Source: an uncultured virus (IMG/VR IMGVR_UViG_3300032676_000987) (taxonomy: Duplodnaviria; Heunggongvirae; Uroviricota; Caudoviricetes). Taken from it: 64,000 nt of DNA. Position 1 is the first letter of the stretch. Each line of letters begins with the position of its first letter. This document shows, one piece after another, positions 1 through 64,000 of this stretch. The position numbers were made by a program, and so were the translations under genes. The stretch is from the IMG/VR virus record IMGVR_UViG_3300032676_000987. The stretch is one strand, 5' to 3'. The notes beneath the pieces were generated by a model, which saw only the letters and a program-made list of their open reading frames with translations, did not search any database and had not been told where the DNA came from.

Positions 1-80
1 ATGTTTAGTGGAAATGGTTTTGTGATGGAATCATATTTACCGTATGTTGATTAATTGTACGGTGATAACTGCAAACACCG

Positions 81-87
81 ATAAATA
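81..87 (+). promoter_or_regulatory. T4-like late promoter motif (A/C)TAAATA (representative of about 23 intergenic copies)
   Basis: The motif recurs just upstream of genes. Plus strand: 81, 2563, 4099, 8417, 13872, 16004, 16474, 19281, 21849, 24783, 27703, 28700, 29473, 34987, 40124, 46103, 46838, 53056, 58786. Minus strand: 2492-2498, 19174-19180, 51736-51742, 57163-57169. It resembles the T4 gp55-dependent TATAAATA. Confidence 0.8.
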
Positions 88-105
88 ACTAAAACGGGGT
101 TATTC

Positions 106-618
106 ATGAGCGCAGACCTTTTCAGAACATACATTGACATAATCAATGAGAACAACAATCCTGACGATGACAGCAAGCTTGGTCCCACAAACTTTCAACG
201 GTCTTTTTTCTCTGGTAAGGGACCGCAACTACCAGAACCAATGGAAATAGTAGACGATCCACAAGAGATTACTACGCTAATACACAAAGCTTATAATACT
301 CCAGATTCTGAAGAAGATCCTAACGCAGCCATCCAAGCTGCTGATGTTCGTAAAATAGTCAATTCTATTTTGCTTGATCTAGATCCATTGGAAGAACGCC
401 TAGCTAGAATGGCTTTTGGTATCGGAGTCCCTGAAATGTCTCTAGAGCAGATAGGAGAAAAGCTTGGTATAAACCGCGAAGGAATACGCCAACGACTGGA
501 TAGAGCATTGAGAAAAATTAGGTACCGAATATCAAAGAAATCAAATATAAAAAGTCCGTCTCGAAACAATAAACCGATATATGGCGCCGCCCGTGATCCT
601 AGAATCACAGGGTTATGA
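106..618 (+). CDS. Stand-alone sigma-70 region-4 (HTH) domain protein
   Basis: LDPLEERLARMAFGIG...SLEQIGEKLGINREGIRQRLDRALRKIR matches the RpoD region 4 pattern; no region 2; late promoter upstream. Confidence 0.75.
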   Translation: MSADLFRTYIDIINENNNPDDDSKLGPTNFQRSFFSGKGPQLPEPMEIVDDPQEITTLIHKAYNTPDSEEDPNAAIQAADVRKIVNSILLDLDPLEERLARMAFGIGVPEMSLEQIGEKLGINREGIRQRLDRALRKIRYRISKKSNIKSPSRNNKPIYGAARDPRITGL

Positions 619-633
619 TGTAAACGGTTATAC

Positions 634-1215
634 ATGAAAATCCAAGAACTATTTGAATCGGTAGAAGATTTTGAATTTCCAGATCCTGAGAAATCACAAA
701 AAACTCAGATTAGTGGAACCGCTCCTACCTATACAAAAGCTAAGGCACATTTAGATACTCACTCTGCGCATGGTAAAGTTTTGGATTTCGGTGCAGGGTT
801 AGGACACGGTAGTCACATTCTTGGTGCAGATACTTACGAACCATTTCCTAAAGGTAAGTTCACGCCTACGTATGATCATGCAGCAGACATTCCTAATGAC
901 AGCTATGAAAAGGTAACGAACTTCAATGTACTGAATGTGGTTCCACCTAAGACCAGAAAAGAAATCGTAAAACATATTGGTAGAGTGTTGAAGTCTGGTG
1001 GCATAGCTCTGATTACAACGCGCGGAAGAGATGTTCTTGACGCTAAAGGTAAACCGGGTCCTGAGCCAATGAGCATTGTTACAAGTACCGGCACTTACCA
1101 AAAAGGATTTACTACAAAAGAACTACAGCAGTATGTAGAATCTGTGTTGGGTGATAAATTTGAGGTTTCTCCGTTTAAGCTGGGACCGGCCGGCGTTCTG
1201 ATCAAGAAGTTATAG
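634..1215 (+). CDS. Class I SAM-dependent methyltransferase-like protein with capsid-targeting-like leader
   Basis: VLDFGAGLG motif I, YEPF, NVLNVV; N-terminus MKIQELFE. Confidence 0.7.
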   Translation: MKIQELFESVEDFEFPDPEKSQKTQISGTAPTYTKAKAHLDTHSAHGKVLDFGAGLGHGSHILGADTYEPFPKGKFTPTYDHAADIPNDSYEKVTNFNVLNVVPPKTRKEIVKHIGRVLKSGGIALITTRGRDVLDAKGKPGPEPMSIVTSTGTYQKGFTTKELQQYVESVLGDKFEVSPFKLGPAGVLIKKL

Positions 1216-1217
1216 TC

Positions 1218-1796
1218 ATGAAGATTCAAGAACTCCTAAATGAATCAGAGTTAACAGAAGTAACACGTCCCGATCAGCGGACGGCTGAGGATATTCTAGA
1301 AAAAGCAGGATATCAAAAATTAGGTCATGGGTTGTATGCTAACGTTTGGTGGAGAAAAGACAAATCCTACGTATTAAAGTTGGTTAGCTCAGATGATAGA
1401 GCGTATGCGAGATATGTTAGAATGTGCATGTCCAATCCTAATCCGCATTTTCCGAAGTTTCGTGGGTCATTCATGAGAGTCAATGATAACTATAACGCAA
1501 TTCGAATGGAAAAGCTCAGTCCTGTAGTTAGAACTAGAGACATGTACGATATGGTGAGTGTGCTAGAGAGTTATATATGGCATAGTGCTAAGCTGCTAAG
1601 CTGGCCGGCCAATCTGGAGCGTGATATTCAAGCTATGTATGTCTTAGAACAGACGCAGCCTGGTATAACTGAAGCGTGTGATCTTATCGCTACGTTACCT
1701 AAGGTAAATATGGATATGCATTTAGGTAATATCATGATGCGTGGGAAAACTATTGTTATAACTGATCCAGTGACTGGTTATGAGCGCACTAGGTAA
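1218..1796 (+). CDS. Protein-kinase-like (ePK/APH fold) protein with capsid-targeting-like leader
   Basis: Gly loop LGHGLYANV, VLK lysine, MEKL hinge, catalytic DMHLGN, ITDP; N-terminus MKIQELLNE. Confidence 0.7.
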   Translation: MKIQELLNESELTEVTRPDQRTAEDILEKAGYQKLGHGLYANVWWRKDKSYVLKLVSSDDRAYARYVRMCMSNPNPHFPKFRGSFMRVNDNYNAIRMEKLSPVVRTRDMYDMVSVLESYIWHSAKLLSWPANLERDIQAMYVLEQTQPGITEACDLIATLPKVNMDMHLGNIMMRGKTIVITDPVTGYERTR

Positions 1797-1818
1797 TTTT
1801 AGCTAAGAAAGCATTAAA

Positions 1819-2088
1819 ATGAAAGACAATGAAGTGATTGAAATTCTAGATGATGGTACGGTATACTACTTTGATTTAGCAGTATGCGATCAGCAGGCAA
1901 ATGCAGTAATCGAAGAACTTCTTGAAAAACAAAACACTGTTCCAAACTATGATTTTACTGCTACTATGTTTAGTCTGTTTGTAAAGTCAGTAGATTTTCT
2001 CAGAGAGGCTGGATGGCTGACCGAAGAATTAATTGATGAGATTGTAGATGCTAGTGAGTCGGGTGAGGAAGACGAAGCCGACGACTGA
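1819..2088 (+). CDS. Hypothetical acidic protein
   Basis: 89-aa ORF in the + gene run. Confidence 0.6.
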   Translation: MKDNEVIEILDDGTVYYFDLAVCDQQANAVIEELLEKQNTVPNYDFTATMFSLFVKSVDFLREAGWLTEELIDEIVDASESGEEDEADD

Positions 2089-2116
2089 TTTTTCTAGTGA
2101 ACTATAGTTCACTAGT

Positions 2117-2485
2117 TCACGCTATTCTAGTATCAGAATCCACTGACACGTTTAGAATAGATTTTCTTCCTGTTCTAGCTTTTTTGTTGTATAGTCTGGC
2201 GCAATTAGCACATAACGTCAGTAGATTCTTTTTGTTTTTGTTGGCTTTATTGCCGTCAGCAAAAACCAAATCTATCTGACATAAATCTTCAGGCAAGAAT
2301 CCACATTGCATACATGAGGTTTTCTTGTGTTGCAGATGTTTGAATCTATCATCATAAATTGCTTTTGCGCAGTCAACGCAATATCTATGCCATTTTTGAA
2401 ATCCGTGCTTACTCTTGCCATTGGGTTTAGCAAGAGCGAATTTGCAGTGAGCACAGATAGGCCGTGTTGGTTGCTGCGTAATCAT
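2117..2485 (-). CDS. Zinc-finger/degenerate HNH-like protein
   Basis: Four CxxC pairs; D-x4-DGN...NL..LCANC HNH-like skeleton lacking the His residues; late promoter TAAATA 6 nt upstream of ATG. Confidence 0.6.
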   Translation of the reverse strand: MITQQPTRPICAHCKFALAKPNGKSKHGFQKWHRYCVDCAKAIYDDRFKHLQHKKTSCMQCGFLPEDLCQIDLVFADGNKANKNKKNLLTLCANCARLYNKKARTGRKSILNVSVDSDTRIA

Positions 2486-2594
2486 ACGTTGTATTTATAG
2501 ATATGATGAAAATAAAGCACTCCTGCGATCTTTGATCCGGCTAGCCAAAATCTGACTATGCGATAAATACTATATCAGATACTGGGTTTGCGCT

Positions 2595-4088
2595 ATGACA
2601 GTAGAACTTTTTAATTCATATGGTGGCTTTTCAGTAGGCGTTCCACCTGTACAGGTGATCGATGCCAACGGTAATGTAGTAACCAATGTCTTTACGCCAG
2701 GTAACGTAGCAGCTAATGTGTTCTACGCAAACACTTATCGTTACGCTAATGGTCAATCACTTACAATTAGTGCTGCTGGTAGTAATACGCAGGTTCAGTT
2801 CAACAATAACGGATCATTCGGTGCAGATCCATATTTCACATATGACAACTATTCACAATTGCTTTCCGTTCCTAAGCTTAGTGTAGCATATAACACCACG
2901 CTAGGTGACGTATCAAATGTTAGCATCGGCGGAGGAAATAACGGTTATTTCTTACAGACTGATGGCGCCGGAAATCTGTCATGGGCAGTTGGTGGAGGCG
3001 GCGGCGGAAACGGTAATCCAGGCGGATCAAATACTGAGATTCAGTTCAATAACTCAGGATACTTCGACGGTTCATCTGTATTTACATTTGATACTACTAC
3101 AAGCACCCTAGCAGCACCTAATGCTAATATTTCTAATGTGCATACAAGCAATGCTACTATTGCGAATCTAACGGTCACTGGAAATACCACGAGTACGTAT
3201 TATTTTGGTAATGCACACTATCTTGTTGGTGTTATTTCTGATACTGCAAATACCGTAACTGACAACGCTCAGCCTAATATCACTTCCGTTGGCAATCTCA
3301 CAACATTGGTTGTCACTGGAAATATAGTTTCAGGGGATCAGATCAGTGGAGCAGGAGTACAAACATCAGGAAATGTTAATGCAGGTAATGTGAATGTTAC
3401 CGGAACATCATTTGTAGGTGGAACACTTAGCGCTACTGGTCTTGTCAATCTGATAGATTCTCCTAGCGTAAATCTAGGATCAATATCAAATCTTCATATC
3501 TCCGGCGGACTTAGCGGTTATGTTATGACTACCGATGGATTAGGTAACTTGAGTTGGCAAGCTGGCGGAGGTGGCGGCGGAGGCAACGGCGAACCAGGCG
3601 GATCAAATACTGAGATTCAATATAATTTAAATGGACTGTTTGGTGCAAGTCCGTATTTCACATACGATGACTACAGCAAAACGGTAACAATTGCTGGAAA
3701 CTTAGTCGCTAACACATTGCAATTGGGCTCAGGTGTATATCAGTATTGCACTTCTGCTGTGTACTTCGCTTCGACTGCAAGCACTGTTCCTAATCAAGTT
3801 TTATACAGTATTCCTGCAGGCAACATTTCAGGAGTAGAATTTAATATTATTGCTACAGACCAAAGTACACTAACTAGGCAGTCATCAAAAATTACATCTA
3901 TCGTTTATAATGGACAGGTGCAGTTCAACGAATATGCAGGGTTGCAGATCAATGGTGGTATAGGGTCATTTGAAATACAATATAATCCCGGAGACATCAG
4001 TAGTCCGCCGGCAGTGCAACTCAACGTTAGTCCAAATTCATCTTCGTCAATTATATACGGAATGTTGATTACAGTGTATTCGGATTAA
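2595..4088 (+). CDS. Virion fibre/baseplate-associated structural protein
   Basis: Repeated GSNTQ/EIQFNN and LQTDGAGNLSW-poly-Gly motifs typical of phage fibre proteins; late promoter. Confidence 0.7.
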   Translation: MTVELFNSYGGFSVGVPPVQVIDANGNVVTNVFTPGNVAANVFYANTYRYANGQSLTISAAGSNTQVQFNNNGSFGADPYFTYDNYSQLLSVPKLSVAYNTTLGDVSNVSIGGGNNGYFLQTDGAGNLSWAVGGGGGGNGNPGGSNTEIQFNNSGYFDGSSVFTFDTTTSTLAAPNANISNVHTSNATIANLTVTGNTTSTYYFGNAHYLVGVISDTANTVTDNAQPNITSVGNLTTLVVTGNIVSGDQISGAGVQTSGNVNAGNVNVTGTSFVGGTLSATGLVNLIDSPSVNLGSISNLHISGGLSGYVMTTDGLGNLSWQAGGGGGGGNGEPGGSNTEIQYNLNGLFGASPYFTYDDYSKTVTIAGNLVANTLQLGSGVYQYCTSAVYFASTASTVPNQVLYSIPAGNISGVEFNIIATDQSTLTRQSSKITSIVYNGQVQFNEYAGLQINGGIGSFEIQYNPGDISSPPAVQLNVSPNSSSSIIYGMLITVYSD

Positions 4089-4147
4089 CACAAAATAGAT
4101 AAATAATATAAAATAGGAAAAACATAGGAAAAACAAAGGAAAAACAA

Positions 4148-7100
4148 ATGGCCATTAAATCTTTAAATTCAGTAGCAGGTTTCTCGGTAGGAGAAACACC
4201 TTCCAATATTATATTGGCTAACGGAGACATCACCACGACGAACATAACTACTACTGGTGTAGCCAATCTCAACTCGATCGGTAACGTCAAAATTACTGGT
4301 GGGATGTCTGGGCAGGTCATCTCCACTGATGGTACTGGAAACTTATCATTCACTACAGTAGGTACTGCATCGCTGTCCAATGGTACTAGTAATATACAGG
4401 TAATTAATAATGGTAATATCAACTTCAGTAGTGCAGGAAATGCCAACGTAGTTGTAATTACTGATACCGGAATAAATGTATCCGGTACATCTGATGTAAC
4501 TGGAACGTCAAATACTGCTAATCTAAATGTTTCTGGATTAAGCAATTTAGGCGCAGTAGGCAATTTAACTATTACCGGTGGTTCATCAGGTTACTATTTG
4601 CAAACAGACGGGTCAGGCGGCCTATCTTGGGAAGCAGTAGCAACCGGAAACGCTATTAGTAACGGTTCCTCTAACATCACTGCAGGCACAACTGACGGTA
4701 ACATTACCGTTTCTATTGGCGGCACTGCTAATACTGTGACATTTACTAGTACTGGTGTTAATATTGCAGGTTATGCAGATCTAGGTTCTGGTGCACTAAC
4801 TACTACAGGAAATGCAAATCTAGGTAATATTGGTACAGGTTTTGTTGGCGCGACAGCGAACGTAACTGCACCGCAATTTATATCAAACGCTGCAACTGGT
4901 ACTGCACCGTTTACAGTGGTGTCAGTAACTCGCGTTGCTAATTTAAACGTAGCAAATGCCGGATTCGCCGATGCTGCAACTAACGCAGCCGCAGTACAGA
5001 CAAATGCTTCAACTGCAACTACGGTATACCCTACATTCGTAACTGCGTCGACCAATGCAAACTATTCATTGAATACAGTTTCTGGTATCAGTGCTAACTT
5101 ATCAAATAACTCGATCACGGCAACTACTTTTGTCGGATCGCTTTCAGGTACTGCAACAGCAGCAACTAATGCCGCAGCAGTGCAAACCAACACTTCTACT
5201 AGCTCAACTGTGTATCTGACTGGTACTACGTCAAGCTCAAATGGTAACAGCGCACTTAATATTGTAACTGGTATTACTGCAAACTACGCCAACAACGCAA
5301 TTACATCTACAACATTTGTTGGTAATTTAAGCGGCAACGTGATCGGAAACATTCAAGGTATTCTTGCAAATGGTACGTCAAACGTTGCAATTCCTACTGC
5401 AAGCGATAATGTGAACATCTCTGCTGCTGGTACTGCAAATGTTCTTGTTGTTACGGGTACTGGTGCAAACATCACAGGTACAGCAAACGTATCTGGAAAC
5501 GCAAACGTTGGTAACTTAGGTACTGCACAGGTACTCGCAACCGCAAACGTCACTGCACCTCAGTTAATATCTAATGTTGCGACTGGTACTGCTCCATTAG
5601 TTGTATCATCCACAACTCAGGTACCTAACTTATTTGTTGAACGAGCAAACGTTAGTATGTATTCAAACGTTACTGCGGTCACTGGTGGTACTTATTATCC
5701 GCAGTTTACTAGCGCAACTTCAGGTAATACTCAAACTGCTGCAAATTCGGCGTATACTGCTAACGTAGCAAACGGATCGTTCTCCGCAACTACGTTTGTA
5801 GGTAATCTAACTGGCGCACTTGCAAATGGTAATTCAAATGTTAACATTCCAAGTGCTAATGGCAACGTTAATATCTCTGCTACCGGCACTGCCAACGTAC
5901 TTGTTGTAACTGGCACAGGTGCAAACATCACAGGTACTGCAAACGTATCTGGAAATGCCAATGTCGGAAACATTGGTGCAACTAATGCTGTTGTATCTAA
6001 CGCAAACGCATCAGTCGGTGTCAACACACCAAACGTAACAAGTTCAACATCACTAACATTAACTGCAACAAGTGGCAATGTTAATCTTTCTGCTACTAGC
6101 GGAAATGTTGTTCTTAATAATGTTCAGATTAAGGAAGTTTCTAACCCAACTGCTGCACAGGACGCCGCTACAAAATACTACGTTGATAACGCAGTTGCAG
6201 CAGGAATTGATATTCACCCAGCAGTAGTTGATGCCTCAGACACTAACCTATCTGCAACATATGCCAATGGCGGTACAACTCCTACTTGGACAAGCATCAC
6301 CGGCGGCAACACACTTAATACAGGTTCTGCTCACGGCTTGTCTGTAAACGATGTCATCGTATTCAATACAGGCACAACGGGAACAGGATTGACTGCTGGT
6401 ACACCATATTTCGTCCAGTCAATTGTTTCGTCAACTGCGATTACGGTATCGTTAAATTGGAGCGGTGATGCAGTAGCATTAACAAATGGTACAGGTCTAA
6501 CGATTACATCACTTGCAAATGCGGGTGTTGGCGCAACACTAACATCAACTGGTACAGGCCCACTTGTAATTGCAGGATATACTGCTGCACTCAATGACAG
6601 AATTCTTGTTGTTGGACAGTCAACTGCTTCACAAAACGGTGTGTATTATATCTCACAGGTTGGTGTTGTAAGTTCTACTCCATGGATTCTAACTCGCGCA
6701 ACTGACGGCAACACATATATTCTAGATAGCGCAGCAGGACTTGACACTGGTGCATATTTCTTAGTAACAAGCGCCAGTGATGGAGGTGCAGCATATGTTC
6801 TAAGTACTACCGGAACAATTGTGTTTGGTACTACTAATTTAACATTTGCTCTGTTCTCACAGACTCAGGTATACACCGCTGGTACTGGATTAACACTTGC
6901 ATCCAACTTACAGTTCAGCATCACTAATACTACAGTACCTTCTGGTAGTTATGGTAATGGAGACGCAGTTGCAACATTTACTGTTAACGGTCAAGGACAA
7001 TTAACTGCCGCCTCTAATGTTTCAATCACCGCAAATGCTGCCAATCTGACAGGTAATACTCTTGCATCGTCTATTATTAACTCAAGCTTAACGAGCGTAG

Positions 7101-8395
7101 GTACTCTTGGATCACTATCTGTAACCGGAAATGCGACCGCTGGTAACTTTGTAGGGCGTCTAGCAAACGGAAACTCAAACGTCAATATTGCTGCTGCAAA
7201 TGGTAACGTAACCATCGCCGCAGTAGGTACTAACATCGTAACTGTAACTGGCACTGGTGTTAATATTGCAGGCTATGCAAACTTAGGCAGCGGAGCATTT
7301 ACTACTACTGGTAACGCGAACGTTGGTAACTTAGGTACCGCACAAGTACTTGCAACTGCAAACGTAACTGCTCCGCAATTAATCTCAAACATTTCAACTG
7401 GTACTGCTCCGTTCGTCGTGACCTCAACTACTCAGGTAGCAAATCTAAACGTTGCTACTGCAGGAAGTGCTACTAACGCAGCAGCAGTACAGACCAACAC
7501 TTCTACTAGCTCTACTGTATATCTTGCTGGTGTAACCTCTTCTTCAAACGGTAATAGCGCACTTAACATTGTGACAGGTATTACCGCTAATTTTGCATCA
7601 AATACTATATCTGCTACTACATTTACTGGTACATTAGCAAACGGCAACTCAAACGTAAATATTCCTGCTGCTAACGGCAATGTCAATATAGCTGCTGTCG
7701 GTAATACAACATTAGTTGTTACTGGTACTGGTGCGAATATAACAGGTACTGCAAACGTATCTGGTAACGCAAACGTAGGTAATTTAGGTACAACTACTGC
7801 AATTATCACTACTGGTAATATTACTACTATAAACAGTGGACTATTGCAAAACGGAACAACCAACGTAACAATTGCATCCGGCGGCAATGTTTCTACGTAC
7901 ACAGGTGGCAACTCTACTGCTCAGTTTGTAATTGCATCTACTGGAGTCAATGTTGCAGGTTATGCGAACGTTGCAGGAAACGTATCTGCTGGTAATATAA
8001 GCTCAGCCGGTTCTGCAAACATAAGCACCACCGCAAACGTAGGTACTAGTGTCGTCTTAGGCAACACTTCGGTTACTACTACTATAACCTGGGGCTCTGT
8101 TACTACAACCTCAGTTACAGCAAACCAAACAATTGCAAGCTTCTCAGTAACTGGTGTAACTGGTGTAGAATTCCTAGTTAAAGGAATCGATTCTGTTGGT
8201 GGCAAGTACAGCATGTCAACTGTACATGCAGTAACAGATGGTGCTAACGTTGACTGGGTGGTATACGGCGGAGCATACTTAGTAAGTACTACTGGTTCTC
8301 TATCAGTTAATATATCAGGTTCTACGATTCGTTTGGCTGTTACACCAGCCAGCAGCAACTCAACTGTTTGGACAACACAGTATAGATTAGTTTAA
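4148..8395 (+). CDS. Large repeat-rich tail fibre protein (1415 aa)
   Basis: Many ANGNSNVNIPAANGNVNI...LVVTGTGANI repeats; PTAAQDAATKYYVD and DRILVVGQ...QNGVY motifs of phage fibre proteins. Confidence 0.75.
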   Translation: MAIKSLNSVAGFSVGETPSNIILANGDITTTNITTTGVANLNSIGNVKITGGMSGQVISTDGTGNLSFTTVGTASLSNGTSNIQVINNGNINFSSAGNANVVVITDTGINVSGTSDVTGTSNTANLNVSGLSNLGAVGNLTITGGSSGYYLQTDGSGGLSWEAVATGNAISNGSSNITAGTTDGNITVSIGGTANTVTFTSTGVNIAGYADLGSGALTTTGNANLGNIGTGFVGATANVTAPQFISNAATGTAPFTVVSVTRVANLNVANAGFADAATNAAAVQTNASTATTVYPTFVTASTNANYSLNTVSGISANLSNNSITATTFVGSLSGTATAATNAAAVQTNTSTSSTVYLTGTTSSSNGNSALNIVTGITANYANNAITSTTFVGNLSGNVIGNIQGILANGTSNVAIPTASDNVNISAAGTANVLVVTGTGANITGTANVSGNANVGNLGTAQVLATANVTAPQLISNVATGTAPLVVSSTTQVPNLFVERANVSMYSNVTAVTGGTYYPQFTSATSGNTQTAANSAYTANVANGSFSATTFVGNLTGALANGNSNVNIPSANGNVNISATGTANVLVVTGTGANITGTANVSGNANVGNIGATNAVVSNANASVGVNTPNVTSSTSLTLTATSGNVNLSATSGNVVLNNVQIKEVSNPTAAQDAATKYYVDNAVAAGIDIHPAVVDASDTNLSATYANGGTTPTWTSITGGNTLNTGSAHGLSVNDVIVFNTGTTGTGLTAGTPYFVQSIVSSTAITVSLNWSGDAVALTNGTGLTITSLANAGVGATLTSTGTGPLVIAGYTAALNDRILVVGQSTASQNGVYYISQVGVVSSTPWILTRATDGNTYILDSAAGLDTGAYFLVTSASDGGAAYVLSTTGTIVFGTTNLTFALFSQTQVYTAGTGLTLASNLQFSITNTTVPSGSYGNGDAVATFTVNGQGQLTAASNVSITANAANLTGNTLASSIINSSLTSVGTLGSLSVTGNATAGNFVGRLANGNSNVNIAAANGNVTIAAVGTNIVTVTGTGVNIAGYANLGSGAFTTTGNANVGNLGTAQVLATANVTAPQLISNISTGTAPFVVTSTTQVANLNVATAGSATNAAAVQTNTSTSSTVYLAGVTSSSNGNSALNIVTGITANFASNTISATTFTGTLANGNSNVNIPAANGNVNIAAVGNTTLVVTGTGANITGTANVSGNANVGNLGTTTAIITTGNITTINSGLLQNGTTNVTIASGGNVSTYTGGNSTAQFVIASTGVNVAGYANVAGNVSAGNISSAGSANISTTANVGTSVVLGNTSVTTTITWGSVTTTSVTANQTIASFSVTGVTGVEFLVKGIDSVGGKYSMSTVHAVTDGANVDWVVYGGAYLVSTTGSLSVNISGSTIRLAVTPASSNSTVWTTQYRLV

Positions 8396-8437
8396 TGATT
8401 AATGATTTTTCTCCGAATAAATAACTGAGAATAAATT

Positions 8438-10498
8438 ATGGCAAGCAAACAGTTTAACGCAATACAGGGATTCACTGTAGGAGATGCTACTATAGTTAGC
8501 GTAATAGACGCTAACGCCAATGTTACGGCTAATGCGTTAACTGCTACAGGTAATGCTAACGTTGGTAATTTGGGCTTTGGTTCGAATGTTATAATTGGCA
8601 CTGGTAACATCACTGCTGGTAATATCATAGGTATTATTGCAGCAGGTAGTAATACTATTACTACGACTGGCAATATCACCGGTGGTAACTTGATTGGGCC
8701 ACATGCTAACGGCAACTCAAACGTAAATATCCCAGCAGCTAACGGCAACGTCAACATATCTGCTGTCGGTAATGCTAATATCTTAGTAGTAACCGGTACT
8801 GGTGTAAATGTTTCAGGCACATTGAATGCTACTGGCAACGCTAACGTAGGTAATATCGGCGCAGCAACTGGCGTATTTACTACAGTAAAGGGTGAGGGTG
8901 GCAATCTCAGTAATATTCAGGGTGCTAATGTCAGTGGAACAGTTTCAAGTGCTACAACCGCAGGTACGGTCACTACAGCAGCACAGCCAAATATCACAAG
9001 TGTTGGTACTCTTACATCATTGAGTGTAACTGGCAACACTACAGTTGGTAACTTGATCGGTACGGTTGCTAATGGTAACTCAAACATTAGTATCCCTGCT
9101 GCAAATGGTAACATCAACTTAACTGCTGCTGGTGTAGCAAACGTTCTTGTTGTAACAGGCACAGGTGTCAATGTCAGCGGTACACTAAACACAACTGGCA
9201 ATGCTAACGTTGGTAACTTAGGTTTCGGTTCAGGTCAGATCACGGGTTCAGGTAACATCACTGGTGGTAACTTGGTATTGACTGGTAACTTAACAGTTGG
9301 CGGCACTGTAACCTATATCAACTCACAGACTCTTGCTGTTGTAGATCCAATCATTAATCTACAAACAGGTTCAAATGGTGCTCCGTTAGTAAGTAATACT
9401 GGCTATGATGTCGGTCTACAACTCAATTATTACACAAGTGCTCCGGTAGCTGCGTTTATGGGTTGGAAATCAGCTAATGCTGAATTTGTTTTTGCAAGTA
9501 ACGTTACTCAAACTGCTAATGTTGAAACTATTACTACACTAGGTAACGTTCGTGTTGGCAACATCATTGGTAATGGTCAGGCATTGACCGGTCTTGCAGG
9601 TGCTAATGTTACTGGACAAGTAGCTAATGCACTAGTAGCAGGAACTGTATATACTAACGCACAGCCAAACATTACGTCTGTAGGTACACTAACGTCACTT
9701 GCTGTTACAGGCAATATTACAGGTGGAAACTTAATAGGACCTCATGCAAATGGCAATAGCAATGTCAATATTCCTGCTGCAAATGGCAATGTTAACATAA
9801 CTGCTGCCGGGAATGTGACATTTGTAGTTACTGGAACTGGTGTTAACGTATCCGGTACATTAAATGCTACAGGTAATGCTAACGTTGGTAATTTGGGCTT
9901 TGGTTCGGGTGTTATAACTGGCACTGGTAACATCACTGCTGGTAATATCATAGGTATTATTGCAGCAGGTAGTAATACTATTACTACGACTGGCAATATC
10001 ACCGGTGGTAACTTGATTGGGCCACATGCTAACGGCAACTCAAACGTCAATATTCCTGCTGCAAATGGCAATGTTAATATCTCATCGGCGGGTAACGCCA
10101 ATATCTTAATTGTCACTGGCACTGGTGCAAATATCACAGGTACTTTAGGTGTCTCGGCCAACATAACAGCGACATCATATTATATTCATCCAGTTGCGAC
10201 TGGTATCGCGGCGGCCGGCTCCGCTCAAGGAAATGCTACAGTTCTAACTAAAGAAATTAATGTGGTAAGTACAGTATCTTCCGGCGCAAATGGCGTGCAA
10301 CTTCCTCTTAACCTTGCAGGTGGTATAATTTTCATTACTAACACTTCAGCGAACGCATTAAATGTTTACCCATCATCATCTGGTGCAATAAACACATTGG
10401 CAGCCAACGTAGCATTTGTTCAGTCTGCAGGTTCAACAATACAGTACATTGCACCAACTACCACTCAGTGGTATACAGTAGGCGCCACATACGCTTAA
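8438..10498 (+). CDS. Repeat-rich tail fibre-like protein
   Basis: Same NGNSNVNIPAANGN modules as the upstream gene, plus AQPNITSVGTLTSL repeats. Confidence 0.75.
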   Translation: MASKQFNAIQGFTVGDATIVSVIDANANVTANALTATGNANVGNLGFGSNVIIGTGNITAGNIIGIIAAGSNTITTTGNITGGNLIGPHANGNSNVNIPAANGNVNISAVGNANILVVTGTGVNVSGTLNATGNANVGNIGAATGVFTTVKGEGGNLSNIQGANVSGTVSSATTAGTVTTAAQPNITSVGTLTSLSVTGNTTVGNLIGTVANGNSNISIPAANGNINLTAAGVANVLVVTGTGVNVSGTLNTTGNANVGNLGFGSGQITGSGNITGGNLVLTGNLTVGGTVTYINSQTLAVVDPIINLQTGSNGAPLVSNTGYDVGLQLNYYTSAPVAAFMGWKSANAEFVFASNVTQTANVETITTLGNVRVGNIIGNGQALTGLAGANVTGQVANALVAGTVYTNAQPNITSVGTLTSLAVTGNITGGNLIGPHANGNSNVNIPAANGNVNITAAGNVTFVVTGTGVNVSGTLNATGNANVGNLGFGSGVITGTGNITAGNIIGIIAAGSNTITTTGNITGGNLIGPHANGNSNVNIPAANGNVNISSAGNANILIVTGTGANITGTLGVSANITATSYYIHPVATGIAAAGSAQGNATVLTKEINVVSTVSSGANGVQLPLNLAGGIIFITNTSANALNVYPSSSGAINTLAANVAFVQSAGSTIQYIAPTTTQWYTVGATYA
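8542..10047 (+). repeat. 183-bp near-perfect direct repeat (8542-8724 and 9865-10047)
   Basis: The copies differ at 3 positions by visual alignment; offset 1323 bp (in frame). Confidence 0.85.
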
Positions 10499-10514
10499 TT
10501 GAAGGGAAATTAAA

Positions 10515-10697
10515 ATGGCTAAAGCAAAAGGTTCAACTTCAGGTTCAACTTCAGGTTCAAGTAAAGGTACTAAGGTCATATTTAGTACACAAAAAGGTAA
10601 AAGCTCTATCGGCAAAAATCCTAGCTCAATCAAATTCAGCACTATGAATAAGAAGAAGCGTGCAAGCTATAAAGCATATCGTGGACAAGGTAGCTAA
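10515..10697 (+). CDS. Small basic Lys/Ser-rich protein
   Basis: 60 aa with an RBS-like GAAGGG; contains a 12-bp tandem repeat AGGTTCAACTTC (GSTS). Confidence 0.6.
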   Translation: MAKAKGSTSGSTSGSSKGTKVIFSTQKGKSSIGKNPSSIKFSTMNKKKRASYKAYRGQGS

Positions 10698-10699
10698 GC

Positions 10700-11323
10700 A
10701 TGAGCGAAGTTACACTAGAGTTATTACAGAAAATTTGTCCAAATACAAAATCTACTGTTTTGGCTAAATTTTTTGACCCTCTAAATACGGTAGGTCATCA
10801 TTTTGGATTGTTTGATAATCCAAAAAGAATGGCGGCCTTTTTGGCACAAGTAGCACATGAATCTGGTGGGTTCAACTCCATCAAAGAAGGATTGAGCTAC
10901 TCAGCAATTTCTCTGAATGAAGTCTTTAAAAAGTATTTCCCTACGGTAGATTCCGCTAAACCATATGAACGTAATGCACAAAAGATTGCAAGCAAAGTAT
11001 ATGCCAATCGTATGGGTAATGGAAACGAAGCATCCGGTGATGGATATAAATTCTGCGGACGGGGCCTAATTCAGTTAACCGGAAGACAGAATTATACTAA
11101 GTTTGCAGCATCAATTGGTAAAACACTTGACGAAACGGTCGCATACTTAGAAACACCAGAAGGTGCAACAGCAAGTGCGGGTTGGTTTTGGGACGTTAAC
11201 AAGCTAAGTATATATGCAGACACAGAAGATTTTGTGGGCTTAACTAGACGAATAAATGGTGGAACCATCGGATTAGAAGATAGAAAACATAACTATGAAC
11301 TTGCTATTGCTGCATTGAGCTAA
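10700..11323 (+). CDS. Glycoside hydrolase family 19 lysozyme/chitinase-like (endolysin or virion lysin)
   Basis: AFLAQVAHESGG, YANRMGNG, GRGLIQLTGRQNY, AGWFW, TRRINGG. Confidence 0.9.
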   Translation: MSEVTLELLQKICPNTKSTVLAKFFDPLNTVGHHFGLFDNPKRMAAFLAQVAHESGGFNSIKEGLSYSAISLNEVFKKYFPTVDSAKPYERNAQKIASKVYANRMGNGNEASGDGYKFCGRGLIQLTGRQNYTKFAASIGKTLDETVAYLETPEGATASAGWFWDVNKLSIYADTEDFVGLTRRINGGTIGLEDRKHNYELAIAALS

Positions 11324-11331
11324 GGATTAAA

Positions 11332-13875
11332 ATGGCACAGCCGATTTGGAATACTCCTGCAGGAGCATTAGGAACATATTCTGCAAACAGCGCATTGGTT
11401 TATCAACTGTCAGCATCGGCGGTTTTACCTGCGATTTCGGTAACTTACACTATAATCAGCGGAAATCTTCCGCCGGGTCTGAACATGGATTTTGCTGGTC
11501 TAATTACTGGAATCCCGTCGATAGTAAACGGTAATGCTACCTCTACGTTCGTGGTACGTGCAACAGACAATCTTCAAAACATCAGAGACAGAACTTTTAA
11601 TTTGGTAATTTCCGGAAATGTAGCTCCTAAATTCACTACTTCCTCAGGTGTTATTGCAACTATATTAGACAGTACCTGGTTCTCATATCAAATAGAATAT
11701 AGTAATCAAATAAGCACAAATCCAGTAGACATTCGAGTGGTTCAAGGTGGATTGCCCCCGGGAATAGAGATTAATCCATATGGACTAATACAGGGATACG
11801 CGGCTCCCCCGATAATAAGTGTGAACTTAGTAGCAGTTACCACAACTGCTACTTCTACACATGCTAATGCTATTGTATGTTTTAGTACCACTGGATTTAC
11901 AGTAGGCAGACCAGTCGTATTTACTGGTACAGTTTTTGGTGGCGTTGATCCCTCTACAACATACTACATTCAATCTATCGTTAACAGTAATTCATTCACA
12001 ATTTCTACTACTGCAGGCGGCCCGGTATTTCTATTGGACGACGCTTCGGGATTCATGACAGTGACTTTACCATCGATAACAGTTGGTGAACCAACTACAC
12101 AAACATATTCGTTTACCTTGAAGTTAGATAGCCCAAATGGTAGTAGTGTTCAAAATTATTCAATCACAGTAAGTAATCAAAATGCGGCGTCTTCGTTTGG
12201 GCCGGCCAAACCACCTAATACCAGAATACCTACAATTTTTAATACTAGACCAGAAACATACAATTTGGCTAGTAATGAGCAAGAATTTGGATATTATGTA
12301 CTGCCCCCGAATTCGGAAGGTCAAACATATGCACCTACTCAGCTAGCGTATATAGGTCAAGTATCTAACGATAACTATTTTTCTTTTAAGATTTTGGGAC
12401 ATGATTTTGATGGTAATCCTCTAACGTATATATTTGCTGACTTGCCGATATGGTTATCAGGTGATACTGTTACTGGTTGGCTTACTGGAATACCTATTAT
12501 AGGTAATAATTCCATAAGCGAGTACAATTTTAGTGTGTCTGTTTCTAAAACAAATAATCCTGCAATTCAAACGCCGTCGTTTAACTTTTCTCTAACGGTT
12601 TCAAACGGCATATTAGGAAATGTCGTATGGATAACACCTTCTAATCTGGGTGAAATCTATAATGGTACTATTAGCACGAGTAAAGTAAAAGCTTTGTCTG
12701 ATGTTCCGTTGAATTATAGATTGGCACCTGGTTCAAATGCATTACCACCTAATTTGTCCTTGTTCGACAACGGTGAAATTTCTGGAGTAGTTGCATTTCA
12801 ACCGACTGATGTACTTCTAGATGTTGGAACAACTACAGATTTTACTTTTACTGTAGAAGCCTATTCATCATCCTTTCCTATGATATCTTCGACTCAGACA
12901 TTTACTCTGTCTGTTTATCAAGAGTATTCTCAACCCACAGATACTATCTACATAAAATGTGTACCTAGTGTATCGGATAGACAGTTATTAGCTAGTTTGC
13001 TTAACAATGATTCATTAATACCAAATAGCTATCTGTACAGACCAAATGATCCTTATTTCGGTAAGGCATCCAGTATTGTATATGAACATGCATATGGTAT
13101 TTTCGCAAGCAACTTTGATGAATATGTAGCAGCAATCACAAAAAATCACTATTGGAGAAACATAACCTTAGGTGAAATAAAAACTGCGGTCGCAAAAGAT
13201 GATAACGGAAATATCATTTATGAAGTAGTATATAGCGAAGTTATAGATAACTTGATAAATCCTCAAGGTATTAGCGTTTCAGAAGAACTGTATTGGCCTA
13301 GACCTATTCCATTGAATTTGGGACCATGGTATGATAGCGTCACGGACATTTTTACGAGCTACGAACAGGCTCCTGACGGTCAAGAGTTTTATACTAGTCT
13401 AACTCCCGGAGTTGCTCAAGTCGTATATCCTAACTCTCTACCAAATATGAGAAACAGAGTCGGGCAAGAACTAGGACAGACATTTAACTCTAAGATACTT
13501 CCCGCTTGGATGACTAGTCAACAATCAGATGGATCCACATTAGGATATACTCCTGCTTGGGTAATAGCATATTGTAGCCCAGGTACAGTAAATTTAAATG
13601 GTACCAACGTTAGCTATGCACAGTACATTCAATATCAAATTCAAAACAACTGGGTGAACGAGTTGGGATATGTAAACACACTTAATACTATTAACTTCAA
13701 GATAGACAGAATCACAGTAGATAAGAGTGTTACTTACGATTATGAAAACAATCTAAGTCCTCCCGCATGGACTGGTCTTCCAAGTGCTACTCCTACACCT
13801 AATCCACTGGATTCTAAAGACTTTAGTGTGTTGTTCCCGCAACAAACAATTTTACCGAACAAGACTCAATACTAA
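11332..13875 (+). CDS. Baseplate-wedge-like structural protein with putative Ig-like repeats
   Basis: Repeated Y.I.SG.LPPGL...G.I.G.P Ig-like motifs; located among structural genes. Confidence 0.6.
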   Translation: MAQPIWNTPAGALGTYSANSALVYQLSASAVLPAISVTYTIISGNLPPGLNMDFAGLITGIPSIVNGNATSTFVVRATDNLQNIRDRTFNLVISGNVAPKFTTSSGVIATILDSTWFSYQIEYSNQISTNPVDIRVVQGGLPPGIEINPYGLIQGYAAPPIISVNLVAVTTTATSTHANAIVCFSTTGFTVGRPVVFTGTVFGGVDPSTTYYIQSIVNSNSFTISTTAGGPVFLLDDASGFMTVTLPSITVGEPTTQTYSFTLKLDSPNGSSVQNYSITVSNQNAASSFGPAKPPNTRIPTIFNTRPETYNLASNEQEFGYYVLPPNSEGQTYAPTQLAYIGQVSNDNYFSFKILGHDFDGNPLTYIFADLPIWLSGDTVTGWLTGIPIIGNNSISEYNFSVSVSKTNNPAIQTPSFNFSLTVSNGILGNVVWITPSNLGEIYNGTISTSKVKALSDVPLNYRLAPGSNALPPNLSLFDNGEISGVVAFQPTDVLLDVGTTTDFTFTVEAYSSSFPMISSTQTFTLSVYQEYSQPTDTIYIKCVPSVSDRQLLASLLNNDSLIPNSYLYRPNDPYFGKASSIVYEHAYGIFASNFDEYVAAITKNHYWRNITLGEIKTAVAKDDNGNIIYEVVYSEVIDNLINPQGISVSEELYWPRPIPLNLGPWYDSVTDIFTSYEQAPDGQEFYTSLTPGVAQVVYPNSLPNMRNRVGQELGQTFNSKILPAWMTSQQSDGSTLGYTPAWVIAYCSPGTVNLNGTNVSYAQYIQYQIQNNWVNELGYVNTLNTINFKIDRITVDKSVTYDYENNLSPPAWTGLPSATPTPNPLDSKDFSVLFPQQTILPNKTQY

Positions 13876-13897
13876 ATACATTACGGAATAGAGAAAT

Positions 13898-15187
13898 ATG
13901 AGCCAAATAAACACAAACGGAATCAACACTAATTATCCTGTACCTGGACAAAACAATAGTTCACAGGGTTTCAGAGATAATTTTAGTCAAATAACGACAC
14001 AGCTAGATACCGGTGCGTCTGAAATTACAGATTTGCAGTCTAAGGTTTTGTTAAAAGCTGCATTGAACAACTCCACGTTGAACAATGACATGGCCAATAC
14101 TTTAATCAGCAATGCCTCTACTAGAGGATTTAGAGCTACCACTTATAATCTAGGCAATGCGTTGTCAGGAACTGTTCTTGTGGATGTAAACAGAGCAGAT
14201 GTGCAAATTGGCGCTATAACAGGAAATGTAACACTTCAATTTGGTGGTTGGTCTCCGACTAACACCGAAAGCAATGTCGTATTGAGACTGACTGTCGCAA
14301 ATGCTAATGCAACTATTTCGCTTCCTAGTAGCTGTGTTTCTTCGAATAATGATTATGGTGTTACGTTATTAGAAAATTATGCAAACATAGCCAATGTTGC
14401 AACATTAACAGCACCCGCAAATACTTCTCTATTAGAATACACCTTTTCGACAATAGATTGTGGAAATACAGTTATAGTTTCTCCAATCAATCGATCATAC
14501 AAGTCAACCCAAATTGTTACTCGTGACCCTCCACCAACTGGTCTGCCAGGAGACACAGCCGGCGACGTTGCAATGGGGTCATCTATTGGACAATTGACAA
14601 TCACGTCATCAGCCGGAACAAGCGAATTATTTACTACTAGCGGAAATACTTCTCAACTATATCCAACTTTACCAATTGTGTTCACCGGTACTAGCTTTGA
14701 GGCAAACATTACTGCTGGTACAACCTATTATGTAAGAAACGTATATTCTAGCAATACGTTTACCGTATCAAGTACATTAGGTGGAGCCAATGTAAATTTA
14801 GCAGGATGCTCTTCACCTACATTGTCAATGTACGCTAATCCGGCTACATATCTTTATCTGGCTACTGGAAATTTTAACTCGACCCCGCAGGCCAAACAAG
14901 TACAGAATACGTATGCAACTGGTAACCTAATTAATCTAGATGGTACTGCAAACTTAGTAGTTAATGCTCCAATCGTATTTACGGGTAACGTGTTCGGTGG
15001 TATTGTAGCTAATACAGTTTACTACATTACATCAATTAGTTCTCCTAATATTTCAGTAAGCCAAACCCGTGTCAACGGTGTCGCCGGTGCAAATATTGCT
15101 CTTACTGATGCTAACGGCACTGCTGTAGCAACATGTTATACTGGTGGAAATGATATTTGGAAACGCATTTCGCTCACGCCGTGGTAA
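13898..15187 (+). CDS. Virion structural protein (baseplate/fibre-associated)
   Basis: YPVPGQNNSSQGFRDNF N-terminus; two copies of the PIVFTG...GI.A.T.YY module; IWKRISL C-terminus; late promoter. Confidence 0.65.
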   Translation: MSQINTNGINTNYPVPGQNNSSQGFRDNFSQITTQLDTGASEITDLQSKVLLKAALNNSTLNNDMANTLISNASTRGFRATTYNLGNALSGTVLVDVNRADVQIGAITGNVTLQFGGWSPTNTESNVVLRLTVANANATISLPSSCVSSNNDYGVTLLENYANIANVATLTAPANTSLLEYTFSTIDCGNTVIVSPINRSYKSTQIVTRDPPPTGLPGDTAGDVAMGSSIGQLTITSSAGTSELFTTSGNTSQLYPTLPIVFTGTSFEANITAGTTYYVRNVYSSNTFTVSSTLGGANVNLAGCSSPTLSMYANPATYLYLATGNFNSTPQAKQVQNTYATGNLINLDGTANLVVNAPIVFTGNVFGGIVANTVYYITSISSPNISVSQTRVNGVAGANIALTDANGTAVATCYTGGNDIWKRISLTPW

Positions 15188-15191
15188 TCTG

Positions 15192-15440
15192 ATGTCTGAA
15201 CATCCATTCATTGATCGAATTGTACTTGAAAGTAAATCTCTAGAAGAACTTCAAGAAACAGTATCTAGCCTAACAAACAAGCTAACGTTCGCATATAGAA
15301 CCATGAACGGTCCGCTGATTCAGCAATTGCAGATGGCACTGGAATCATACAAAGGCCAGCAACGAAAAAAGATGGATGAGATTTTTGAAAAACAAAAGAT
15401 CAACACCAAAATCAATATTCAATCTGATACCCAAAAGTAA
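15192..15440 (+). CDS. Hypothetical protein
   Basis: ATG 15192 immediately follows the previous stop; predicted helical. Confidence 0.6.
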   Translation: MSEHPFIDRIVLESKSLEELQETVSSLTNKLTFAYRTMNGPLIQQLQMALESYKGQQRKKMDEIFEKQKINTKINIQSDTQK

Positions 15441-15469
15441 TTGACATTTAAGACATAATGTCGTATATA
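15441..15469 (+). promoter_or_regulatory. Sigma70-type promoter
   Basis: TTGACA-17-TATATA; predicted start site falls on ATG 15476. Confidence 0.6.
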
Positions 15470-15475
15470 TGAAAT

Positions 15476-15985
15476 ATGATTACCGACAAATATGGTCAAC
15501 AAATCTATTCTGAGCAGGACATCTGCGATTTATACATGACCAATCCAGATATGGTATTCAATAATGCTTTGGTTTCATCTGATATAAACTTTGATCCTAA
15601 GTTAAACCTAGATCAAGTTCCTAAACTCATTCATCATATAGTAGATGAGTCTAATACAGTAGAAAAATTTGATGAAATATGCCAGCAAAATTGGCATTTG
15701 CCTGAGGCATATAAAAACTTTGACATCGCAAAGTTCGTGTTAGACCAATGCAAAAATGAAGCAGAACTTCAACGAGCAGGAGAAGAATTGATTCTCTATC
15801 AAGAACGCGGCATGTTTATATTATTGCAGTATCTAAAATATCTAGTAGATACAATGCGCAGAAATAAAATAGTGTGGGGTGTGGGGAGAGGTTCAAGCGT
15901 AAGTAGTTTCGTTCTGTATCTTCTAGGAGTCCATCGGATTAATTCTTTACATTACGATTTGTCCATAGACGAATTCTTAAAATAA
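15476..15985 (+). CDS. DNA polymerase III alpha (DnaE)-like fragment
   Basis: EL..Y...LVDTMRRNKIVWGVGRGSSVSSFVLYLLGVHRINSLHYDL..DEFL matches the DnaE GRGS region; only 169 aa. Confidence 0.75.
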   Translation: MITDKYGQQIYSEQDICDLYMTNPDMVFNNALVSSDINFDPKLNLDQVPKLIHHIVDESNTVEKFDEICQQNWHLPEAYKNFDIAKFVLDQCKNEAELQRAGEELILYQERGMFILLQYLKYLVDTMRRNKIVWGVGRGSSVSSFVLYLLGVHRINSLHYDLSIDEFLK

Positions 15986-16027
15986 AGTCGTGTATATACG
16001 AGCATAAATACAAAAAAGGAGACTAAA

Positions 16028-16477
16028 ATGGCAACACATAGATCAGCAATGGGAAGATCAGTAGATATGTCCCAGATTGTGGCTAGAAATGAGCGTGTGC
16101 GTGCAGTCGGTAATATGAAGGTTAATGCGCGTGGTGATAGCATCGATTCTCAAGGTCGAATTATTTCCCCTATGACACAAAAGGCAGGCCAACGTTATCA
16201 AAATACTGTAAACAACCGTACAGCAAATGAACTTAATCAAGGACTTCAACGTAGACCAAATCCACAACCAGTTGATAATGTTCCACCGGCGCCAGTAGCG
16301 GCTCCGGTACCTATTCCAGTTGACGAGCTATTAGCAAACGAACTTGAATTGGAAGACGACGCAGAGGCAGCAGAAATTGAATCTATTAAAGCAGCCGAAG
16401 CAAAGAAAAAAGTAGTAATCAAGCCTGCTAGTGAGGCTCCAGATTTTTTCAAACCAGAACCTAAGAAAACAAAATAA
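16028..16477 (+). CDS. Hypothetical late protein
   Basis: AAGGAG RBS; late promoter at 16004. Confidence 0.7.
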   Translation: MATHRSAMGRSVDMSQIVARNERVRAVGNMKVNARGDSIDSQGRIISPMTQKAGQRYQNTVNNRTANELNQGLQRRPNPQPVDNVPPAPVAAPVPIPVDELLANELELEDDAEAAEIESIKAAEAKKKVVIKPASEAPDFFKPEPKKTK

Positions 16478-16483
16478 ATACAT

Positions 16484-16849
16484 ATGACAAAAGTTAACGC
16501 TACAATAACTAAATTAGAAAAACTCCGACCACTAAGAGATACTATTCTAGTATGTGACATGGAGTTTAAAGAACGTCTAAGCCGTGGGGGAATTATTCTC
16601 ATGGATGATGACATGAAAAGTTCAGGGATTCGACCCCGCTGGGCAAAAGTATATGCAGTGGGGCCTGAAGTAAAAGATGAAGATATTAAAGTAGGCAGTT
16701 ATATTATGATAGCGCACGGTCGCTGGTCGCGCGGACAGACTATAGAAGACGCGGACGGCGAGAAAATTATCCGTAAAGTTGATTCAAATGATATTTTACT
16801 AGTTAGCGATGAGTACGTTAACGATTATACTATGAGTGATAAAATTTAA
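16484..16849 (+). CDS. groES: GroES-like co-chaperonin
   Basis: LRPLRDTILV, SRGGIIL, AKVYAVGP, IKVG, DILLV. Confidence 0.8.
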   Translation: MTKVNATITKLEKLRPLRDTILVCDMEFKERLSRGGIILMDDDMKSSGIRPRWAKVYAVGPEVKDEDIKVGSYIMIAHGRWSRGQTIEDADGEKIIRKVDSNDILLVSDEYVNDYTMSDKI

Positions 16850-16916
16850 AAACAAAAGGGGAGCGAGAAAAATACGGTGCAATTGGCCCCGTGCTCCCCG
16901 ATTTTAAGGCAAATCA

Positions 16917-17117
16917 ATGAAAACTGAAAATAAAAAGAGTGCCCTTATGCAGGCTGCTCCGTATTTTGTTGCGGCAAGTTTAGCTGTTGCGGCATATACC
17001 TGGTATCTTTCTTCTAAAGGTGAAGAAGAACGGGAACCTATAGAAGATCCTCCCCTTGACTTTGATCAGGATCCTGCGATACAATCATTGTTGAGAGAAA
17101 TGAGAGAATATTTATGA
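16917..17117 (+). CDS. Small membrane protein
   Basis: One hydrophobic helix followed by an acidic tail; ATGA overlap with the next gene. Confidence 0.55.
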   Translation: MKTENKKSALMQAAPYFVAASLAVAAYTWYLSSKGEEEREPIEDPPLDFDQDPAIQSLLREMREYL

Positions 17118-18040
17118 AAAATGCCCTTTGGGTTGAGAGATACCGCCCGACATCAATCACTGACTATGTATTCGTAGATCAGCGACAAAAGGATCAGGTA
17201 GAAGCTTGGATTAAGGAAGGGACTATTCCACATCTACTTTTGTCAGGTGATCCGGGTACAGGTAAGACTACCCTAGCTAAGGTTCTGATCAGTGAACTTG
17301 GTGTACAACCATATGACGTGATGGAAATCAACGCTTCTCGTCAAAACGGCATCGATATCGTAAAAGACAAGATTAACGGTTTTGCGCAGACTATGCCTTT
17401 TGGTAAGTTTAAAGTCATTCTACTTGACGAAGCAGACTATACGACTCCTAACTTTCAGGCTGCATTGCGTAGCGATATGGAAACTTATGCAGACACCGTT
17501 AGATTCATTCTGACTTGTAACTATGAATCTAAGATTATCCCTGCTCTAAGAGAAAGCCGCTGTTATAAATTTCATATCGCCAAACCTGATCACGTAGAGT
17601 TTACCGCAAGAGCAGCAACAGTATTGGTATCCGAAGGTATAGATTTTGATCTAGACACTCTAGACACATATGTTCGTGCATCCTATCCTGATTTGCGTAA
17701 GTGCTTGAATCAATTACAGAATAACTCTAAAACAGGAAAACTTGTTCCTCCTAATACTGAGGGAAATAGCGAGGACGAAATATTGCTCGCTGCTACCGAA
17801 CTTTTTAAAGATGGCAAGATTCTTGAGGGGCGCCAACAACTAATGCAGTACATCAGCCTCTACCCGACTAGGATTGAAGACACCTATCGATGGATGTATA
17901 TGAACTTAGATTTGTGGGGAAAGACACAAGAACGTAAGGATGCCAGTATCGTCATCATTCGTAACGGACTCGCTAATCTTCCGCTTGTTGGTATTCCCGA
18001 AATTTCATTGGCAGCTACAATTATAGAGTTAACATCATGA
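17114..18040 (+). CDS. Clamp loader AAA+ subunit (RFC/gp44-like)
   Basis: WVERYRP, GDPGTGKTT, EINAS, ILLDEAD, FILTCN, SRC, DLRK. Confidence 0.9.
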   Translation: MKNALWVERYRPTSITDYVFVDQRQKDQVEAWIKEGTIPHLLLSGDPGTGKTTLAKVLISELGVQPYDVMEINASRQNGIDIVKDKINGFAQTMPFGKFKVILLDEADYTTPNFQAALRSDMETYADTVRFILTCNYESKIIPALRESRCYKFHIAKPDHVEFTARAATVLVSEGIDFDLDTLDTYVRASYPDLRKCLNQLQNNSKTGKLVPPNTEGNSEDEILLAATELFKDGKILEGRQQLMQYISLYPTRIEDTYRWMYMNLDLWGKTQERKDASIVIIRNGLANLPLVGIPEISLAATIIELTS

Positions 18041-18312
18041 GATATCTTCTCCTCACCTTTTCCCGTAAGGCCAATGGTCAAATTGACGAAATGGTAACCA
18101 CTAGTAAGCGAGTTAGAACTTCTGACCTAACCAACTCCAATGTCATTCTAGACTTTGCTGAAAAGAAAGTTGACAAGTGCGTAATTGAGGGGAAGAAGCA
18201 CGACACTACATTCGAGCAAATGCGCAATTACTATCAAAAGATATATCCTCAGTTGATTGACCAGTTAGAGCGAGAAGCTCCTATTACTGCCAAAGAAAAG
18301 AAGAAGAAATAG
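18037..18312 (+). CDS. Hypothetical protein
   Basis: Translationally coupled to the clamp loader gene (ATGA). Confidence 0.6.
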   Translation: MRYLLLTFSRKANGQIDEMVTTSKRVRTSDLTNSNVILDFAEKKVDKCVIEGKKHDTTFEQMRNYYQKIYPQLIDQLEREAPITAKEKKKK

Positions 18313-18336
18313 TAAACGGGGCACTGCCCCGTTTAC
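18312..18336. terminator. Probable bidirectional intrinsic terminator
   Basis: Perfect 11-bp stem GTAAACGGGGC-ACT-GCCCCGTTTAC between convergent genes. Confidence 0.75.
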
Positions 18337-18338
18337 CT

Positions 18339-19118
18339 TTACGAATACATTGTTAAGACATGTTCAATAATTGAATGTCTTCTAATGTCCTTTTTATCAA
18401 ACTCACAAGCTACCATGCCAGGCACGCTATATTTTTGAAGTCTGTGAGTAAGATCCAATAGCCCGTTTTCAGGGGTTTTGCGATCTGTTTGTTCTACGTC
18501 ACCGGTGATGACAATTTTACTGCCTTCACCGATTCTAGTCATCAACATTTTCATTTGGCTAGGTGTGGCATTTTGCGCTTCGTCAAGAATGATCCAACTG
18601 TGCTTAAAATTACGACCACGACAGAATGCTAATGGTGCAATTTCGATGACTTGTTCTTTGACCATATATTCGAGTTCCGTAGCTGTATAGAATTCTCTCA
18701 GCACGTCAAATAATGGTCTAACCCACGGTTCCATTTTTTCGTTTAAGTCGCCAGGCAAAAAGCCGTGCTTCTCATCGTCAACTGCAACTGCAGGTCTTGT
18801 TAGTAGAATTTTATCACACTCTCCTTGTTTCATAGCTTTGATAGCTGCTAGCATAGCAAGATAAGTTTTACCTGTTCCTGCAGGGCCACTCACCACGACG
18901 ATATCTGTTTCAGGGTCGGTCAATGCGATGATGTATTTTTCCTGATTTATACTCTGAGGTATTAGTTCGACTGGTTTTTTGTTAGCTCTTTTAGGTTGGG
19001 CTTGAGCAAAATCTATAGTTTTAGATTCCTTCATATAGTATGTTCTATTCTCATCTTGATATCTTCTATTAGCATATCTTGTGTCTTTGCGAAGCTCGCT
19101 TGTTTTTCTTTTACTCAC
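18339..19118 (-). CDS. phoH: PhoH-family ATPase
   Basis: GPAGTGKTYLA, LTRPAV, GFLPGD, PLAFCRGRNF, ILDEAQN, VITGD..Q.D, DIRRH; start taken as GTG 19118 behind AGGAG. Confidence 0.9.
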   Translation of the reverse strand: MSKRKTSELRKDTRYANRRYQDENRTYYMKESKTIDFAQAQPKRANKKPVELIPQSINQEKYIIALTDPETDIVVVSGPAGTGKTYLAMLAAIKAMKQGECDKILLTRPAVAVDDEKHGFLPGDLNEKMEPWVRPLFDVLREFYTATELEYMVKEQVIEIAPLAFCRGRNFKHSWIILDEAQNATPSQMKMLMTRIGEGSKIVITGDVEQTDRKTPENGLLDLTHRLQKYSVPGMVACEFDKKDIRRHSIIEHVLTMYS

Positions 19119-19292
19119 TAAAGTCTCCTGAGTTTGAAACAAAGTATTGAAAGCTGTATTCTGCCTTCGAATGTATTTAAGGTCTGTAATTAAGTAAACT
19201 ATGAGCATCTAGGAAATAGTTTCCTATGATAAATATAATGTTCGTTTCAAAAACGTTTCCTTCATTAATACGCTGTAAAGATAAATACTTAC

Positions 19293-19904
19293 ATGAGCAA
19301 ATCATTACCAGCAGATACTTTTTTTAATGACATCGATTTTGTCAGTATTGTAGATACGATCAAAGGTATCTACATGAGTGACGGCTCGATGTCTACTTTG
19401 ATAGACTTTGAGAGAGTTTTAGACGAAGCTGATCTTTATGCCTTCAAAAATTGGATTTTAGGCGAGTTGGTTCAAGGTCCAGAAATAGGCAGATACACTT
19501 GTAAATGTATTTTCATGTGGCCATATAAGTTAATGCCTGATCCACGTGGGGCTCTGCGCCTCACTACTATTGGGTGTAAAGTAACCTTTGGAAAGGGTGA
19601 GTTGAAAGTTCCCGTAGAAGTAAAAGATTATGAAGATTTTGTACCAGGAACTCGCTATCCAAAGATGAAGGAACGTAAGGTTTGGTTTGTAGAAATCACT
19701 ATTCCGTTCGAACTTATGGATGACATTAAGGAAGGTACTATTGATCTTGCAGACCAAACTATCGACTTGTCTGAGATTGAAGATGCATATGCTGAGGATT
19801 TGGATGACTCCACTAAAGAAGAACCATCAGTTAAAACCACAGCAGATGAAAATCAATTAGGTAATGCTCCTGGCGCCGCGCTGGGCCCTGCTCCGATGAT
19901 GTGA
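19293..19904 (+). CDS. Hypothetical late protein
   Basis: Long ORF; TAAATA 5 nt before ATG. Confidence 0.7.
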   Translation: MSKSLPADTFFNDIDFVSIVDTIKGIYMSDGSMSTLIDFERVLDEADLYAFKNWILGELVQGPEIGRYTCKCIFMWPYKLMPDPRGALRLTTIGCKVTFGKGELKVPVEVKDYEDFVPGTRYPKMKERKVWFVEITIPFELMDDIKEGTIDLADQTIDLSEIEDAYAEDLDDSTKEEPSVKTTADENQLGNAPGAALGPAPMM

Positions 19905-19912
19905 GGCGTATA

Positions 19913-20494
19913 ATGAAAATTTTAAATGAAGCCCTCGATTACATGGATCTAGAAGACCAGTTATCAGATAAGATAACGGTTGACGAATATTCTGCTAAAA
20001 TCGGTTCAGATGCAGACATAGTAACTGTCACTTTTATGGCATATTCAAAGTTGGCTGCAAAGGATTTAGTAACCTGGTTTGAACGTGGGTATACCTGGGT
20101 ATTAGATGCCAGTGTAAGCGATGGTGAAATTGAACCTGGTAAGTGGTTAGTATTTGTTGAAATGGATCGCAGATCAACTACGCCTAAAAGAATCATTTCG
20201 CTTCTTTCTGATCTTGAGACCTTAACTGGATTAAAGCTTAAGGATTGGACCGTTGAGGTTGAGGGAGAAGATTATGATGCTGACGAAGAAATTCTACATC
20301 AGGCTATTATATGCAATCCTAATGAATACAAGATTGATCGCGGCGACGACGGAAACGTTGATGACGAAAAAAACGAAAAAAACGAAAAAGATGACGGATT
20401 AAATGAAGTGAGAATTCGTGCAGGTATTGATCCGAAGGCGCCATACAATAATGATGAATACATTAAAAATATAAAATCAATGGCAGGAATGTAA
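19913..20494 (+). CDS. Hypothetical acidic protein
   Basis: ATG 19913 after GAGG; N-terminus MKILNE. Confidence 0.65.
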   Translation: MKILNEALDYMDLEDQLSDKITVDEYSAKIGSDADIVTVTFMAYSKLAAKDLVTWFERGYTWVLDASVSDGEIEPGKWLVFVEMDRRSTTPKRIISLLSDLETLTGLKLKDWTVEVEGEDYDADEEILHQAIICNPNEYKIDRGDDGNVDDEKNEKNEKDDGLNEVRIRAGIDPKAPYNNDEYIKNIKSMAGM

Positions 20495-20495
20495 T

Positions 20496-21017
20496 ATGGC
20501 AGATTCAGGATTACCCGGCATGACATTGCCAGAACCGAACGATAATGAAGAAATGCAAGTCGTCGCAAAGAACGATGAACACTATGATAGCATGGTAAAT
20601 GATAAGGAGTTTTACGAAGATATGGTACAGAAAAATGAATTGCAGAATCTAACCAATGCTTCTCTCACGCAAGCAGGAAGCAATGCTGCACAGAACGCAG
20701 ATGTTCTTGTTAAGAACGATAATGAGGATTGGATCAATAAGAAGTGGCGCCCAGCAATGGGGTGGATGTATATGGCAGTCTGCATATGCGACTTCATTTT
20801 ATTCCCAATTCTCTGGTCTATCGTACAGCTTGTCGGTAAGGGAAGTGTCACGACGCCATGGCAACCATTGACCCTTCAAGGTGCAGGTTTATTTCACATT
20901 GCAATGGGCGCTGTTCTTGGTATTGCTGCTTTTGGTCGTACACAAGAAAAACTTCAAGGTGCAACGAACGTAGATACTTCAGTGGGTACACCTCCACCGG
21001 GAATTCCTGGAAAGTAA
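20496..21017 (+). CDS. Putative holin (GTA 3-TM holin-like)
   Basis: WRPAMGW motif followed by hydrophobic helices and LGIAAFGRTQEK. Confidence 0.65.
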   Translation: MADSGLPGMTLPEPNDNEEMQVVAKNDEHYDSMVNDKEFYEDMVQKNELQNLTNASLTQAGSNAAQNADVLVKNDNEDWINKKWRPAMGWMYMAVCICDFILFPILWSIVQLVGKGSVTTPWQPLTLQGAGLFHIAMGAVLGIAAFGRTQEKLQGATNVDTSVGTPPPGIPGK

Positions 21018-21020
21018 GAA

Positions 21021-21049
21021 TTGACATATAACACCCAGCGTGATACTAT
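21021..21049 (+). promoter_or_regulatory. Sigma70-type promoter
   Basis: TTGACA-17-TACTAT; predicted start site falls on ATG 21056. Confidence 0.7.
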
Positions 21050-21055
21050 ATGATT

Positions 21056-21856
21056 ATGGATCATTATATGACGCTGGGTGTTTCTAGGACAGCCACCCAA
21101 GAAGAAATTAAAAAAGCATATCGTAAATTAGCAATGGAGCATCACCCTGATCGGGGAGGTGATCTAGCAAAATTTCAAGAAATCAGTGTGGCTTATGAAA
21201 TATTAGGTGATGCTGACAAGAGAGCAGCATATGACAGGCCTCCCCAGCCTTCGCCGCAATTTGGACCGGGTGGATTCTCATTCAGCTTCAATGGATTTGA
21301 TTTAAACGAGTTTTTTGCACAATCATTTGGCGGACCACAAAACTTTGCACAAAATAGACAACCACAGAAACCAGTTTTTAGAACTAGAGTATCAGTGTCA
21401 TTGCAAGATGCATTTAGTGGTGCCGAGCAGGTACTGCAATTAGGTACGCCAAACGGCGTAAAGGTCGTGAATGTTAAGGTGCCACCCGGCATCTCGTCTA
21501 GAAGTAGCATTCGATATGACAATCTGATTGAAGAAGGTACGCTAATCATCGAATTCCATGTTCTAGATGATCTACGATTTGACAGAAAAGGTGACGATTT
21601 GTATACGAATATACCTATCTCTGTCTTAGATTTGATTGTCGGTACTAAAATTGAGTTTACTACCATAGGCGGAAATAAAATTGAGGTTGATATTCCAGCT
21701 GGAACTCAAACATATCATCAGTTTAGACTGCCTGGCTACGGAATGCCCACAGCCAACAACGGTTATGGTGACCAAATACTATTGTTAAAGGTAATAGTCC
21801 CTGCTAACATCGACAATGATATTATTGAAAGTATCAAGCGTAGTCGATCTAAATAA
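21056..21856 (+). CDS. dnaJ: DnaJ/CbpA-type co-chaperone
   Basis: J-domain with HPD (YRKLAMEHHPDRGG), G/F-rich linker, C-terminal GDDLY and GYGMP motifs; no Zn finger. Confidence 0.9.
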   Translation: MDHYMTLGVSRTATQEEIKKAYRKLAMEHHPDRGGDLAKFQEISVAYEILGDADKRAAYDRPPQPSPQFGPGGFSFSFNGFDLNEFFAQSFGGPQNFAQNRQPQKPVFRTRVSVSLQDAFSGAEQVLQLGTPNGVKVVNVKVPPGISSRSSIRYDNLIEEGTLIIEFHVLDDLRFDRKGDDLYTNIPISVLDLIVGTKIEFTTIGGNKIEVDIPAGTQTYHQFRLPGYGMPTANNGYGDQILLLKVIVPANIDNDIIESIKRSRSK

Positions 21857-21876
21857 CTTTTTAAAAGGATTAAAAG

Positions 21877-24141
21877 TTGCAATCATCCCCTGAAATTGAA
21901 AATATTATTGAACATGCAGTCCAAGCTGCAAAGCAAAGACAACATGCATATGTTACTGTAGAGCATTTGCTTTGGGCTCTCGTTTCGCACCCTCCTTTTA
22001 AGAAATGTCTAAATGGCATCAATGTAGATACGGATTTGATGCTTGCTGAAATTGAGGCTTATCTCAATGGACTGCACGCAATTGTTTCTAAAGATCCAAA
22101 TTGCCAACCAAAGCGCACTAACACGCTTGAACGTGTGATGAATCGTTCTGTGACACAGGTTCTATTCACCGGCCGCAGACAAGTTGCTACTATTGATTTG
22201 TACATGAGCATCGCAACAGAATCTAATTCTCATGCTCACTATTTCCTACTTAAGTACGGTGTCTCTAAGTCTGATTTTCTTACTTACTGGCAGAAGCATT
22301 ATGCGGGTGGCGACTACGCAGCTATCAGTCCAAATCAGGCTGACGAAATTCTTGATGAGTATACAATCAATCTGACTGATTTGGCTCGTCAAGACAAGTT
22401 GGAGCCAGTGATCGGTCGTCATAAGGAAATCGATGACATTATCAATGTTCTTGCCAAGAGATTCAAGTCTAACGTACTTATGGTCGGCGATCCGGGTGTA
22501 GGTAAGACTGCTATCGCTGAAGGTATCGCAAACGCAATCGTTGCCGGAACAGTTCCGGACTTCCTACTAGACCACGAACTTTATTCACTTGAAGTTGGTT
22601 CGCTTCTTGCTGGTTCTCGTTATCGAGGTGACTTTGAAGAAAAGGTCAAGCAGGTTCTTGATGCGTTGAACGTCAAAAAGAAGGCGATTCTGTTCATTGA
22701 CGAAGCGCATACTATGCAAGGTGCGGGCGGATCCACTACTGGATCAGTTGATTTTGCTAACATGATCAAGCCTGCAATCACTAAGGGTACGCTTAAGGTC
22801 ATTGCTTCTACCACGTGGGAAGAATTCTACGAATCATTTGAAAAGGATCGTGCGTTGATGCGTCGATTCTATCGTGTTTCGGTTGATGAACCTTCTCATG
22901 ACACGACTGTTCGTATTCTTAACGGATTATCTGAACGTCTCAATGATTTCCACAATGTGAAGATTACACCAGAAGCCATTAAAGCAGCAGTAGAGTCCGC
23001 TGATCGATACATCCATGATCGTAAGAATCCTGACAAGTCTATCGACCTACTAGATGCGGCGTGTGCTAAGCAACGTGTCCTGCAGAACAAGGACGCTGAA
23101 ATTACTACGGCACTTATTCACGAACAAGTTGAAAAGTTCACCGGCGTTCCGGCAGATAAGTTGAGCGGTGATAACTTCGACCGGATCAATAATCTTGAAA
23201 TGAACGTCAAGAATAAGCTGTATGGGCAGGATGAGACTGTCGATAAGGTTCTTGAACGAGTGTATGTCTCGTTTGCGGGGATCGGTAACGATAAGAAGCC
23301 GATTGCGAGCTTCTTGTTCTTGGGCCCAACGGGTACGGGTAAAACGGAATTGGCTAAGTTGCTGTCCAAAAATTTGGATATGCCGCTTCTCAAGTATGAC
23401 ATGTCGGAGTACGCAGAGAAGCACAGCGTAAGCAGCTTGATCGGGCCGCCCCCGGGCTACGTAGGCTTTGGCGATTCACAAGTTCAAGGTGGACGCCTAA
23501 TTTCAGACTTGAGCAAGAACCCGCACTCTATTCTTCTGTTCGATGAAGTCGAAAAGGCTCACCCTGATATCTTCAACATCTTCCTACAGATTTTGGATGA
23601 AGGTCGAATCACCGGATCAAACGGTAAGGAAGTTTCTTGTAAGAATACTCTTATCATTATGACTTCTAATTTAGGGTCGGCTGACGGTGAACGAAACAAT
23701 ATTGGTTTCGGTTCGCAAGAACGCACTGGTGAAGATGATAAGGCTCTTAAGCAATTCTTCAAGCCTGAGTTCCGTAATCGTCTTGATATGGTCTGCAAAT
23801 TCCAAAAGCTAGACATGCTTTCGATAAAGAAGATCGTTGTGAAATTCTTGGAAGATGTTAAGAAGCCGTTGCTTGACAAGCACAATATCACGCTGAACCT
23901 CAGTGAGGAAGTCATTGAGTATTTGGCTGATAAGGGCTATGATAGCAAGATGGGTGCAAGACCTCTCGGTCGTAAGATCGATGAATTGATTCGTGTTCCT
24001 CTTTCAAAGAAAATTTTGTTTGAGCGTATTGCTAACGCAAACATTATGGCTGTGTTGGAGAACAATGAAATCGTGTTTCAAGTAACTTCAAAGCAAACTG
24101 CGAGAATTGGCGATGACGGCATCATTCAAGTCGAAGGTTGA
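21877..24141 (+). CDS. clpA: ClpA-like Hsp100 AAA+ chaperone
   Basis: Clp N-domain, two AAA+ modules (GDPGVGKT, GPTGTGKTE), FIDEAH, PDKSIDLLD, PEFRNRLD, GARPL; no ClpB M-domain; TTG start. Confidence 0.9.
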   Translation: MQSSPEIENIIEHAVQAAKQRQHAYVTVEHLLWALVSHPPFKKCLNGINVDTDLMLAEIEAYLNGLHAIVSKDPNCQPKRTNTLERVMNRSVTQVLFTGRRQVATIDLYMSIATESNSHAHYFLLKYGVSKSDFLTYWQKHYAGGDYAAISPNQADEILDEYTINLTDLARQDKLEPVIGRHKEIDDIINVLAKRFKSNVLMVGDPGVGKTAIAEGIANAIVAGTVPDFLLDHELYSLEVGSLLAGSRYRGDFEEKVKQVLDALNVKKKAILFIDEAHTMQGAGGSTTGSVDFANMIKPAITKGTLKVIASTTWEEFYESFEKDRALMRRFYRVSVDEPSHDTTVRILNGLSERLNDFHNVKITPEAIKAAVESADRYIHDRKNPDKSIDLLDAACAKQRVLQNKDAEITTALIHEQVEKFTGVPADKLSGDNFDRINNLEMNVKNKLYGQDETVDKVLERVYVSFAGIGNDKKPIASFLFLGPTGTGKTELAKLLSKNLDMPLLKYDMSEYAEKHSVSSLIGPPPGYVGFGDSQVQGGRLISDLSKNPHSILLFDEVEKAHPDIFNIFLQILDEGRITGSNGKEVSCKNTLIIMTSNLGSADGERNNIGFGSQERTGEDDKALKQFFKPEFRNRLDMVCKFQKLDMLSIKKIVVKFLEDVKKPLLDKHNITLNLSEEVIEYLADKGYDSKMGARPLGRKIDELIRVPLSKKILFERIANANIMAVLENNEIVFQVTSKQTARIGDDGIIQVEG

Positions 24142-24781
24142 GGTCGAAGACCGAACCCTTCTATACTACAACAATTTCAAGTATAAGGTTGTGTTAAAAG
24201 ACAATGCAATTAGCTTTGTATTTAGAGCCAAAACCATTGAACAATACGTGCAGTACGTTAAGAACCAAATATTACTAAAGGACCGGTGGTCCCGAAAAAT
24301 AAGGTTAGAAGATATAGATTTGTCTAAAATGGAAGGCCTCATTAAATTTAGAGCAAATCACTACAAAGATCCTAAAATTCAAACCCGGCAGTATGATTCT
24401 GCATTTTCTGTCTATACAAATGACGAGAATATCATTAAGGAGATTTGTAAATTTTGGTCAGATCCTAAAATTCATGAAGCGAATTTGTTACCAGCCGGTA
24501 TAAAATATTTCAAGAAGGATCCGCCTGCTAAGTTTAGGGTTTATCTAAAAAACTTTTACGACAGAGACGGCAATATTAAGGAAGACCTAAAAGAATACTT
24601 GAAAAGAACACCGGATCTTGTCATTAGTGAGTCTTTGTCAATGGTATTAAATTATAATTTTACTTACCTAAGCACTAGCCACTTTATCAACTACAATGAT
24701 GAAAAGAATCTCATGATGATGTATCTGATGTTTCCGAACATCATAGGTAAAAGTTACAAATTAGAAAAGAAAACGGTATAA
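24107..24781 (+). CDS. Hypothetical protein
   Basis: 224-aa ORF; start uncertain. Confidence 0.6.
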   Translation: MAMTASFKSKVEVEDRTLLYYNNFKYKVVLKDNAISFVFRAKTIEQYVQYVKNQILLKDRWSRKIRLEDIDLSKMEGLIKFRANHYKDPKIQTRQYDSAFSVYTNDENIIKEICKFWSDPKIHEANLLPAGIKYFKKDPPAKFRVYLKNFYDRDGNIKEDLKEYLKRTPDLVISESLSMVLNYNFTYLSTSHFINYNDEKNLMMMYLMFPNIIGKSYKLEKKTV

Positions 24782-24784
24782 GAT

Positions 24785-24810
24785 AAATACTCTAATAAAA
24801 TGGAGTATTT
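24785..24810 (+). promoter_or_regulatory. Hairpin that overlaps the late promoter and sequesters the RBS
   Basis: AAATACTCTA-ATAAAA-TGGAGTATTT; the 3' arm contains the GGAG of the 24813 gene. Confidence 0.6.
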
Positions 24811-24812
24811 TT

Positions 24813-24977
24813 ATGGCAAAGGTCGTCGAAGACGTACTTGTTATCAAGCTTAGTAAGCTTGTGAAGGATGATGCTGCTGACAGCGGAATCCTTACTAATG
24901 AAGTGCAATCTGCACTGGAACAAGTAGCCCAAGAACTAGTAGGCGATGGGATCATAGTGGAGGTTGCGAAAGCTTAA
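24813..24977 (+). CDS. Small protein, 54 aa (below the ORF-track cutoff)
   Basis: MAKVVEDVLVIKLSKLVKDD...VEVAKA; late promoter, GGAG RBS, TAATG overlap with the next gene. Confidence 0.75.
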   Translation: MAKVVEDVLVIKLSKLVKDDAADSGILTNEVQSALEQVAQELVGDGIIVEVAKA

Positions 24978-25663
24978 TGTCGCAACTACCTTACACATAT
25001 TTACTTAAATGGTCAACTACCGGAATGAAGTACTATGGTGTCAGGTACGCCTCTGGTTGTCATCCGACAGATTTATGGAATCCATACAAGACTTCAAGTA
25101 AGCACGTTAAATCATATGTTCAGGAGTATGGAAATCCTGACATAATTTCCGTACGGAAGGTATTTCGTGGTAAAAACGCGGTAGAAAAGGCTCAACGCTG
25201 GGAACACACCGTGTTACGTAGAAGGAAAGTAATAACCAATCCTACGTTTTTAAATCGCACGGATAACAAATCGATATCACCTGAAGATTGTGGTAAATCT
25301 GCCAAAATTGCAGCAGCCAAACGAAAAACCCGAAACAAGGACAATTGGCCTGCATTGATGGAACTGTCTATTAGGTTTTCAGGCCGAACAAAAGAAACCC
25401 ATCCACATATTGCAGCGGCGGCAGCCAAACTTGCCGGCCGAACAAAACTGACCCACGCATACTTAGCTAAGAAAGCTACCCAAACTGCCAGTCAAACGGC
25501 TAAAGTTTGGGAGATAACCTCACCTGTCGGAGAGATAATTACCATCGTTAATATGTGCGAATGGTGTCGAAATAATAACGTCAAACGTGGATCAATAAAA
25601 AACGGAGTAACTCGAAACGGGTACACGTTTCGAGTTATATCTAATCCTGGAGTAAACCCGTGA
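24977..25663 (+). CDS. Free-standing GIY-YIG-type (Seg-like) homing endonuclease
   Basis: YTYLLKW...KYYGVR...Y.TSS, conserved E (AQRWE) and FLN; basic repeats GRTK.TH; NUMOD-like C-terminus. Confidence 0.7.
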   Translation: MSQLPYTYLLKWSTTGMKYYGVRYASGCHPTDLWNPYKTSSKHVKSYVQEYGNPDIISVRKVFRGKNAVEKAQRWEHTVLRRRKVITNPTFLNRTDNKSISPEDCGKSAKIAAAKRKTRNKDNWPALMELSIRFSGRTKETHPHIAAAAAKLAGRTKLTHAYLAKKATQTASQTAKVWEITSPVGEIITIVNMCEWCRNNNVKRGSIKNGVTRNGYTFRVISNPGVNP

Positions 25664-26046
25664 GCCAATCTACGACCCTAATCCTATTCCCACAAACAAC
25701 CTATATAAATCCAGGCAACGGAGCACCCTACACTGTTATCGGCGATTCAAAACCAGCGGCGGCCTATTATTTAGGAAACAAGGATTTGCAGACCGTTAAT
25801 ATTAGTTTGACACAATGTACGGGTAATATCGTGATTCAAGCTACGTTGGCACCTGCCCCACTTGACACTGACTGGTTTAATGTGTATGAATTAGAAGCTA
25901 ACGCAAATGCTGTAGCAAATTCAGCTCCACAGATTGCATCAAACGCCTCAATGTATACTAATATCGATGGAAATTTCGTATACATGCGCGCACAGATTCA
26001 GGACTTTCAAGGTGGCGGTGTCAATTACGTGAAACTCAGTTACTAA
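25660..26046 (+). CDS. Hypothetical (probably structural, beta-rich) protein
   Basis: GTGA overlap with the upstream gene; G.FVYMRA C-terminal pattern. Confidence 0.6.
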   Translation: MSQSTTLILFPQTTYINPGNGAPYTVIGDSKPAAAYYLGNKDLQTVNISLTQCTGNIVIQATLAPAPLDTDWFNVYELEANANAVANSAPQIASNASMYTNIDGNFVYMRAQIQDFQGGGVNYVKLSY

Positions 26047-26047
26047 C

Positions 26048-27682
26048 ATGAAGGTGATAGCAGTTTATCCGGGAAGATTTCATCCCTTTCACAAAGGCCA
26101 CGCCGCAAGTTTTAAGCAGCTGGCTAGTAGATTTGGTTTGGAAAACACTTACCTTGCTATCTCTGCTAAACAAGATCAACCAAAGAGTCCTTTTTCAGCA
26201 CAAGATCGTGCAAAGATGGCAATGGCTTTGGGCATTCCATCAAAAAACATTATTGCAGTGAAGAATCCGTACTCAGGCGATGAGTACATGAAAATGTTTC
26301 AAACTAAAGGATATGATCCCGAACATACTGCTTTGGTATTTGGTGTCAGTAAAAAGGATATGGAGGGTGATCCTTCTATGGGCATTGAACCCGATCCTCG
26401 CTTCTCCTTTAAGCCTAAAAAGGATGGTACAGCATCTTACTTTCAGCCGCTAAAAGGCAAAAACATTAAACCAATGACACAGCACGGATACATTCTTTCT
26501 ACTGACGTAGCAGAGTTTCCTATCGCTGGCAAAACTATGCGCGATGCTAGTGCTATTCGTAAGGCATATGCAGGCTCTGATAACAAAACAAAAATGAAAA
26601 TTCTTACAGATTTATACGGAGACTCAGCAGAGAAAATGAAGCAGACATTCGACAATAACCTACAAGTCACTGAGAGCATCCGCGCTCTAATCAACAAAAT
26701 CAAACCTCTTATCAGTGAGGCGTCCCCTCAACAAAAGGCAAAGTTTGTTAAGCTATTGAGTGAAGCTAAGAAGACACTAAGAAATACTAACCCATGTTGG
26801 GATGGGTACAAACCAGTTGGCACCAAAAAGAAGAACGGTAAGACTGTTCCTAATTGCGTTCCGGTGAAGGAATCGTATAGTGTTCAACGTATCTATGGTC
26901 CATCAGACGTAAACATTGTAAAAGATTTAGGAAACGGATACTTACTTTCATACGAGATGGACGAAGATGATGATGTTCGTAAGGAAGGTTTTGAAGTAGT
27001 TAAGCTTGCTCCAAACGAAACAAAGAAATATATTCCAGTTGGTACCCTGAAAGTAAGTCCTTATCCTGGCAATCGTAAGCCTGGTCAACTTGAAGCTGAA
27101 ATAAACCGTATTATCGCGGCTGATGAAGCCAAAAGTCCTCTGGACGAAGAAGAGGATCCATTTGATATTGATCCAGAACTAAATGCTACTGTATCTTTTG
27201 CACAACAGCACTATCGTAATCCAAAAAAGCAAGCTGCATTTATCAAGTTTGTTCAGCGCAGCCTCAAGCATTCTAAGGAAGACGATGAGCGTTTAGATAA
27301 AGAAGTCGATGAACTAAAAGACAGAGTTGATACTCTGGACCGAAAGGTTGGAAAAATGAATTCTTCCAAATCGGTAGATTTTCCTGCTCAAAGATTGAAG
27401 GAAGGCACTATGAAACCGACTCATGTTACTGGTGAAGAAAAATCTGGTTCTGTAGAGGCCTTAGAAAAAGCATTGCTAAGAACCAAAGCGCCCGGCGTTA
27501 AACTAGACTATGACAAAATAGATAAAATGATGCAATTAATCTGTAAAAAATATCATCTAACCGGTGATAAATTACATAACGATTTTGTGAAAAAGCATCG
27601 TGTGGTTCCCGATAAATGGATCGTAAAACAAACAGTTAAAGAGAGTTTTACAAAAAACGCTGATTATCTAGACGAAAAATAA
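26048..27682 (+). CDS. HxGH nucleotidyltransferase-domain multi-module protein
   Basis: YPGRFHPFHKGH, SPFS..DR..M, AS.IRK; followed by short modules separated by VTE/ISE/LSE/VKE/LDE/LKE. Confidence 0.75.
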   Translation: MKVIAVYPGRFHPFHKGHAASFKQLASRFGLENTYLAISAKQDQPKSPFSAQDRAKMAMALGIPSKNIIAVKNPYSGDEYMKMFQTKGYDPEHTALVFGVSKKDMEGDPSMGIEPDPRFSFKPKKDGTASYFQPLKGKNIKPMTQHGYILSTDVAEFPIAGKTMRDASAIRKAYAGSDNKTKMKILTDLYGDSAEKMKQTFDNNLQVTESIRALINKIKPLISEASPQQKAKFVKLLSEAKKTLRNTNPCWDGYKPVGTKKKNGKTVPNCVPVKESYSVQRIYGPSDVNIVKDLGNGYLLSYEMDEDDDVRKEGFEVVKLAPNETKKYIPVGTLKVSPYPGNRKPGQLEAEINRIIAADEAKSPLDEEEDPFDIDPELNATVSFAQQHYRNPKKQAAFIKFVQRSLKHSKEDDERLDKEVDELKDRVDTLDRKVGKMNSSKSVDFPAQRLKEGTMKPTHVTGEEKSGSVEALEKALLRTKAPGVKLDYDKIDKMMQLICKKYHLTGDKLHNDFVKKHRVVPDKWIVKQTVKESFTKNADYLDEK

Positions 27683-27739
27683 TTCCACCCCCTGTCTTCG
27701 TTGTAAATAACTGTATAGTTTTACAACAAAGAGGACTTA

Positions 27740-28642
27740 ATGGCACGTAAATCAAAAAATTCAAACGTCACTATCGCTAAGCCGAACGGCGAGCAACAAA
27801 CTGTACCTGCAGAACAAGTACAAGAGGTTATTGAGCAGGCTGCTCAGGAACAAAAGCCACAAGAAGGCCAAGTTCAAGTAAACGTAGACTATCTACGTAC
27901 CACTAAGGTTCACATCGCAATGCCATGCTACGGTGGTATGTTGACTGAATCTACATTCATGTCATTTATCAAGTGGGCAAATACTGCACGTCAATTGGGT
28001 GTCGACTGGACTCTCGAAACCATGACCAATGAGAGTTTAATCAGTCGTGCAAGAAATACTCTTACTGCTAAGTTTCTTGCAATGCCGGACGCAACTCACT
28101 TGTTCTTCGTTGACGCTGATATTGGTTGGGAACCATGGCACTTGCTAGTCCTCTTGAACAGAGATGTTGATGCGATCGGGGGCCTATATCCAATGAAGAC
28201 TATGCCAGTTAAGTGGGTAGTTAATGGATTTGAAGGCGCAGAAGAAGGCCCTGATGGCTTGCAAGAAGTATCTAAGGCTGGTACTGGATTTCTTCTTATG
28301 AAACGACGCTGTTTTGAAAAGTTAAACTCACATCCGGCTGTTAAGCAATATAAAAACGATATCGGTCTTGATCCCATGTACGATCAGTATTTGAAGACTT
28401 ATTTTGATACTGCTGTTCGCCAAAATCGCTATTATAGCGAGGACTGGACCTGGTGTGAGAACTTTAGAGATTTAGGCGGTAAGATTTGGGTTGACAAGCG
28501 AGTATTGCTACGTCACTCGGGAAGCTATGTGTTTTCAATGGAAAATCAGCAGTATTTGCTTGATCAAATCGGCCCCATGTGGGCTGAAGCGCAGAAGGCA
28601 AAAGGCTACAAGATTATTGACGAAAACGGAAACGAGATTTAA
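27740..28642 (+). CDS. GT-A fold glycosyltransferase-like protein
   Basis: IAMPCYGG, ESLISRARN, FFVDADI (DxD), GTGFLLMKR, SEDWTWC; late promoter and GAGG RBS. Confidence 0.75.
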   Translation: MARKSKNSNVTIAKPNGEQQTVPAEQVQEVIEQAAQEQKPQEGQVQVNVDYLRTTKVHIAMPCYGGMLTESTFMSFIKWANTARQLGVDWTLETMTNESLISRARNTLTAKFLAMPDATHLFFVDADIGWEPWHLLVLLNRDVDAIGGLYPMKTMPVKWVVNGFEGAEEGPDGLQEVSKAGTGFLLMKRRCFEKLNSHPAVKQYKNDIGLDPMYDQYLKTYFDTAVRQNRYYSEDWTWCENFRDLGGKIWVDKRVLLRHSGSYVFSMENQQYLLDQIGPMWAEAQKAKGYKIIDENGNEI

Positions 28643-28656
28643 GTTTCTATAGGACT

Positions 28657-28687
28657 GGGAGGGGAGAGAAATCTTCCCTCCCTTTTT
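28657..28687 (+). terminator. Intrinsic terminator
   Basis: GGGAGGGGAGA-GAAA-TCTTCCCTCCC followed by TTTTT. Confidence 0.8.
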
Positions 28688-28767
28688 GGATATTTCGTAA
28701 TAAATAAAAATGTAGTTCGCGGAGGTGAGATTCCCAACTACTCTAACACTGTTATGGAGTATCAGCA

Positions 28768-29462
28768 ATGAATATTTATTCTACAGACAATCTACCAATT
28801 GGTTTCTATATCTATGCGTATGTGCGAACTAGTGGAACCCCTTATTATATAGGCAAAGGACAAGACGGTAGAGCCTGGACAGGTCACCGATACAAAGACG
28901 CAAATAGTGGGAAATGGAAGGGGTACACGTCCCTCCCAATTCTAGAATCATTATTATGGAAACAAATCTTACTGAGGTTGGTGCTTTCGCTTTAGAACGC
29001 AGGTATATTAGGTGGTATGGTCGTAAAGATAAAATATCTTGGGGAATATTACACAATAGAACTGACGGCGACGAGGGCGTGTCGGGAATGGTTCAATCCG
29101 CTTCATCTAATAAAAAACGAAGTGATGCTCTTACTGGAAAGTCGCGCCCAGATGTGTCTGATAGACTAAAGGGGAAACCAAATCTTAAAGTTAGTGCTGC
29201 ACTCATCGGAGTACCTAAATCAGCGGAGTCTATTTCAAAAAGAACCAAAACTCGTAAGGGAAAAACCTACCCTAAATTGGGGGACTGGCAGCGCGGCGTG
29301 AATAAATCCGCAGAGGCAATCGCCAAACGATCCGCAACTCGTCTGGGGAAATCTATTAAAAAACACGAAATCGTAACCTGTCCATATTGTGGGAAAACAG
29401 GAGGTGCCGGCGGCATAAAGGTATGGCACTTTGACCGATGCAAATACAAACCGACAACTTGA
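28768..29462 (+). pseudogene. Frameshifted GIY-YIG homing endonuclease with NUMOD3-like repeats
   Basis: FYIYAY...PYYIGKG...R in one frame continues as LTE..AFALE..YI.WYGRKD....LHNRTDG in the -1 frame; one extra G in the G4 run at 28920-28923 restores a single ORF. Confidence 0.75.
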
Positions 29463-29502
29463 ATCAATCAGCATAAATACTACACTACTAAGGATTTGAT
29501 TC

Positions 29503-30591
29503 ATGAAAATTAGCGATATCTATGAAAGTACGACCTCAGGCGCGATTGCTACTGTCGCACAGCCAATGGCCGGCGCAACACAAAAACGTTCAACTGTAGG
29601 CAAAGGAGTCTACGCTAATCAAAAGCCCGGGAATCTTCTTACCGGTAAGAAGACCAACAAGAAATTTGCTAATTCCCTTCATGAAGGTAAGATGAAGGAA
29701 CTCGCGTCAGATTTAGATTACCTTGACAATCTAAACTTTCAGAAAAAGTACAAGGCTACCAAAGAACAAATTAGAGCAAGATTCAAGATACAAGAAGCAC
29801 AATTAGAAGAAGACGATTTGATTCTTGTGCCAGGCCAAGGTCATAGATTGAAGACTGGATTCCATTCATTTGATCCGGATAAAGCAGAACACGAAGGTGA
29901 AACTCTAAAGAACAGTCTCAGAACAATATCACGTAATGCAAAAGAACTATATGACGTATTAGAAAATTGTGATAGTATTCCTGAATGGGTAAGTGAGAAG
30001 GTCGGCCAGATTAAGGGCATGATGACCAATGTTAATAATTACATGGTTAGCAAGAAACAACAATCAGAAGGTGTTATTGCCGCCGGTGGCGTCGGTGAAA
30101 ACCAAGAACACTTCGATCATGAGATAAGCATGGCTAAGAGCGAAATGCGTAGCGCTGCTAAAGCCGCAAAAAGAATCTATCAAATGCTAGATGAGCGTGA
30201 TGAATTAATGGCATGGCAGCAAAGCTATATCACTTTAGCTAGTGACTATCTAGGTAGCGTAGCTGATAGCATGGAAGAAGAGTTAAGCGAAGGTAAACAG
30301 GGCGGCGAGAAAGAAGTACAAGATTATAAGAAGTGGCGCAAAGACAATCACGACGATCTAGGCACCACTAGAAAAATCATCAGTAGAGAACCTAGCAAGG
30401 GTAGCCCCTGGCAAGATATGGAAGACTTCGGTAAGAAGGTAACTGACGAAGGTGCCAAAGTAGATCGCATGGTTAAGCACATTGCTAAGTCAGAACGTGA
30501 AGCCGGCAAGCCAGCAAAGAAAGCAACAGATATTGCATGGGCCACGGTCAACAAGCGTGGCTATCTAGATAACAAAAACAAAAAGGGTTAA
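29503..30591 (+). CDS. Multi-module probable head-packaged protein
   Basis: MKISDIYE leader; two copies of an [ED]HE..[LM].K..[LM]R......LY..L......W module; C-terminal IAWATVNK ChaB-like motif. Confidence 0.65.
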   Translation: MKISDIYESTTSGAIATVAQPMAGATQKRSTVGKGVYANQKPGNLLTGKKTNKKFANSLHEGKMKELASDLDYLDNLNFQKKYKATKEQIRARFKIQEAQLEEDDLILVPGQGHRLKTGFHSFDPDKAEHEGETLKNSLRTISRNAKELYDVLENCDSIPEWVSEKVGQIKGMMTNVNNYMVSKKQQSEGVIAAGGVGENQEHFDHEISMAKSEMRSAAKAAKRIYQMLDERDELMAWQQSYITLASDYLGSVADSMEEELSEGKQGGEKEVQDYKKWRKDNHDDLGTTRKIISREPSKGSPWQDMEDFGKKVTDEGAKVDRMVKHIAKSEREAGKPAKKATDIAWATVNKRGYLDNKNKKG

Positions 30592-30595
30592 CTGC

Positions 30596-32578
30596 TTGTC
30601 AAACTCTATTGTAGTGAATACGTTGAATGTCCGCGATGCCTATGATTTGAAAAACAATACCACAGAGGCTAATTGGAAAGAAGACAGAGCTTTATTTGCT
30701 ACAGGTAACACTATTATTCAGGAATCTATTATACACAAGTGGATGAGTAGAGACAACGAATTCCGTAAACAGGGACTTACCGAAGGGCTAAGCCATTGTA
30801 ACAATAAAACGTCGATCACAAAACTTTCATTTGTAGACACTGAATCCTTAGGCGATATGTCCACAAGAGTAGCATTTATGGAATCATATCTACTTAATAA
30901 TGAGAGTTTACTAGAATCTAATGACACGACTTTATTAACAGCATTTCGTAATTTACCCAAACAAGCTGCGGCCCCAGAAGTAGGAACCTCGTATCTGATT
31001 ATTGGGTTGTATCTTATTAATGACACATTAGGTGTGACGCATCAGCCATGTATTGCCAAATTGTTAGAAATCAACGACGATTCATATGTATTGTATATAC
31101 CTGCTGAAAACAGAACAGTAAAATTGCCTGAAAAAACACTGTCAGATGTCGCGCCTATGGTCACCTTACTGTTTAATAGTATTGTTCAATACGATAAATT
31201 AAGAACCTTTGTAGTTTTAAAATTCGGCATTAACTTACCAGAATACAACGACATACCCATTAAGGAGAATAAAATGAGTAATAATATGAAAGGTCTACGT
31301 GAAAGTAGTATCATGAAAGGCATCGTAGATGAAGATGGAGCATCTTTTGTCATCTACATTAATGGCAAACCAGCAACTAAATATGTAAATTCCAAAAAAG
31401 CTGAAGCCGCAGTTAGTATGATGAAGTCAAAGTTCCCTGATAAGAAATTTGAGATAAAGCATCAACCTGAAGGTCATGCATCCGATGCAGTTGATACACT
31501 TTATATCAATGATAAACCTAGTATAAAATATAGAGATCCAGATCAAACATTAGCAGCCATGGAACTTTTAAGAAAAAAGCACCCTAGCAGCAAATATGAT
31601 CTTAAGCCTGAGGTCAGAGAAGCTCAAGCGGATGCTCACCTACTCAAGCGTATAACTGTAAAAAAGCACGGCGGAAATGACGAGAATAGTTGGGCAGTTT
31701 TTATCGACGGTAAACCAGCAGTAACTGGACTTAACAAACGATCAGTACCGCACTATAAGTCATTGCTTCTAAAGAAGCTAAAAGAAAAGCCGAGCTTAAC
31801 TGGATCAAGCGAAGTTGAAGAAGCCCGCGGCTCAGGTGTAATGTACATAGTTAAGTCTAAAGACGGCGTCGAGAAGGCATTTAAAAATCTACACGCCGCC
31901 GAAGATTGGAAAAACTCATACCAACGTAAGGCTCCTAAGGACGATGACGGCACATGGGCATGGGCCTGTCATGACGGCACATGGACAATCGGTCCTAAGG
32001 ACGATGACGGCACATGGACAATCGGTGAAAGCCCAGATTATCCTGCAGTTGCTCAGCAACCAGGTGGATGGCGTAAATACCGCACAAAACCAGCTGGTAA
32101 ATTGTCAGAGGGTGAAGACACGACTGAAGCAGTTGCTAATGCTATCATACGCCGCATCACTACTCAATATTTGGATGTATTGAGTAAATACGGTCCAGCC
32201 GCAGTGATGGCGGCAGTTGATGAACTTGCAAGTCATTATCATGACTTAGAAGAAATTGGTTCAAGTGATGTTAGTATTTGGACTAAAGAAGTTATTAAGG
32301 ATCTAGAGTCTGGATACTATGATGATCTTAAGGAAGATACTGCATATGCAGGTGGTATGGGTCAAGGTGGAAATGCTGGTCAATCATATCGCAAGTTTAA
32401 ACCTAAGGTGGCTGGAACATTCAAAGAAGACTCTGATATGCGATTCGCTGCCGAAAAGACTCCTGCAGTTAATCCATACGGTGGACAAAAAGATAGACAG
32501 TTTAGAGGTTCTATTAACGAACAACCAAAAAAGGTCATCAAAAAGGAAAGCTCTGTAATGAAGGGACTTCGTCGCTAA
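30596..32578 (+). CDS. Multi-module probable head-packaged protein (possible internal start at 31274)
   Basis: Three [YF]I[ND][GD]KP repeats; ESS[IV]MKG twice; many x-x-E junctions; in-frame TAAGGAG-ATG at 31274. Confidence 0.6.
   Translation: MSNSIVVNTLNVRDAYDLKNNTTEANWKEDRALFATGNTIIQESIIHKWMSRDNEFRKQGLTEGLSHCNNKTSITKLSFVDTESLGDMSTRVAFMESYLLNNESLLESNDTTLLTAFRNLPKQAAAPEVGTSYLIIGLYLINDTLGVTHQPCIAKLLEINDDSYVLYIPAENRTVKLPEKTLSDVAPMVTLLFNSIVQYDKLRTFVVLKFGINLPEYNDIPIKENKMSNNMKGLRESSIMKGIVDEDGASFVIYINGKPATKYVNSKKAEAAVSMMKSKFPDKKFEIKHQPEGHASDAVDTLYINDKPSIKYRDPDQTLAAMELLRKKHPSSKYDLKPEVREAQADAHLLKRITVKKHGGNDENSWAVFIDGKPAVTGLNKRSVPHYKSLLLKKLKEKPSLTGSSEVEEARGSGVMYIVKSKDGVEKAFKNLHAAEDWKNSYQRKAPKDDDGTWAWACHDGTWTIGPKDDDGTWTIGESPDYPAVAQQPGGWRKYRTKPAGKLSEGEDTTEAVANAIIRRITTQYLDVLSKYGPAAVMAAVDELASHYHDLEEIGSSDVSIWTKEVIKDLESGYYDDLKEDTAYAGGMGQGGNAGQSYRKFKPKVAGTFKEDSDMRFAAEKTPAVNPYGGQKDRQFRGSINEQPKKVIKKESSVMKGLRR
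31933..32026 (+). repeat. Short coding direct repeats (DGTW x3)
   Basis: TCCTAAGGACGATGACGGCACATGG at 31933 and 31993; ATGACGGCACATGGACAATCGGT at 31971 and 32004. Confidence 0.85.
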
Positions 32579-32582
32579 GATT

Positions 32583-33872
32583 ATGCGAGCCATAGAGTTT
32601 CTAATTGAATATGATAGAAACAAAACCGCACAGACACTAGGTACTGGTCTCATTCCTGCATTTGCTAAGGATATGGGCGCCATTAGTGGTAATATGATGG
32701 TATACAGGCAATTCGCTAGAGAAGTTCTAGTACCTGGTAATAAGGCTACTGAGGCCGACAAAGCCGACATAATTCAACACATATTGCAGGCTATAGAAGA
32801 AAAAGATCCAACACCAAATAAAGAATACACTCAGTGGCTTGCTAGAATGTATGCTAAAGGTGGAGTGAAGTTAGAGGACTTAAACAGAGGAAATCTACTT
32901 GGTATCTACAATTTAGGTAAGAAACGCAGGATGATTAAACCAGAACATGCTGATATTAATCGATTCAAAAACTACAAAGAATTTGAAGATACTATGCTGA
33001 GTAATTATGATTTAGATCAGATTGAAGGTGCGGATTCTGCAAAAGCTAAAGAAAAGGGTCAGGCTAACACAATATTTGACAATGAACAAGTACGCATAAT
33101 TGTTCCTGAGGACGAAGCCGCTGCATGTTACTATGGAAGAGGCACCCGCTGGTGTACTGCTGCAACTAAAGGAACGAACTACTTCAAAAATTATAGTAGT
33201 CAAGGTAAATTGTATATCTTGATACCAAAACATCCTAAACGCGACGGTGAAAAATACCAAATACATTTTCAAACCGGTTCATTCATGGATGAAGCCGATT
33301 CTCCAGTAAACGTAGAGGAATTAATTACCAAAAGATTTGGAGATTTGTCCTCATTCTTTAGAGAAAATGAACCAGCAATTAAAAACAGCATATTATTTGC
33401 AGATGACGACGTTCTGACTTCGGTTATTACTAAAATTAGTCAAATAGCTATGGATAAGGCATACGAAGAAATTGCGGAATGGGAACAGAATGACGATTAT
33501 TATTATCGAGACATGAGAGAACTTTATGGCGATGAGGACGGAGATATTGATTGGGACGCAGCATATGCAGCAGGTAACGATTATATGTCTTGGAATCCAG
33601 ATGCTAAAGAATGGGTGGATAATATTGAAAGCATAGTTACACCATCACCGCGTCATCTGAAGGCCTGCACGCAAGAGATGACACAAGAAGGTGATTATGT
33701 CGGTGTCGGAATAGATGACACACCAAGCATAATATCAGACATGTTGTTAAACCATTTTAGAGGTAGCCGACTACATGACACTGGTATTGCTAAATATTTG
33801 GTAAAGAACGTTCTTGTACAAAAAAAGAAAGATGGTAGCTGGGACGTAGATTTGATCGAAAGAAACAAATGA
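32583..33872 (+). CDS. WCT-motif (PcfJ-like) domain protein with capsid-targeting-like leader
   Basis: MRAIEFLIE; DPTPNKEYTQWL; AACYYGRGTRWCTAA; paralog of the 47437 gene. Confidence 0.65.
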   Translation: MRAIEFLIEYDRNKTAQTLGTGLIPAFAKDMGAISGNMMVYRQFAREVLVPGNKATEADKADIIQHILQAIEEKDPTPNKEYTQWLARMYAKGGVKLEDLNRGNLLGIYNLGKKRRMIKPEHADINRFKNYKEFEDTMLSNYDLDQIEGADSAKAKEKGQANTIFDNEQVRIIVPEDEAAACYYGRGTRWCTAATKGTNYFKNYSSQGKLYILIPKHPKRDGEKYQIHFQTGSFMDEADSPVNVEELITKRFGDLSSFFRENEPAIKNSILFADDDVLTSVITKISQIAMDKAYEEIAEWEQNDDYYYRDMRELYGDEDGDIDWDAAYAAGNDYMSWNPDAKEWVDNIESIVTPSPRHLKACTQEMTQEGDYVGVGIDDTPSIISDMLLNHFRGSRLHDTGIAKYLVKNVLVQKKKDGSWDVDLIERNK

Positions 33873-34990
33873 GAGCCCGAGAATTCATCTCTGAAAATGA
33901 ACCGCTCAACGAGTTAACTGGTTATAAGAAAGATCCAGTGTATTCTCTGTTGCAGAACAGCAGAAATATGGAAGAATTTTTGGATGCCTTAAAACTGGCA
34001 GGATATCAGCAATACGTATTAGGCTCAGGTTGTTTCGGCACAGCATTCAAGCGTCCCGGCGAAGACAGTATCATCAAGCTTTGGAAAGATGATCCTGCAT
34101 ATGACACCTATCTTTCTTTTGTGTTACAGAATCAATCTAACCCACATGTTCCAAAGATTATTGGCCGCCCAGTAAAGTTATTGCGCAGATTTAATCTAAT
34201 GCGAATGGAGTTGTTGGATAACAAAAATCTATTCACTTTAGAGAGAAAAAATATTAGATATCAGATACAAGAATATTTAGAGGTATATCCGCGGCGCCCA
34301 TACGCAGAAGAAACTACACTTTTTGAAGAATTCCCTCAACTAAAACCAGTTTTGGATTTTATTAGAAGTGCAGCAGGTGGAACCGTTGTAATAGATGTAG
34401 GTATAAGTAACATACTTTGGAGAAAAGGTGACATTCCTGTTATCACTGATCCTATTGCTGATGTTGAGAAGCTGAGAGAAACCATCAGTACTGGTCAGGG
34501 CGGAGGTTCGGCCGGGATAGGCGGCGGATCGATGGTCGGGGGTCCAACTACATATGAACAAGAGTATGGTCAATTCAAAACCAAAGGACCTCATCGTATT
34601 ACTGCTATGACATATGAGGATTTTTCATCAGAAAATAAGATTACATTGAAACAGTTGTATAGTAAGGGTCTCCCAGATCACGATGAGATGATTTGGAATT
34701 TTGTAGGTGACTCAGACTTTAATGTACCTTTTACAGTTCAAACTATTTCACCAGTTAAACTGGAACTACTATTTAAAAGTCAATATGGCGTAGATCATAT
34801 CGATGAAATTTATGACATGCTAGATTCTGATCAAGAAGATATTGTAGATTCATATAGATCAGATCCTAATTTATCAAATAGTATTATTGTCATGAACGAC
34901 GGAATTGTAGTCGACGGGCATCATCGTGCATTAGCAGCGATATTAAATAGGAAACCAATTAAGTACGTGGATGTGAGTCAAGAAGCATAA
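33869..34990 (+). CDS. Kinase-like domain plus ParB/Srx-like domain protein
   Basis: MRAREFISE; LGSGCFG..IIKL..NPHVPKI..MELL..DVGISN..ITDP; C-terminal VVDGHHRALAA. Confidence 0.7.
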   Translation: MRAREFISENEPLNELTGYKKDPVYSLLQNSRNMEEFLDALKLAGYQQYVLGSGCFGTAFKRPGEDSIIKLWKDDPAYDTYLSFVLQNQSNPHVPKIIGRPVKLLRRFNLMRMELLDNKNLFTLERKNIRYQIQEYLEVYPRRPYAEETTLFEEFPQLKPVLDFIRSAAGGTVVIDVGISNILWRKGDIPVITDPIADVEKLRETISTGQGGGSAGIGGGSMVGGPTTYEQEYGQFKTKGPHRITAMTYEDFSSENKITLKQLYSKGLPDHDEMIWNFVGDSDFNVPFTVQTISPVKLELLFKSQYGVDHIDEIYDMLDSDQEDIVDSYRSDPNLSNSIIVMNDGIVVDGHHRALAAILNRKPIKYVDVSQEA

Positions 34991-35011
34991 ATAGTCTATA
35001 GGATTACAAAC

Positions 35012-35455
35012 ATGTTAGCAGATACTCTTAAGACACTATTGGCATCCGCGTATGCACTATCGATCAAAGCTCAATTCTTTCACTGGAATGTAGAAACTCC
35101 GGATTTTCCCCAATACCATGAATTTTTCGGTAACTACTATGAAGAAGTGTATGACAATACGATTGATAGACTGGCAGAAATAATTCGTCAAGTTGATGAA
35201 TACACTCCGGGCAGTCTCATTCGTTTTTCAGAACTTAGTCAAATCGCAGACCAAACTAAAGTTCCCCGCGCCGAATTAATGATGAAAGAACTTTTTGAAG
35301 ATAATGCCAAAATGCTTGCGATGTATAAGGCAGCATTTCACGTAGCAGAAGATGCAGATGAGCAAGGTATTGCTAACTTTATCGCGGAGAGAATTGACGC
35401 CCACGGTAAACATCAATGGATGCTTCGTTCCATACTAAAAATTTCAAGGGCATAA
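35012..35455 (+). CDS. dps: Dps/ferritin-like protein
   Basis: HWNV, F..YHEFF, IDRLAE.IR ferroxidase signature, K..WML. Confidence 0.85.
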   Translation: MLADTLKTLLASAYALSIKAQFFHWNVETPDFPQYHEFFGNYYEEVYDNTIDRLAEIIRQVDEYTPGSLIRFSELSQIADQTKVPRAELMMKELFEDNAKMLAMYKAAFHVAEDADEQGIANFIAERIDAHGKHQWMLRSILKISRA

Positions 35456-35457
35456 TT

Positions 35458-36486
35458 ATGAGAGTTACAGAATTTCTATCCGAAAATGTATCTAAACCAA
35501 TGATTGGTTCAGCTAAAAAACCGGCAAACGAGTTGACTGAATCTGTAGGACATTTCCTATCAGAGATTCTTTCTGAGGCATCTACTGCAATGTCCGCAGT
35601 TAGAAACAGCCCATATGCTGATCAACTCATAAAGACAATTCACAGTAGCTTATCATTGCCTCATAATCAAGAATGGGCTCCGGTAGATTCTATTAGTTGG
35701 ACTGATGTTAAGGATTATGCACCTAATTTTGTTCTTATGGCAGGTACTAAAGGAACCGCTGCTGTAAAATGGGCAAGTGGACATTATTATTTGGTAACTG
35801 CGAATAGTGAAGGTATACAGACTGATAGAATTACTAGTATAAACGCAGCAGCTAGCCAAATTAAATCTAATATCGGTAAAATAACTGGATTTTGGATTAA
35901 TCCTAAAACGTATCGTGTTCGTGGACCTGGCGCTTATCACAGTGCTGCACATGGATCTGAAACTTCAGTAGATCAACTTCGCACAAAACGCAGAGAAGCA
36001 AAGGCCCTAACTATTCCTAATATGTATGATATAAACCGCGGGTCATCGCATAATAGACAGGTACTATTGGCTAAGTTACGTCCTCTGTTAGGAAAATATG
36101 TTCAACAAGCATTAGCGGACGTTAAAGGAGCCGTTGGTATTTCTATTAAGAATGACGCATTCGATAGAGCCAAGAAAAAGTTACAAGTAGCAAAGCGTCT
36201 ACAAGAATTGTACGACACTCTGGAACAAGCAAAGTCAGTACAGGCTTTGCCGCCTGTGCTTAATCAGACGCTAAATTTAGCTATATTGATGGCAGCAGGT
36301 TATTATTATCCTGAAGAAACCGGAAACATTAGTCGCGGCGGTGGTCCCCGCGATCATTATAGATCAGATTCTATTTCTGTTTATTCCGCCGGTCCAAATA
36401 AGGTTATTGCTGATATCATCAACGGGGATACTAAAAAGTTATCAACTGTGATGGCCTTCCTCAAGCAAGAATTGGTGCACGGATAA
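35458..36486 (+). CDS. Hypothetical protein with capsid-targeting-like leader
   Basis: ATG 35458 follows the dps stop; MRVTEFLSE...ELTE...FLSEILSE. Confidence 0.65.
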   Translation: MRVTEFLSENVSKPMIGSAKKPANELTESVGHFLSEILSEASTAMSAVRNSPYADQLIKTIHSSLSLPHNQEWAPVDSISWTDVKDYAPNFVLMAGTKGTAAVKWASGHYYLVTANSEGIQTDRITSINAAASQIKSNIGKITGFWINPKTYRVRGPGAYHSAAHGSETSVDQLRTKRREAKALTIPNMYDINRGSSHNRQVLLAKLRPLLGKYVQQALADVKGAVGISIKNDAFDRAKKKLQVAKRLQELYDTLEQAKSVQALPPVLNQTLNLAILMAAGYYYPEETGNISRGGGPRDHYRSDSISVYSAGPNKVIADIINGDTKKLSTVMAFLKQELVHG

Positions 36487-36491
36487 AAATC

Positions 36492-37472
36492 ATGAAAACT
36501 AGAGTAAATCTCACTGAGACTATAGCTGCTAAAATAGCAAATGATCCAAAAACAGAAAAAATGATCGCATTGGCTCTTCGCCATGATCATACCTTTCCTG
36601 CTGCAACAAGGGCGTCGATTGGCCCAAACGCATCTGACCATGACATCGCACTACTTTGGGCTAATATGGTAGACAATGCTTTGGCCAATTCTGAATATGG
36701 TGATCTATCCAGAGATGGTAAGTTTGATCAGTGGTTGCTTAGACTATATATGAATCACGTTGCTGATTATGAAGATATATCAGGTGAAGGAGTACCTGCT
36801 CTTGGTCAATGGAAGGCACTTAGTATTCGTAATCTCCTTCGCCCAGAACATCAAGACTTTAATAGATTTCGTTCTTTAGAACAATTATATAATGTAGTTC
36901 GTAGCAGAGAATACAGAGACGCATTGGCCAGAATTAAAGATGCTGAGCGTATTGCAAAGATGAAGCGAGACAAAAAGGAAATCATTTTGATTAATGACGA
37001 CCGCTTTTTTGTCATGGTACCATTGAATTACGGTTCTTGCTATACATTCAACAATGAAGAGGGTGTTCAGGCATCATTCTGTACTGGTAGCAGTGACGGT
37101 GAACGTTGGTTCAACCGATATTCTAAAGACGGTCCGATTGTGAGTATCATCGATAAGAAAAACATGAATGACCCTAAGGGAAAGTGGCAAATGCATTCTC
37201 AGACTAATCAGCTAGTAGATGCAAACCAAAATAACAGAGGCTATCCGCACCGTAATGATGCTGAATTTGCTGAATTATTTCCGGGATTGATGAAGCAAAT
37301 TGTTAGTGCTTTAGAAAAACATTCAGAAGACCTCAAACAAGCCTCTAAGGATATGGGAATTACACACGGTGGGTGGAACATCGCAGAAGAAGTAGGTCGA
37401 ATAAAACGTGATTTCCCAACAGCATTTGCATCAGAACCCAAAGAAAATCCTGAACAACCCGAATTGGCTTAA
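36492..37472 (+). CDS. Divergent WCT-motif (FCT) domain protein
   Basis: QWL, VPLNYGSCY...ASFCTGS, WFNRY...G, KWQMH; leader MKTRVNLTE. Confidence 0.6.
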   Translation: MKTRVNLTETIAAKIANDPKTEKMIALALRHDHTFPAATRASIGPNASDHDIALLWANMVDNALANSEYGDLSRDGKFDQWLLRLYMNHVADYEDISGEGVPALGQWKALSIRNLLRPEHQDFNRFRSLEQLYNVVRSREYRDALARIKDAERIAKMKRDKKEIILINDDRFFVMVPLNYGSCYTFNNEEGVQASFCTGSSDGERWFNRYSKDGPIVSIIDKKNMNDPKGKWQMHSQTNQLVDANQNNRGYPHRNDAEFAELFPGLMKQIVSALEKHSEDLKQASKDMGITHGGWNIAEEVGRIKRDFPTAFASEPKENPEQPELA

Positions 37473-37475
37473 TAA

Positions 37476-39746
37476 ATGCGAGTAACAGAATTCATCGCTG
37501 AGGGCTACAAAGAAGTAGCGCAGAAATATATTAACTCAGGAGTACCTGCAGAGGATGTACAAAGAGCCATCGCCGCCTTTAAGGAACTCGTCAACAAAAA
37601 TCAAGTTAGTGGCACTGAGCGAAATATTGACTGGTGGGGAAAGAAGTCCTTTAGTGAGTTTACGCAGTTTGTAAATTCTATCGATCCATCAAGAACAAAA
37701 AGACAACTAAAGCGCGGAAAGATTCCTGGAAAAAGTATTACATTGGTTGACAATGACAAGTGGCTTGTCATTGTTCCTCTAGATAAAGATGCAAGTTGTT
37801 TCTATGGTAAAAATACTGATTGGTGCACAGCCAAACGTGCTCCAGGTCATTTTGAACAACACTTCTATCAAGATGAATCTATTTTAATATATTGTATCAA
37901 TAAACAGTCCGGCGCCAAGTGGGCAATCGCGTCACACACGGTAACCAACCTAATGCCTTCTGACAACACTATGCGAGGATCAGAATACGACGGGGATACT
38001 CAATATTTTGATGCAGAGGATGACGAAATTTCTCACAGTTCATTTGCAGCAGAAACTAAGTTATCTTCAGAAAAATTACTCAACCTAGCTTTACAAAAAA
38101 AGGATAAAATTGAATTAGCTAGAGTACCGCACTCTAGCGCAGTAACTCGCGTAAAGGATTGGTTATACGGCCCGAGAAGCTACGTGGATCGTGATTTATC
38201 TATAGAAAAGGATCTACTTTTTATCAATAATACCAAATATACATATGATTATATCTCAGAACTAGTTAGTAATAATGTAGATGTATCTAAAATACCGGAT
38301 CGATTATTAGTAGATGCAGCAGTATATAGTCCTTCTGTATTGAGATGCATGAACCCTCAACCAAATGAAAAGGTATTAAGAGATATTGTAATTGAAGTTC
38401 CGGACGCAATTCAGGTCATCAAGAATCCTTCACTGGAAGTACAAAAAATAGCAGTCACCGAATATCCTGCTGCTATTCTACTTATTAAAAATCCAAATCC
38501 TAATACAGTTAAGCTAGCAATTACCCTTGATCCTAAATTAGAGAAGGCACTAGTCAAAGATAATTCTACAAGTGAATTAGACGAAGACTGGAAATCAGCC
38601 GCTAAAGGTATGGGCGTAGCTGCAGGATTAGCTTTGGGTATGCACGGTATGCCCAACAAGACAGTAGAACCAGTTACGCCACACATGCCGGTATCACATC
38701 AGGTGCAATTACCTAAGGTTGATCCTGCTGTAGTAAAGCAAACGCTGTCCGGGTTAACTAACCCATATGGTGTAGCACTTAGACGAGCAGCACAGGCAGC
38801 TGGCATCACCGGAACCGAACTTGCGCAGTTTCTGGCACAATGCGCACATGAGACACAAAATTTTTCGTCACTAAAAGAGTTTGGCGGAAAATTAGATTTT
38901 AAGAAATATGATCCTAAATATAATCCAGAAAAAGCAAAGCTATTGGGTAACACACATCCAGGAGATGGTGCACGATATCACGGGCGAGGATTCATTCAAT
39001 TAACAGGTAGAGAAAATTACCGTAAGGTAGGAAAAGCCTTAGGTTTACCATTAGAGCAGCAACCTGAACTTGTTGAACGACCAAACGTTGCAGCCAGGGT
39101 TGCTGTTTGGTTTTGGCAAAACAGAGTTGCACCTAAGGTTACTAATTTCAACAATACTCAGGCTGCGACTAAACCAATTAACGCAGGGCTGCATGGTCTT
39201 GAAGATAGAGTAAACAAATTTAATGCTATTATGCAAGTAATAGCTAATAATCATAGATCAACACCTTCGCCAGTAAACGAGTATAAAGTTGATAACGACA
39301 TAAATGGTGAAGGTCTTGGTGCTACTGGATACAATGCGAATGTAGCGTACAGAGGAATGCGTGTTCTTATGCGTCCTAGCACATTCTTATCTTTGGCACT
39401 ACCTTTAGATAAACCAGTATCAGTAGAGCATATAAAACAACATATGCAGGCCGGCGGAGCATTAGGTTCACCATTTTTAATTTTTGATTTTCCCGTTGAA
39501 TGGGAAGACGGTGATTTCAGCGAGTCAGCTAGAATAGTAGGACACGAAGGTCGTAACCGTATATTGGCTATTCAAGATTTAGAAGGTGACGATCCGGTAG
39601 AGGTTCATATGTTTGGATTAGGTGAACTTCGTGCTAGACATTTAACTCCTGAAATCGTGAAGCATCTTCAAACAGGGATGCTTAATCAAAATAAAAGCAA
39701 GTTAATTACTCCTATTAAGGGTGATGTTCTTTTTAAAAGAATATAA
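37476..39746 (+). CDS. Multidomain protein: WCT domain, helical repeats, GH19 lysozyme and ParB-like domain
   Basis: MRVTEFIAE; ASCFYGKNTDWCTA; IKNPS.EVQ repeats; AQFLAQCAHET, GRGFIQLTGRENY, AVWFW; GHEGRNR. Confidence 0.75.
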   Translation: MRVTEFIAEGYKEVAQKYINSGVPAEDVQRAIAAFKELVNKNQVSGTERNIDWWGKKSFSEFTQFVNSIDPSRTKRQLKRGKIPGKSITLVDNDKWLVIVPLDKDASCFYGKNTDWCTAKRAPGHFEQHFYQDESILIYCINKQSGAKWAIASHTVTNLMPSDNTMRGSEYDGDTQYFDAEDDEISHSSFAAETKLSSEKLLNLALQKKDKIELARVPHSSAVTRVKDWLYGPRSYVDRDLSIEKDLLFINNTKYTYDYISELVSNNVDVSKIPDRLLVDAAVYSPSVLRCMNPQPNEKVLRDIVIEVPDAIQVIKNPSLEVQKIAVTEYPAAILLIKNPNPNTVKLAITLDPKLEKALVKDNSTSELDEDWKSAAKGMGVAAGLALGMHGMPNKTVEPVTPHMPVSHQVQLPKVDPAVVKQTLSGLTNPYGVALRRAAQAAGITGTELAQFLAQCAHETQNFSSLKEFGGKLDFKKYDPKYNPEKAKLLGNTHPGDGARYHGRGFIQLTGRENYRKVGKALGLPLEQQPELVERPNVAARVAVWFWQNRVAPKVTNFNNTQAATKPINAGLHGLEDRVNKFNAIMQVIANNHRSTPSPVNEYKVDNDINGEGLGATGYNANVAYRGMRVLMRPSTFLSLALPLDKPVSVEHIKQHMQAGGALGSPFLIFDFPVEWEDGDFSESARIVGHEGRNRILAIQDLEGDDPVEVHMFGLGELRARHLTPEIVKHLQTGMLNQNKSKLITPIKGDVLFKRI

Positions 39747-39755
39747 TAATTTCGG

Positions 39756-39784
39756 TTGACACTCTGAATGATGGACAGTAGTAT
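39756..39784 (+). promoter_or_regulatory. Sigma70-type early promoter
   Basis: TTGACA-17-TAGTAT. Confidence 0.7.
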
Positions 39785-39814
39785 GTCTTCATTCAAACAG
39801 AGGACTACACCACT

Positions 39815-40093
39815 ATGAACATCTACGACGATTTCCAAAATGAAGTTGACTCGGTCTCGGATCCTGATCAAGATCAGGTCCCCCACATCGTCATGCAGTT
39901 CAAGAAGGTTCTTGATCTGAAGGGCAACTATCCGATTGTTTTTAAGGATGGCACTAAGGCGGTTGTTCCCACTCATATCATCACTCAATTCATGAGCAAG
40001 TTCTCTCGCCTTAAGCCCATGGATCGCGAGCGTCTGCAAGACATCGCTATTCGCAGCAAGGACGATTTCGCTAAGGTCCTGCAGTCGCTGTAA
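39815..40093 (+). CDS. Hypothetical early protein (monocistronic)
   Basis: GAGGA RBS; own promoter and terminator; many C-ending codons. Confidence 0.75.
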   Translation: MNIYDDFQNEVDSVSDPDQDQVPHIVMQFKKVLDLKGNYPIVFKDGTKAVVPTHIITQFMSKFSRLKPMDRERLQDIAIRSKDDFAKVLQSL

Positions 40094-40112
40094 TATATAC
40101 AGCGATTTTTTT
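40085..40112 (+). terminator. Intrinsic terminator
   Basis: TCGCTGTA-ATATA-TACAGCGA followed by a T7 tract. Confidence 0.75.
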
Positions 40113-40185
40113 ACCCATTTTGACTAAATACTAATGTGTCATAGTACAGTTGTGCTATGGCATGTTCGTGTTTAAAGAGATAGAG

Positions 40186-40467
40186 ATGGGAAATTTCCTA
40201 AAACTTATTGCTGATGTTGGTTTTCCTATTGCGGCCGCAATGGGTGCAGGATACTTCGTATTCCTAACACTGAAATTCATACTTGCCGGCGTCACCGGTA
40301 GTATCAAAGGTATGGCTGGCATCATCACGGCGCTTGACAATCGTGTAAAAACCATGAATCATGATGTTATTCGTATTGACACTATGGTTTCTAACGCTTT
40401 AGGGCTAGAACCAGATATAGATAGAATAGCCCGCGCCGATGGTAAAACAGATGCACGGAGAGATTAA
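40186..40467 (+). CDS. Small membrane protein (GFPI motif)
   Basis: VGFPIAAAMGAGYFVF TM helix followed by a coiled coil; paralog of the next gene. Confidence 0.65.
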   Translation: MGNFLKLIADVGFPIAAAMGAGYFVFLTLKFILAGVTGSIKGMAGIITALDNRVKTMNHDVIRIDTMVSNALGLEPDIDRIARADGKTDARRD

Positions 40468-40775
40468 TGGGATCTGACTTAGCTGATCTAGTAAACAAGT
40501 ACGGTTTTCCGATCATAGCAGCGGTCGGTATGGGATATCTCATATTCTATGTATGGGAGTGGGCTACTAAAGAAGTTAAACCAGTGCTGGGCGAAGCTAA
40601 TACAACTTTGATCGCACTTATAGACCGTATTAGAATGCTAGATAATGATCTAATTAGACTAAACCAAAAAGTCAAAACAGTGTTGCATTTACGCGGCAAG
40701 ACAATCGAGTATGGAAGAGTAGAAGCAGAAAAAGCAATTAACCAGTTAAGCAGGTCTGATCACAGGACCGACTAA
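40467..40775 (+). CDS. Small membrane protein (GFPI motif)
   Basis: YGFPIIAAVGMGYLIF; L.DRIRMLDNDLIR aligns with LDNRVKTMNHDVIR of the upstream gene. Confidence 0.65.
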   Translation: MGSDLADLVNKYGFPIIAAVGMGYLIFYVWEWATKEVKPVLGEANTTLIALIDRIRMLDNDLIRLNQKVKTVLHLRGKTIEYGRVEAEKAINQLSRSDHRTD

Positions 40776-40825
40776 GATAAGAAAGCTGCTGATAGTGATA
40801 GTTAGTATATTTGGAGATATGTATT

Positions 40826-41275
40826 ATGAAGAAGATCATACTACTTTCTCTGTTTGCATCGTGCTTGAGTAGTTCGGCATTTGCTTCGGAGTTAGTTCAA
40901 CAATTTAAAGATCCTATATTTAATGGGGTCAGCTATGGCACGTTTGCTACTTCTACATATCAACAAGAAGAATCAGCTAAACAAACTATAGCTACCGCAA
41001 AACAAAATTCTATAATAGCTCAACAAAATGCTGCTGCCAGTACTCCAACCGCAAAATTTATAGCTTTGTTCACAAGCCAAGTATATTCTCAATTGGCTAC
41101 ACAGCTATCAAATAATCTATTCTCTGGAACTAGTTCTTCTAATTCCGGAATGTTTAATTTGTCTGGTGATACAATATCATATGTTAAATCTGGAACCAGT
41201 GTAACACTTACAGTTGTAGATACAAATGGAAATCAAACTATAGTTACTGTTCCAATAGCAACGTTTGCATTCTGA
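40826..41275 (+). CDS. csgF: Curli assembly CsgF-like protein
   Basis: Signal peptide ending AFA, then ELVQQFKDPIFNG (CsgF N-terminal F.NP.F.G pattern); SQ.YSQL; adjacent to csgG. Confidence 0.7.
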   Translation: MKKIILLSLFASCLSSSAFASELVQQFKDPIFNGVSYGTFATSTYQQEESAKQTIATAKQNSIIAQQNAAASTPTAKFIALFTSQVYSQLATQLSNNLFSGTSSSNSGMFNLSGDTISYVKSGTSVTLTVVDTNGNQTIVTVPIATFAF

Positions 41276-42096
41276 TGAAGAGAATAATTATAGTTCCATT
41301 TCTTTGTGTATTTCTATCTGGCTGTTTAGGTGGATCTATTCCGGCATTAAACCAGTCTTTTCTTCAAAAAGATTCACCAAAGATAACTCATACAGCTCAA
41401 CCGCATATATTTGATAATATTCCAGAATTAGATGGTACACCTATTCCAATTGCGGTATATTCATTTATTGATAAAACTGGTCAAAGAAAACCTTCTCAAA
41501 CTGTAAGTTCATTTTCTACCGCAGTAACTCAGGGAGCAGATGCTTACGTTGTAAAAGCACTTTATGAAGCTGGAAATGGGAAATGGTTTAAGCCAGTTGA
41601 AAGAGTAGGATTAGATGATTTAGTAAAAGAGCGCCAACTTATTCGTCAAATGAGAGAGCAAGAACAAGGCGATAAGGCTCAAGCTCTTCCTCCACTTTTA
41701 GTTGCAGGAGTATTGCTAGAAGGCGCAATTATAGATTATAATTCTTCTATAAAAACTGGAGGAAATGGTGCTAGATATCTTGGTATTGGACCAAACACGC
41801 AGTATATCCAAGATCAAGTAACAATTAATATGAGATTGGTGTCTGTACAGACTGGAGAAGTACTTACTTCAGTATCTGTAGAAAAGAATCTATTGTCTAC
41901 TTCTGAAGGCATTAGCGCATTTACTTTCTTTAATCAGGGAACTAATGCTTTTGAAATAGATTCACAACAAACTAAGAATGAGCCGGAAAATTATGCTATT
42001 CGATCTGCCATAGAAACAGGTGTTGTTGAATTAATAAAGAGTGGTGAAAAAATAGGGCTATGGCATTATAAAACCACACAGGAGAAACACAAATGA
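41275..42096 (+). CDS. csgG: Curli secretion channel CsgG/HfaB-like lipoprotein
   Basis: Lipobox LSGC; IAVYSF.DKTGQRK, FSTAVTQG, WF.PVER.GLD.L.KERQLIR, EGAII.Y, GARYLGIG. Confidence 0.9.
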   Translation: MKRIIIVPFLCVFLSGCLGGSIPALNQSFLQKDSPKITHTAQPHIFDNIPELDGTPIPIAVYSFIDKTGQRKPSQTVSSFSTAVTQGADAYVVKALYEAGNGKWFKPVERVGLDDLVKERQLIRQMREQEQGDKAQALPPLLVAGVLLEGAIIDYNSSIKTGGNGARYLGIGPNTQYIQDQVTINMRLVSVQTGEVLTSVSVEKNLLSTSEGISAFTFFNQGTNAFEIDSQQTKNEPENYAIRSAIETGVVELIKSGEKIGLWHYKTTQEKHK

Positions 42097-42899
42097 AACT
42101 ATTAAAAACACTAGCAATAATGGCGATGCTATTTACTACACCAGCATTAGCTCAAACTGCATCGCCAACTGGTCCCGCAACTCCAGCAACTGCGGCATTA
42201 CCTGGTGCGCCATCAGCACCATCTATTATAGCAACTTCACCAAATCAAAATAATGCTGATAGTATGTCAACGACAAATGATGTTTATATTAATCAATCTG
42301 GTGATAATGTTAATATTAATATTAAACAAACTGGCCAGACAAATATCTTTGGTACTTTTACAGATCCTGTATATTTGAGAGGAGCTAACCAATCTATTAT
42401 TGGTATTCAAACTGGTAATAATAATGAAGCCCTAATCTCAGTTGTATCTGGTACTGCTGGAACAGATAATGCTTCATTATCTCTTCAACAAATTGGAAAT
42501 AGCAACTATGCTCTAATTCGTTGTGGAAGTAGTTTAGGCGACGCGAGTTGTACCGGTCTAAACTTTAATGCTAGATTTACAGGTGATAGTAATTCTCTAA
42601 ATTATCATGGTGCAGGTGCTAATATTACAACTACCCTTGATATTACTGGTGGAAATAACTCATTAACAATGTCTGCAATTTCACCAAATGCTTCTCAAAC
42701 AATCTTAGTATCTGGTGATTACAATACTTTAAATACTACACAAACAGACCTTGGTGGCACATATGGGCACAGTCTATATGTAAATCTAACAGGAACTGGA
42801 AATGCTATTACTACACAACAATATGGAGCTACTGAAACTGTTATTAATGTGACAAGTGTTGGAAATAATGGTAACATTAACATTAAGACTGGCCACTAG
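42093..42899 (+). CDS. Secreted curlin-repeat-like beta-solenoid protein
   Basis: Signal peptide; repeated Q/x-x-G-x-x-N motifs (QSGDN, QTGQTN, QTGNNN, QIGNSN, TGDSN, TGGNN, SGDYN, TGTGN). Confidence 0.65.
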   Translation: MKLLKTLAIMAMLFTTPALAQTASPTGPATPATAALPGAPSAPSIIATSPNQNNADSMSTTNDVYINQSGDNVNINIKQTGQTNIFGTFTDPVYLRGANQSIIGIQTGNNNEALISVVSGTAGTDNASLSLQQIGNSNYALIRCGSSLGDASCTGLNFNARFTGDSNSLNYHGAGANITTTLDITGGNNSLTMSAISPNASQTILVSGDYNTLNTTQTDLGGTYGHSLYVNLTGTGNAITTQQYGATETVINVTSVGNNGNINIKTGH

Positions 42900-44007
42900 T
42901 TTTTTTCTTCTGTTAGCTACTCCAGCTTTTGCTAGTATTGGTGCAATAACAGATTTTAAAGGCGGCGGACAAATAAAACGTTCATCTTCTACTATACCGG
43001 CAAATAAAAGTTCAGGTATAGAGAAGATGGACACCATCATAACTAATAGTCAGGGTAAGTTTGGAATTACATTTAATGATCAGACTAAAGTTAACATTAC
43101 TGAAAATAGTAAATTAGTCATTGATGATTTTGTATATGATGATAATGAGAAATCTAAAGGAAAACTTGGACTTAAAGTAGCTTTAGGAACAGTACGATAT
43201 ACCTCCGGAGCAATTGCTCACAACAATCCAAATTCAGTAGATATTAGAACTCCAACTGCCACCATAGCTGTTCGTGGAACAGATTTCCTTATGTCTGTAG
43301 ATGAAGTAGGAAGAACTACAGTAATTTTAGTTCCAGAATGCTTTATGAATAATGGTGAGATTAGAATGGATAAAGAATGTGAAACTGGAGCTATTGAAGT
43401 AGCTACTGCTGCTGGAGTAGTTAAAATGGATAAACCATTCCAGGCTACAGTCGTAGAAACATCTTCTGGTCCCCCAAGCACTCCATCAGTAATTAGTATG
43501 GAAGGAAGATCGGCAGATAATAATATTCAACTTTCAACTCCTTCTCTTGAAGGAGGAGCTAATCTATTAACACAAGCTAGAAAAGATATTAAGAATAAAG
43601 TAAATCCAGCTGGGGCGGCCGCAGACAATAACCAAGATCCTAATACTGGAACGGATGATTTAAATCAAGTGTTTGCTGCTCTTCAAAGAACTCCAACTCC
43701 GTCAGAATTATTACAAGTATATGAAGAATATAATTCTGATGCTCCATTAAAACAGACTTTATATACAGATATTTCTCCACTTTTGAAAAAACAAATTCAA
43801 ATTGGTTGGGCATATTCTTTATTATCTCAAGCTAAACTAGAAGTTGTTACTGTGGTTTTACCAAAAGCAACTGGTGTAGATATTACAACAATACAAGACG
43901 GATCTTATGATTATTATAACTTCTCTGAGCAGAAATGGCCAACATCAGGAACCGGTAGACCAAATGGTCATATAACTATAATTCAAACTAATATAGCAAA
44001 TAAATAA
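42856..44007 (+). CDS. FecR-domain periplasmic protein
   Basis: Signal-like N-terminus; I.F.D.T.V.I.ENS.LVID.FVYD, TPTATIAVRGTDF, G.IEV; start may be ATG 42868. Confidence 0.8.
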   Translation: MLEIMVTLTLRLATSFFLLLATPAFASIGAITDFKGGGQIKRSSSTIPANKSSGIEKMDTIITNSQGKFGITFNDQTKVNITENSKLVIDDFVYDDNEKSKGKLGLKVALGTVRYTSGAIAHNNPNSVDIRTPTATIAVRGTDFLMSVDEVGRTTVILVPECFMNNGEIRMDKECETGAIEVATAAGVVKMDKPFQATVVETSSGPPSTPSVISMEGRSADNNIQLSTPSLEGGANLLTQARKDIKNKVNPAGAAADNNQDPNTGTDDLNQVFAALQRTPTPSELLQVYEEYNSDAPLKQTLYTDISPLLKKQIQIGWAYSLLSQAKLEVVTVVLPKATGVDITTIQDGSYDYYNFSEQKWPTSGTGRPNGHITIIQTNIANK

Positions 44008-44026
44008 TTAAAACGGGGATTATACT

Positions 44027-46063
44027 ATGAAAAAGATTCTTCTATCGCCTTGGCTTGCGATTATTACTTTTGCTCTATTACTTACTATTAAAATATCCAA
44101 TCCATTTTTGGTAGATGCAATCAAATTAAAATACTATGATTATCTTATGCGTGGTCCAGCAAAACAGTCTGAACAGATTGTAATTGCAAATATATCAGAT
44201 AAGACTATAGAGAAATATGGACAATATCCTTTTCCAAGAGAAACTTATTCTAAAATAATCAACGATTTGTATTTACATCGTGTTGGTGTAATTGGAAATA
44301 CAATAATCTTTTCTGAACCAGATAGATTTAATACAGACAAAAATCTTACTGCTACTTTAAAACAGCATCCAATAATTTTATCTCAGACACTATCGACGCA
44401 ATCTAAGCCAAATCAAAATATTCGTAAAACTGGTGTGGCTATAATTGGAGATGGTAAAACTACACAGTTTTTGCCAAATTATCCTTCAGTTCTTAATAAT
44501 ATTTCAGAATTTCAAGATGCTGCTGTTGGTATTGGTGTAACTTCTACTTTACCGGAATCTGATGGTGTTGTTCGCCGTGTACCTTTATTATCAATGTCTC
44601 AAGGTGAATACTATCCATCTTTTTCTATGGAAATGTTAAGAGCAATTTCCGGTGATCCATCTTATCAAGCTAAGATTAACGAGACTGGTGTGGAAGCTTT
44701 AAGAATTCCATCATTCAATACTATTAAAACAGATGAGTACTCTAGAGTATTTGTGAACTGGAACTATAAGTTTACTCAATTTGATATTGGAGACAAAACT
44801 CCAGATTTGCTTAATAAAATTGTAATTCTTGGTGTAACTGCTTCAGGTGTGGCCAATCCAGTAGCTACTCCAGTTGGTGCACAATTTCCACAAGCAGTTC
44901 AAGCTAGTCTTCTTCAAACTCTAATTAATGGAGATACAGTTTCTATTCCAAACTGGGCTGGAATATTGGATTATGCACTTTTAGTAGTATTGGCTCTCGG
45001 AATCATTTTGTTATCTAAAGTAAGATTCTCTGTAGTTTGGATTATAGCTCTTATTGGTGTTTATCTTTACTTCCCCGTTTATATGTTTAATCATAATCAT
45101 ATTCTAATAGATGTAACATTTAATGCACTTATTGCAATGATACTTTATTTGCACATTTATACAATCAAGTTTATCTCAGAATTCTTACAGAAGCAACAAA
45201 TCAAAAAGCAATTTGGAACTTATCTATCTCCAGCTATGGTTGAAAAATTACAAAAGAATCCAGAACTATTACAACTTGGAGGTGATTCTAGAGAACTTTC
45301 TATTATGTTTACAGATGTTCGTGGATTTACTACTATTTCTGAACATTACGGCAAAGATGTTCAAGGTCTTACAAAGATCATGAATCGCTATATGACTGCG
45401 ATGACAAAAGCAATTCTAGAGAACAACGGCACCCTCGATAAGTACATAGGTGATGCTCAGATGGCATTTTGGAATGCACCTCTTAGTAATCAACAACACG
45501 CTAAGGATGCTGTCAAGACGGCGTTTGAGATGATGAAGGCATTAGAGAGATTTAACGATGAGATTACACTGGAAGGAGTCCCGGCTTTTGGAATGGGCCT
45601 CGGTATTAATACTGATACTGTGGTTGTTGGTAATATGGGTAGCACTCAGCGGTTTGACTATACTTGTCTTGGGGACGGCGTCAATCTTGCATCTCGCCTC
45701 GAAGGTCAATCTAAACCGTACGGGGTCAAAATCATCATCGGACCAAAAACTGCCGAATACGTGAGAGATGAATATCAGGTAGTAGAACTTGATCTTATTG
45801 CAGTCAAAGGAAAAACTGAACCGGCTCGCATCTATACTGTCCTATCTTCATATGATGCATCGGGAGAAAAACAACACTTGAGATTCTTGGATAGCTATCG
45901 TAAGGGTGAATGGGACTCTGCTAGAACATATGCTTCTAATATGAAGAAGTTCTGGAGCGGAGAGCTAAACAAGTACTACACGGAAATGATTGACCGTATA
46001 GAGGAATATGCTAAGAATCCACCAGTTAACTGGGATGGAGTGTATAGGGCAACTTCAAAGTAA
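44027..46063 (+). CDS. CHASE2-domain class III adenylate/guanylate cyclase
   Basis: N-terminal TM; GQYPFPR, DGVVRRVPL, KIVILG; three TMs; MFTDVRGFT, DKYIGDA, DYT.LGDGVNLASRLEG, VKGK. Confidence 0.9.
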   Translation: MKKILLSPWLAIITFALLLTIKISNPFLVDAIKLKYYDYLMRGPAKQSEQIVIANISDKTIEKYGQYPFPRETYSKIINDLYLHRVGVIGNTIIFSEPDRFNTDKNLTATLKQHPIILSQTLSTQSKPNQNIRKTGVAIIGDGKTTQFLPNYPSVLNNISEFQDAAVGIGVTSTLPESDGVVRRVPLLSMSQGEYYPSFSMEMLRAISGDPSYQAKINETGVEALRIPSFNTIKTDEYSRVFVNWNYKFTQFDIGDKTPDLLNKIVILGVTASGVANPVATPVGAQFPQAVQASLLQTLINGDTVSIPNWAGILDYALLVVLALGIILLSKVRFSVVWIIALIGVYLYFPVYMFNHNHILIDVTFNALIAMILYLHIYTIKFISEFLQKQQIKKQFGTYLSPAMVEKLQKNPELLQLGGDSRELSIMFTDVRGFTTISEHYGKDVQGLTKIMNRYMTAMTKAILENNGTLDKYIGDAQMAFWNAPLSNQQHAKDAVKTAFEMMKALERFNDEITLEGVPAFGMGLGINTDTVVVGNMGSTQRFDYTCLGDGVNLASRLEGQSKPYGVKIIIGPKTAEYVRDEYQVVELDLIAVKGKTEPARIYTVLSSYDASGEKQHLRFLDSYRKGEWDSARTYASNMKKFWSGELNKYYTEMIDRIEEYAKNPPVNWDGVYRATSK

Positions 46064-46215
46064 CTTACAATATGTTATATGTTTATAGTAGTGTTATACA
46101 TACTAAATATATATCTCAAGCTCCTTAATAGGTTCTTGTGGGTACCAATATAAGACTTACACAGGTACCAATACACTGGCCTTAAAAGCCAGATTAACAA
46201 AAGGAAATACAATCT

Positions 46216-46776
46216 ATGAATAAGTTATTCTTGATCGCAGCACTTGCGGCGGCTGTTGCTACTCCGGCTCTTGCTGAATCTATCACCGGTGAAGTTCGTA
46301 CTATTGATCCGCAACCTGCTAAGATAGCAAACTCAACTGAATATCGTCTAACCTATAGTGAAACTGTTGCCAATATTGCTAATGTCGGCGCCGAGTTCAC
46401 CGGGTCTCAACCGTATCATAACGGTACTCTAAACAGCAAGATCGTGCTGCAAGGCGGCCCTGCACTTCCCACAGTTGCAGGATTTACTCCTGCTGCTTAT
46501 GGTGAGTATGGCCGTTCACTGAACACTAATAAGGACTTTAACTTCTGGGGATACGGTGCTTCTGTTTCGCATGAAGTATACGGCCCGGTATCAGTAAACG
46601 TTGGTTATCGTCATCGTCAAGGACCTAACACTCCTACCTTTACAGAAGATCGTCTTAACGGCGGTGTCGCTTTTGCTATCACCGAAGATAATATTGTAGG
46701 TGTAAATTACTATCGCACTCGTAGCAATAGTGTCACCTCTGACATCTTGGGTGTTAACTATACTCGCAACTTTTAA
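46216..46776 (+). CDS. Outer-membrane beta-barrel protein
   Basis: Sec signal (…AVATPALA); alternating amphipathic strands; C-terminal VNYTRNF with terminal Phe. Confidence 0.7.
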   Translation: MNKLFLIAALAAAVATPALAESITGEVRTIDPQPAKIANSTEYRLTYSETVANIANVGAEFTGSQPYHNGTLNSKIVLQGGPALPTVAGFTPAAYGEYGRSLNTNKDFNFWGYGASVSHEVYGPVSVNVGYRHRQGPNTPTFTEDRLNGGVAFAITEDNIVGVNYYRTRSNSVTSDILGVNYTRNF

Positions 46777-46797
46777 TAAAACTTGAACTGATTAAAG

Positions 46798-46825
46798 TAA
46801 CGGCGGGGAGCAATCTCCGCCGTTA
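46798..46825 (+). terminator. Intrinsic terminator-like hairpin
   Basis: TAACGGCGGGGA-GCAA-TCTCCGCCGTTA. Confidence 0.7.
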
Positions 46826-46849
46826 TTCATATGTAAGATAAATATATTC

Positions 46850-47425
46850 ATGATCGGAAATGAAATCATTCTAGAGTCTGCTGCTAGTGAGTTAGCCAAA
46901 AAGCTACCATCTTTAGAAAAGCACGACTATAACACTATTGACCAACTAATGCGAAAGATTGCTGCTAAGCATCACATTACTGGTAAGGCCCTGCACGACC
47001 TTTTTGTGAAGCGATATAGCTCTACACCTGACAGTTGGATCAAAAATAAGTTAGATGAAACCGATGAAGAATTAAATATTCCCGAAGAAGTACAAAAGTT
47101 TGCAGAATGGGCTTCACGTAGAGTTCATCTAAAGAATCCCATTAAAGTAGACCTCAGCTACGACACCGAAGAAGCTCAGCATAATCATCATACTGGCAGG
47201 CACACTGAAGGTGATCCCACGATCTGGGTTTATGCTAAGAACAGAAACCTAGTAGATATTCTTAGAACGGTATTCCATGAAATCGTACACTGTCGTCAAA
47301 GTGAACTAGGTATGATTAAGCCTGGTGACAGCTATCCTGGTAGCCCAATCGAAGCGATGGCCGACCTCTTAGCTGGCAAATACATTAAAATTTATGGTGA
47401 ACGTCATCATTATATATTCCAATAA
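46850..47425 (+). CDS. Two-module protein with HExxH metallopeptidase-like domain
   Basis: ILRTVFHEIVHCRQ...SPIEAMA; N-terminal module shared with the C-terminus of the 26048 gene; leader MIGNEIILE. Confidence 0.7.
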   Translation: MIGNEIILESAASELAKKLPSLEKHDYNTIDQLMRKIAAKHHITGKALHDLFVKRYSSTPDSWIKNKLDETDEELNIPEEVQKFAEWASRRVHLKNPIKVDLSYDTEEAQHNHHTGRHTEGDPTIWVYAKNRNLVDILRTVFHEIVHCRQSELGMIKPGDSYPGSPIEAMADLLAGKYIKIYGERHHYIFQ

Positions 47426-47436
47426 TTGGTGTATAC

Positions 47437-48829
47437 ATGCGAGCAAATGAATTTCTTATTGAATATGACAGAACAAAGACCGCCGCTACTTTGGGTGATA
47501 AGCTCATTCATGTTGCGTACGAAGATAACACCTATAGGACCTATAGGTCCGGAATAACACCATCTGATATTTTAGAAAAGATAGAGACTAAGGATCCAAC
47601 TCCAAATAAAGAATATACTCAGTGGTTGGCTCGTATGTATGCCAAAGGCGGAGTACCGTTCGAAGACCTAAACAGAATGGATGTTTTAAGTTCATATAAT
47701 ATAGGCAAGAAGAGAAGACAAATTCAACCAGAAGACGCTGACATCAACAAATTTAAAACATATAAAGAATTTGAAGATACCATGATGTCAAAGTATTCAC
47801 AATTGAATACTGATCCGAAGGAGGTCAACAAAGGAAAATCTACTCTTTATTTTGAAGATGATAATGTAAGAATAATCATACCAGAAGATGAGGCAGCAGC
47901 ATGTTATTATGGTAGAGGCACGCGGTGGTGTACAGCAGCCACAAAGGGTGAAAATTATTTCAATCATTATAATACAAAAGGCAAGATATATATAATTCTA
48001 TTCAAGAAATTTCCGAACAAGTGGCAGTTTCATTTTGAAACTGCCCAGTTTATGGATGAGGCTGATAATGAACTCGGTATAGAACAAGTAAGATCAGTCT
48101 CGCATTATTTTTCTAAAAAGATATGGAATGATGCGTTTATCAATCGTCCAGCTGAGATGTTAAAATACATAAAAAACCCAACTGAGAAACAAAAAATAGC
48201 AGCAGTTACGGATTCGGCATTGCTAGCTCTAGAATATATAAAAAATCCAAGTAATGCAGTTAAATTAGCAGCAATAACATCCGATCCTGAGATAATTCAA
48301 TACATAGAAAACCCAACTGAACAAATGCAACTAGTTGCAGTTGAGTCTGATGGATACCTTATTCGTTATATAAAAAATCCAAGTAATGCGGTTATGATGG
48401 CCGCGGTTAAAACTAATCCGATGTCTATGAAACGCTACATATATAGATAATCCACCAGAAGAGGTTCAACTGGCTGCGGTCCGAAGAGACATACGTGCAT
48501 TTATATATATAAAAAATCCTACCGAAAAAGTACAATTTGAAACAGTTTCTAAAAATGGATTCCTTATAAGGGATATCACAAATCCTTCAGCCCAAATACA
48601 ACTTGCGGCGGTAACTGATGCGGCGTCCGCAATACGATTTATACAAAACCCAACCGAACAAGCACAAATGCAGGCTATTAACTCTGAAACGTACCATATT
48701 CAGAATATAAAAAACCCCACCGAAAAAGTACAATTGGCTGCTGTTCGAAGAGACATGCGTGCATTTGACCTTATAAAAAACCCAACAGACAAAGTTAAAG
48801 CTTTGGTTGCTAAACTAAAAGCAAAGTAA
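47437..48829 (+). pseudogene. WCT-domain plus IKNP helical-repeat protein, frameshifted in an (AT)n tract (ORF 47437-48450, continuation 48446-48829)
   Basis: MRANEFLIE; the repeat array YIKNP[TS]E..QLAAV continues for 127 codons in the +1 frame after TACATATATAGATAATCCA. Confidence 0.75.
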
Positions 48830-48854
48830 TATACAGTACATCCTCCCAAAACAA

Positions 48855-48883
48855 TTGAACTATACTTGTAAGTACTATATACT
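48855..48883 (+). promoter_or_regulatory. Sigma70-type promoter for the replication operon
   Basis: TTGAAC-17-TATACT upstream of AAGGAG/ATG 48908. Confidence 0.55.
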
Positions 48884-48907
48884 TCACAAGACATAGAAGG
48901 AGTATAC

Positions 48908-49165
48908 ATGTCTAGAGTATTCAACACTGACGCAAAGATTAAGTTGACCCAACTGGTTAACGAGGGCTTAGGTGTCCTACAAGAAATTGAAACTCTTAAT
49001 GAAGGTCTAAACGACACCATTAAGGCAATCGCAGAAGAACTAGAAATAAAGCCAGCCATTCTTAAGAAGGCTATCAAGGTTGCACAGAAGCAGCGCCTCG
49101 CACAAACTAACGAGGAAAATGAGGAACTCAATACCATTTTGGAGACTGTTGGTCGAGCTAATTAA
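48908..49165 (+). CDS. Small dsDNA-binding protein (T4 DsbA/GapR-like)
   Basis: EIETLNEGLNDTIKAIAEELEIKPAILKKAIK helical pattern. Confidence 0.55.
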   Translation: MSRVFNTDAKIKLTQLVNEGLGVLQEIETLNEGLNDTIKAIAEELEIKPAILKKAIKVAQKQRLAQTNEENEELNTILETVGRAN

Positions 49166-50844
49166 TGGCATATGTCGATGCAGTATTAGATTCCAACGCA
49201 GATCGAATCCACGTTGTAGAACGTACTCCTGAAGGTAAACGTGCATACAAAGAGTTCCCTACGAACTACGTAATGTACTATGCTGATCCTAAAGGAAAGT
49301 ATCGTTCTATTTACGGTGATCCGCTGTCTCGGTTCTCTACTCGTAAACGTAGCGAATTCGAGAAGGAACGCAGAATACATAGTAACAAAAAACTATTTGA
49401 GAGCGACGTTAACGTAGTATTTAGGTGTTTGGCTGATAACTACCTTAATGCTGAACCACCAAAGCTTCATACTTGCTTTTTCGACATTGAAGTGGACTTT
49501 GATCCTGAGCGAGGATTTAGTCCTACTAGTGATCCGTTCAATCCAGTAACTGCAATCTCAATGTATCTAGATTGGCTTGATCAACTGATTACGTTGGTCA
49601 TGCCACCTAAGCACATGACAGATGAAACTGCGCAAGAGTTAACTAAAGATTTTCCAAACTGCTTTCTGTTTCGTTCTGAAATAGAGATGTTTGAAACCTT
49701 CTTTGAGTTGATCGAAGATGCTGACATTCTAACTGGCTGGAACTCAGAGGGATACGACATTCCGTATACGGTTAATCGCGTTACTAGAATCATGTCTAAA
49801 AACGATACTCGTAAGTTTTGTCTGCTGGGGAAACTCCCTAAGACTCGTACCTATGAACGTTTCGGCAAGGAAGAAGAAACATACGATCTAGTTGGTAGAA
49901 TTCATATGGACTACCTTCAACTGTATAAGAAGTACAACTACGAGTCTCGTCATAGTTATTCTCTTGATGCTATCGGTGAGATGGAAGTAGGTGAACGTAA
50001 AACTCAGTACGAAGGCAGTTTGGATCAGTTATACAATCAGGACTTTAAAACGTTCGTGGAGTATAACAGACAAGACACGATGCTTATGGTTAAAATTCAC
50101 AATAAGCTAAAGTTCCTTGATCTTGCTAACGCACTAGCACACGAGAATAGCGTACTTCTTCCGACAGTTATGGGTTCGGTGCAGATGATCGAAATGGCTA
50201 TCTTCAATGAAGCTCACGCACGTGGAATGATCGTACCTAACAAGAAGCCCAAAGAAGATACTGGGTTTCCGGCAGCTGGTGCGTTTGTTGCTATTCCTAA
50301 ACAAGGAATGCACGAATATCCTGGTGCAGTTGACATCAACTCTCTGTATCCGTCTGACATTCGAGCGCTGAACATGTCTCCGGAAACCATCATAGGTCAA
50401 GTTCGTCAAACACTGACTGACCAATACATGCACGAAAAGAGCATGAGATTGGCTTCTGAAAAGAAGAACAAGAAGAAGAAAAAGTTCGGAGATGACAGCG
50501 AGGAAGAAGGCGTCATTGGTGCAATTCTGTGGGAAGGATTGTTTGGCTCAATTGAGTATACAGCAATCATGAATCAAGAACGCGGAACTACCCTTTGGAT
50601 AGACTATGAAGATGGTAGAAGTGTACAAATGTCTGCTGCTGAAATTTGGAAGATGATCTTCGACAGTAACAGACCATGGATCCTTTCAGCAAATGGTACC
50701 ATCTTTACTTACGAAAAAGAAGGAGTGATTCCAGGACTACTTTCTCGGTGGTATACTGAACGTAAAAAACTTCAGAAAAAACAATACGCAGTTAGAGAAA
50801 TACTCTATGGTAAATCTTTACCTGATGATTTTTTTACCGATTGA
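49165..50844 (+). CDS. polB: Family B DNA polymerase, N-terminal part (exonuclease, motif A and first fingers helix)
   Basis: ExoI FFDIEV, ExoII GWNSEGYDIPY, ExoIII YNRQD, motif A DINSLYPS, GVIPGLL..WY.ERK. Confidence 0.9.
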   Translation: MAYVDAVLDSNADRIHVVERTPEGKRAYKEFPTNYVMYYADPKGKYRSIYGDPLSRFSTRKRSEFEKERRIHSNKKLFESDVNVVFRCLADNYLNAEPPKLHTCFFDIEVDFDPERGFSPTSDPFNPVTAISMYLDWLDQLITLVMPPKHMTDETAQELTKDFPNCFLFRSEIEMFETFFELIEDADILTGWNSEGYDIPYTVNRVTRIMSKNDTRKFCLLGKLPKTRTYERFGKEEETYDLVGRIHMDYLQLYKKYNYESRHSYSLDAIGEMEVGERKTQYEGSLDQLYNQDFKTFVEYNRQDTMLMVKIHNKLKFLDLANALAHENSVLLPTVMGSVQMIEMAIFNEAHARGMIVPNKKPKEDTGFPAAGAFVAIPKQGMHEYPGAVDINSLYPSDIRALNMSPETIIGQVRQTLTDQYMHEKSMRLASEKKNKKKKKFGDDSEEEGVIGAILWEGLFGSIEYTAIMNQERGTTLWIDYEDGRSVQMSAAEIWKMIFDSNRPWILSANGTIFTYEKEGVIPGLLSRWYTERKKLQKKQYAVREILYGKSLPDDFFTD

Positions 50845-51704
50845 ATCCTACTTTCCATTATGCCATTAGTATGCGAAATGATTGCATCCTTGCTGCCGAA
50901 GATAAAGGAGAAATCAAGGTTAGTGTCTGATAAGCGCAATATTGTATGTCCGCTTGCCAATGCCACGTTATTTTTTATTAAATCTCGATTTATTTGTCTT
51001 TTAGATGTGTGCCAATATTCACCATCAACTTCTACTAGTAAATTTAGATTTGGTAATAAGAAATCAAATAACCAACTACCCTTTTCAGTATGTATAGGAT
51101 GCTGATGAATGTACAATATATCATTATTCTTGCAAAATTCAATAAACGACAATTCAATAGAAGTATGTTTTTTAGGAGTATCGTTCTTAGACATGAATTC
51201 TACTCGTTTTTTACTCCTATTGCGTCGTTGGTTATCTGATAGATCAAGCTTTTTACCCTTATTTCCGGAGCCGCCTAACCCAATGGTATTTCCTATCATT
51301 TTAGTAGACTGTTTGGCTCTTCTCTCCGCAGTCCACGGTTTCTGTTTCCATCCATTGGCTATTCTCTCTTCCATATTAATCTTGCTGACAACCTTCATGT
51401 ATTCTTTATGTTCAGGTGTGTGGGTTCCCCAAGATACTCCGGTTCGTGCGGTTGATAATTTTTGTTTATGTTCCTCTGTTTTTCGTTTACCAGTTAATGC
51501 GTTTCTTACTTTTTCTACACTAACTGGATCATGCATTGGGTTGTTATCTCTCGCGTGTTTTCCGTATGCATGCCTTAGCTCATCAGAAAATAAAACAGAT
51601 CCTGGAAATTGCGCTAAGTATTCAGCCGTAGTTATATTGTGAGTTTTTAAATGACTACTAGTCACTCGTTTCATTTCTTTGTTACAAATAGCACAATCCA
51701 CCAT
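50805..51704 (-). mobile_element. Antisense free-standing endonuclease (Vsr/DUF559-like PD-(D/E)xK with Zn-finger and NUMOD3-like N-terminus) inserted in the polymerase gene
   Basis: TSIE...FDF....LLVEVDGEYWH....RDLIKN....GHTILRL; CAIC...HLKTH; H.EEHK.K.S; own late promoter and AAAGGAG RBS. Confidence 0.8.
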
Positions 51705-51758
51705 ATACGACTCTCCTTTAAAAAAGCACCATATGTATTTATCTTATAGAGCAAAAAT

Positions 51759-53003
51759 ATGAATCTAACGAAAATTATATTGGAATACGATACTAATAAA
51801 GTGAATGATTTTATTCAAAACAAAGACAAAATTGGTCTTGTTGAATACATAACTGGTTTCGGATTAGAAATACGAGACCGCTCCATTCATCCAATGGAAG
51901 CATATAAATCAGTTTGGGGGTTAGCAATGGAGTATTGGGACAAACGACAGTTAGTAAAAAAAATTCTCTTGAACTCTACATATGGATCCATTTTGAACGA
52001 ATATTGCAGGTTTTATGATAAGCGGATCGGACAGTCAGTTACTTTGTCTGGTCGTCAAATTGTTAGGCACATGATGAGCCAGATCAATGAAATCATTGCA
52101 GGTGAATACACTCACGAAGGTGAGGCGATCATCTACGGTGATACTGACTCCTGCTACTTCACTGCATATTCTATATTAAAAGATAGAATCGAACAAGGTG
52201 AAATAGAATGGAACAAGGAAGTTTGCATCGAACTGTACGACAACATCGCAGAGCAAACTAACGCTAGCTTTCCTGCTTTCATGGAGAAAGCGTTCCATTG
52301 TCCCCGCAAGAACGGTGAGGTCATCAAAGCTGGTAGAGAATTGATCGGTGATCGTTCTATCTTTATTACAAAGAAGCGTTACGCAATCAACATCTTCGAC
52401 AAAGAAGGTAAACGCAAGGATAAGGAAGGTAAATTAGGTGAAATCAAAGCTATGGGTCTAGACCTAAAGCGTGCAGATACACCTAAGTACGTTCAGGAAT
52501 TTCTTATGGAAATTCTTTGTATGGTAATTCAAGAGGGTAAGGGCCGAGACGAAGTGATCGAAAAGATCAAAGAGTTTAAAAGAAAGCTTTCAGAACAAGA
52601 CAGTTGGACTAAGGGTTCACCTAAATCAGTTAATAATTTGACAAATCATACCATTAAGTATGAGAGAACCGGTAAGTGCAGTGTTGGTCATGCTAAGGCC
52701 GCCATTCACTACAATCAACTGCGTAAGATGAATAGCGACCAGTACAGCCAAAAAATTGTCGACGGCATGAAGGTTGTGGTGTGTACACTAAAATCAAATC
52801 CCTTAGGTATTACTTCAATCGCATATCCCACCGATGAATTACGACTTCCAAAATGGTTCCTAGAACTACCATTCGATGATCTTGATATGGAACGTAAACT
52901 AGTGGATGAAAAGATAGACAACCTGTTAGGTGTGTTAGATTGGAAAATCAGATATGACACCAATACTAATAGTACATTTAGTTCGTTGTTTACTTTCGGC
53001 TAA
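51759..53003 (+). CDS. polB: Family B DNA polymerase, C-terminal part (motifs B and C, thumb)
   Basis: KRQLVKKILLNSTYG (motif B), SVTLSGR, YGDTDS (motif C), KKRYA, KAMGL. Confidence 0.9.
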   Translation: MNLTKIILEYDTNKVNDFIQNKDKIGLVEYITGFGLEIRDRSIHPMEAYKSVWGLAMEYWDKRQLVKKILLNSTYGSILNEYCRFYDKRIGQSVTLSGRQIVRHMMSQINEIIAGEYTHEGEAIIYGDTDSCYFTAYSILKDRIEQGEIEWNKEVCIELYDNIAEQTNASFPAFMEKAFHCPRKNGEVIKAGRELIGDRSIFITKKRYAINIFDKEGKRKDKEGKLGEIKAMGLDLKRADTPKYVQEFLMEILCMVIQEGKGRDEVIEKIKEFKRKLSEQDSWTKGSPKSVNNLTNHTIKYERTGKCSVGHAKAAIHYNQLRKMNSDQYSQKIVDGMKVVVCTLKSNPLGITSIAYPTDELRLPKWFLELPFDDLDMERKLVDEKIDNLLGVLDWKIRYDTNTNSTFSSLFTFG

Positions 53004-53011
53004 CAGTATAG

Positions 53012-53062
53012 TTGACTTTCGTAAAGAATTCCACTATTATAAACAAAATAAAGACCTAAATA
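53012..53062 (+). promoter_or_regulatory. Tandem sigma70-type and late promoters
   Basis: TTGACT-17-TATTAT (53012-53040) followed by CTAAATA (53056). Confidence 0.6.
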
Positions 53063-53078
53063 CATTAAAGGAAAACAC

Positions 53079-53810
53079 ATGAAAGATTACTTAGTTGATC
53101 TGATCCAACACACGCAAGGACTCGGTGTAGTCGAGCTTATAAAGGTTGTGGGTACAGACACAGAAACAAAAATTGCAGGATTGGCGACTGACAGATCGCT
53201 TATTCTGTTTGGTGATTTCAAGAATCCGATCCCAGAATTCAAAGGCACGTTTGGTATGCCTAACTTGTCTAAGCTAAAGACTATTTTAGGATTCGAGGAT
53301 TATGATGACACTTCAACTATAAACCTTGTACGCGAAACATACGATGGACAAGATCATCCTGCATCAATTCACTTTGAAACTAGTAATGGTGACTTTGTTA
53401 ATGACTACCGACTGATGGCTAAGTCTGTCATAGAAGCTACTGTTGCTCCAGTTAAGTTCAACGGAGCAACTTGGGATATCACGTTTGAGCCTACAAACGC
53501 CGGCATTCAACGTCTTAAGAAGCAAGCACAGGCTAACAGTGAAGAAGTAAACTTCTCAACGAAGGTCGAAAACAACGAACTCAAGTTTTTCTTTGGTGAC
53601 AAGTCGTCTCACTCTGGTAACTTTGTGTTCCAAACTAACATTACCGGAAAGCTAACAAAAGTTTGGAATTTGCCGGTAAAGGTGTTCTTGTCCGTATTAG
53701 ACTTAGACGGTGACAAGACCATCAGAATGTCTGATCAGGGCGTTGCAGAGATTGTCGTTGATAGTGGTCTGGCAGTATATCGCTATATGATTCCTTGTCA
53801 GGGAAAGTAA
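53079..53810 (+). CDS. Probable sliding clamp (gp45/PCNA-like)
   Basis: 243 aa alpha/beta pattern; directly downstream of the polymerase; a clamp loader is encoded in the window. No diagnostic motif. Confidence 0.55.
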   Translation: MKDYLVDLIQHTQGLGVVELIKVVGTDTETKIAGLATDRSLILFGDFKNPIPEFKGTFGMPNLSKLKTILGFEDYDDTSTINLVRETYDGQDHPASIHFETSNGDFVNDYRLMAKSVIEATVAPVKFNGATWDITFEPTNAGIQRLKKQAQANSEEVNFSTKVENNELKFFFGDKSSHSGNFVFQTNITGKLTKVWNLPVKVFLSVLDLDGDKTIRMSDQGVAEIVVDSGLAVYRYMIPCQGK

Positions 53811-54179
53811 ATGATTAAGAGCATCTACGGAGGACAGGGAATTATTGTTAATGGAGGGATGCCTTCGGTACCCTACATCAACATGAGCAACCAGAGTGCT
53901 GGCATGGTAAGATTTAACGGCACCATCCAATCATTGGAAGTAGATGACGGTTCTACTTGGTATGGTATTAATAATACTGCGAGCATGGAACTTTCTCCGG
54001 AAGTTGTATCGATCTTAGCTTGGGCAAGAAATAAACAGCAGGAAGAAAAAGACCTGCTTAATCTTTCTGAAACGAATGCTACTATCCGTGATCTGGTTGA
54101 TCAAATTAAAGAAAAACAAAAACAAATTGAAGTCGTTAAGATATTGATTAAAGAAGAAGCTAAACTTGGAACAAATTAA
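53811..54179 (+). CDS. Hypothetical protein
   Basis: GMVRFNG...LEVDDGSTW motif followed by a coiled coil. Confidence 0.6.
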   Translation: MIKSIYGGQGIIVNGGMPSVPYINMSNQSAGMVRFNGTIQSLEVDDGSTWYGINNTASMELSPEVVSILAWARNKQQEEKDLLNLSETNATIRDLVDQIKEKQKQIEVVKILIKEEAKLGTN

Positions 54180-55716
54180 CTTATCAAACGCACACCAGTC
54201 AGACTGGGCTTTGTTCCTGCCGGCAGTATCGTCATTTTTTATTGCTGGTTTAGGTAAACAACGTGAGGGTGAAAACTATTTTGATTCGGCTAGAATACCT
54301 GTTGGATTAAACGGTAATGTTGAAAAGCTAAATTTTCTGAACGAAAAAGAAGGACTGTACACTTACAAGTGGGGCCTGTATTCAGCTGGTCACGCTAATC
54401 TAGACATTACGAAGAATGATCACAATGAGAGCATCATTCGTAAGCGTGATCGTAAAAATACATTCATGTTAGGTGATTCTGGTGGATTCCAAATTCTAAA
54501 GTGTCAATGGCCCGCTGACTGGAAAGATCCTAACTGCCCGAAGGCCATGAAGAAACGCACTGAGGTTTTGAAGTGGATGGACGAGTACATGGACTACGGT
54601 ATGTGTCTCGACATTCCTTCACAGTCGCTTACTACATATCATATCAAAGACCCCAAAACGGGTAAGTCCGTGCACGGCATTCGAACCATTGAGGACGCTA
54701 TTGCTGCTACTCATATTAACAATGAGTATTTCATTGCTAATCGTGATGGCCGTTGTAAGTTTCTAAACGTTCTACAAGGACGTAATCATAAACAGTCTGA
54801 TGATTGGTATGAAGAAATGAAGAAGTATTGCGATCCTAATATTTACCCAGACAATCATTTCAACGGATGGGCGTTTGGTGGTCAAACAAAGATCGACGTG
54901 CATCTGATGCTAAAGCGTATGGTTAACATCATTCATGATGGTCTGCTTGAGCCAGGCAAACATGATCTTATTCACTGTTTGGGTACTTCTATTCTAGAAT
55001 ACGCTATTTTGTTCACCGATATTCAAAGAGCAATACGCAAGTATCACAATCCAAATTTGCAAATCACGTTTGATTGTGCGTCTCCATTCTACGCGGCCGC
55101 AAAGGGGCTTGCGTATAACAACAATACGTTTAGACATAACACGAAGTGGACGTATTCGATGGAAAAAACTGCTGAAAACAAAAATTATGCGACTGATACT
55201 CGCAAGTTCAAAGATGCGGTTTTGGAAGACGGCATCCATAAAGTGTTTAGTGATAGCCCTGTAACTGATATAATGATGGTTAAGGATCTCTGTTACAGAG
55301 GACCAGGCTTTCTGGGGCAACACGGCAAAGAAACGAAGACCAGCTGGGACACTCTTAGTTATACATTGATGCAAGCACATAACGTATATCGGCACATTTA
55401 TGCGGTACAAGAAGCCAATCGTAAATCAGACTCGGGTATTAATCCTAAAATGGTTTTGGACAAGTTTGATGGTACCACATTCGGTGATCTTATTGATAAG
55501 ATTTTTTCTCTAAAGGATCGTGAGAAAAGCCTTGCAATGATTGATCAATATAATCTATTCTGGCAGCAGATGAAGGCCGGACAAGGGTTTTCCGGAAAAA
55601 GGGCTACAAATGCTCTTTCAAAGTTTGAGGAGTGTTTTACTATAGAAGAACCTGATCCTGAAATCGAAGAAGTTGTTGAAGATAGCGATGACGCTATGTT
55701 AGAAGTTTTAGAATAG
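54166..55716 (+). CDS. dpdA: DpdA/TGT-family 7-deazaguanine DNA transglycosylase
   Basis: LGDSGGFQ, MCLDIP, VLQG, GWAFGG, IHCLG, TFDCASP; clustered with folE/queD/queE. Confidence 0.8.
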   Translation: MEQINLSNAHQSDWALFLPAVSSFFIAGLGKQREGENYFDSARIPVGLNGNVEKLNFLNEKEGLYTYKWGLYSAGHANLDITKNDHNESIIRKRDRKNTFMLGDSGGFQILKCQWPADWKDPNCPKAMKKRTEVLKWMDEYMDYGMCLDIPSQSLTTYHIKDPKTGKSVHGIRTIEDAIAATHINNEYFIANRDGRCKFLNVLQGRNHKQSDDWYEEMKKYCDPNIYPDNHFNGWAFGGQTKIDVHLMLKRMVNIIHDGLLEPGKHDLIHCLGTSILEYAILFTDIQRAIRKYHNPNLQITFDCASPFYAAAKGLAYNNNTFRHNTKWTYSMEKTAENKNYATDTRKFKDAVLEDGIHKVFSDSPVTDIMMVKDLCYRGPGFLGQHGKETKTSWDTLSYTLMQAHNVYRHIYAVQEANRKSDSGINPKMVLDKFDGTTFGDLIDKIFSLKDREKSLAMIDQYNLFWQQMKAGQGFSGKRATNALSKFEECFTIEEPDPEIEEVVEDSDDAMLEVLE

Positions 55717-55782
55717 TTATCCAAATAGGTTGAAATTATATACACAAACGTTAAAATAAATCTTAAGCAGTGGAGTATAAAA

Positions 55783-55977
55783 ATGAACTTGACCAGCAAA
55801 ATTAATCTTCTGCAAGTCGAACTGGATTTGCTAACTGAACAAATTGCCAATGAAACAAAAGAGCCGGTGCGAAAAATTCTGGCTATGCAACGTATACATA
55901 CCTTTGAAGAACTTCGGGCAGCTAAGCGCTTGCAAGAACGTCAAATGTCTGATATTATTGAATATAATGATTACTGA
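55783..55977 (+). CDS. Hypothetical small protein
   Basis: GGAG RBS; 64 aa. Confidence 0.55.
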   Translation: MNLTSKINLLQVELDLLTEQIANETKEPVRKILAMQRIHTFEELRAAKRLQERQMSDIIEYNDY

Positions 55978-55984
55978 AGAAATA

Positions 55985-56431
55985 ATGAATACTAATAATT
56001 TACCCGAACAAGCTATTCAGGCTCTAGCCGATCAACGAAATAGAATCTCCGCAAGGGCAAAGCGTAAAGTGTGGGTGACCTTTCAACGCGAAGGCATTCA
56101 TAGGTATCCTGCTGCTGAAGACGATCCCAACCTTAAGACTGGCGATGAATATGACGTTAGTTTTCTGGCACATCCTCACCGACATATCTTTCATTTTAAG
56201 GTGGCGATTGCGGTAGAGCATTCTAACCGAGCAATTGAATTTATACAATTCAAGCGTTGGTTGGAAAGTTTATACGGTAACGGCGTTTTGCAATTAGATT
56301 ATAAATCTTGCGAAATGATAGCAGAAGATTTATATGAAGTTATTGCGTCTAAATATCCTAACAGATATATTCAAATATCAGTGAGTGAAGACGGAGAAAA
56401 TGGAGCAGAACTAACTTTTACCACAGCATAA
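55985..56431 (+). CDS. dpdL: QueD-paralog T-fold protein, DpdL-like (putative CDG decarboxylase)
   Basis: LAHPHRHIF fits the LxxxHRHxF motif I recall for DpdL; SCEMIA and VSEDGENGA T-fold motifs; a separate canonical queD is present. Confidence 0.6.
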   Translation: MNTNNLPEQAIQALADQRNRISARAKRKVWVTFQREGIHRYPAAEDDPNLKTGDEYDVSFLAHPHRHIFHFKVAIAVEHSNRAIEFIQFKRWLESLYGNGVLQLDYKSCEMIAEDLYEVIASKYPNRYIQISVSEDGENGAELTFTTA

Positions 56432-57138
56432 AGTTCTTCTTTAGTGATGGAACATTTTGTCCGTTTTGATCTATTATCGCTTTTTAATAACAGTTCTAGA
56501 TTGGCAGCATGGCCTATAATTTCAGGTGGAATACTTTGTTTGAATCCCTCTGTAATGCTAAATCGGTGATCTAGTTCGTATTCATTTCCTCTTTTTAGAT
56601 TGTTCGGATTAATAATATGTTCTGCATACTTCCAGCTAGTATTAGTGAAATTAGTGACTTGCTCTCTATATAATTCCCATTCTGTCTTGAGTTCTTTCGG
56701 TATAGAAATTCCACGTTCTATTTTTGTCAGTGTAGCTTTTTGATATGACTCAGGTGATCTGTTTGATGCCCGCGATGATTGCATCTGTTTAGTATGAGAG
56801 GTATGTTTTTTATTGAACATCGGATTGCGTTCACCGGTATGTCCACCTCGTTGCTGCAAAGCATCAGAAATTTTCTTACCCTTTTCTTCTACCCAGTTAG
56901 GATCAGTATGCAGTTGCTGAAGTTTCTTATTCCCAACCTCACTCATCTTCTTCATGTGGACTCTCCTTTCCTCAGGAGTAATGTTTTTTTTCCTAGAAGA
57001 TTCTGCCTTTGCGATGAAGCCCGGACATTGAGTAATTTTTTCTACACAACGGAAAACCTTAGAATTTACACTTATCCATTTTGCTTGATTCCCGCAGTAT
57101 ACGCAAGTATAATTATGTTGCTCTTGAAGTTTAGGCAT
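56371..57138 (-). mobile_element. Antisense free-standing HNH-type endonuclease inserted at the 3' end of the dpdL-like gene
   Basis: YELDHRFSI..GF......IIGH.ANLELL...DNRSK; GERNPMF.KKH NUMOD3-like motif; N-terminal CxxC; own late promoter. Confidence 0.8.
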
Positions 57139-57177
57139 AGTTCAATCTTTCTTTCATCATTGTATTTATGCCTAAAC
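57129..57177 (-). promoter_or_regulatory. 11-bp inverted repeat pairing the late promoter region with the endonuclease start codon
   Basis: GTTTAGGCATA (57129-57139) and TATGCCTAAAC (57167-57177). Confidence 0.7.
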
Positions 57178-57210
57178 CTTTAAAGGAGACCAGTATGAGA
57201 TAAAATTTTT

Positions 57211-57309
57211 AACCCAAATCGTGATATTGAAATTACCGTTTCAGAAGACGGTGAAAACGGTGCCACGATTTTCTATAATACTACTCAATCTCAACAACTC
57301 ACCATCTAA
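57211..57309 (+). pseudogene. Orphaned second copy of the dpdL-like 3' end
   Basis: Translates to NPNRDIEITVSEDGENGATIFYNTTQSQQLTI*, versus YPNRYIQISVSEDGENGAELTFTTA* at 56354-56431; no in-frame start. Confidence 0.85.
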
Positions 57310-57319
57310 GGAACTAAAA

Positions 57320-57553
57320 ATGGCAAAGCTCGACAATAAGTCTATCGTCAATCAAATCTTTGAAGATTTGGAGAACTACCGTATTTTCTGTAGAGACTAC
57401 GGTTATCGATATGATGAGCGAGATTTATATAACAACAAGAGCTATATCTATCGGCAGTACCAAAAGACAGTTGCAAGCAAACCTGCAAAGAATCAATGGG
57501 AAATCGATGCAGAGAAGTTTAAGGAACGTGAACTTCTTAATACCCGTCGATAA
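57320..57553 (+). CDS. Hypothetical protein
   Basis: AAGGA RBS, ATG 57320; IFEDLE.YR.FCRDYG..YDE.DLY. Confidence 0.7.
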   Translation: MAKLDNKSIVNQIFEDLENYRIFCRDYGYRYDERDLYNNKSYIYRQYQKTVASKPAKNQWEIDAEKFKERELLNTRR

Positions 57554-57567
57554 AGTATCGACATACA

Positions 57568-57599
57568 GTAACGGGTGGTTAACCACCCGTTACCTTTTT
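57568..57599 (+). terminator. Intrinsic terminator
   Basis: Perfect 26-nt palindrome GTAACGGGTGGTTAACCACCCGTTAC followed by CTTTTT. Confidence 0.75.
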
Positions 57600-57613
57600 A
57601 TTAGGACAATATT

Positions 57614-58789
57614 ATGCGTAAACTATACTATATGGGATTGGAGCCTTATAAGGCTCGGTACACTCTCCAATTGACATACTGGAATACTAGAGTCTTTGAT
57701 CGTAGGGGCATCGACTACATAGTGGTGCCGGGCGAAACGCTCGATAGCAGCAAGGCTATCGTAACTGGTCAAGTGCTAGACGCACATGGTCGTTCTTATT
57801 TCGGTATGAGCCAGATGATGAATTTGGTAAAGCTGATGAAGGAAGGTAAGATCACACAAGAAGATGTTATCTACTTTGAAGATATGTTTCAGCCGGGAAT
57901 TGAGTCTCTTCCGTATATCATGGATCAGATTCCATATGACATGAGACCCAAAGTATATGTTCGCTGTCTAGCACAAACGATTGACCCTGATGATTTTGTT
58001 CACGTATGGGGAATGGAACGCTGGATGGGGCATTACGAGAAGATGGTTAACGAATTTGTCGACGGTGTTCTTGCAACCAATGAAGAAATGGTTGCGCACA
58101 TGGCCATTGCTGGTTGGACTGCTCCCATCTATAATATTTCCGGTCTTGCTTTTGGTAAGGATGAGGTGCAAAGTCGAGTTGAACGTATCAAGCCGTTCAA
58201 TGACCGTCGTATGCGAGTTGTTTTCTCTGCACGCTGGGATCAGGAGAAGCAACCTGACTTCTATCTCGATTTGATCGATGAATGGCACAAGCAACATCCG
58301 AGCAAAAATGTAGAATTCGTTATTTGTAGCGGCAGCAAGCTGAAAAGCAACAATGACAGCTACATGCAACGCACTCGCAAGATGATCGAAGATCGAAAAT
58401 TAACGCTATATGAAGATTTGGAAAAGAATCAATACTATGAGATTGTTAACGATAGCCGAGTAGTCTTCAACTGTGCATTACAAGATTGGGTATCCAACAC
58501 TGTAAGCGAGGCTGATGCATTGGGTTGCAATGTGCTGTATCCCGCATATCGTTCGTTTCCTGAAACTTTTGCTAATGATCCTGAGCGTTTGTACATTCCG
58601 TGGTCTATTCAAGATGCGATCAACAAGCTAGATCCTTTGCTGCGTCGTCCACACGCAAATATGGGCAAGATCAGTGATTGGACCGATAAAACTGTGGATC
58701 GTATTTGCGATATCCTTGAAGGAAACGGGGAGAAGTGGAATCGTGATCGTACGGATTATAGAAAATATACAAGAGAATCAAAGTACTAA
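57614..58789 (+). CDS. GT-B fold glycosyltransferase
   Basis: VVFSARWDQEKQPDF, Y..I...SRV.FN, EA.ALGC..LYP, SFPE. Confidence 0.75.
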   Translation: MRKLYYMGLEPYKARYTLQLTYWNTRVFDRRGIDYIVVPGETLDSSKAIVTGQVLDAHGRSYFGMSQMMNLVKLMKEGKITQEDVIYFEDMFQPGIESLPYIMDQIPYDMRPKVYVRCLAQTIDPDDFVHVWGMERWMGHYEKMVNEFVDGVLATNEEMVAHMAIAGWTAPIYNISGLAFGKDEVQSRVERIKPFNDRRMRVVFSARWDQEKQPDFYLDLIDEWHKQHPSKNVEFVICSGSKLKSNNDSYMQRTRKMIEDRKLTLYEDLEKNQYYEIVNDSRVVFNCALQDWVSNTVSEADALGCNVLYPAYRSFPETFANDPERLYIPWSIQDAINKLDPLLRRPHANMGKISDWTDKTVDRICDILEGNGEKWNRDRTDYRKYTRESKY

Positions 58790-58851
58790 ATACATGTGTC
58801 ACACAACGGTGACGCACTCAAAATTGACATCCGCGTAAGGAAGGATTTACT

Positions 58852-59532
58852 ATGTCATACAACAAAACCAAAACGGACCCCGATCTGGGTCGTAGCGTCC
58901 ATGAACATCTTGTTAAAGTCGGAGTAGAAACTCCGTTTAAAGATAACGGATTAGACCGTAAAGACAAGATTGAAATCATCGAACGAGATTTCGAACATAT
59001 TATGAAAACGTTAGGACTTGATCTAACAGACGACAGCTTGGCTGAAACGCCAAAGCGGGTTGCTAAAATGTACTGCAACGAAATATTTTGGGGTTTGGAT
59101 TATGATGCATTCCCGAAGTGTACGACTGTAGAGAATAAGATGAAATATAACGAAATGGTAGTAGAACGAAACGTGAACGTTCAATCTAACTGTGAGCATC
59201 ATTTTGTGGTCATCGATGGAGTTGCGACGGTCGCATATGTACCTAAGGATAAGGTTCTTGGGTTGTCTAAGATCAATCGCATTGTCGAATACTTCAGTAA
59301 GCGTCCTCAAATTCAAGAGAGACTGACTGAACAGGTATTTCATACTCTGCAATTTATTCTAGATACTGAGGATGTTGCAGTTATGATTGATGCACAGCAC
59401 TATTGCGTGAAATCGCGTGGTGTTGAGGATACCGGATCTTCAACGGTAACTGTTCGTTTAGGTGGTGGATTCAAGACTGACCCTGCTGCTAGAAATGAAT
59501 TCCTAAGCATTGCAAGAATGGGAAAATGCTAA
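58852..59532 (+). CDS. folE: GTP cyclohydrolase I
   Basis: ETPKRVAKMY, SNCEHHF, GLSKINRIV, RPQIQERLT, HYCVKSRG. Confidence 0.95.
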   Translation: MSYNKTKTDPDLGRSVHEHLVKVGVETPFKDNGLDRKDKIEIIERDFEHIMKTLGLDLTDDSLAETPKRVAKMYCNEIFWGLDYDAFPKCTTVENKMKYNEMVVERNVNVQSNCEHHFVVIDGVATVAYVPKDKVLGLSKINRIVEYFSKRPQIQERLTEQVFHTLQFILDTEDVAVMIDAQHYCVKSRGVEDTGSSTVTVRLGGGFKTDPAARNEFLSIARMGKC

Positions 59533-59738
59533 ATCTAGATTTACATGGTGTACGACATCAAGACGTTGATGTTATGGTGGAAAACTTCATTCTGTTAAAT
59601 CAGAAGGAGTTTCCGCTTACCATACTGTGTGGTAACAGTGTAAAAATGATTAAGCTAGCAGAAGCAGTCATAGAAAGAATTGGCTGTGAAGCAAAAATGT
59701 ATCGTTACGGTATCATAACCGTTGAACGATTTACGTAA
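59526..59738 (+). CDS. Small Smr-like domain protein
   Basis: LDLHG...ILCGNS. Confidence 0.55.
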   Translation: MLNLDLHGVRHQDVDVMVENFILLNQKEFPLTILCGNSVKMIKLAEAVIERIGCEAKMYRYGIITVERFT

Positions 59739-59744
59739 GAAAGA

Positions 59745-60254
59745 ATGAAAATGACATTACAACCAGTATCATATGCATATACTAGTACAAAGGAATACCA
59801 CGATGCGTTTCCTTGTGCTTATCGGCAATGGAGAGCAGATTCTCATTGCAATTTGATTCACGGATATAGCTTTTCTATGAAGTTCTATTTTGGAACTAAC
59901 GAGCTAGACGTTCGTAATTGGGCCGCCGATTATGGCGGTCTTAAGGAGCTAAAGAAGGTACTTGAAGACCAATTTGACCATACCACATTAGTTAGTTCTG
60001 ATGACCCGGAACTTGACTGGTATAAAGAAGCAGAAAAGCGTGGTCTTATGAAGTTAACTATACTCCCGAAATTGGGATGCGAAAGCTTAGCCGACATGCT
60101 TTATAAGTATGTCAATGGAGTTTATATTCCTGAAATGTGGGGGCCTTCCGAGGCGGCCCGGCTGTGGTGCTATCGCGTCGAAGTGCGCGAGACTCAAAGC
60201 AATATGGCATTCAGAGAAGGGCACCGTGAATGGAATGAGGACCTTTTTGCGTGA
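59745..60254 (+). CDS. queD: 6-carboxy-5,6,7,8-tetrahydropterin synthase
   Basis: CNLIHGYS, DYGGLK, QFDH, GCESLA, VEVRET. Confidence 0.85.
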   Translation: MKMTLQPVSYAYTSTKEYHDAFPCAYRQWRADSHCNLIHGYSFSMKFYFGTNELDVRNWAADYGGLKELKKVLEDQFDHTTLVSSDDPELDWYKEAEKRGLMKLTILPKLGCESLADMLYKYVNGVYIPEMWGPSEAARLWCYRVEVRETQSNMAFREGHREWNEDLFA

Positions 60255-60415
60255 ATAAACTTTGGGGATTATGGGCTAAGGCTTTAGGAGAAAAGGCTTC
60301 TCCTTGTGATATAGAGTCTGATCGGATCGCTTGGATTCGAACAGTCTTAATAACCCAGTCTGTGATTACCAACATTTTTATTATCGAAAACGCAATTAGA
60401 CACTGGCATGGATAA
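60251..60415 (+). CDS. Small protein, 54 aa (below the ORF-track cutoff)
   Basis: GTGA overlap with the queD stop; MNKLWGLWAKALGEKA...IRT...ITN.FI....RHWHG fills the gap to the next gene. Confidence 0.6.
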   Translation: MNKLWGLWAKALGEKASPCDIESDRIAWIRTVLITQSVITNIFIIENAIRHWHG

Positions 60416-60866
60416 ATCTAACAGAATGCGAGCCGACTTGATGGTGCAGCAGCAAATAAAAGGACCATGGCAACACATGGTCGGAGTAATCATGTTGAAC
60501 CAAACATCCAGGCAGCAAGTAAAGAAAGTATTACCTGAGTTTTTAACGAGTTGGGATACACCTGAGAAGTTGCTGTTAGCTATCGAAGACGATATCAAAC
60601 GTGTAGTCTCTCCTTTAGGCATGACTAATGTTCGGGTAAAAAGATTGCTTGGAATGACCCGAGATTATTTGAATTGGGATCATGATGATGCTACAATGCT
60701 CTATGGTATTGGTAAATACGGCAGCGACAGTTATGAAATATTTTTCAAAAATAACTATGCGGTTCAACCAACGGACAAAGAACTAATACGATACTTGTCG
60801 AGTAATCAGCATAAGTCCGAAAATGATAACTTGAAAGAAGAAAATGACAAAAATAAAGATCAGTGA
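60408..60866 (+). CDS. MBD4-like helix-hairpin-helix DNA glycosylase
   Basis: PW......MLNQTS, PLG....R, LYGIGKYGSDSY.IF, V.PTDKEL closely parallels the MBD4 glycosylase domain (LHGIGKYGNDSY.IF...PEDHKL). Confidence 0.75.
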   Translation: MDKSNRMRADLMVQQQIKGPWQHMVGVIMLNQTSRQQVKKVLPEFLTSWDTPEKLLLAIEDDIKRVVSPLGMTNVRVKRLLGMTRDYLNWDHDDATMLYGIGKYGSDSYEIFFKNNYAVQPTDKELIRYLSSNQHKSENDNLKEENDKNKDQ

Positions 60867-61725
60867 GTTATTCTACTCAATTCAAGGCGAGGGAAGATAT
60901 CAAGGCGTCCCGTCGGTATTTTTACGCACGTTTGGCTGTAACTTCAAATGTGCTGGTTTCGGAATGCCCAAAGGTGAGTTAAGTGACGAGGTTGATGCTA
61001 TCGCCTTCGCTCATAAGAATACTCCTTATGAAAATTATGAATCTCTACCATTAGTCAGCACCGGGTGTGACAGTTATGCTAGCTGGGATCCTCGCTTCAA
61101 GGACTTGTCTCCATTCAAGACGGTCAATGAAATAGTTGATGACATTATGGTAATACTACCGTTCAATGAATGGAGGCGAGAGCATCTTGTTATTACTGGC
61201 GGAGAACCATTGCTTACGTGGCAACGATCATATCCGTCTTTGTTGAGTCATCCCAAAATGAAGGGTCTGCGAGAAATCACCTTTGAGACAAATGGCACCC
61301 AGCCGCTTACTCATGAACTTAGACACTATCTAGAGGATTGGGTGTATGAAGGTGGAAAGTTAGGATTTGGTTCAGATGACAAGGATCGTGAGATTACGTT
61401 TTCTGTCAGTGCCAAACTAAGCTGCTCGGGCGAAGCACGCGAGAAGGCGATTCAGCCCGATATCGTATGCAGCTATGAGGAAGTTGGACACACGTATCTA
61501 AAGTTTGTTGTAGCTACAGAAAATGACATTGATGAGGCCTTAGAAACGACTCAAGTGTACCGTGATGCTGGATTTACGGGTGATGTTTATCTGATGCCAG
61601 TTGGTGGCGTAGAAAGTGTGTATCAACTGAATAACAAGAACGTGGCACTAGCAGCAATGAAGCATGGGCTTCGTTATAGTGATAGATTGCAGGTCACGCT
61701 CTGGAAGAACCAATGGGGAACGTAA
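60844..61725 (+). CDS. queE: 7-carboxy-7-deazaguanine synthase (radical SAM)
   Basis: ELFYSIQGEG, VFLRTFGCNFKC...GCDS, VITGGEP, FETNG, LKFVV, YLMP. Confidence 0.9.
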   Translation: MTKIKISELFYSIQGEGRYQGVPSVFLRTFGCNFKCAGFGMPKGELSDEVDAIAFAHKNTPYENYESLPLVSTGCDSYASWDPRFKDLSPFKTVNEIVDDIMVILPFNEWRREHLVITGGEPLLTWQRSYPSLLSHPKMKGLREITFETNGTQPLTHELRHYLEDWVYEGGKLGFGSDDKDREITFSVSAKLSCSGEAREKAIQPDIVCSYEEVGHTYLKFVVATENDIDEALETTQVYRDAGFTGDVYLMPVGGVESVYQLNNKNVALAAMKHGLRYSDRLQVTLWKNQWGT

Positions 61726-61959
61726 ATGTGGCATATGGTCAACACAGAGGCTAACCTAATTTGGATAAGGGGTGCAGATGAAATTCGATTAATGTTCTGT
61801 TTCTTTCCACACAAGTGCAGTCAAAGCGGAGATTGGATTTGGTTTAAAACTGCATATAGAATATCGCAGAGACTAACATATAATGAATTAGGAACTACCT
61901 ATAGGATAGATCGTTGGTACACGATTCAAGATTATCATCTATTGTTGGTTGCTAGATGA
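61726..61959 (+). CDS. Hypothetical protein
   Basis: Fills the gap between queE and the glycosyltransferase gene; ATGA coupling. Confidence 0.55.
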   Translation: MWHMVNTEANLIWIRGADEIRLMFCFFPHKCSQSGDWIWFKTAYRISQRLTYNELGTTYRIDRWYTIQDYHLLLVAR

Positions 61960-63293
61960 ACTTATATACTCACAGAATTGGCTTTTTGGTTAGTTCACAG
62001 ACCCTAATTCCGCATGGTGGAATTGGACAATTCGCAAAGAGTTTCTGTGAAATGATGAGTAGTCATGGCATAAAAGTTGATATCATTACAGATAAAGTTC
62101 CACAGGGTCTTGCAGAAGATTTTGTTAAAGAGCTTAAGGTTAATGTAATTTATCCTAAGGTTCCGCTTCAATACACTGATCACAGTGCAATTTTTATGTA
62201 TGAAGATAGCTATTGTTATGAACGCATGGCTAACTTTAGAGATGCAATCGTTAAAGCATTAACAACTAACATCTATGACGCATTTGTATGCAACACCTAT
62301 GAAACTATACAAGTTGCCGCCGCATTAGGATTATCTGATTGTATTCAAAATATCGCTTACACTCACCTAGAATCACAGATTTTTAAAGATACTAAAAATC
62401 CTTTTTTGGACAGTGTCAATGAAATGATGCGTGAGCAGTTACAGTTGAATAGCCTTACTATTGGAACACAAAGTAGGTTTAATCAATCGACATTCTCTAA
62501 CGCAGAGTATCTACCTATTCCTATATCAGAAAAAGGATTGCTCGAAAAATACAGCGGACCTCGCGAGGGTATTTTATTTGTAGGTAGATGGGAAGACGGA
62601 AAACAGCCCGAACTTTTTATAGAATTGATAAATCAGGTTAAACTGCCGGCCCGTATCATGACCAGTGCCACCGGCGCTAAGAAGTTTGAAGATCGTCTGA
62701 AAACTATCAATGCCAAATACGAAATTAAGGTAGGGATCATAGGACAAGAAAAAGTAGATTTCATTTCAGGGTCTAGGATAGCATTTAATCCTAGCACCGT
62801 AGAAAGCTATGGCATGGCTTTTTATGAACAGCACATACAATTACCTACATTTGTGCTTGAAAATCAGCGATGGACTAATAACTTTAACAAGAAATTCTTT
62901 TTTGAAACCAATAAGAAAACGATGGCTAATGACATCATAGTTGCTTATGAAAAGTACCCTACTGCAAATGATTGGTATCAAGTAGGATCACTATCCAATG
63001 CTATAGCTATGGAATCAACGGTATTTCACAGCTGGAGTAACTGTATCAATAACTTTGTTGAAAAGAAGTCAAACAATAGCACTGCTAAGATATGCAATGA
63101 AACCACTGTAAAGTATGCTGATTTTATAAAAGATTTAGGTAGAAAGATAATCTGCATCGATGACATAAAGTCTGTTCTAACCAATAAGCATAAGTTCAGA
63201 GTTATCTATACGGATAACGATACATACTTAACAAAAGACCCGATGTTCGAACCTAAGAAAGAACTATCGGGCCTAGATTTATTTGAATTTTAG
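61956..63293 (+). CDS. GT-B fold (GT4-like) glycosyltransferase
   Basis: HGGIGQF N-terminal motif, ILFVGRWEDGKQ, PSTVESYGMAFYE. Confidence 0.8.
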   Translation: MNLYTHRIGFLVSSQTLIPHGGIGQFAKSFCEMMSSHGIKVDIITDKVPQGLAEDFVKELKVNVIYPKVPLQYTDHSAIFMYEDSYCYERMANFRDAIVKALTTNIYDAFVCNTYETIQVAAALGLSDCIQNIAYTHLESQIFKDTKNPFLDSVNEMMREQLQLNSLTIGTQSRFNQSTFSNAEYLPIPISEKGLLEKYSGPREGILFVGRWEDGKQPELFIELINQVKLPARIMTSATGAKKFEDRLKTINAKYEIKVGIIGQEKVDFISGSRIAFNPSTVESYGMAFYEQHIQLPTFVLENQRWTNNFNKKFFFETNKKTMANDIIVAYEKYPTANDWYQVGSLSNAIAMESTVFHSWSNCINNFVEKKSNNSTAKICNETTVKYADFIKDLGRKIICIDDIKSVLTNKHKFRVIYTDNDTYLTKDPMFEPKKELSGLDLFEF

Positions 63294-64000
63294 TGCATTA
63301 GCAGGAAGCTGTTTAGAACGTCACTTCTGTTTGCAGAGTCGTCACCGTCTCCCGGCATGACGATCACGTTGTACTTGTTTTTTTCGGAACTAACTGGGGT
63401 TGACATCATTTCATCGTATGTTAGTATTGACTTTGGATCTACACTGTATTTTGCAGCAAGGCGTTCTTTGAATGCCTTGAGATCCTGTTTTGTTTTGAAC
63501 TGCATACGACCTTTGGCGTCCTTCAGTAGTTTTGCTCCGTCTTTAGCAATAAGATCAGTGAATAATTCACGAGGAACAACTCTACTGTTTTTAGTAACAG
63601 CAAAATCGATTTCTTTTTCTTGAGAAGGTTTTGCACCCATTGAATAGTTAATCTTGAAGTTATCAGGCTTTTCTGATTTAGCAACCGATGCTAATTTTGT
63701 GTAAGCATAGAAGTCTACTTTAGGATACTTTTTAGCTAGTGAATATGCCATTGCAAGATATTGTGGAGAGAAGAAGTCACCTGCGTCGTGCCAACGAATT
63801 ACTAGTTTGGTCTTCTTGTCTTTCTTGTTAAACTTTTTGTCTGCTGCTTCAATTTCACTACCCATCATGTCCATAAATCCTGATGGATCATTATAGAGGA
63901 AGTTTAAAAGCTGTGACTGGTCCATCGATACATTCTTCCATTGTATGTAGCCGCCCTTCATAGCGTAACAATATGTTTGACATGCACCCGCACCCGGACA
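63290..64000 (-). CDS. Phage Gp88-like (radical-SAM-like) protein, 5' end beyond the window
   Basis: The frame is open to the window edge: CPGAGACQTYCYAMKG, IRWHDAGDFFS, YAYTK. Confidence 0.7.
   Translation of the reverse strand, partial: CPGAGACQTYCYAMKGGYIQWKNVSMDQSQLLNFLYNDPSGFMDMMGSEIEAADKKFNKKDKKTKLVIRWHDAGDFFSPQYLAMAYSLAKKYPKVDFYAYTKLASVAKSEKPDNFKINYSMGAKPSQEKEIDFAVTKNSRVVPRELFTDLIAKDGAKLLKDAKGRMQFKTKQDLKAFKERLAAKYSVDPKSILTYDEMMSTPVSSEKNKYNVIVMPGDGDDSANRSDVLNSFLLMH

Follow-up and report, generated by a model that had tools for sequence, protein, structure and literature searches.

Candidate T4-type capsid-targeting leaders on at least 16 proteins of an uncultured jumbo phage

In phage T4, a capsid-targeting leader (CTS) is carried by IPI, IPII, IPIII and Alt and is removed by gp21; a table in PMC9026906 gives four non-structural cargo proteins with a CTS. 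Residues 4 and 7 of the CTS have been assigned to targeting, and residues 8 and 10 to processing (PMC9026906). The IPIII and IPII leaders in NC_000866 read MKTYQEFIAE, just as an earlier note on the DNA described here had stated. The internal-protein loci of T-even phages are described as variable, with only the CTS in common, and are thought to counter host defences (Rao and Black 2010, PMC3012670). In the phiKZ-like giants 201phi2-1, phiKZ and SPN3US, a diverged homologue of gp21 cleaves many of the head proteins behind a Glu, and a role in directing proteins to the prohead has been inferred for the propeptides (PMC5694885, PMC9026906). For the polyvalent proteins found in phages and conjugative elements, packaging and injection have been predicted (Iyer et al. 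2017, PMC5512222).

Here we describe a 64,000-nucleotide stretch of DNA (the window; IMG/VR IMGVR_UViG_3300032676_000987) from an uncultured jumbo myovirus-like phage that is a distant T4 relative near PA5oct and Atu_ph07, its DNA polymerase sharing only 45% identity with the best cultured relatives. The window maps to the reverse strand of the nearest record, G001 (258,859 bp, 73% complete), and 330 greedy ORF calls of our own in G001 served as the gene set of the chance test. Proteins are named by the first nucleotide of their genes (Table 1).

At least 16 proteins begin with a putative leader of 8-9 residues, M-[RK]-x-x-[ED]-[FL]-[IL]-x-E. Both this tag and the T4 CTS comprise about 10 N-terminal residues ending in F-[IL]-x-E, both phages encode an S77 protease, and the tag precedes unrelated mature proteins that include an enzyme (Alt, as described for T4). 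In our own alignment, CTS residues 4, 7, 8 and 10 coincide with the conserved F, [IL] and E of the leaders. However, the tag is one residue shorter here and opens with MR or MK instead of MKT, and most cargo proteins are of enzyme size (127-756 aa), unlike the small basic ones of T4; the T4 CTS is defined by experiment, whereas the leader described here is a candidate read from sequence. The T-even loci follow the same principle of one conserved address label on varied proteins, although their sets are described as small anti-restriction proteins at one locus, whereas several operons and known enzyme families are involved here. The propeptides described for phiKZ-like phages are mostly longer than 100 residues with the motif S/A-x-E, in contrast to the short leaders with L/I at P3. 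With the polyvalent proteins the repertoire overlaps in a kinase without C-lobe, a ParB-like domain, a lysozyme fusion, an MTase and GNAT (PMC5512222), and ART-PolyVal is found on metagenomic homologues. However, polyvalent proteins are reported to fuse 2-15 domains per chain, whereas here mostly separate genes each have their own leader, a putative explicit loading signal.

Table 1 Leader genes, doubtful members and promoter-like motifs in the window
Feature	Coordinates	Strand	Leader or remark
ATAAATA promoter-like motif	81..87	+	heads run 106, 634, 1218
Sigma-70 region 4 protein, doubtful	106..618	+	..DIINE ends at residue 15, outside enriched class
SAM methyltransferase	634..1215	+	MKIQELFE, codons 1-8, 634-657; strong motif
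Kinase-like protein	1218..1796	+	MKIQELLNE, 1218-1244; paralogue of 33869 protein
MKILNE protein, doubtful	19913..20494	+	internal ATG; ORF opens at GTG 19901
ATAAATA promoter-like motif	29473..29479	+	heads run 29503-34990
362-aa protein, no assigned family	29503..30591	+	MKISDIYE, 29503-29526; first gene after ATAAATA 29473-29479
'WCT'-family protein	32583..33872	+	MRAIEFLIE, 32583-32609
Kinase-like + ParB/Srx-like protein	33869..34990	+	MRAREFISE, 33869-33895, then NEPLNE
ATAAATA promoter-like motif	34987..34993	+	heads run 35012 (Dps-like, without leader) to 39746
342-aa protein	35458..36486	+	MRVTEFLSE, 35458-35484; second, family-wide [LIV]xE|AST site at Glu40, 35575-35577
'WCT'-family paralogue	36492..37472	+	weaker leader MKTRVNLTE, 36492-36518
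756-aa 'WCT' + GH19 muramidase protein	37476..39746	+	MRVTEFIAE, 37476-37502
ATAAATA promoter-like motif	46838..46844	+	heads 46850 and 47437
MIGNEIILE protein with HExxH text motif, doubtful	46850..47425	+	loose motif class, not enriched
'WCT'-family protein + DUF4116-like C-terminal repeats	47437..48450	+	MRANEFLIE, 47437-47463

The earlier note had quoted 12 N-termini as a common leader. All 12 are present in the window at the positions of Table 1, and nine (634, 1218, 29503, 32583, 33869, 35458, 36492, 37476 and 47437) rise above chance, whereas 106, 19913 and 46850 do not. The pattern M[KR]x(2-4)[LI]xE stands at the first start of 18 of the 330 ORFs (19 including alternative starts), against an expectation of about 1 by internal positions or about 2.6 allowing for K/R at position 2, which occurs in 59 of the 330 N-termini. 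The stricter M[KR]xx[ED][FLIV][LIF]xE is matched by 9-10 N-termini with 0.02 expected, and MR[AV]xEF[IL]xE by 7-8, compared with 0 of 71,873 internal positions in G001. A loose form, which allows any residue 2 and has the Glu of [LI]xE at positions 6-10, gives 32 matches against 14.5 expected; minus the K/R class, 14 remain with about 12 expected among the same 330 ORFs, which is no enrichment. Once three weak matches are removed, 16 leader proteins are left in G001, 9 in the window and 7 outside it. Chance matches include a peptide deformylase, whose domain begins at residue 4, and, by the loose pattern, the C-terminal half of DNA polymerase (51759). The motif was expected to be missing from replication genes, and its strong form is found on no replication enzyme.

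The leader residues are encoded by varied codons (AGA/CGA, GAA/GAG, TTT/TTC, ATT/ATA/ATC/CTA/CTT), and the DNA upstream of the leader genes is unrelated between genes; selection thus acts on the peptide. If the motif were instead a nucleic-acid or translation-start feature without any peptide signal, for instance a codon preference just behind the AUG or a recombination cassette, the short distance of 3-7 nt between ATAAATA and the ATG of many genes would fit, as the start region may hold signals. However, the same residues arise from different codons behind differing upstream DNA, and the core leader is kept in 101 of 120 diverged homologues of the 47437 protein among the matches listed, which leaves this explanation scarcely credible.

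The cargo, described previously as otherwise unrelated, falls into at least 11 families or groups, but half of the 12 members belong to two paralogue groups. When the first 14 residues were trimmed and the remainders compared by blastp at 1e-3, 32583, 47437, 36492 and 37476 formed the 'WCT' group, 1218 and 33869 a kinase-like group and a pair of small proteins encoded outside the window a third; the rest were singletons. Such paralogy, together with WCT conservation that runs past the Glu (YDRxKTA), is what would be seen if the likeness had been inherited with a common N-terminal domain and there were no portable tag. This is extremely improbable, since at least 11 groups have no similarity after trimming and the SOD, NT5C and MTase Pfam domains are unrelated folds. 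Leaders are also swapped on identical continuations: WCT homologues have either MRAYEFITE or MRLQELFE before one common continuation, ALSPAAIEATSGRFG, and kinase-family homologues share the mature start LTGYK behind leaders that differ but always end in Glu (MRIxE, MKLNE, MRATEFITE, MRAREFISENEPLNE). Among MTase-core homologues, only 3 of 95 have the core leader, one being MRAQEFIVE at 70% core identity, and 92 of 95 do not. The Pfam SOD domain begins at residue 18 and NT5C (nucleotidase) at residue 17. As judged from these comparisons, the putative leader is a modular, exchangeable add-on ending exactly at the Glu, and in the WCT family it may belong to a longer N-terminal element.

A search for a gp21-like protease elsewhere in the genome had been suggested, and a Peptidase_S77 protein (89 bits, cut-off 27) was indeed found, with an E-value of 1.3e-12 against the T4 gp21 structure 5JBL. 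Its gene lies between the portal and MCP genes, close to that of the Gp23-type MCP (327 bits), and upstream of the window by about 4.4 kb. Between protease and MCP is encoded a scaffold-like protein of 363 aa with 19 [LI]xE sites. At 5.2 per 100 aa, against a genome-wide average of 0.93, its site density is the highest among the 179 proteins of 150 aa or more, an excess that could partly stem from coiled-coil heptads. L/I occupies P3 of 19 of its 46 Glu residues, versus 17.7% genome-wide (binomial p 1.6e-4), and S/A that of 6 of 46. The N-termini of the MCP (MSKVLLE), the scaffold-like protein (MLDAIKPLLE) and the protease (MALYLRE) likewise carry [LI]xE.

The leader could be only a propeptide removed by the protease, for example to keep enzymes inactive until head maturation, with prohead targeting by other protein parts or some of the proteins not in the head. 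The only features conserved in all leaders are the cleavage-type residues [LI]-x-E, and the 35458 family has a propeptide of its own, which shares the end motif but not the body: [LIV]xE followed by [AD..]S[TS] lies within the first 70 residues of 102 of 125 full-length representatives (median Glu position 19), compared with 2 of 125 in the control window 100-170. However, unrelated cargo proteins share conserved R/K at position 2 and E-F at positions 5-6, whereas a cleavage site alone needs no such residues; in T4 the same 10 residues do targeting and processing, as described in PMC9026906; and the prohead protease works inside proheads, so that its substrates must reach them. We regard the propeptide-only alternative as rather unlikely.

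The peptide might also be another address or a degron, read by phage Clp/DnaJ machinery, the membrane or CsgG/CsgF channel export. The window also codes for ClpA/B-like, DnaJ, CsgG and CsgF proteins, and cleavage of WCT proteins would expose Tyr. This is very unlikely, because the leader has neither a hydrophobic span nor a signal-peptidase site, its end is a protease-type motif that is enriched in the scaffold-like protein and present on MCP and protease, and it is very similar to the CTS defined by experiment in T4.

We return to a T4-type capsid-targeting leader with S77 cleavage and head-carried cargo leaving with the DNA, which on the sequence comparisons we consider the probable explanation as a whole. 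Leader genes would be transcribed late from ATAAATA-type promoters, and the leader would dock each protein on the scaffold core during prohead assembly. The gp21-type S77 protease would then cut after the leader Glu, cut the scaffold at many [LI]xE sites and trim the short N-termini of the MCP and of itself. The freed cargo would remain in the head and exit with the DNA at infection. By analogy with known systems, we infer docking, cleavage, virion residence and, above all, ejection; probably, then, the capsid holds the leader proteins and they enter the host together with the DNA. The proposed cargo comprises a methyltransferase, truncated kinases, a ParB/Srx-like domain, a GH19 muramidase, an Fe/Mn superoxide dismutase, a deoxynucleotidase, 'WCT' proteins and several proteins without assigned function. 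The portable leader of about nine residues of the IPII/IPIII type, as first proposed, gains from the S77 protease, the [LI]xE sites of the scaffold, leader exchange, add-on domains and ATAAATA, and is weakened by the 3 of 12 members that do not exceed chance and the 6 of 12 that are paralogous. The set is larger than that of T4, as had been surmised: with the seven members outside the window, it totals at least 16 proteins compared with four non-structural cargo proteins.

Of the cultured lineages that have mass spectrometry data, PA5oct (Lood et al. 2020, PMC7318152) is the closest. Its WCT homologue gp205, a homologue of the 32583 protein, is annotated 'structural protein, ESI-MS/MS', and the SOD-like gp261 carries the ESI-MS/MS flag; both are virion-associated. 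Such leaders are rare in PA5oct, and the MRAxEF type is absent. Three of its 10 annotated M[KR]-motif genes are MS-positive (gp150, gp237, gp238) against a background of 93/461; gp150 (MKINDIITE) and gp238 (MKIKDILVE) have MKI-type leaders. The 19913 homologue gp296, whose N-terminus differs, was not detected in virions. Leaders or processing are nowhere discussed in the PA5oct paper (PMC7318152), the supplement of which gives peptide counts only. The PA5oct mass spectrometry lends weak backing to virion residence.

The 634 protein matches PF13489 (30.3 bits, cut-off 27). The 1218 protein matches phrog_15752 (T7 0.7-type kinase; E 1.3e-13) and had no match in the Pfam search. The 33869 protein consists of leader, NEPLNE, kinase-like N-domain, Gly-rich linker and ParB/Srx-like C-domain, and its model has pLDDT below 50 over residues 1-16. 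Foldseek ranks protein kinases highest for it (E 6e-4, prob 0.99), with kinase matches up to Z 6.6 in VIA; the C-domain (285-373) gave Osa (Z 5.8, rmsd 2.8, 83 aligned) and sulfiredoxin (Z 5.6) in VIA; the ParB-like label is weakly supported. The 37476 protein matches PF00182 (49.8 bits, cut-off 25.5) and phrog_181 endolysin (E 1e-43), its C-terminal 157 aa having no match in the Pfam search; the final five residues of its leader (EFIAE) are those of T4 IPII/IPIII. The 47437 AlphaFold model has pLDDT 92.9 overall and 61 over the first 10 residues; Foldseek gave nothing at E<=0.001, and the best VIA match (Z 5.1) was not convincing. Pfam and phrog profile searches gave no family above cut-off for the 29503 protein. 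The 35458 start is an internal ATG of an ORF opening at ATG 35416, and the closest homologues begin at this inner Met.

The leaders of 106 and 46850 are individually unsupported, and that of 19913 is doubtful. The sigma region 4 label of the 106 protein stands (PF04545, 38.6 bits), whereas the metallopeptidase label of 46850 found no peptidase family match in Pfam searches. The 19913 protein matches phrog_13138 'virion structural protein' (E 1e-17).

The T4 late promoter is TATAAATA, to which ATAAATA is likened. The leader genes had been placed mostly in late-promoter operons, and all 16 credible ones lie 0-3 genes behind ATAAATA, compared with 181 of all 330 genes in G001; their late identity would follow by analogy with T4. 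For PA5oct, promoters are given as TATAATA/TTGAC. ATAAATA sits 5 nt upstream of 46850, and the Dps-like protein encoded at 35012 matches Ferritin/Dps PF00210 with 75 bits.

A short N-terminal leader of the form M-[RK]-x-x-[ED]-[FL]-[IL]-x-E recurs among the proteins of this phage far beyond chance, because its motif is enriched at the N-termini of the proteome. The counts refer to the whole proteome of G001, the IMG/VR record that carries the window DNA on its reverse strand (258,859 bp; incomplete, with a CheckV completeness of 73%; small indels relative to the window), as 330 greedy longest-ORF calls rather than the window's 72 genes. The pattern M[KR]x(2-4)[LI]xE stands at the start of 18 of these 330 proteins, where about one is expected from internal positions and about 2.6 once the 59 of 330 N-termini with K or R at position 2 are allowed for. 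The stricter M[KR]xx[ED][FLIV][LIF]xE opens 9–10 proteins against 0.02 expected, and MR[AV]xEF[IL]xE opens 7–8 and is found at none of the 71,873 internal positions. A loose pattern, any [LI]xE with its Glu at positions 6–10, is present at 32 starts versus 14.5 expected; after removal of the K/R class, 14 are left versus about 12 expected in G001, which is no enrichment.

The earlier note had listed twelve such N-termini in the window, and all twelve are found where it had placed them (genes are named here by their start in the window). Those of 19913 and 35458 are internal ATGs within longer ORFs, and the nearest homologues of the 35458 protein open at the same inner Met. Two of the twelve, 46850 (MIGNEIILE) and 106 (Glu at position 15), find no individual support as members, the loose class being unenriched; membership of 19913 also lacks clear support, its case being less clear-cut than these two. 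Without peptide deformylase and two unsupported M[KR] matches, the set kept counts sixteen leader proteins, of which nine lie in the window and the other seven in the rest of G001. Each begins with a short peptide that has a hydrophobic core and ends in [LI]-x-E, the Glu standing at position 9 in 12 of the 16 and at position 8 in the other four. Two further pattern matches are certainly due to chance: the gene for the C-terminal polymerase half (MNLTKIILE) encodes a protein that aligns from residue 10 to internal sequence of the polymerase of the Pseudomonas jumbo phage PA5oct, and peptide deformylase (MKLELLKE) has its Pfam domain from residue 4 and a gene without ATAAATA context. M[KR] matches at G001 18983 and 226521 had no other support and were dropped.

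Textbooks illustrate how a virus can load selected proteins into its head with the T4 capsid targeting sequence (CTS). The leaders of T4 IPIII and IPII both read MKTYQEFIAE (from NC_000866), and MRVTEFIAE, MRAREFISE and MRANEFLIE of this phage are one residue shorter but otherwise very similar. In the passages cited from PMC9026906, the first ten residues of IPIII are enough for head incorporation, targeting depends mainly on residues 4 and 7 and processing on residues 8 and 10, and foreign proteins fused to the CTS get packaged. The phage itself is only distantly related to T4. Its family B DNA polymerase shares 45–46% identity with those of Sinorhizobium phage Phosso, the Pseudomonas PA5oct group and Agrobacterium phage Atu_ph07, which are jumbo myoviruses and distant T4 kin. 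A megablast comparison of 11 kb of the window with cultured phages gave no match and hence no near-identical cultured relative, and DNA identical to the window is found in three IMG/VR contigs. The window has a G+C content of about 40%, and nearly all of its genes lie on the plus strand.

A recurrent gene start could reflect a signal at the level of the nucleic acid. Because identical leader residues are written in different codons and the DNA upstream of the leader genes is unrelated, the signal resides in the peptide, and a nucleic-acid-level signal is highly improbable. The leaders could also resemble one another by inherited similarity, and part of the set is indeed paralogous. When 14 residues are trimmed, blastp clusters 32583, 47437, 36492 and 37476 (the WCT family), joins the kinase-like proteins 1218 and 33869, and pairs two small proteins outside the window. 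The remaining leader proteins have no partner in this comparison, which gives at least 11 unrelated groups with the leader: the description of the genes as unrelated stands at the level of groups and fails for the WCT family of four and the kinase-like pair. Inherited similarity is accordingly as improbable an explanation as a signal in the nucleic acid.

Conservation of the leader breaks at its Glu. Among homologues of the 47437 protein, the core leader opens 101 of the 120 listed and lies behind a mis-called start in several more, and both MRAYEFITE and MRLQELFE stand before the same continuation, ALSPAAIEATSGRFG. Members of the kinase family have their mature start, LTGYK, behind MRIxE, MKLNE or MRATEFITE, and in the window it stands behind MRAREFISENEPLNE. 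The methyltransferase core is preceded by the core leader in only 3 of 95 homologues, the others having quite different N-terminal extensions, and one homologue with a 70%-identical core carries MRAQEFIVE. The Pfam domains of the superoxide dismutase (SOD) and the NT5C-type deoxynucleotidase start at residues 18 and 17. The tag is therefore portable, in that the same tag stands before unrelated mature proteins. The 35458 family has a propeptide with [LIV]xE then AST in 102 of 125 full-length representatives, versus 2 of 125 for a control segment (residues 100–170); in the window protein this family site lies at Glu40, with the MRVTEFLSE leader in front of it. Metagenomic homologues P0220–P0267 show a second recurrent N-terminus, M(T)SDLAKLMEYIDxLQSE or MAFDxxSxLIxKxRxLE, which in other contigs stands before ART-PolyVal, DUF6934 and ParB-like modules; a different clade of phages may use it as its address label.

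A gp21-like protease, for which the earlier note had proposed to look elsewhere in the genome, is encoded about 4.4 kb upstream of the window. It matches the Peptidase_S77 family (PF03420) with 89–90 bits against a cut-off of 27 and aligns to the T4 gp21 structure 5JBL at E 1.3e-12, its His in EVDHPDD standing where the crystallised chain has Ala and its Ser in SSRGSG opposite SRG; we take these two columns to be the catalytic pair of the S77 protease. The gene belongs to a T4-type head module in the same genome, in the order portal, acidic protein, protease, scaffold-like protein and Gp23-type major capsid protein (MCP; 327 bits). The cleavage consensus of gp21 is [LI]-x-E. The scaffold-like protein (363 aa), in the position of T4 gp22 between protease and MCP, has 19 [LI]xE sites, or 5.2 versus 0.93 per 100 residues, the highest density among the 179 G001 proteins of at least 150 aa; L or I occupies P3 for 19 of its 46 Glu residues versus 17.7% genome-wide (p 1.6e-4), an excess that may partly stem from coiled-coil periodicity. 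S or A at P3 is found for 6 of the 46, which equals the genome background. In phiKZ-like giant phages, long propeptides are processed at S/A-x-E, according to the passages cited from PMC5694885 and PMC9026906, whereas the leaders here are 8–9 residues long with L or I at P3 in 16 of 16. The break in conservation at the Glu, together with the site density of the scaffold-like protein, suggests that the leader would be removed after its Glu during head maturation.

The MCP begins with MSKVLLE, the scaffold-like protein with MLDAIKPLLE and the protease with MALYLRE; T4 gp21 likewise has a LIE-9 site at its start and cleaves after the glutamyl residue, in the part of PMC9026906 that describes it. 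The rival reading of the leader as a propeptide that serves cleavage only is unlikely.

The overall count of ATAAATA in G001 is close to the base-composition expectation, yet 45 of the 91 occurrences fall no more than 60 nt ahead of a start on the same strand. All 16 leader genes stand 0–3 genes behind an ATAAATA, versus 181 of all 330 genes, a test that is weaker than the raw counts suggest because the 16 share about nine operons. The late promoter of T4 is TATAAATA, and by analogy we infer that ATAAATA is a late promoter; the promoters reported for PA5oct look unlike it. Among the 45 copies near gene starts, 12 end 3–7 nt before the ATG, and a second cluster lies 18–26 nt upstream of the start, with a Shine-Dalgarno-like GGA. 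If the motif is a T4-like -10-type late promoter, genes of the former group would have leaderless or near-leaderless mRNAs. The second leader-gene operon opens with a Dps/ferritin-like protein that itself has no leader.

Protease, scaffold site density, modularity, peptide-level signal and expression context tie the leader to the T4 mechanism, and a T4-like reading, with a CTS-type leader, gp21-type processing and head cargo, is probable. The leader would dock the cargo onto the scaffold core, the S77 protease would remove it after Glu8 or Glu9, and the freed cargo would remain in the head and be ejected together with the DNA.

The closest phage whose virions have been analysed by mass spectrometry is PA5oct, with 93 of 461 proteins detected (PMC7318152). 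It has homologues of only three leader proteins. The WCT protein gp205 (..FTLYE) and the SOD-like gp261 (..YISIAE at residues 8–13) are flagged by ESI-MS/MS, and gp296, which corresponds to the doubtful 19913 protein, carries no such flag. The MCP of PA5oct begins with MSNRLFE. Of the PA5oct proteins with MKI-type leaders, gp150 (MKINDIITE) and gp238 (MKIKDILVE) were detected and gp271 was not; the scaffold-like gp153 is also undetected, as expected of a degraded protein. Annotated PA5oct genes with the M[KR] pattern are MS-positive in 3 of 10 cases versus the background of 93 of 461, numbers too few for significance. The PA5oct paper is silent on leaders and processing (PMC7318152), and its supplement S5 gives peptide counts and coverage, from which mature N-termini are unreadable. 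A reading of the leader as some other address or a degron is very unlikely.

The leader proteins include many recognisable enzyme folds. A SAM methyltransferase (30.3 bits, cut-off 27), an Fe/Mn superoxide dismutase and an NT5C-type deoxynucleotidase are among them, and 37476 contains a GH19 muramidase at residues 446–589 (PF00182, 49.8 bits, cut-off 25.5). A kinase assignment is reached by fold and profile for 33869 and 1218: Foldseek matches 33869 to GCN2, MK2 and other kinases (E 6e-4, prob 0.99, about 165 columns, the C-lobe region of the model being poor), and phrog_15752 matches 1218 at E 1.3e-13 and 33869 at E 1.2e-6; Pfam has no kinase match for either. For the C-domain of 33869, the only non-kinase rows among the best 50 VIA rows are the ParB/Srx-type Osa (4ovb, Z 5.8, rmsd 2.8, 83 aligned) and sulfiredoxin (6ky4, Z 5.6, rmsd 3.4, 75 aligned), both below the Z of 8 from which VIA matches are taken as safe, and Pfam gives no match to this domain even at E≤10. 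At that threshold Pfam likewise yields nothing useful for the C-terminal parts of 33869 and 37476, nor for 1218, 35458 and 46850. The WCT domain is modelled confidently (pLDDT 92.9), and Foldseek finds no solved structure for it at E≤0.001; an acetyltransferase-like match, with a best VIA Z of 5.1, lies within noise and was rejected. The label of metallopeptidase given to 46850 derives from an HExxH string; Pfam and PHROG searches return no peptidase family for this protein, the sole matches being DUF5329 (18 bits, below cut-off) and phrog_10346, whose function is unknown.

This cargo overlaps with the polyvalent proteins, a repertoire predicted to be packaged and injected (Iyer et al., PMC5512222, in the passages cited). 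The overlap with the same passages covers a kinase without C-lobe, a ParB-like domain, a ParB-lysozyme fusion and a methyltransferase, and ART-PolyVal is carried by metagenomic homologues; it fits delivery into the host and is no proof of it. Polyvalent proteins fuse 2 to 15 effector domains, whereas only 33869 (kinase and ParB-like) and 37476 (WCT, GH19 and C-domain) are multi-domain here, the other leader proteins showing no more than a single recognisable domain. T4 packs just four non-structural proteins into its head, in contrast to the at least 16 leader proteins of this phage.

The idea of a CTS that is portable, and of T-even internal proteins that are diverse, was established before. 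The new element is a short T4-type leader that a distant jumbo lineage carries on at least 16 proteins, with many enzymes among them, and that is kept on hundreds of metagenomic proteins; a literature search, mostly outside subscription journals, found no such leader sets reported beyond T-evens and phiKZ-like phages. We tentatively propose, at a strength somewhat short of probable, that in a large, mostly uncultured jumbo clade related to T4 an exchangeable label of 8–9 residues, recognisable in sequence, defines a whole injected enzyme set. Equally tentatively, the set in this phage may comprise at least 16 proteins, among them truncated kinases, a methyltransferase, a ParB/Srx-like domain, a muramidase, a superoxide dismutase and a deoxynucleotidase. 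If this is true, one could list the 'first-minute' effectors of uncultured phages directly from metagenomes, as is done for bacterial effectors through their secretion signals, and the label could serve to load non-T4 capsids with foreign proteins. Should the tag act as it does in T4, it would provide a simple sequence rule for proteins delivered together with DNA, as candidates for counter-defence or host take-over, and would account for 'metabolic' enzymes in virion proteomes such as the SOD-like PA5oct gp261.

Coordinates of neighbouring genes and sequence elements (window positions unless G001 is named)
Feature	Coordinates	Details
Portal gene	G001 reverse strand 122386-125445	about 7-10 kb upstream of window; 1019 aa; large insert; HNH-like sequence
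GNAT-like ORF	G001 reverse strand 132298-132960	just upstream of window start; text motif after internal start MKISEM..; directly after MCP and HNH genes
Second GH19 protein	10700-11323	26.4 bits; no leader; among tail-fibre-like genes
ATAAATA 3-7 nt before ATG (examples)	16474-16480, 19281-19287, 46838-46844	
ClpA/B-like ATPase	21877-24141	
WCT leader segments	32583-32612, 47437-47466	..FLIE|YDR
Dps/ferritin-like protein	35012-35455	75 bits
Envelope and signalling block	40811-46776	between two leader-gene runs
CsgF and CsgG curli-secretion homologues	within 40811-46776	50 bits and 176 bits
Secreted repeat protein	42093-42899	
FecR-domain protein; signal-peptide OMP-like protein	within 40811-46776	
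CHASE2 and adenylate/guanylate cyclase protein	within 40811-46776	129 and 72 bits
Family B DNA polymerase in two genes	49165-53003	
HNH/NUMOD-type endonuclease gene splitting the polymerase	50805-51704	opposite strand
7-deazaguanine-type DNA modification set	54166-63293	
GTP cyclohydrolase I; PTPS/QueD; radical-SAM QueE-like protein	within 54166-63293	209 bits; 58 bits; 
516-aa protein; HhH-GPD protein; two glycosyltransferases	54166-63293	beside the deazaguanine set; 516-aa protein without Pfam match

Several neighbouring features are recorded in their own right. The insert in the portal gene is possibly an intein or a homing-endonuclease insertion, and the GNAT-like ORF may be a further short-leader candidate, with its Glu at position 5. 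The PA5oct polymerase is likewise split by a homing endonuclease, at another position. The envelope and signalling block is unusual cargo for a phage. The leaderless GH19 protein, as distinct from the leader-tagged GH19 within the 37476 protein, may be an endolysin or a tail enzyme. An N-terminal Tyr is a bacterial N-degron for ClpS/ClpAP. A cut after the leader Glu would leave such a Tyr on WCT proteins of this phage, which itself encodes a ClpA/B-like ATPase, and it is pure speculation that this cut could make the WCT effectors short-lived.

What the first reader, a model, noticed from the sequence alone, without database searches (positions are those of the whole stretch)
56354..57309. Endonuclease insertion flanked by two recoded copies of its target gene's 3' end
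Seen: the dpdL-like gene ends PNRYIQISVSEDGENGA-ELTFTTA* (56357-56431), overlapping the antisense HNH gene. On the far side of the HNH gene lies PNRDIEITVSEDGENGA-TIFYNTTQSQQLTI* (57214-57309). That is 14 of 17 identical residues, with most shared codons differing synonymously. This second copy abuts the next gene's RBS and is preceded by AAAGGAG-ATG-AGA-TAA, a start that is out of frame. Inference: the downstream copy is the original terminus. The mobile cassette brought a diverged replacement terminus that keeps the host gene functional and immune to re-cutting, so the insertion is harmless without splicing.
Basis: partly seen in the sequence, partly recalled or inferred. Interest (0 to 1): 0.78.

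Follow-up and report, generated by a model that had tools for sequence, protein, structure and literature searches.

The report
Homing nuclease replaces phage gene half
A selfish DNA-cutting gene in an uncultured phage travels with a foreign copy of the last 71 codons of its neighbouring gene and leaves the old gene end stranded behind it, a splicing-free kind of homing known from yeast and fungal mitochondria.

Summary
Observation confirmed: 14/17 residues, 34/51 nt. The downstream copy is the native end: 60 of 63 insert-free dpdL alleles end that way, none like the upstream copy. The interpretation needs correcting. The replacement is not 25 recoded codons but about 71, starting at codon 78 (56216). 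In 6 nuclease-bearing alleles with close insert-free relatives, identity falls from 0.92 to 0.52 exactly there (control 0.95). The conserved H-N-D-R-D codons (56219-56233) are altered in 29 of 29 distinct main-family nuclease-bearing alleles, and Asp83 is kept in 1 of 29 against 62 of 63 insert-free. The cut site is therefore most likely there, about 130 nt upstream of the duplicated stretch. The synonymous differences between the two copies lie within ordinary allele divergence. Remnants occur in 22 of 60 related loci and, in 12 examined, vary like working genes, which suggests they are renewed as the right-hand homology arm, as in yeast WHO elements. Cleavage was not tested. This scan has reported the same layout on other phage genomes with other target genes. 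Verdict: a new phage variant of a known kind, with a target window mapped to a few codons.

The parts
55985..56431 (+). dpdL-like gene (148 aa), intact but chimeric
   Evidence: 35% identical to phiST CGPG_00067, E 7e-18 pairwise, which PMC10516641 names DpdL; LxxxHRHxF motif present; phrog_17812 E 1.6e-31
55985..56215 (+). resident 5' part of the gene (codons 1-77)
   Evidence: 11 of its 14 nearest relatives are insert-free alleles; junction inferred from sister loci
56216..56431 (+). cassette-borne replacement 3' part (codons 78-148 plus stop)
   Evidence: 13 of its 14 nearest relatives are nuclease-bearing alleles; nuclease label needs 3 changes on the 3'-part tree against 15 on the 5'-part tree, 9 against 19 with the motif codons left out
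56213..56233 (+). predicted recognition/cleavage window, here in its altered form (V-E-H-S-N-R-A; insert-free consensus V-F-H-N-D-R-D)
   Evidence: inferred, cleavage not tested
56357..56407 (+). upstream copy of the duplicated 17 codons; from 56371 also read antisense by the nuclease C-terminus
56371..57138 (-). free-standing HNH-like endonuclease gene (255 aa): Cys-rich N-terminus, NUMOD3, C-terminal D190-H191/N213/N222 domain
   Evidence: Pfam NUMOD3 E 1.1e-4; invariant residues; fold searches weak but led by HNH nucleases
57127..57179 (-). possible 13-bp hairpin covering the nuclease start codon (arms 57167-57179 and 57127-57139); lineage-specific
   Evidence: -19.3 kcal/mol, z -2.79, 1 of 200 shuffles as good; AUG paired to the 5' arm in only 6 of 49 family leaders
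57163..57169 (-). ATAAATA late-promoter-like motif; right edge of the conserved cassette
   Evidence: TATTTA 21-25 nt from the start in 65 of 66 distinct leaders; same motif before the other antisense nuclease at 51736-51742; promoter role inferred from the recalled T4 late consensus
57182..57203 (+). orphan RBS-ATG-AGA-TAA, probably the start of the donor's next gene
   Evidence: remnant-free nuclease loci (L002, L134, L211) run TATTTATGCC...TTTAAAGGA...ATG into the next gene at this place; inference
57214..57309 (+). displaced native 3' end (31 codons plus stop, no start)
   Evidence: closer than the upstream copy to 55 of 63 insert-free alleles; up to 86% identical over 72 nt, similarity ends at 57213/57214
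57320..57553 (+). conserved next gene (77 aa, unknown function)
   Evidence: within 100 nt of the dpdL stop in 55 of 63 insert-free loci

Best explanation
The mobile unit is about 955 bp (56216-57169): the 3' half of a cleavage-resistant dpdL allele, an antisense HNH-like nuclease gene and its own late-promoter-like leader. In a mixed infection the nuclease cuts or nicks the insert-free dpdL of a related phage within codons 77-83 (inferred). Repair joins the recipient's first 77 codons to the donor's last 71 (chimerism shown in sister loci), which restores a full ORF and removes the site. On the right, the join is made in the next gene (no remnant), or in or onto the recipient's own 3' end, which is left stranded as the remnant. 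In this lineage the right join looks illegitimate, just past the start of the donor's next gene (inferred). Once present, a remnant can serve as the right homology arm and be renewed from each new recipient, as proposed for yeast WHO elements (supported in sister loci, not shown for this lineage).
For: Native-type remnant. Close relatives of the nuclease sit antisense behind a dpdL-like gene in 90 loci, 40 distinct alleles. Sharp breakpoint at codon 77/78 in 6 of 6 nuclease alleles with an insert-free relative of at least 85% identity: mean 0.92 before, 0.52 at codons 78-84, against 0.93 and 0.95 in 41 insert-free control pairs. Asp83 in 62 of 63 insert-free against 1 of 29 nuclease-bearing main-family alleles, replaced by Ala, Glu, Ser or Cys; HNDRD in 53 of 63 against 0 of 29. 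Replication set fetched through the neighbour gene: 31 of 31 new insert-free alleles keep R-D and 29 of 31 keep HNDRD. L213 differs from its insert-free relative at codons 77-84 essentially only by Asp83Cys. An unrelated T5orf172 nuclease at the same locus (L040/L042) keeps HNDRD and breaks at about codon 108 instead. Internally deleted nuclease scars lie behind altered alleles (L235, L238/L244, L250/L251). In 12 remnants sharing two junction types, 17 of 23 variable sites are third positions (p 8e-5), and the nuclease 5' ends are more alike (means 0.97, 0.96) than the remnants (0.91, 0.87).
Against: No cleavage or homing assay. No close insert-free relative of this phage was found (best 76% in the 5' part), so its junction is inferred from sister loci. 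The 29 alleles are not independent: 18 of 25 form one 3'-part clade. L211, and L181 (left out of the count), keep Asp83 with H-S-N-R-D; L317 has the same patch without a nuclease. The HLDRELEF subfamily is mostly nuclease-free (9 with, 34 without, of 43 distinct alleles with at least 800 nt downstream), so its 11 nuclease-bearing alleles are no evidence of selected immunity. Asp114 is also changed in 23 of 29. HNH assignment rests on motif and weak fold matches (best Z 5.1, rmsd 8.9, 72 aligned). Ranking of relatives by the 5' part and by the remnant did not correlate (rho 0.11, p 0.38).
Confidence: 0.75

Rival explanations
1. One reading: the target is the duplicated 17-codon stretch and synonymous recoding of the upstream copy gives immunity.
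For: The upstream copy is unusual against insert-free alleles (27% identical codons among shared residues, remnant 53%). One third position (56365, Arg127) is T in 53 of 63 insert-free but 2 of 29 nuclease alleles. A site spanning 57213/57214 would be destroyed in this remnant.
Against: Native-type copies of this stretch, mostly with the CGT codon, persist in nuclease genomes, two reaching back to LDxKSCEM (L190, L210). The breakpoint lies 141 nt upstream. Divergence between the copies is within the range of ordinary alleles.
Confidence: 0.06
2. Same element, but the cut lies further 3', around S-C-E-M-x-x-D-D-L (codons 108-116); the codon-78 junction only marks where a long conversion tract usually ends.
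For: Asp114 is kept in 62 of 63 insert-free and 6 of 29 nuclease alleles; the two longest remnants have this motif altered.
Against: 6 nuclease alleles keep xDDL while none keeps HNDRD; the left junction falls at the same codon in 6 of 6 informative pairs instead of being scattered between codons 78 and 110.
Confidence: 0.08
3. The nuclease and a divergent dpdL 3' half are a linked module spread by ordinary recombination, with no directed cutting of dpdL; the altered motif is hitch-hiking ancestry.
For: Most altered alleles share one origin; activity untested; divergent subfamilies exist without the nuclease.
Against: Four different substitutions at one otherwise near-invariant codon; a minimal single-codon change in L213; a codon-precise left junction in several backgrounds; decay scars typical of homing cycles; a second nuclease family with its own breakpoint.
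Confidence: 0.08
4. Local tandem duplication of the gene end followed by drift, with the nuclease inserted between the copies.
For: Two similar copies 857 nt apart.
Against: The upstream 3' half groups with nuclease alleles of other phages, the remnant with insert-free alleles; in L175, L190, L210 and L361 the upstream gene and the remnant belong to different subfamilies.
Confidence: 0.03

Closest known systems
WHO homing elements at FBA1 of Torulaspora/Lachancea yeasts (Coughlan et al. 2020, PMC7282813; passages read)
   Same: Nuclease gene downstream of an intact host gene; the unit is nuclease plus resistance-conferring 3' region; chimeric gene with discordant 5'/3' trees; old 3' end left downstream and used as homology; left conversion boundary close to the cut; stacked fragments (here L176).
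   Different: Phage, HNH-like and antisense instead of a LAGLIDADG intein-zinc finger protein. Remnants here start well downstream of the predicted cut, at variable points, and are absent in 38 of 60 loci; many WHO fragments start near the cut. Cleavage was shown for Who6, not here.
Mobile endonuclease ORFs with a foreign C-terminus in fungal mitochondria: Allomyces macrogynus atp6, Glomus atp6/atp9/cox2/nad3 (PMC3630166; passages read)
   Same: Foreign C-terminus fused in frame, nuclease ORF, native C-terminus displaced downstream and closer to relatives.
   Different: Organelle; nuclease ORF co-transcribed with the host gene there, antisense with its own leader here.
Intronless homing by free-standing T4 endonucleases, e.g. 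SegF, SegG, MobE (review PMC2988022; passages read)
   Same: Free-standing phage nuclease beside its target gene, cut site hundreds of bp from the nuclease gene, co-conversion of flanking DNA; late promoter and inhibitory hairpin described for several; segD is antisense.
   Different: The review has no occurrence of 'duplicat': a displaced gene end used as a homology arm is not described there. Target here is dpdL.
DpdL, proposed CDG decarboxylase of the 7-deazaguanine pathway (Cui et al. 2023, PMC10516641; passages read)
   Same: Host gene is homologous to phiST CGPG_00067 and to an ACP17 protein (51.6%), has LxxxHRHxF, and lies near folE, queD and a radical-SAM (queE-like) gene.
   Different: Activity unproven even in that paper; no DpdA was identified here (negative against phiST CGPG_00065).

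Membership tests
WHO-type 3'-replacement homing element (mechanism) | Nuclease gene downstream of an intact host gene whose 3' part has a separate history | tested here: met
WHO-type 3'-replacement homing element (mechanism) | Displaced native 3' fragment downstream of the nuclease | tested here: met
   window; 22 of 60 related leaders, 0 of 63 controls
WHO-type 3'-replacement homing element (mechanism) | Fragment renewed from recipients (serves as homology arm) | tested here: inconclusive
   supported in 12 sister remnants; all copies of this lineage are identical, so not shown here
WHO-type 3'-replacement homing element (mechanism) | Allele-specific cleavage (sensitive versus resident resistant allele) | not testable with these tools
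   only association and breakpoint evidence
WHO family (protein) | LAGLIDADG intein-like plus zinc-finger protein, FBA1 target | tested here: not met
   Pfam gives NUMOD3 only; target is dpdL-like; motif is HNH-like
Free-standing phage homing endonuclease (intronless homing) | Not in an intron or intein; host ORF complete without splicing | tested here: met
   host ORF runs to its stop with all conserved motifs; nuclease is antisense
Free-standing phage homing endonuclease (intronless homing) | Patchy presence at a fixed locus with altered target allele in cis | tested here: met
Free-standing phage homing endonuclease (intronless homing) | Biased inheritance in mixed infection | not testable with these tools
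   no cultured pair known; best match among deposited phage records under 60%
HNH (beta-beta-alpha-metal) nuclease | D-H, N, N/H catalytic motif conserved | tested here: met
   H191, N213, N222 invariant and D190 nearly invariant in 18 aligned domains
HNH (beta-beta-alpha-metal) nuclease | Profile or fold match | tested here: inconclusive
   HNH_4 in 1 of 18 members, E 0.026; best fold 4h9d_A Z 5.1, rmsd 8.9, 72 aligned, followed by Cas9 HNH, BrxU, GVE2 HNH at Z 3.6-3.8; Foldseek no hit at E<=0.001
DpdL | Homology to phiST CGPG_00067 and LxxxHRHxF motif | tested here: met
DpdL | CDG decarboxylase activity | not testable with these tools
   proposed, not shown, in PMC10516641

The most novel reading that the evidence does not exclude
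Phages have a WHO-like class of homing element in which the stranded gene end is a working, self-renewing homology arm. It lets an HNH nuclease home between phages whose dpdL genes are only about 75% alike, and its spread has forced a non-synonymous change of a near-invariant residue (Asp83) in a DNA-modification enzyme across many lineages. At least two unrelated nuclease families (HNH-like and T5orf172) use the same route at the same gene, with different cut windows.
Probability: 0.4. Interest if true: 0.7.

Novelty: new variant of a known kind. Interest (0 to 1): 0.5.

Why it matters
It shows at population scale how a free-standing nuclease can invade next to a conserved gene without splicing, and narrows the target of an uncharacterised nuclease family to about seven codons, so a cleavage assay with natural allele pairs can be set up at once. 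It warns that dpdL trees mix two histories (5' and 3' of codon 77). It links the yeast WHO and fungal mitochondrial gene-hybrid model to phage intronless homing. The principle itself is known, and this scan has met the layout repeatedly, which caps the surprise.

Tried and rejected
No whole genome was held for this window. No close insert-free relative: neighbour-gene search and a remnant pattern search returned only copies of this phage above 69%; laying contigs of 4 runs showed no joint that skips the insertion (contigs drop rare variants, so this is not absence). No RNA holder listed. Group I intron or intein reading: not needed, the host ORF is complete and the nuclease is antisense; Rfam was not searched. 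Sigma-70 promoter scan: 4 sites, chance mean 4.8. Foldseek gave no match at E<=0.001; the full-length VIA search was dominated by a long helix. The upstream 516-aa protein did not match phiST CGPG_00065 by BLASTP or Pfam. Counting the 11 divergent-subfamily alleles as evidence of immunity was rejected. A family-wide translational hairpin was rejected (6 of 49). Rank correlation between 5' part and remnant was uninformative. Distant relatives of the C-terminal domain (L094-L128) showed no dpdL-like neighbour. Literature: searches (open-licence PMC and bioRxiv only) and term look-ups in PMC2988022, PMC10448857, PMC12724721 and PMC2993671 gave no description of a displaced, duplicated gene end beside a free-standing phage nuclease; subscription papers and all supplements were not seen, so this is limited.

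Full report
1. Observation. The window region is a phage-type cluster with a split family-B polymerase, folE, queD and a radical-SAM gene. The host gene (55985-56431) is 35% identical to phiST CGPG_00067, which Cui et al. name DpdL, and it carries their LxxxHRHxF motif (PMC10516641, passages read). Its end PNRYIQISVSEDGENGA-ELTFTTA* and the copy PNRDIEITVSEDGENGA-TIFYNTTQSQQLTI* at 57214-57309 share 14 of 17 residues and 34 of 51 nt; 4 of 14 shared codons are identical; the next-best match in the window is 7/17. The antisense ORF 57138..56371 overlaps the last 61 nt of the host gene. The RBS-ATG-AGA-TAA at 57182-57203 is out of frame with the remnant. The nuclease and both ends are identical in five public contigs, and the stretch is contiguous in 4 of 4 runs laid (possibly the source, so not independent).

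2. Which copy is native. The best 80 of 599 related loci were fetched. After leaving out 8 with under 800 nt downstream, 2 with another nuclease and 2 with this nuclease, 68 remained, 63 distinct. Of these 63, 60 end ENG[AC]x[IV]xY, 31 ENGATIxYN and none ENG[AC]xLxF; 50 have a 16-residue tail (remnant 15, upstream copy 8); 9 have natural tails of 7-10 residues, so the short replacement tail is plausibly harmless. 55 of 63 have the 57320-like gene within 100 nt. The remnant is closer than the upstream copy to 55 of 63, up to 86% over 72 nt, and the similarity stops at 57213/57214. The downstream copy is the native end.

3. The nuclease. It has a Cys-rich N-terminus, a NUMOD3 motif (E 1.1e-4) and a C-terminal domain with invariant H191, N213 and N222 and nearly invariant D190 in 18 aligned relatives. 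Profile support is weak (HNH_4 in 1 of 18, E 0.026). The domain model (pLDDT 90.7) matches the Gme HNH nicking endonuclease best (Z 5.1, rmsd 8.9, 72 aligned), then Cas9 HNH, BrxU and GVE2 HNH at Z 3.6-3.8; Foldseek on the full model found nothing at E<=0.001. I call it HNH-like. Close relatives lie antisense behind a dpdL-like gene in 90 loci, 40 distinct alleles. Nine loci with an N-terminal match had no dpdL hit in the DNA held, L220 has the nuclease upstream, and L181 (a second dpdL-like copy further on) was left out of the count. The cassette's right edge is a conserved leader with TATTTA in 65 of 66 distinct loci, ATAAATA on the nuclease strand at 57163-57169; the same motif precedes the window's other antisense nuclease. 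Its reading as a late promoter rests on the recalled T4 consensus.

4. The replacement is much longer than the duplicate. On a tree of the gene's 5' part the nuclease label needs 15 changes (shuffled mean 22.3); on the 3' part 3, with 18 of 25 alleles in one clade. With the motif codons left out the figures are 19 and 9 (quick trees). For the window allele, 11 of the 14 nearest 5' parts are insert-free and 13 of the 14 nearest 3' parts carry the nuclease. Six of the 29 main-family nuclease alleles have an insert-free relative at least 85% identical over codons 26-70. All six stay at 0.87-1.00 through codons 73-77 and fall to 0.43-0.57 at codons 78-84; 41 insert-free control pairs give 0.93 and 0.95. 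At base level identity runs through Val77 and breaks at codon 78. The window follows the same pattern against its nearest relatives, but these are only 76% identical, so its junction at 56215/56216 is inferred.

5. Where the target probably is. The strongest column in the gene is codon 83 (56231-56233): Asp in 62 of 63 insert-free alleles and 1 of 29 nuclease alleles, replaced by Ala, Glu, Ser or Cys. HNDRD is present in 53 of 63 and 0 of 29. In a second set fetched through the neighbour gene (79 loci; 11 skipped for lacking a usable dpdL or neighbour hit), all 31 new distinct insert-free alleles keep R-D and 29 keep HNDRD. L213 differs from its relative in this stretch essentially by Asp83Cys alone. 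Because recipients keep their own DNA up to codon 77 and all carry donor DNA from codon 78, a cut within codons 77-83 is the simplest reading; in the WHO experiments conversion ran only 5-14 bp leftwards of the cut (PMC7282813). An internal control: an unrelated T5orf172 nuclease at the same place (L040/L042) also has a remnant, keeps HNDRD and breaks near codon 108. Of 33 loci fetched by the E-H-x-[DN]-R-A pattern, those without an intact nuclease include deleted-nuclease scars (L235, L238/L244, L250/L251), one contig end (L222) and five with no trace (L225, L230, L232, L237, L240). Against this: the alleles are not independent; L211 and L181 keep Asp83 with HSNRD and L317 has that patch without a nuclease; Asp114 is changed in 23 of 29; and the HLDRELEF subfamily is mostly nuclease-free (9 with, 34 without), so I do not count its 11 alleles.

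6. 'Recoding' and immunity. The 4/14 identical codons fall at about the 6th percentile, and 34/51 nt at the 22nd, of 712 insert-free pairs of similar protein identity. The upstream copy is a distant allele, partly constrained by the antisense frame. One third position (56365) does differ strongly between the groups, but remnants in nuclease genomes mostly keep the native codon. A native-type copy that stays in the genome cannot hold an intact site.

7. The remnant. It is found in 22 of 60 distinct leader regions with at least 150 nt held (window included; L182 and L220 left out; lineages not independent) and in 0 of 63 controls. Remnants start at different points, from LDxKSCEM (L190, L210) to EDGENG (L175). 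In L175, L190, L210 and L361 the upstream gene is of the divergent subfamily and the remnant of the main one, so a whole foreign gene can come in. In 12 of these remnants, chosen because they share two junction types, 17 of 23 variable sites are third positions (binomial p 8e-5; sites share ancestry, so take it as rough) with no frame breaks, and the nuclease 5' ends are more alike than the remnants (0.97 against 0.91; 0.96 against 0.87); four loci have identical nuclease 5' ends and remnants only 83-91% alike. A dead fragment should not vary like a working gene; renewal from each recipient explains it. L176 carries two stacked remnants. For this lineage renewal is not shown. The orphan RBS-ATG matches, in position and sequence, the start of the next gene in remnant-free loci such as L002 and L211, which suggests that the first join here was made just inside the donor's next gene (inference).

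8. Comparison. The mechanism matches the model for WHO elements at yeast FBA1 (PMC7282813, passages) and the gene hybrids of fungal mitochondria (PMC3630166, passages), and the distant cut site matches T4 intronless homing (PMC2988022, passages). It is not a WHO-family protein. I reached the mitochondrial comparison myself; the WHO comparison, and through it the renewal test, came from earlier scan notes, which also report the same layout on other phage genomes with other genes; I did not check those genomes. My searches of open-licence papers and term look-ups in four phage papers found no phage description; subscription papers and supplements were not seen.

9. Verdict. Shown: duplication, native remnant, chimeric gene, fixed locus, breakpoint in sister loci. 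Inferred: cleavage, exact cut, promoter, origin of the orphan start, renewal in this lineage. New variant of a known kind; interest 0.5.

Noticed in passing
window 49165-53003: The family-B DNA polymerase is in two ORFs (49165-50844, 51759-53003) with an antisense endonuclease-like gene (50805-51704; phrog_559, PvuRts1I-like N) between them, overlapping the first part's end and preceded by ATAAATA at 51736-51742. Recalls split gp43 of some T4-like phages (recalled).
   Followed up: no
window 57127-57179 (- strand): A 13-bp hairpin would cover the nuclease start codon, with its 5' arm overlapping the promoter-like motif, as described for I-TevI, segB and Aeh1 mobE; seen in few family members (6 of 49).
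   Followed up: partly
L040/L042 3357-4301: An unrelated DUF723/T5orf172 nuclease sits antisense at the same locus with the same remnant layout and a C-terminus read from the same antisense frame, but with a breakpoint near codon 108.
   Followed up: partly
L069 3371-4348 and related loci L153-L157, L169, L177, L183, L189: Up to about 1.3 kb of extra DNA (four short ORFs in L069) lies between the dpdL stop and the nuclease, so the cassette can carry passengers. L069 has a 29-nt deletion removing the promoter-like motif.
   Followed up: no
L235, L238/L244, L250/L251 just after the dpdL stop: Internally deleted nuclease genes, two types with a mutated leader motif, behind altered dpdL alleles: late stages of a homing cycle.
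   Followed up: partly
L317 codons 77-90 of dpdL: Carries the same altered DNA patch as nuclease-bearing L211 but has a native tail and no nuclease: possible conversion of the cut region without transfer of the nuclease gene.
   Followed up: no
L176 downstream of the nuclease: Two stacked dpdL remnants separated by a truncated copy of the next gene.
   Followed up: partly
window 57568-57593: Perfect inverted repeat with a T-run after the 77-aa gene, terminator-like.
   Followed up: no
window 54166-55716: Conserved 516-aa gene upstream of dpdL in many related loci with no Pfam or PHROG family; a candidate DpdA-like transglycosylase by position only, no match to phiST CGPG_00065.
   Followed up: partly
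L028 3704-4537: A DUF723 protein with a related HNH-like C-terminal domain sits on the sense strand between the next gene and the glycosyltransferase-like gene, a different site in the same cluster.
   Followed up: no
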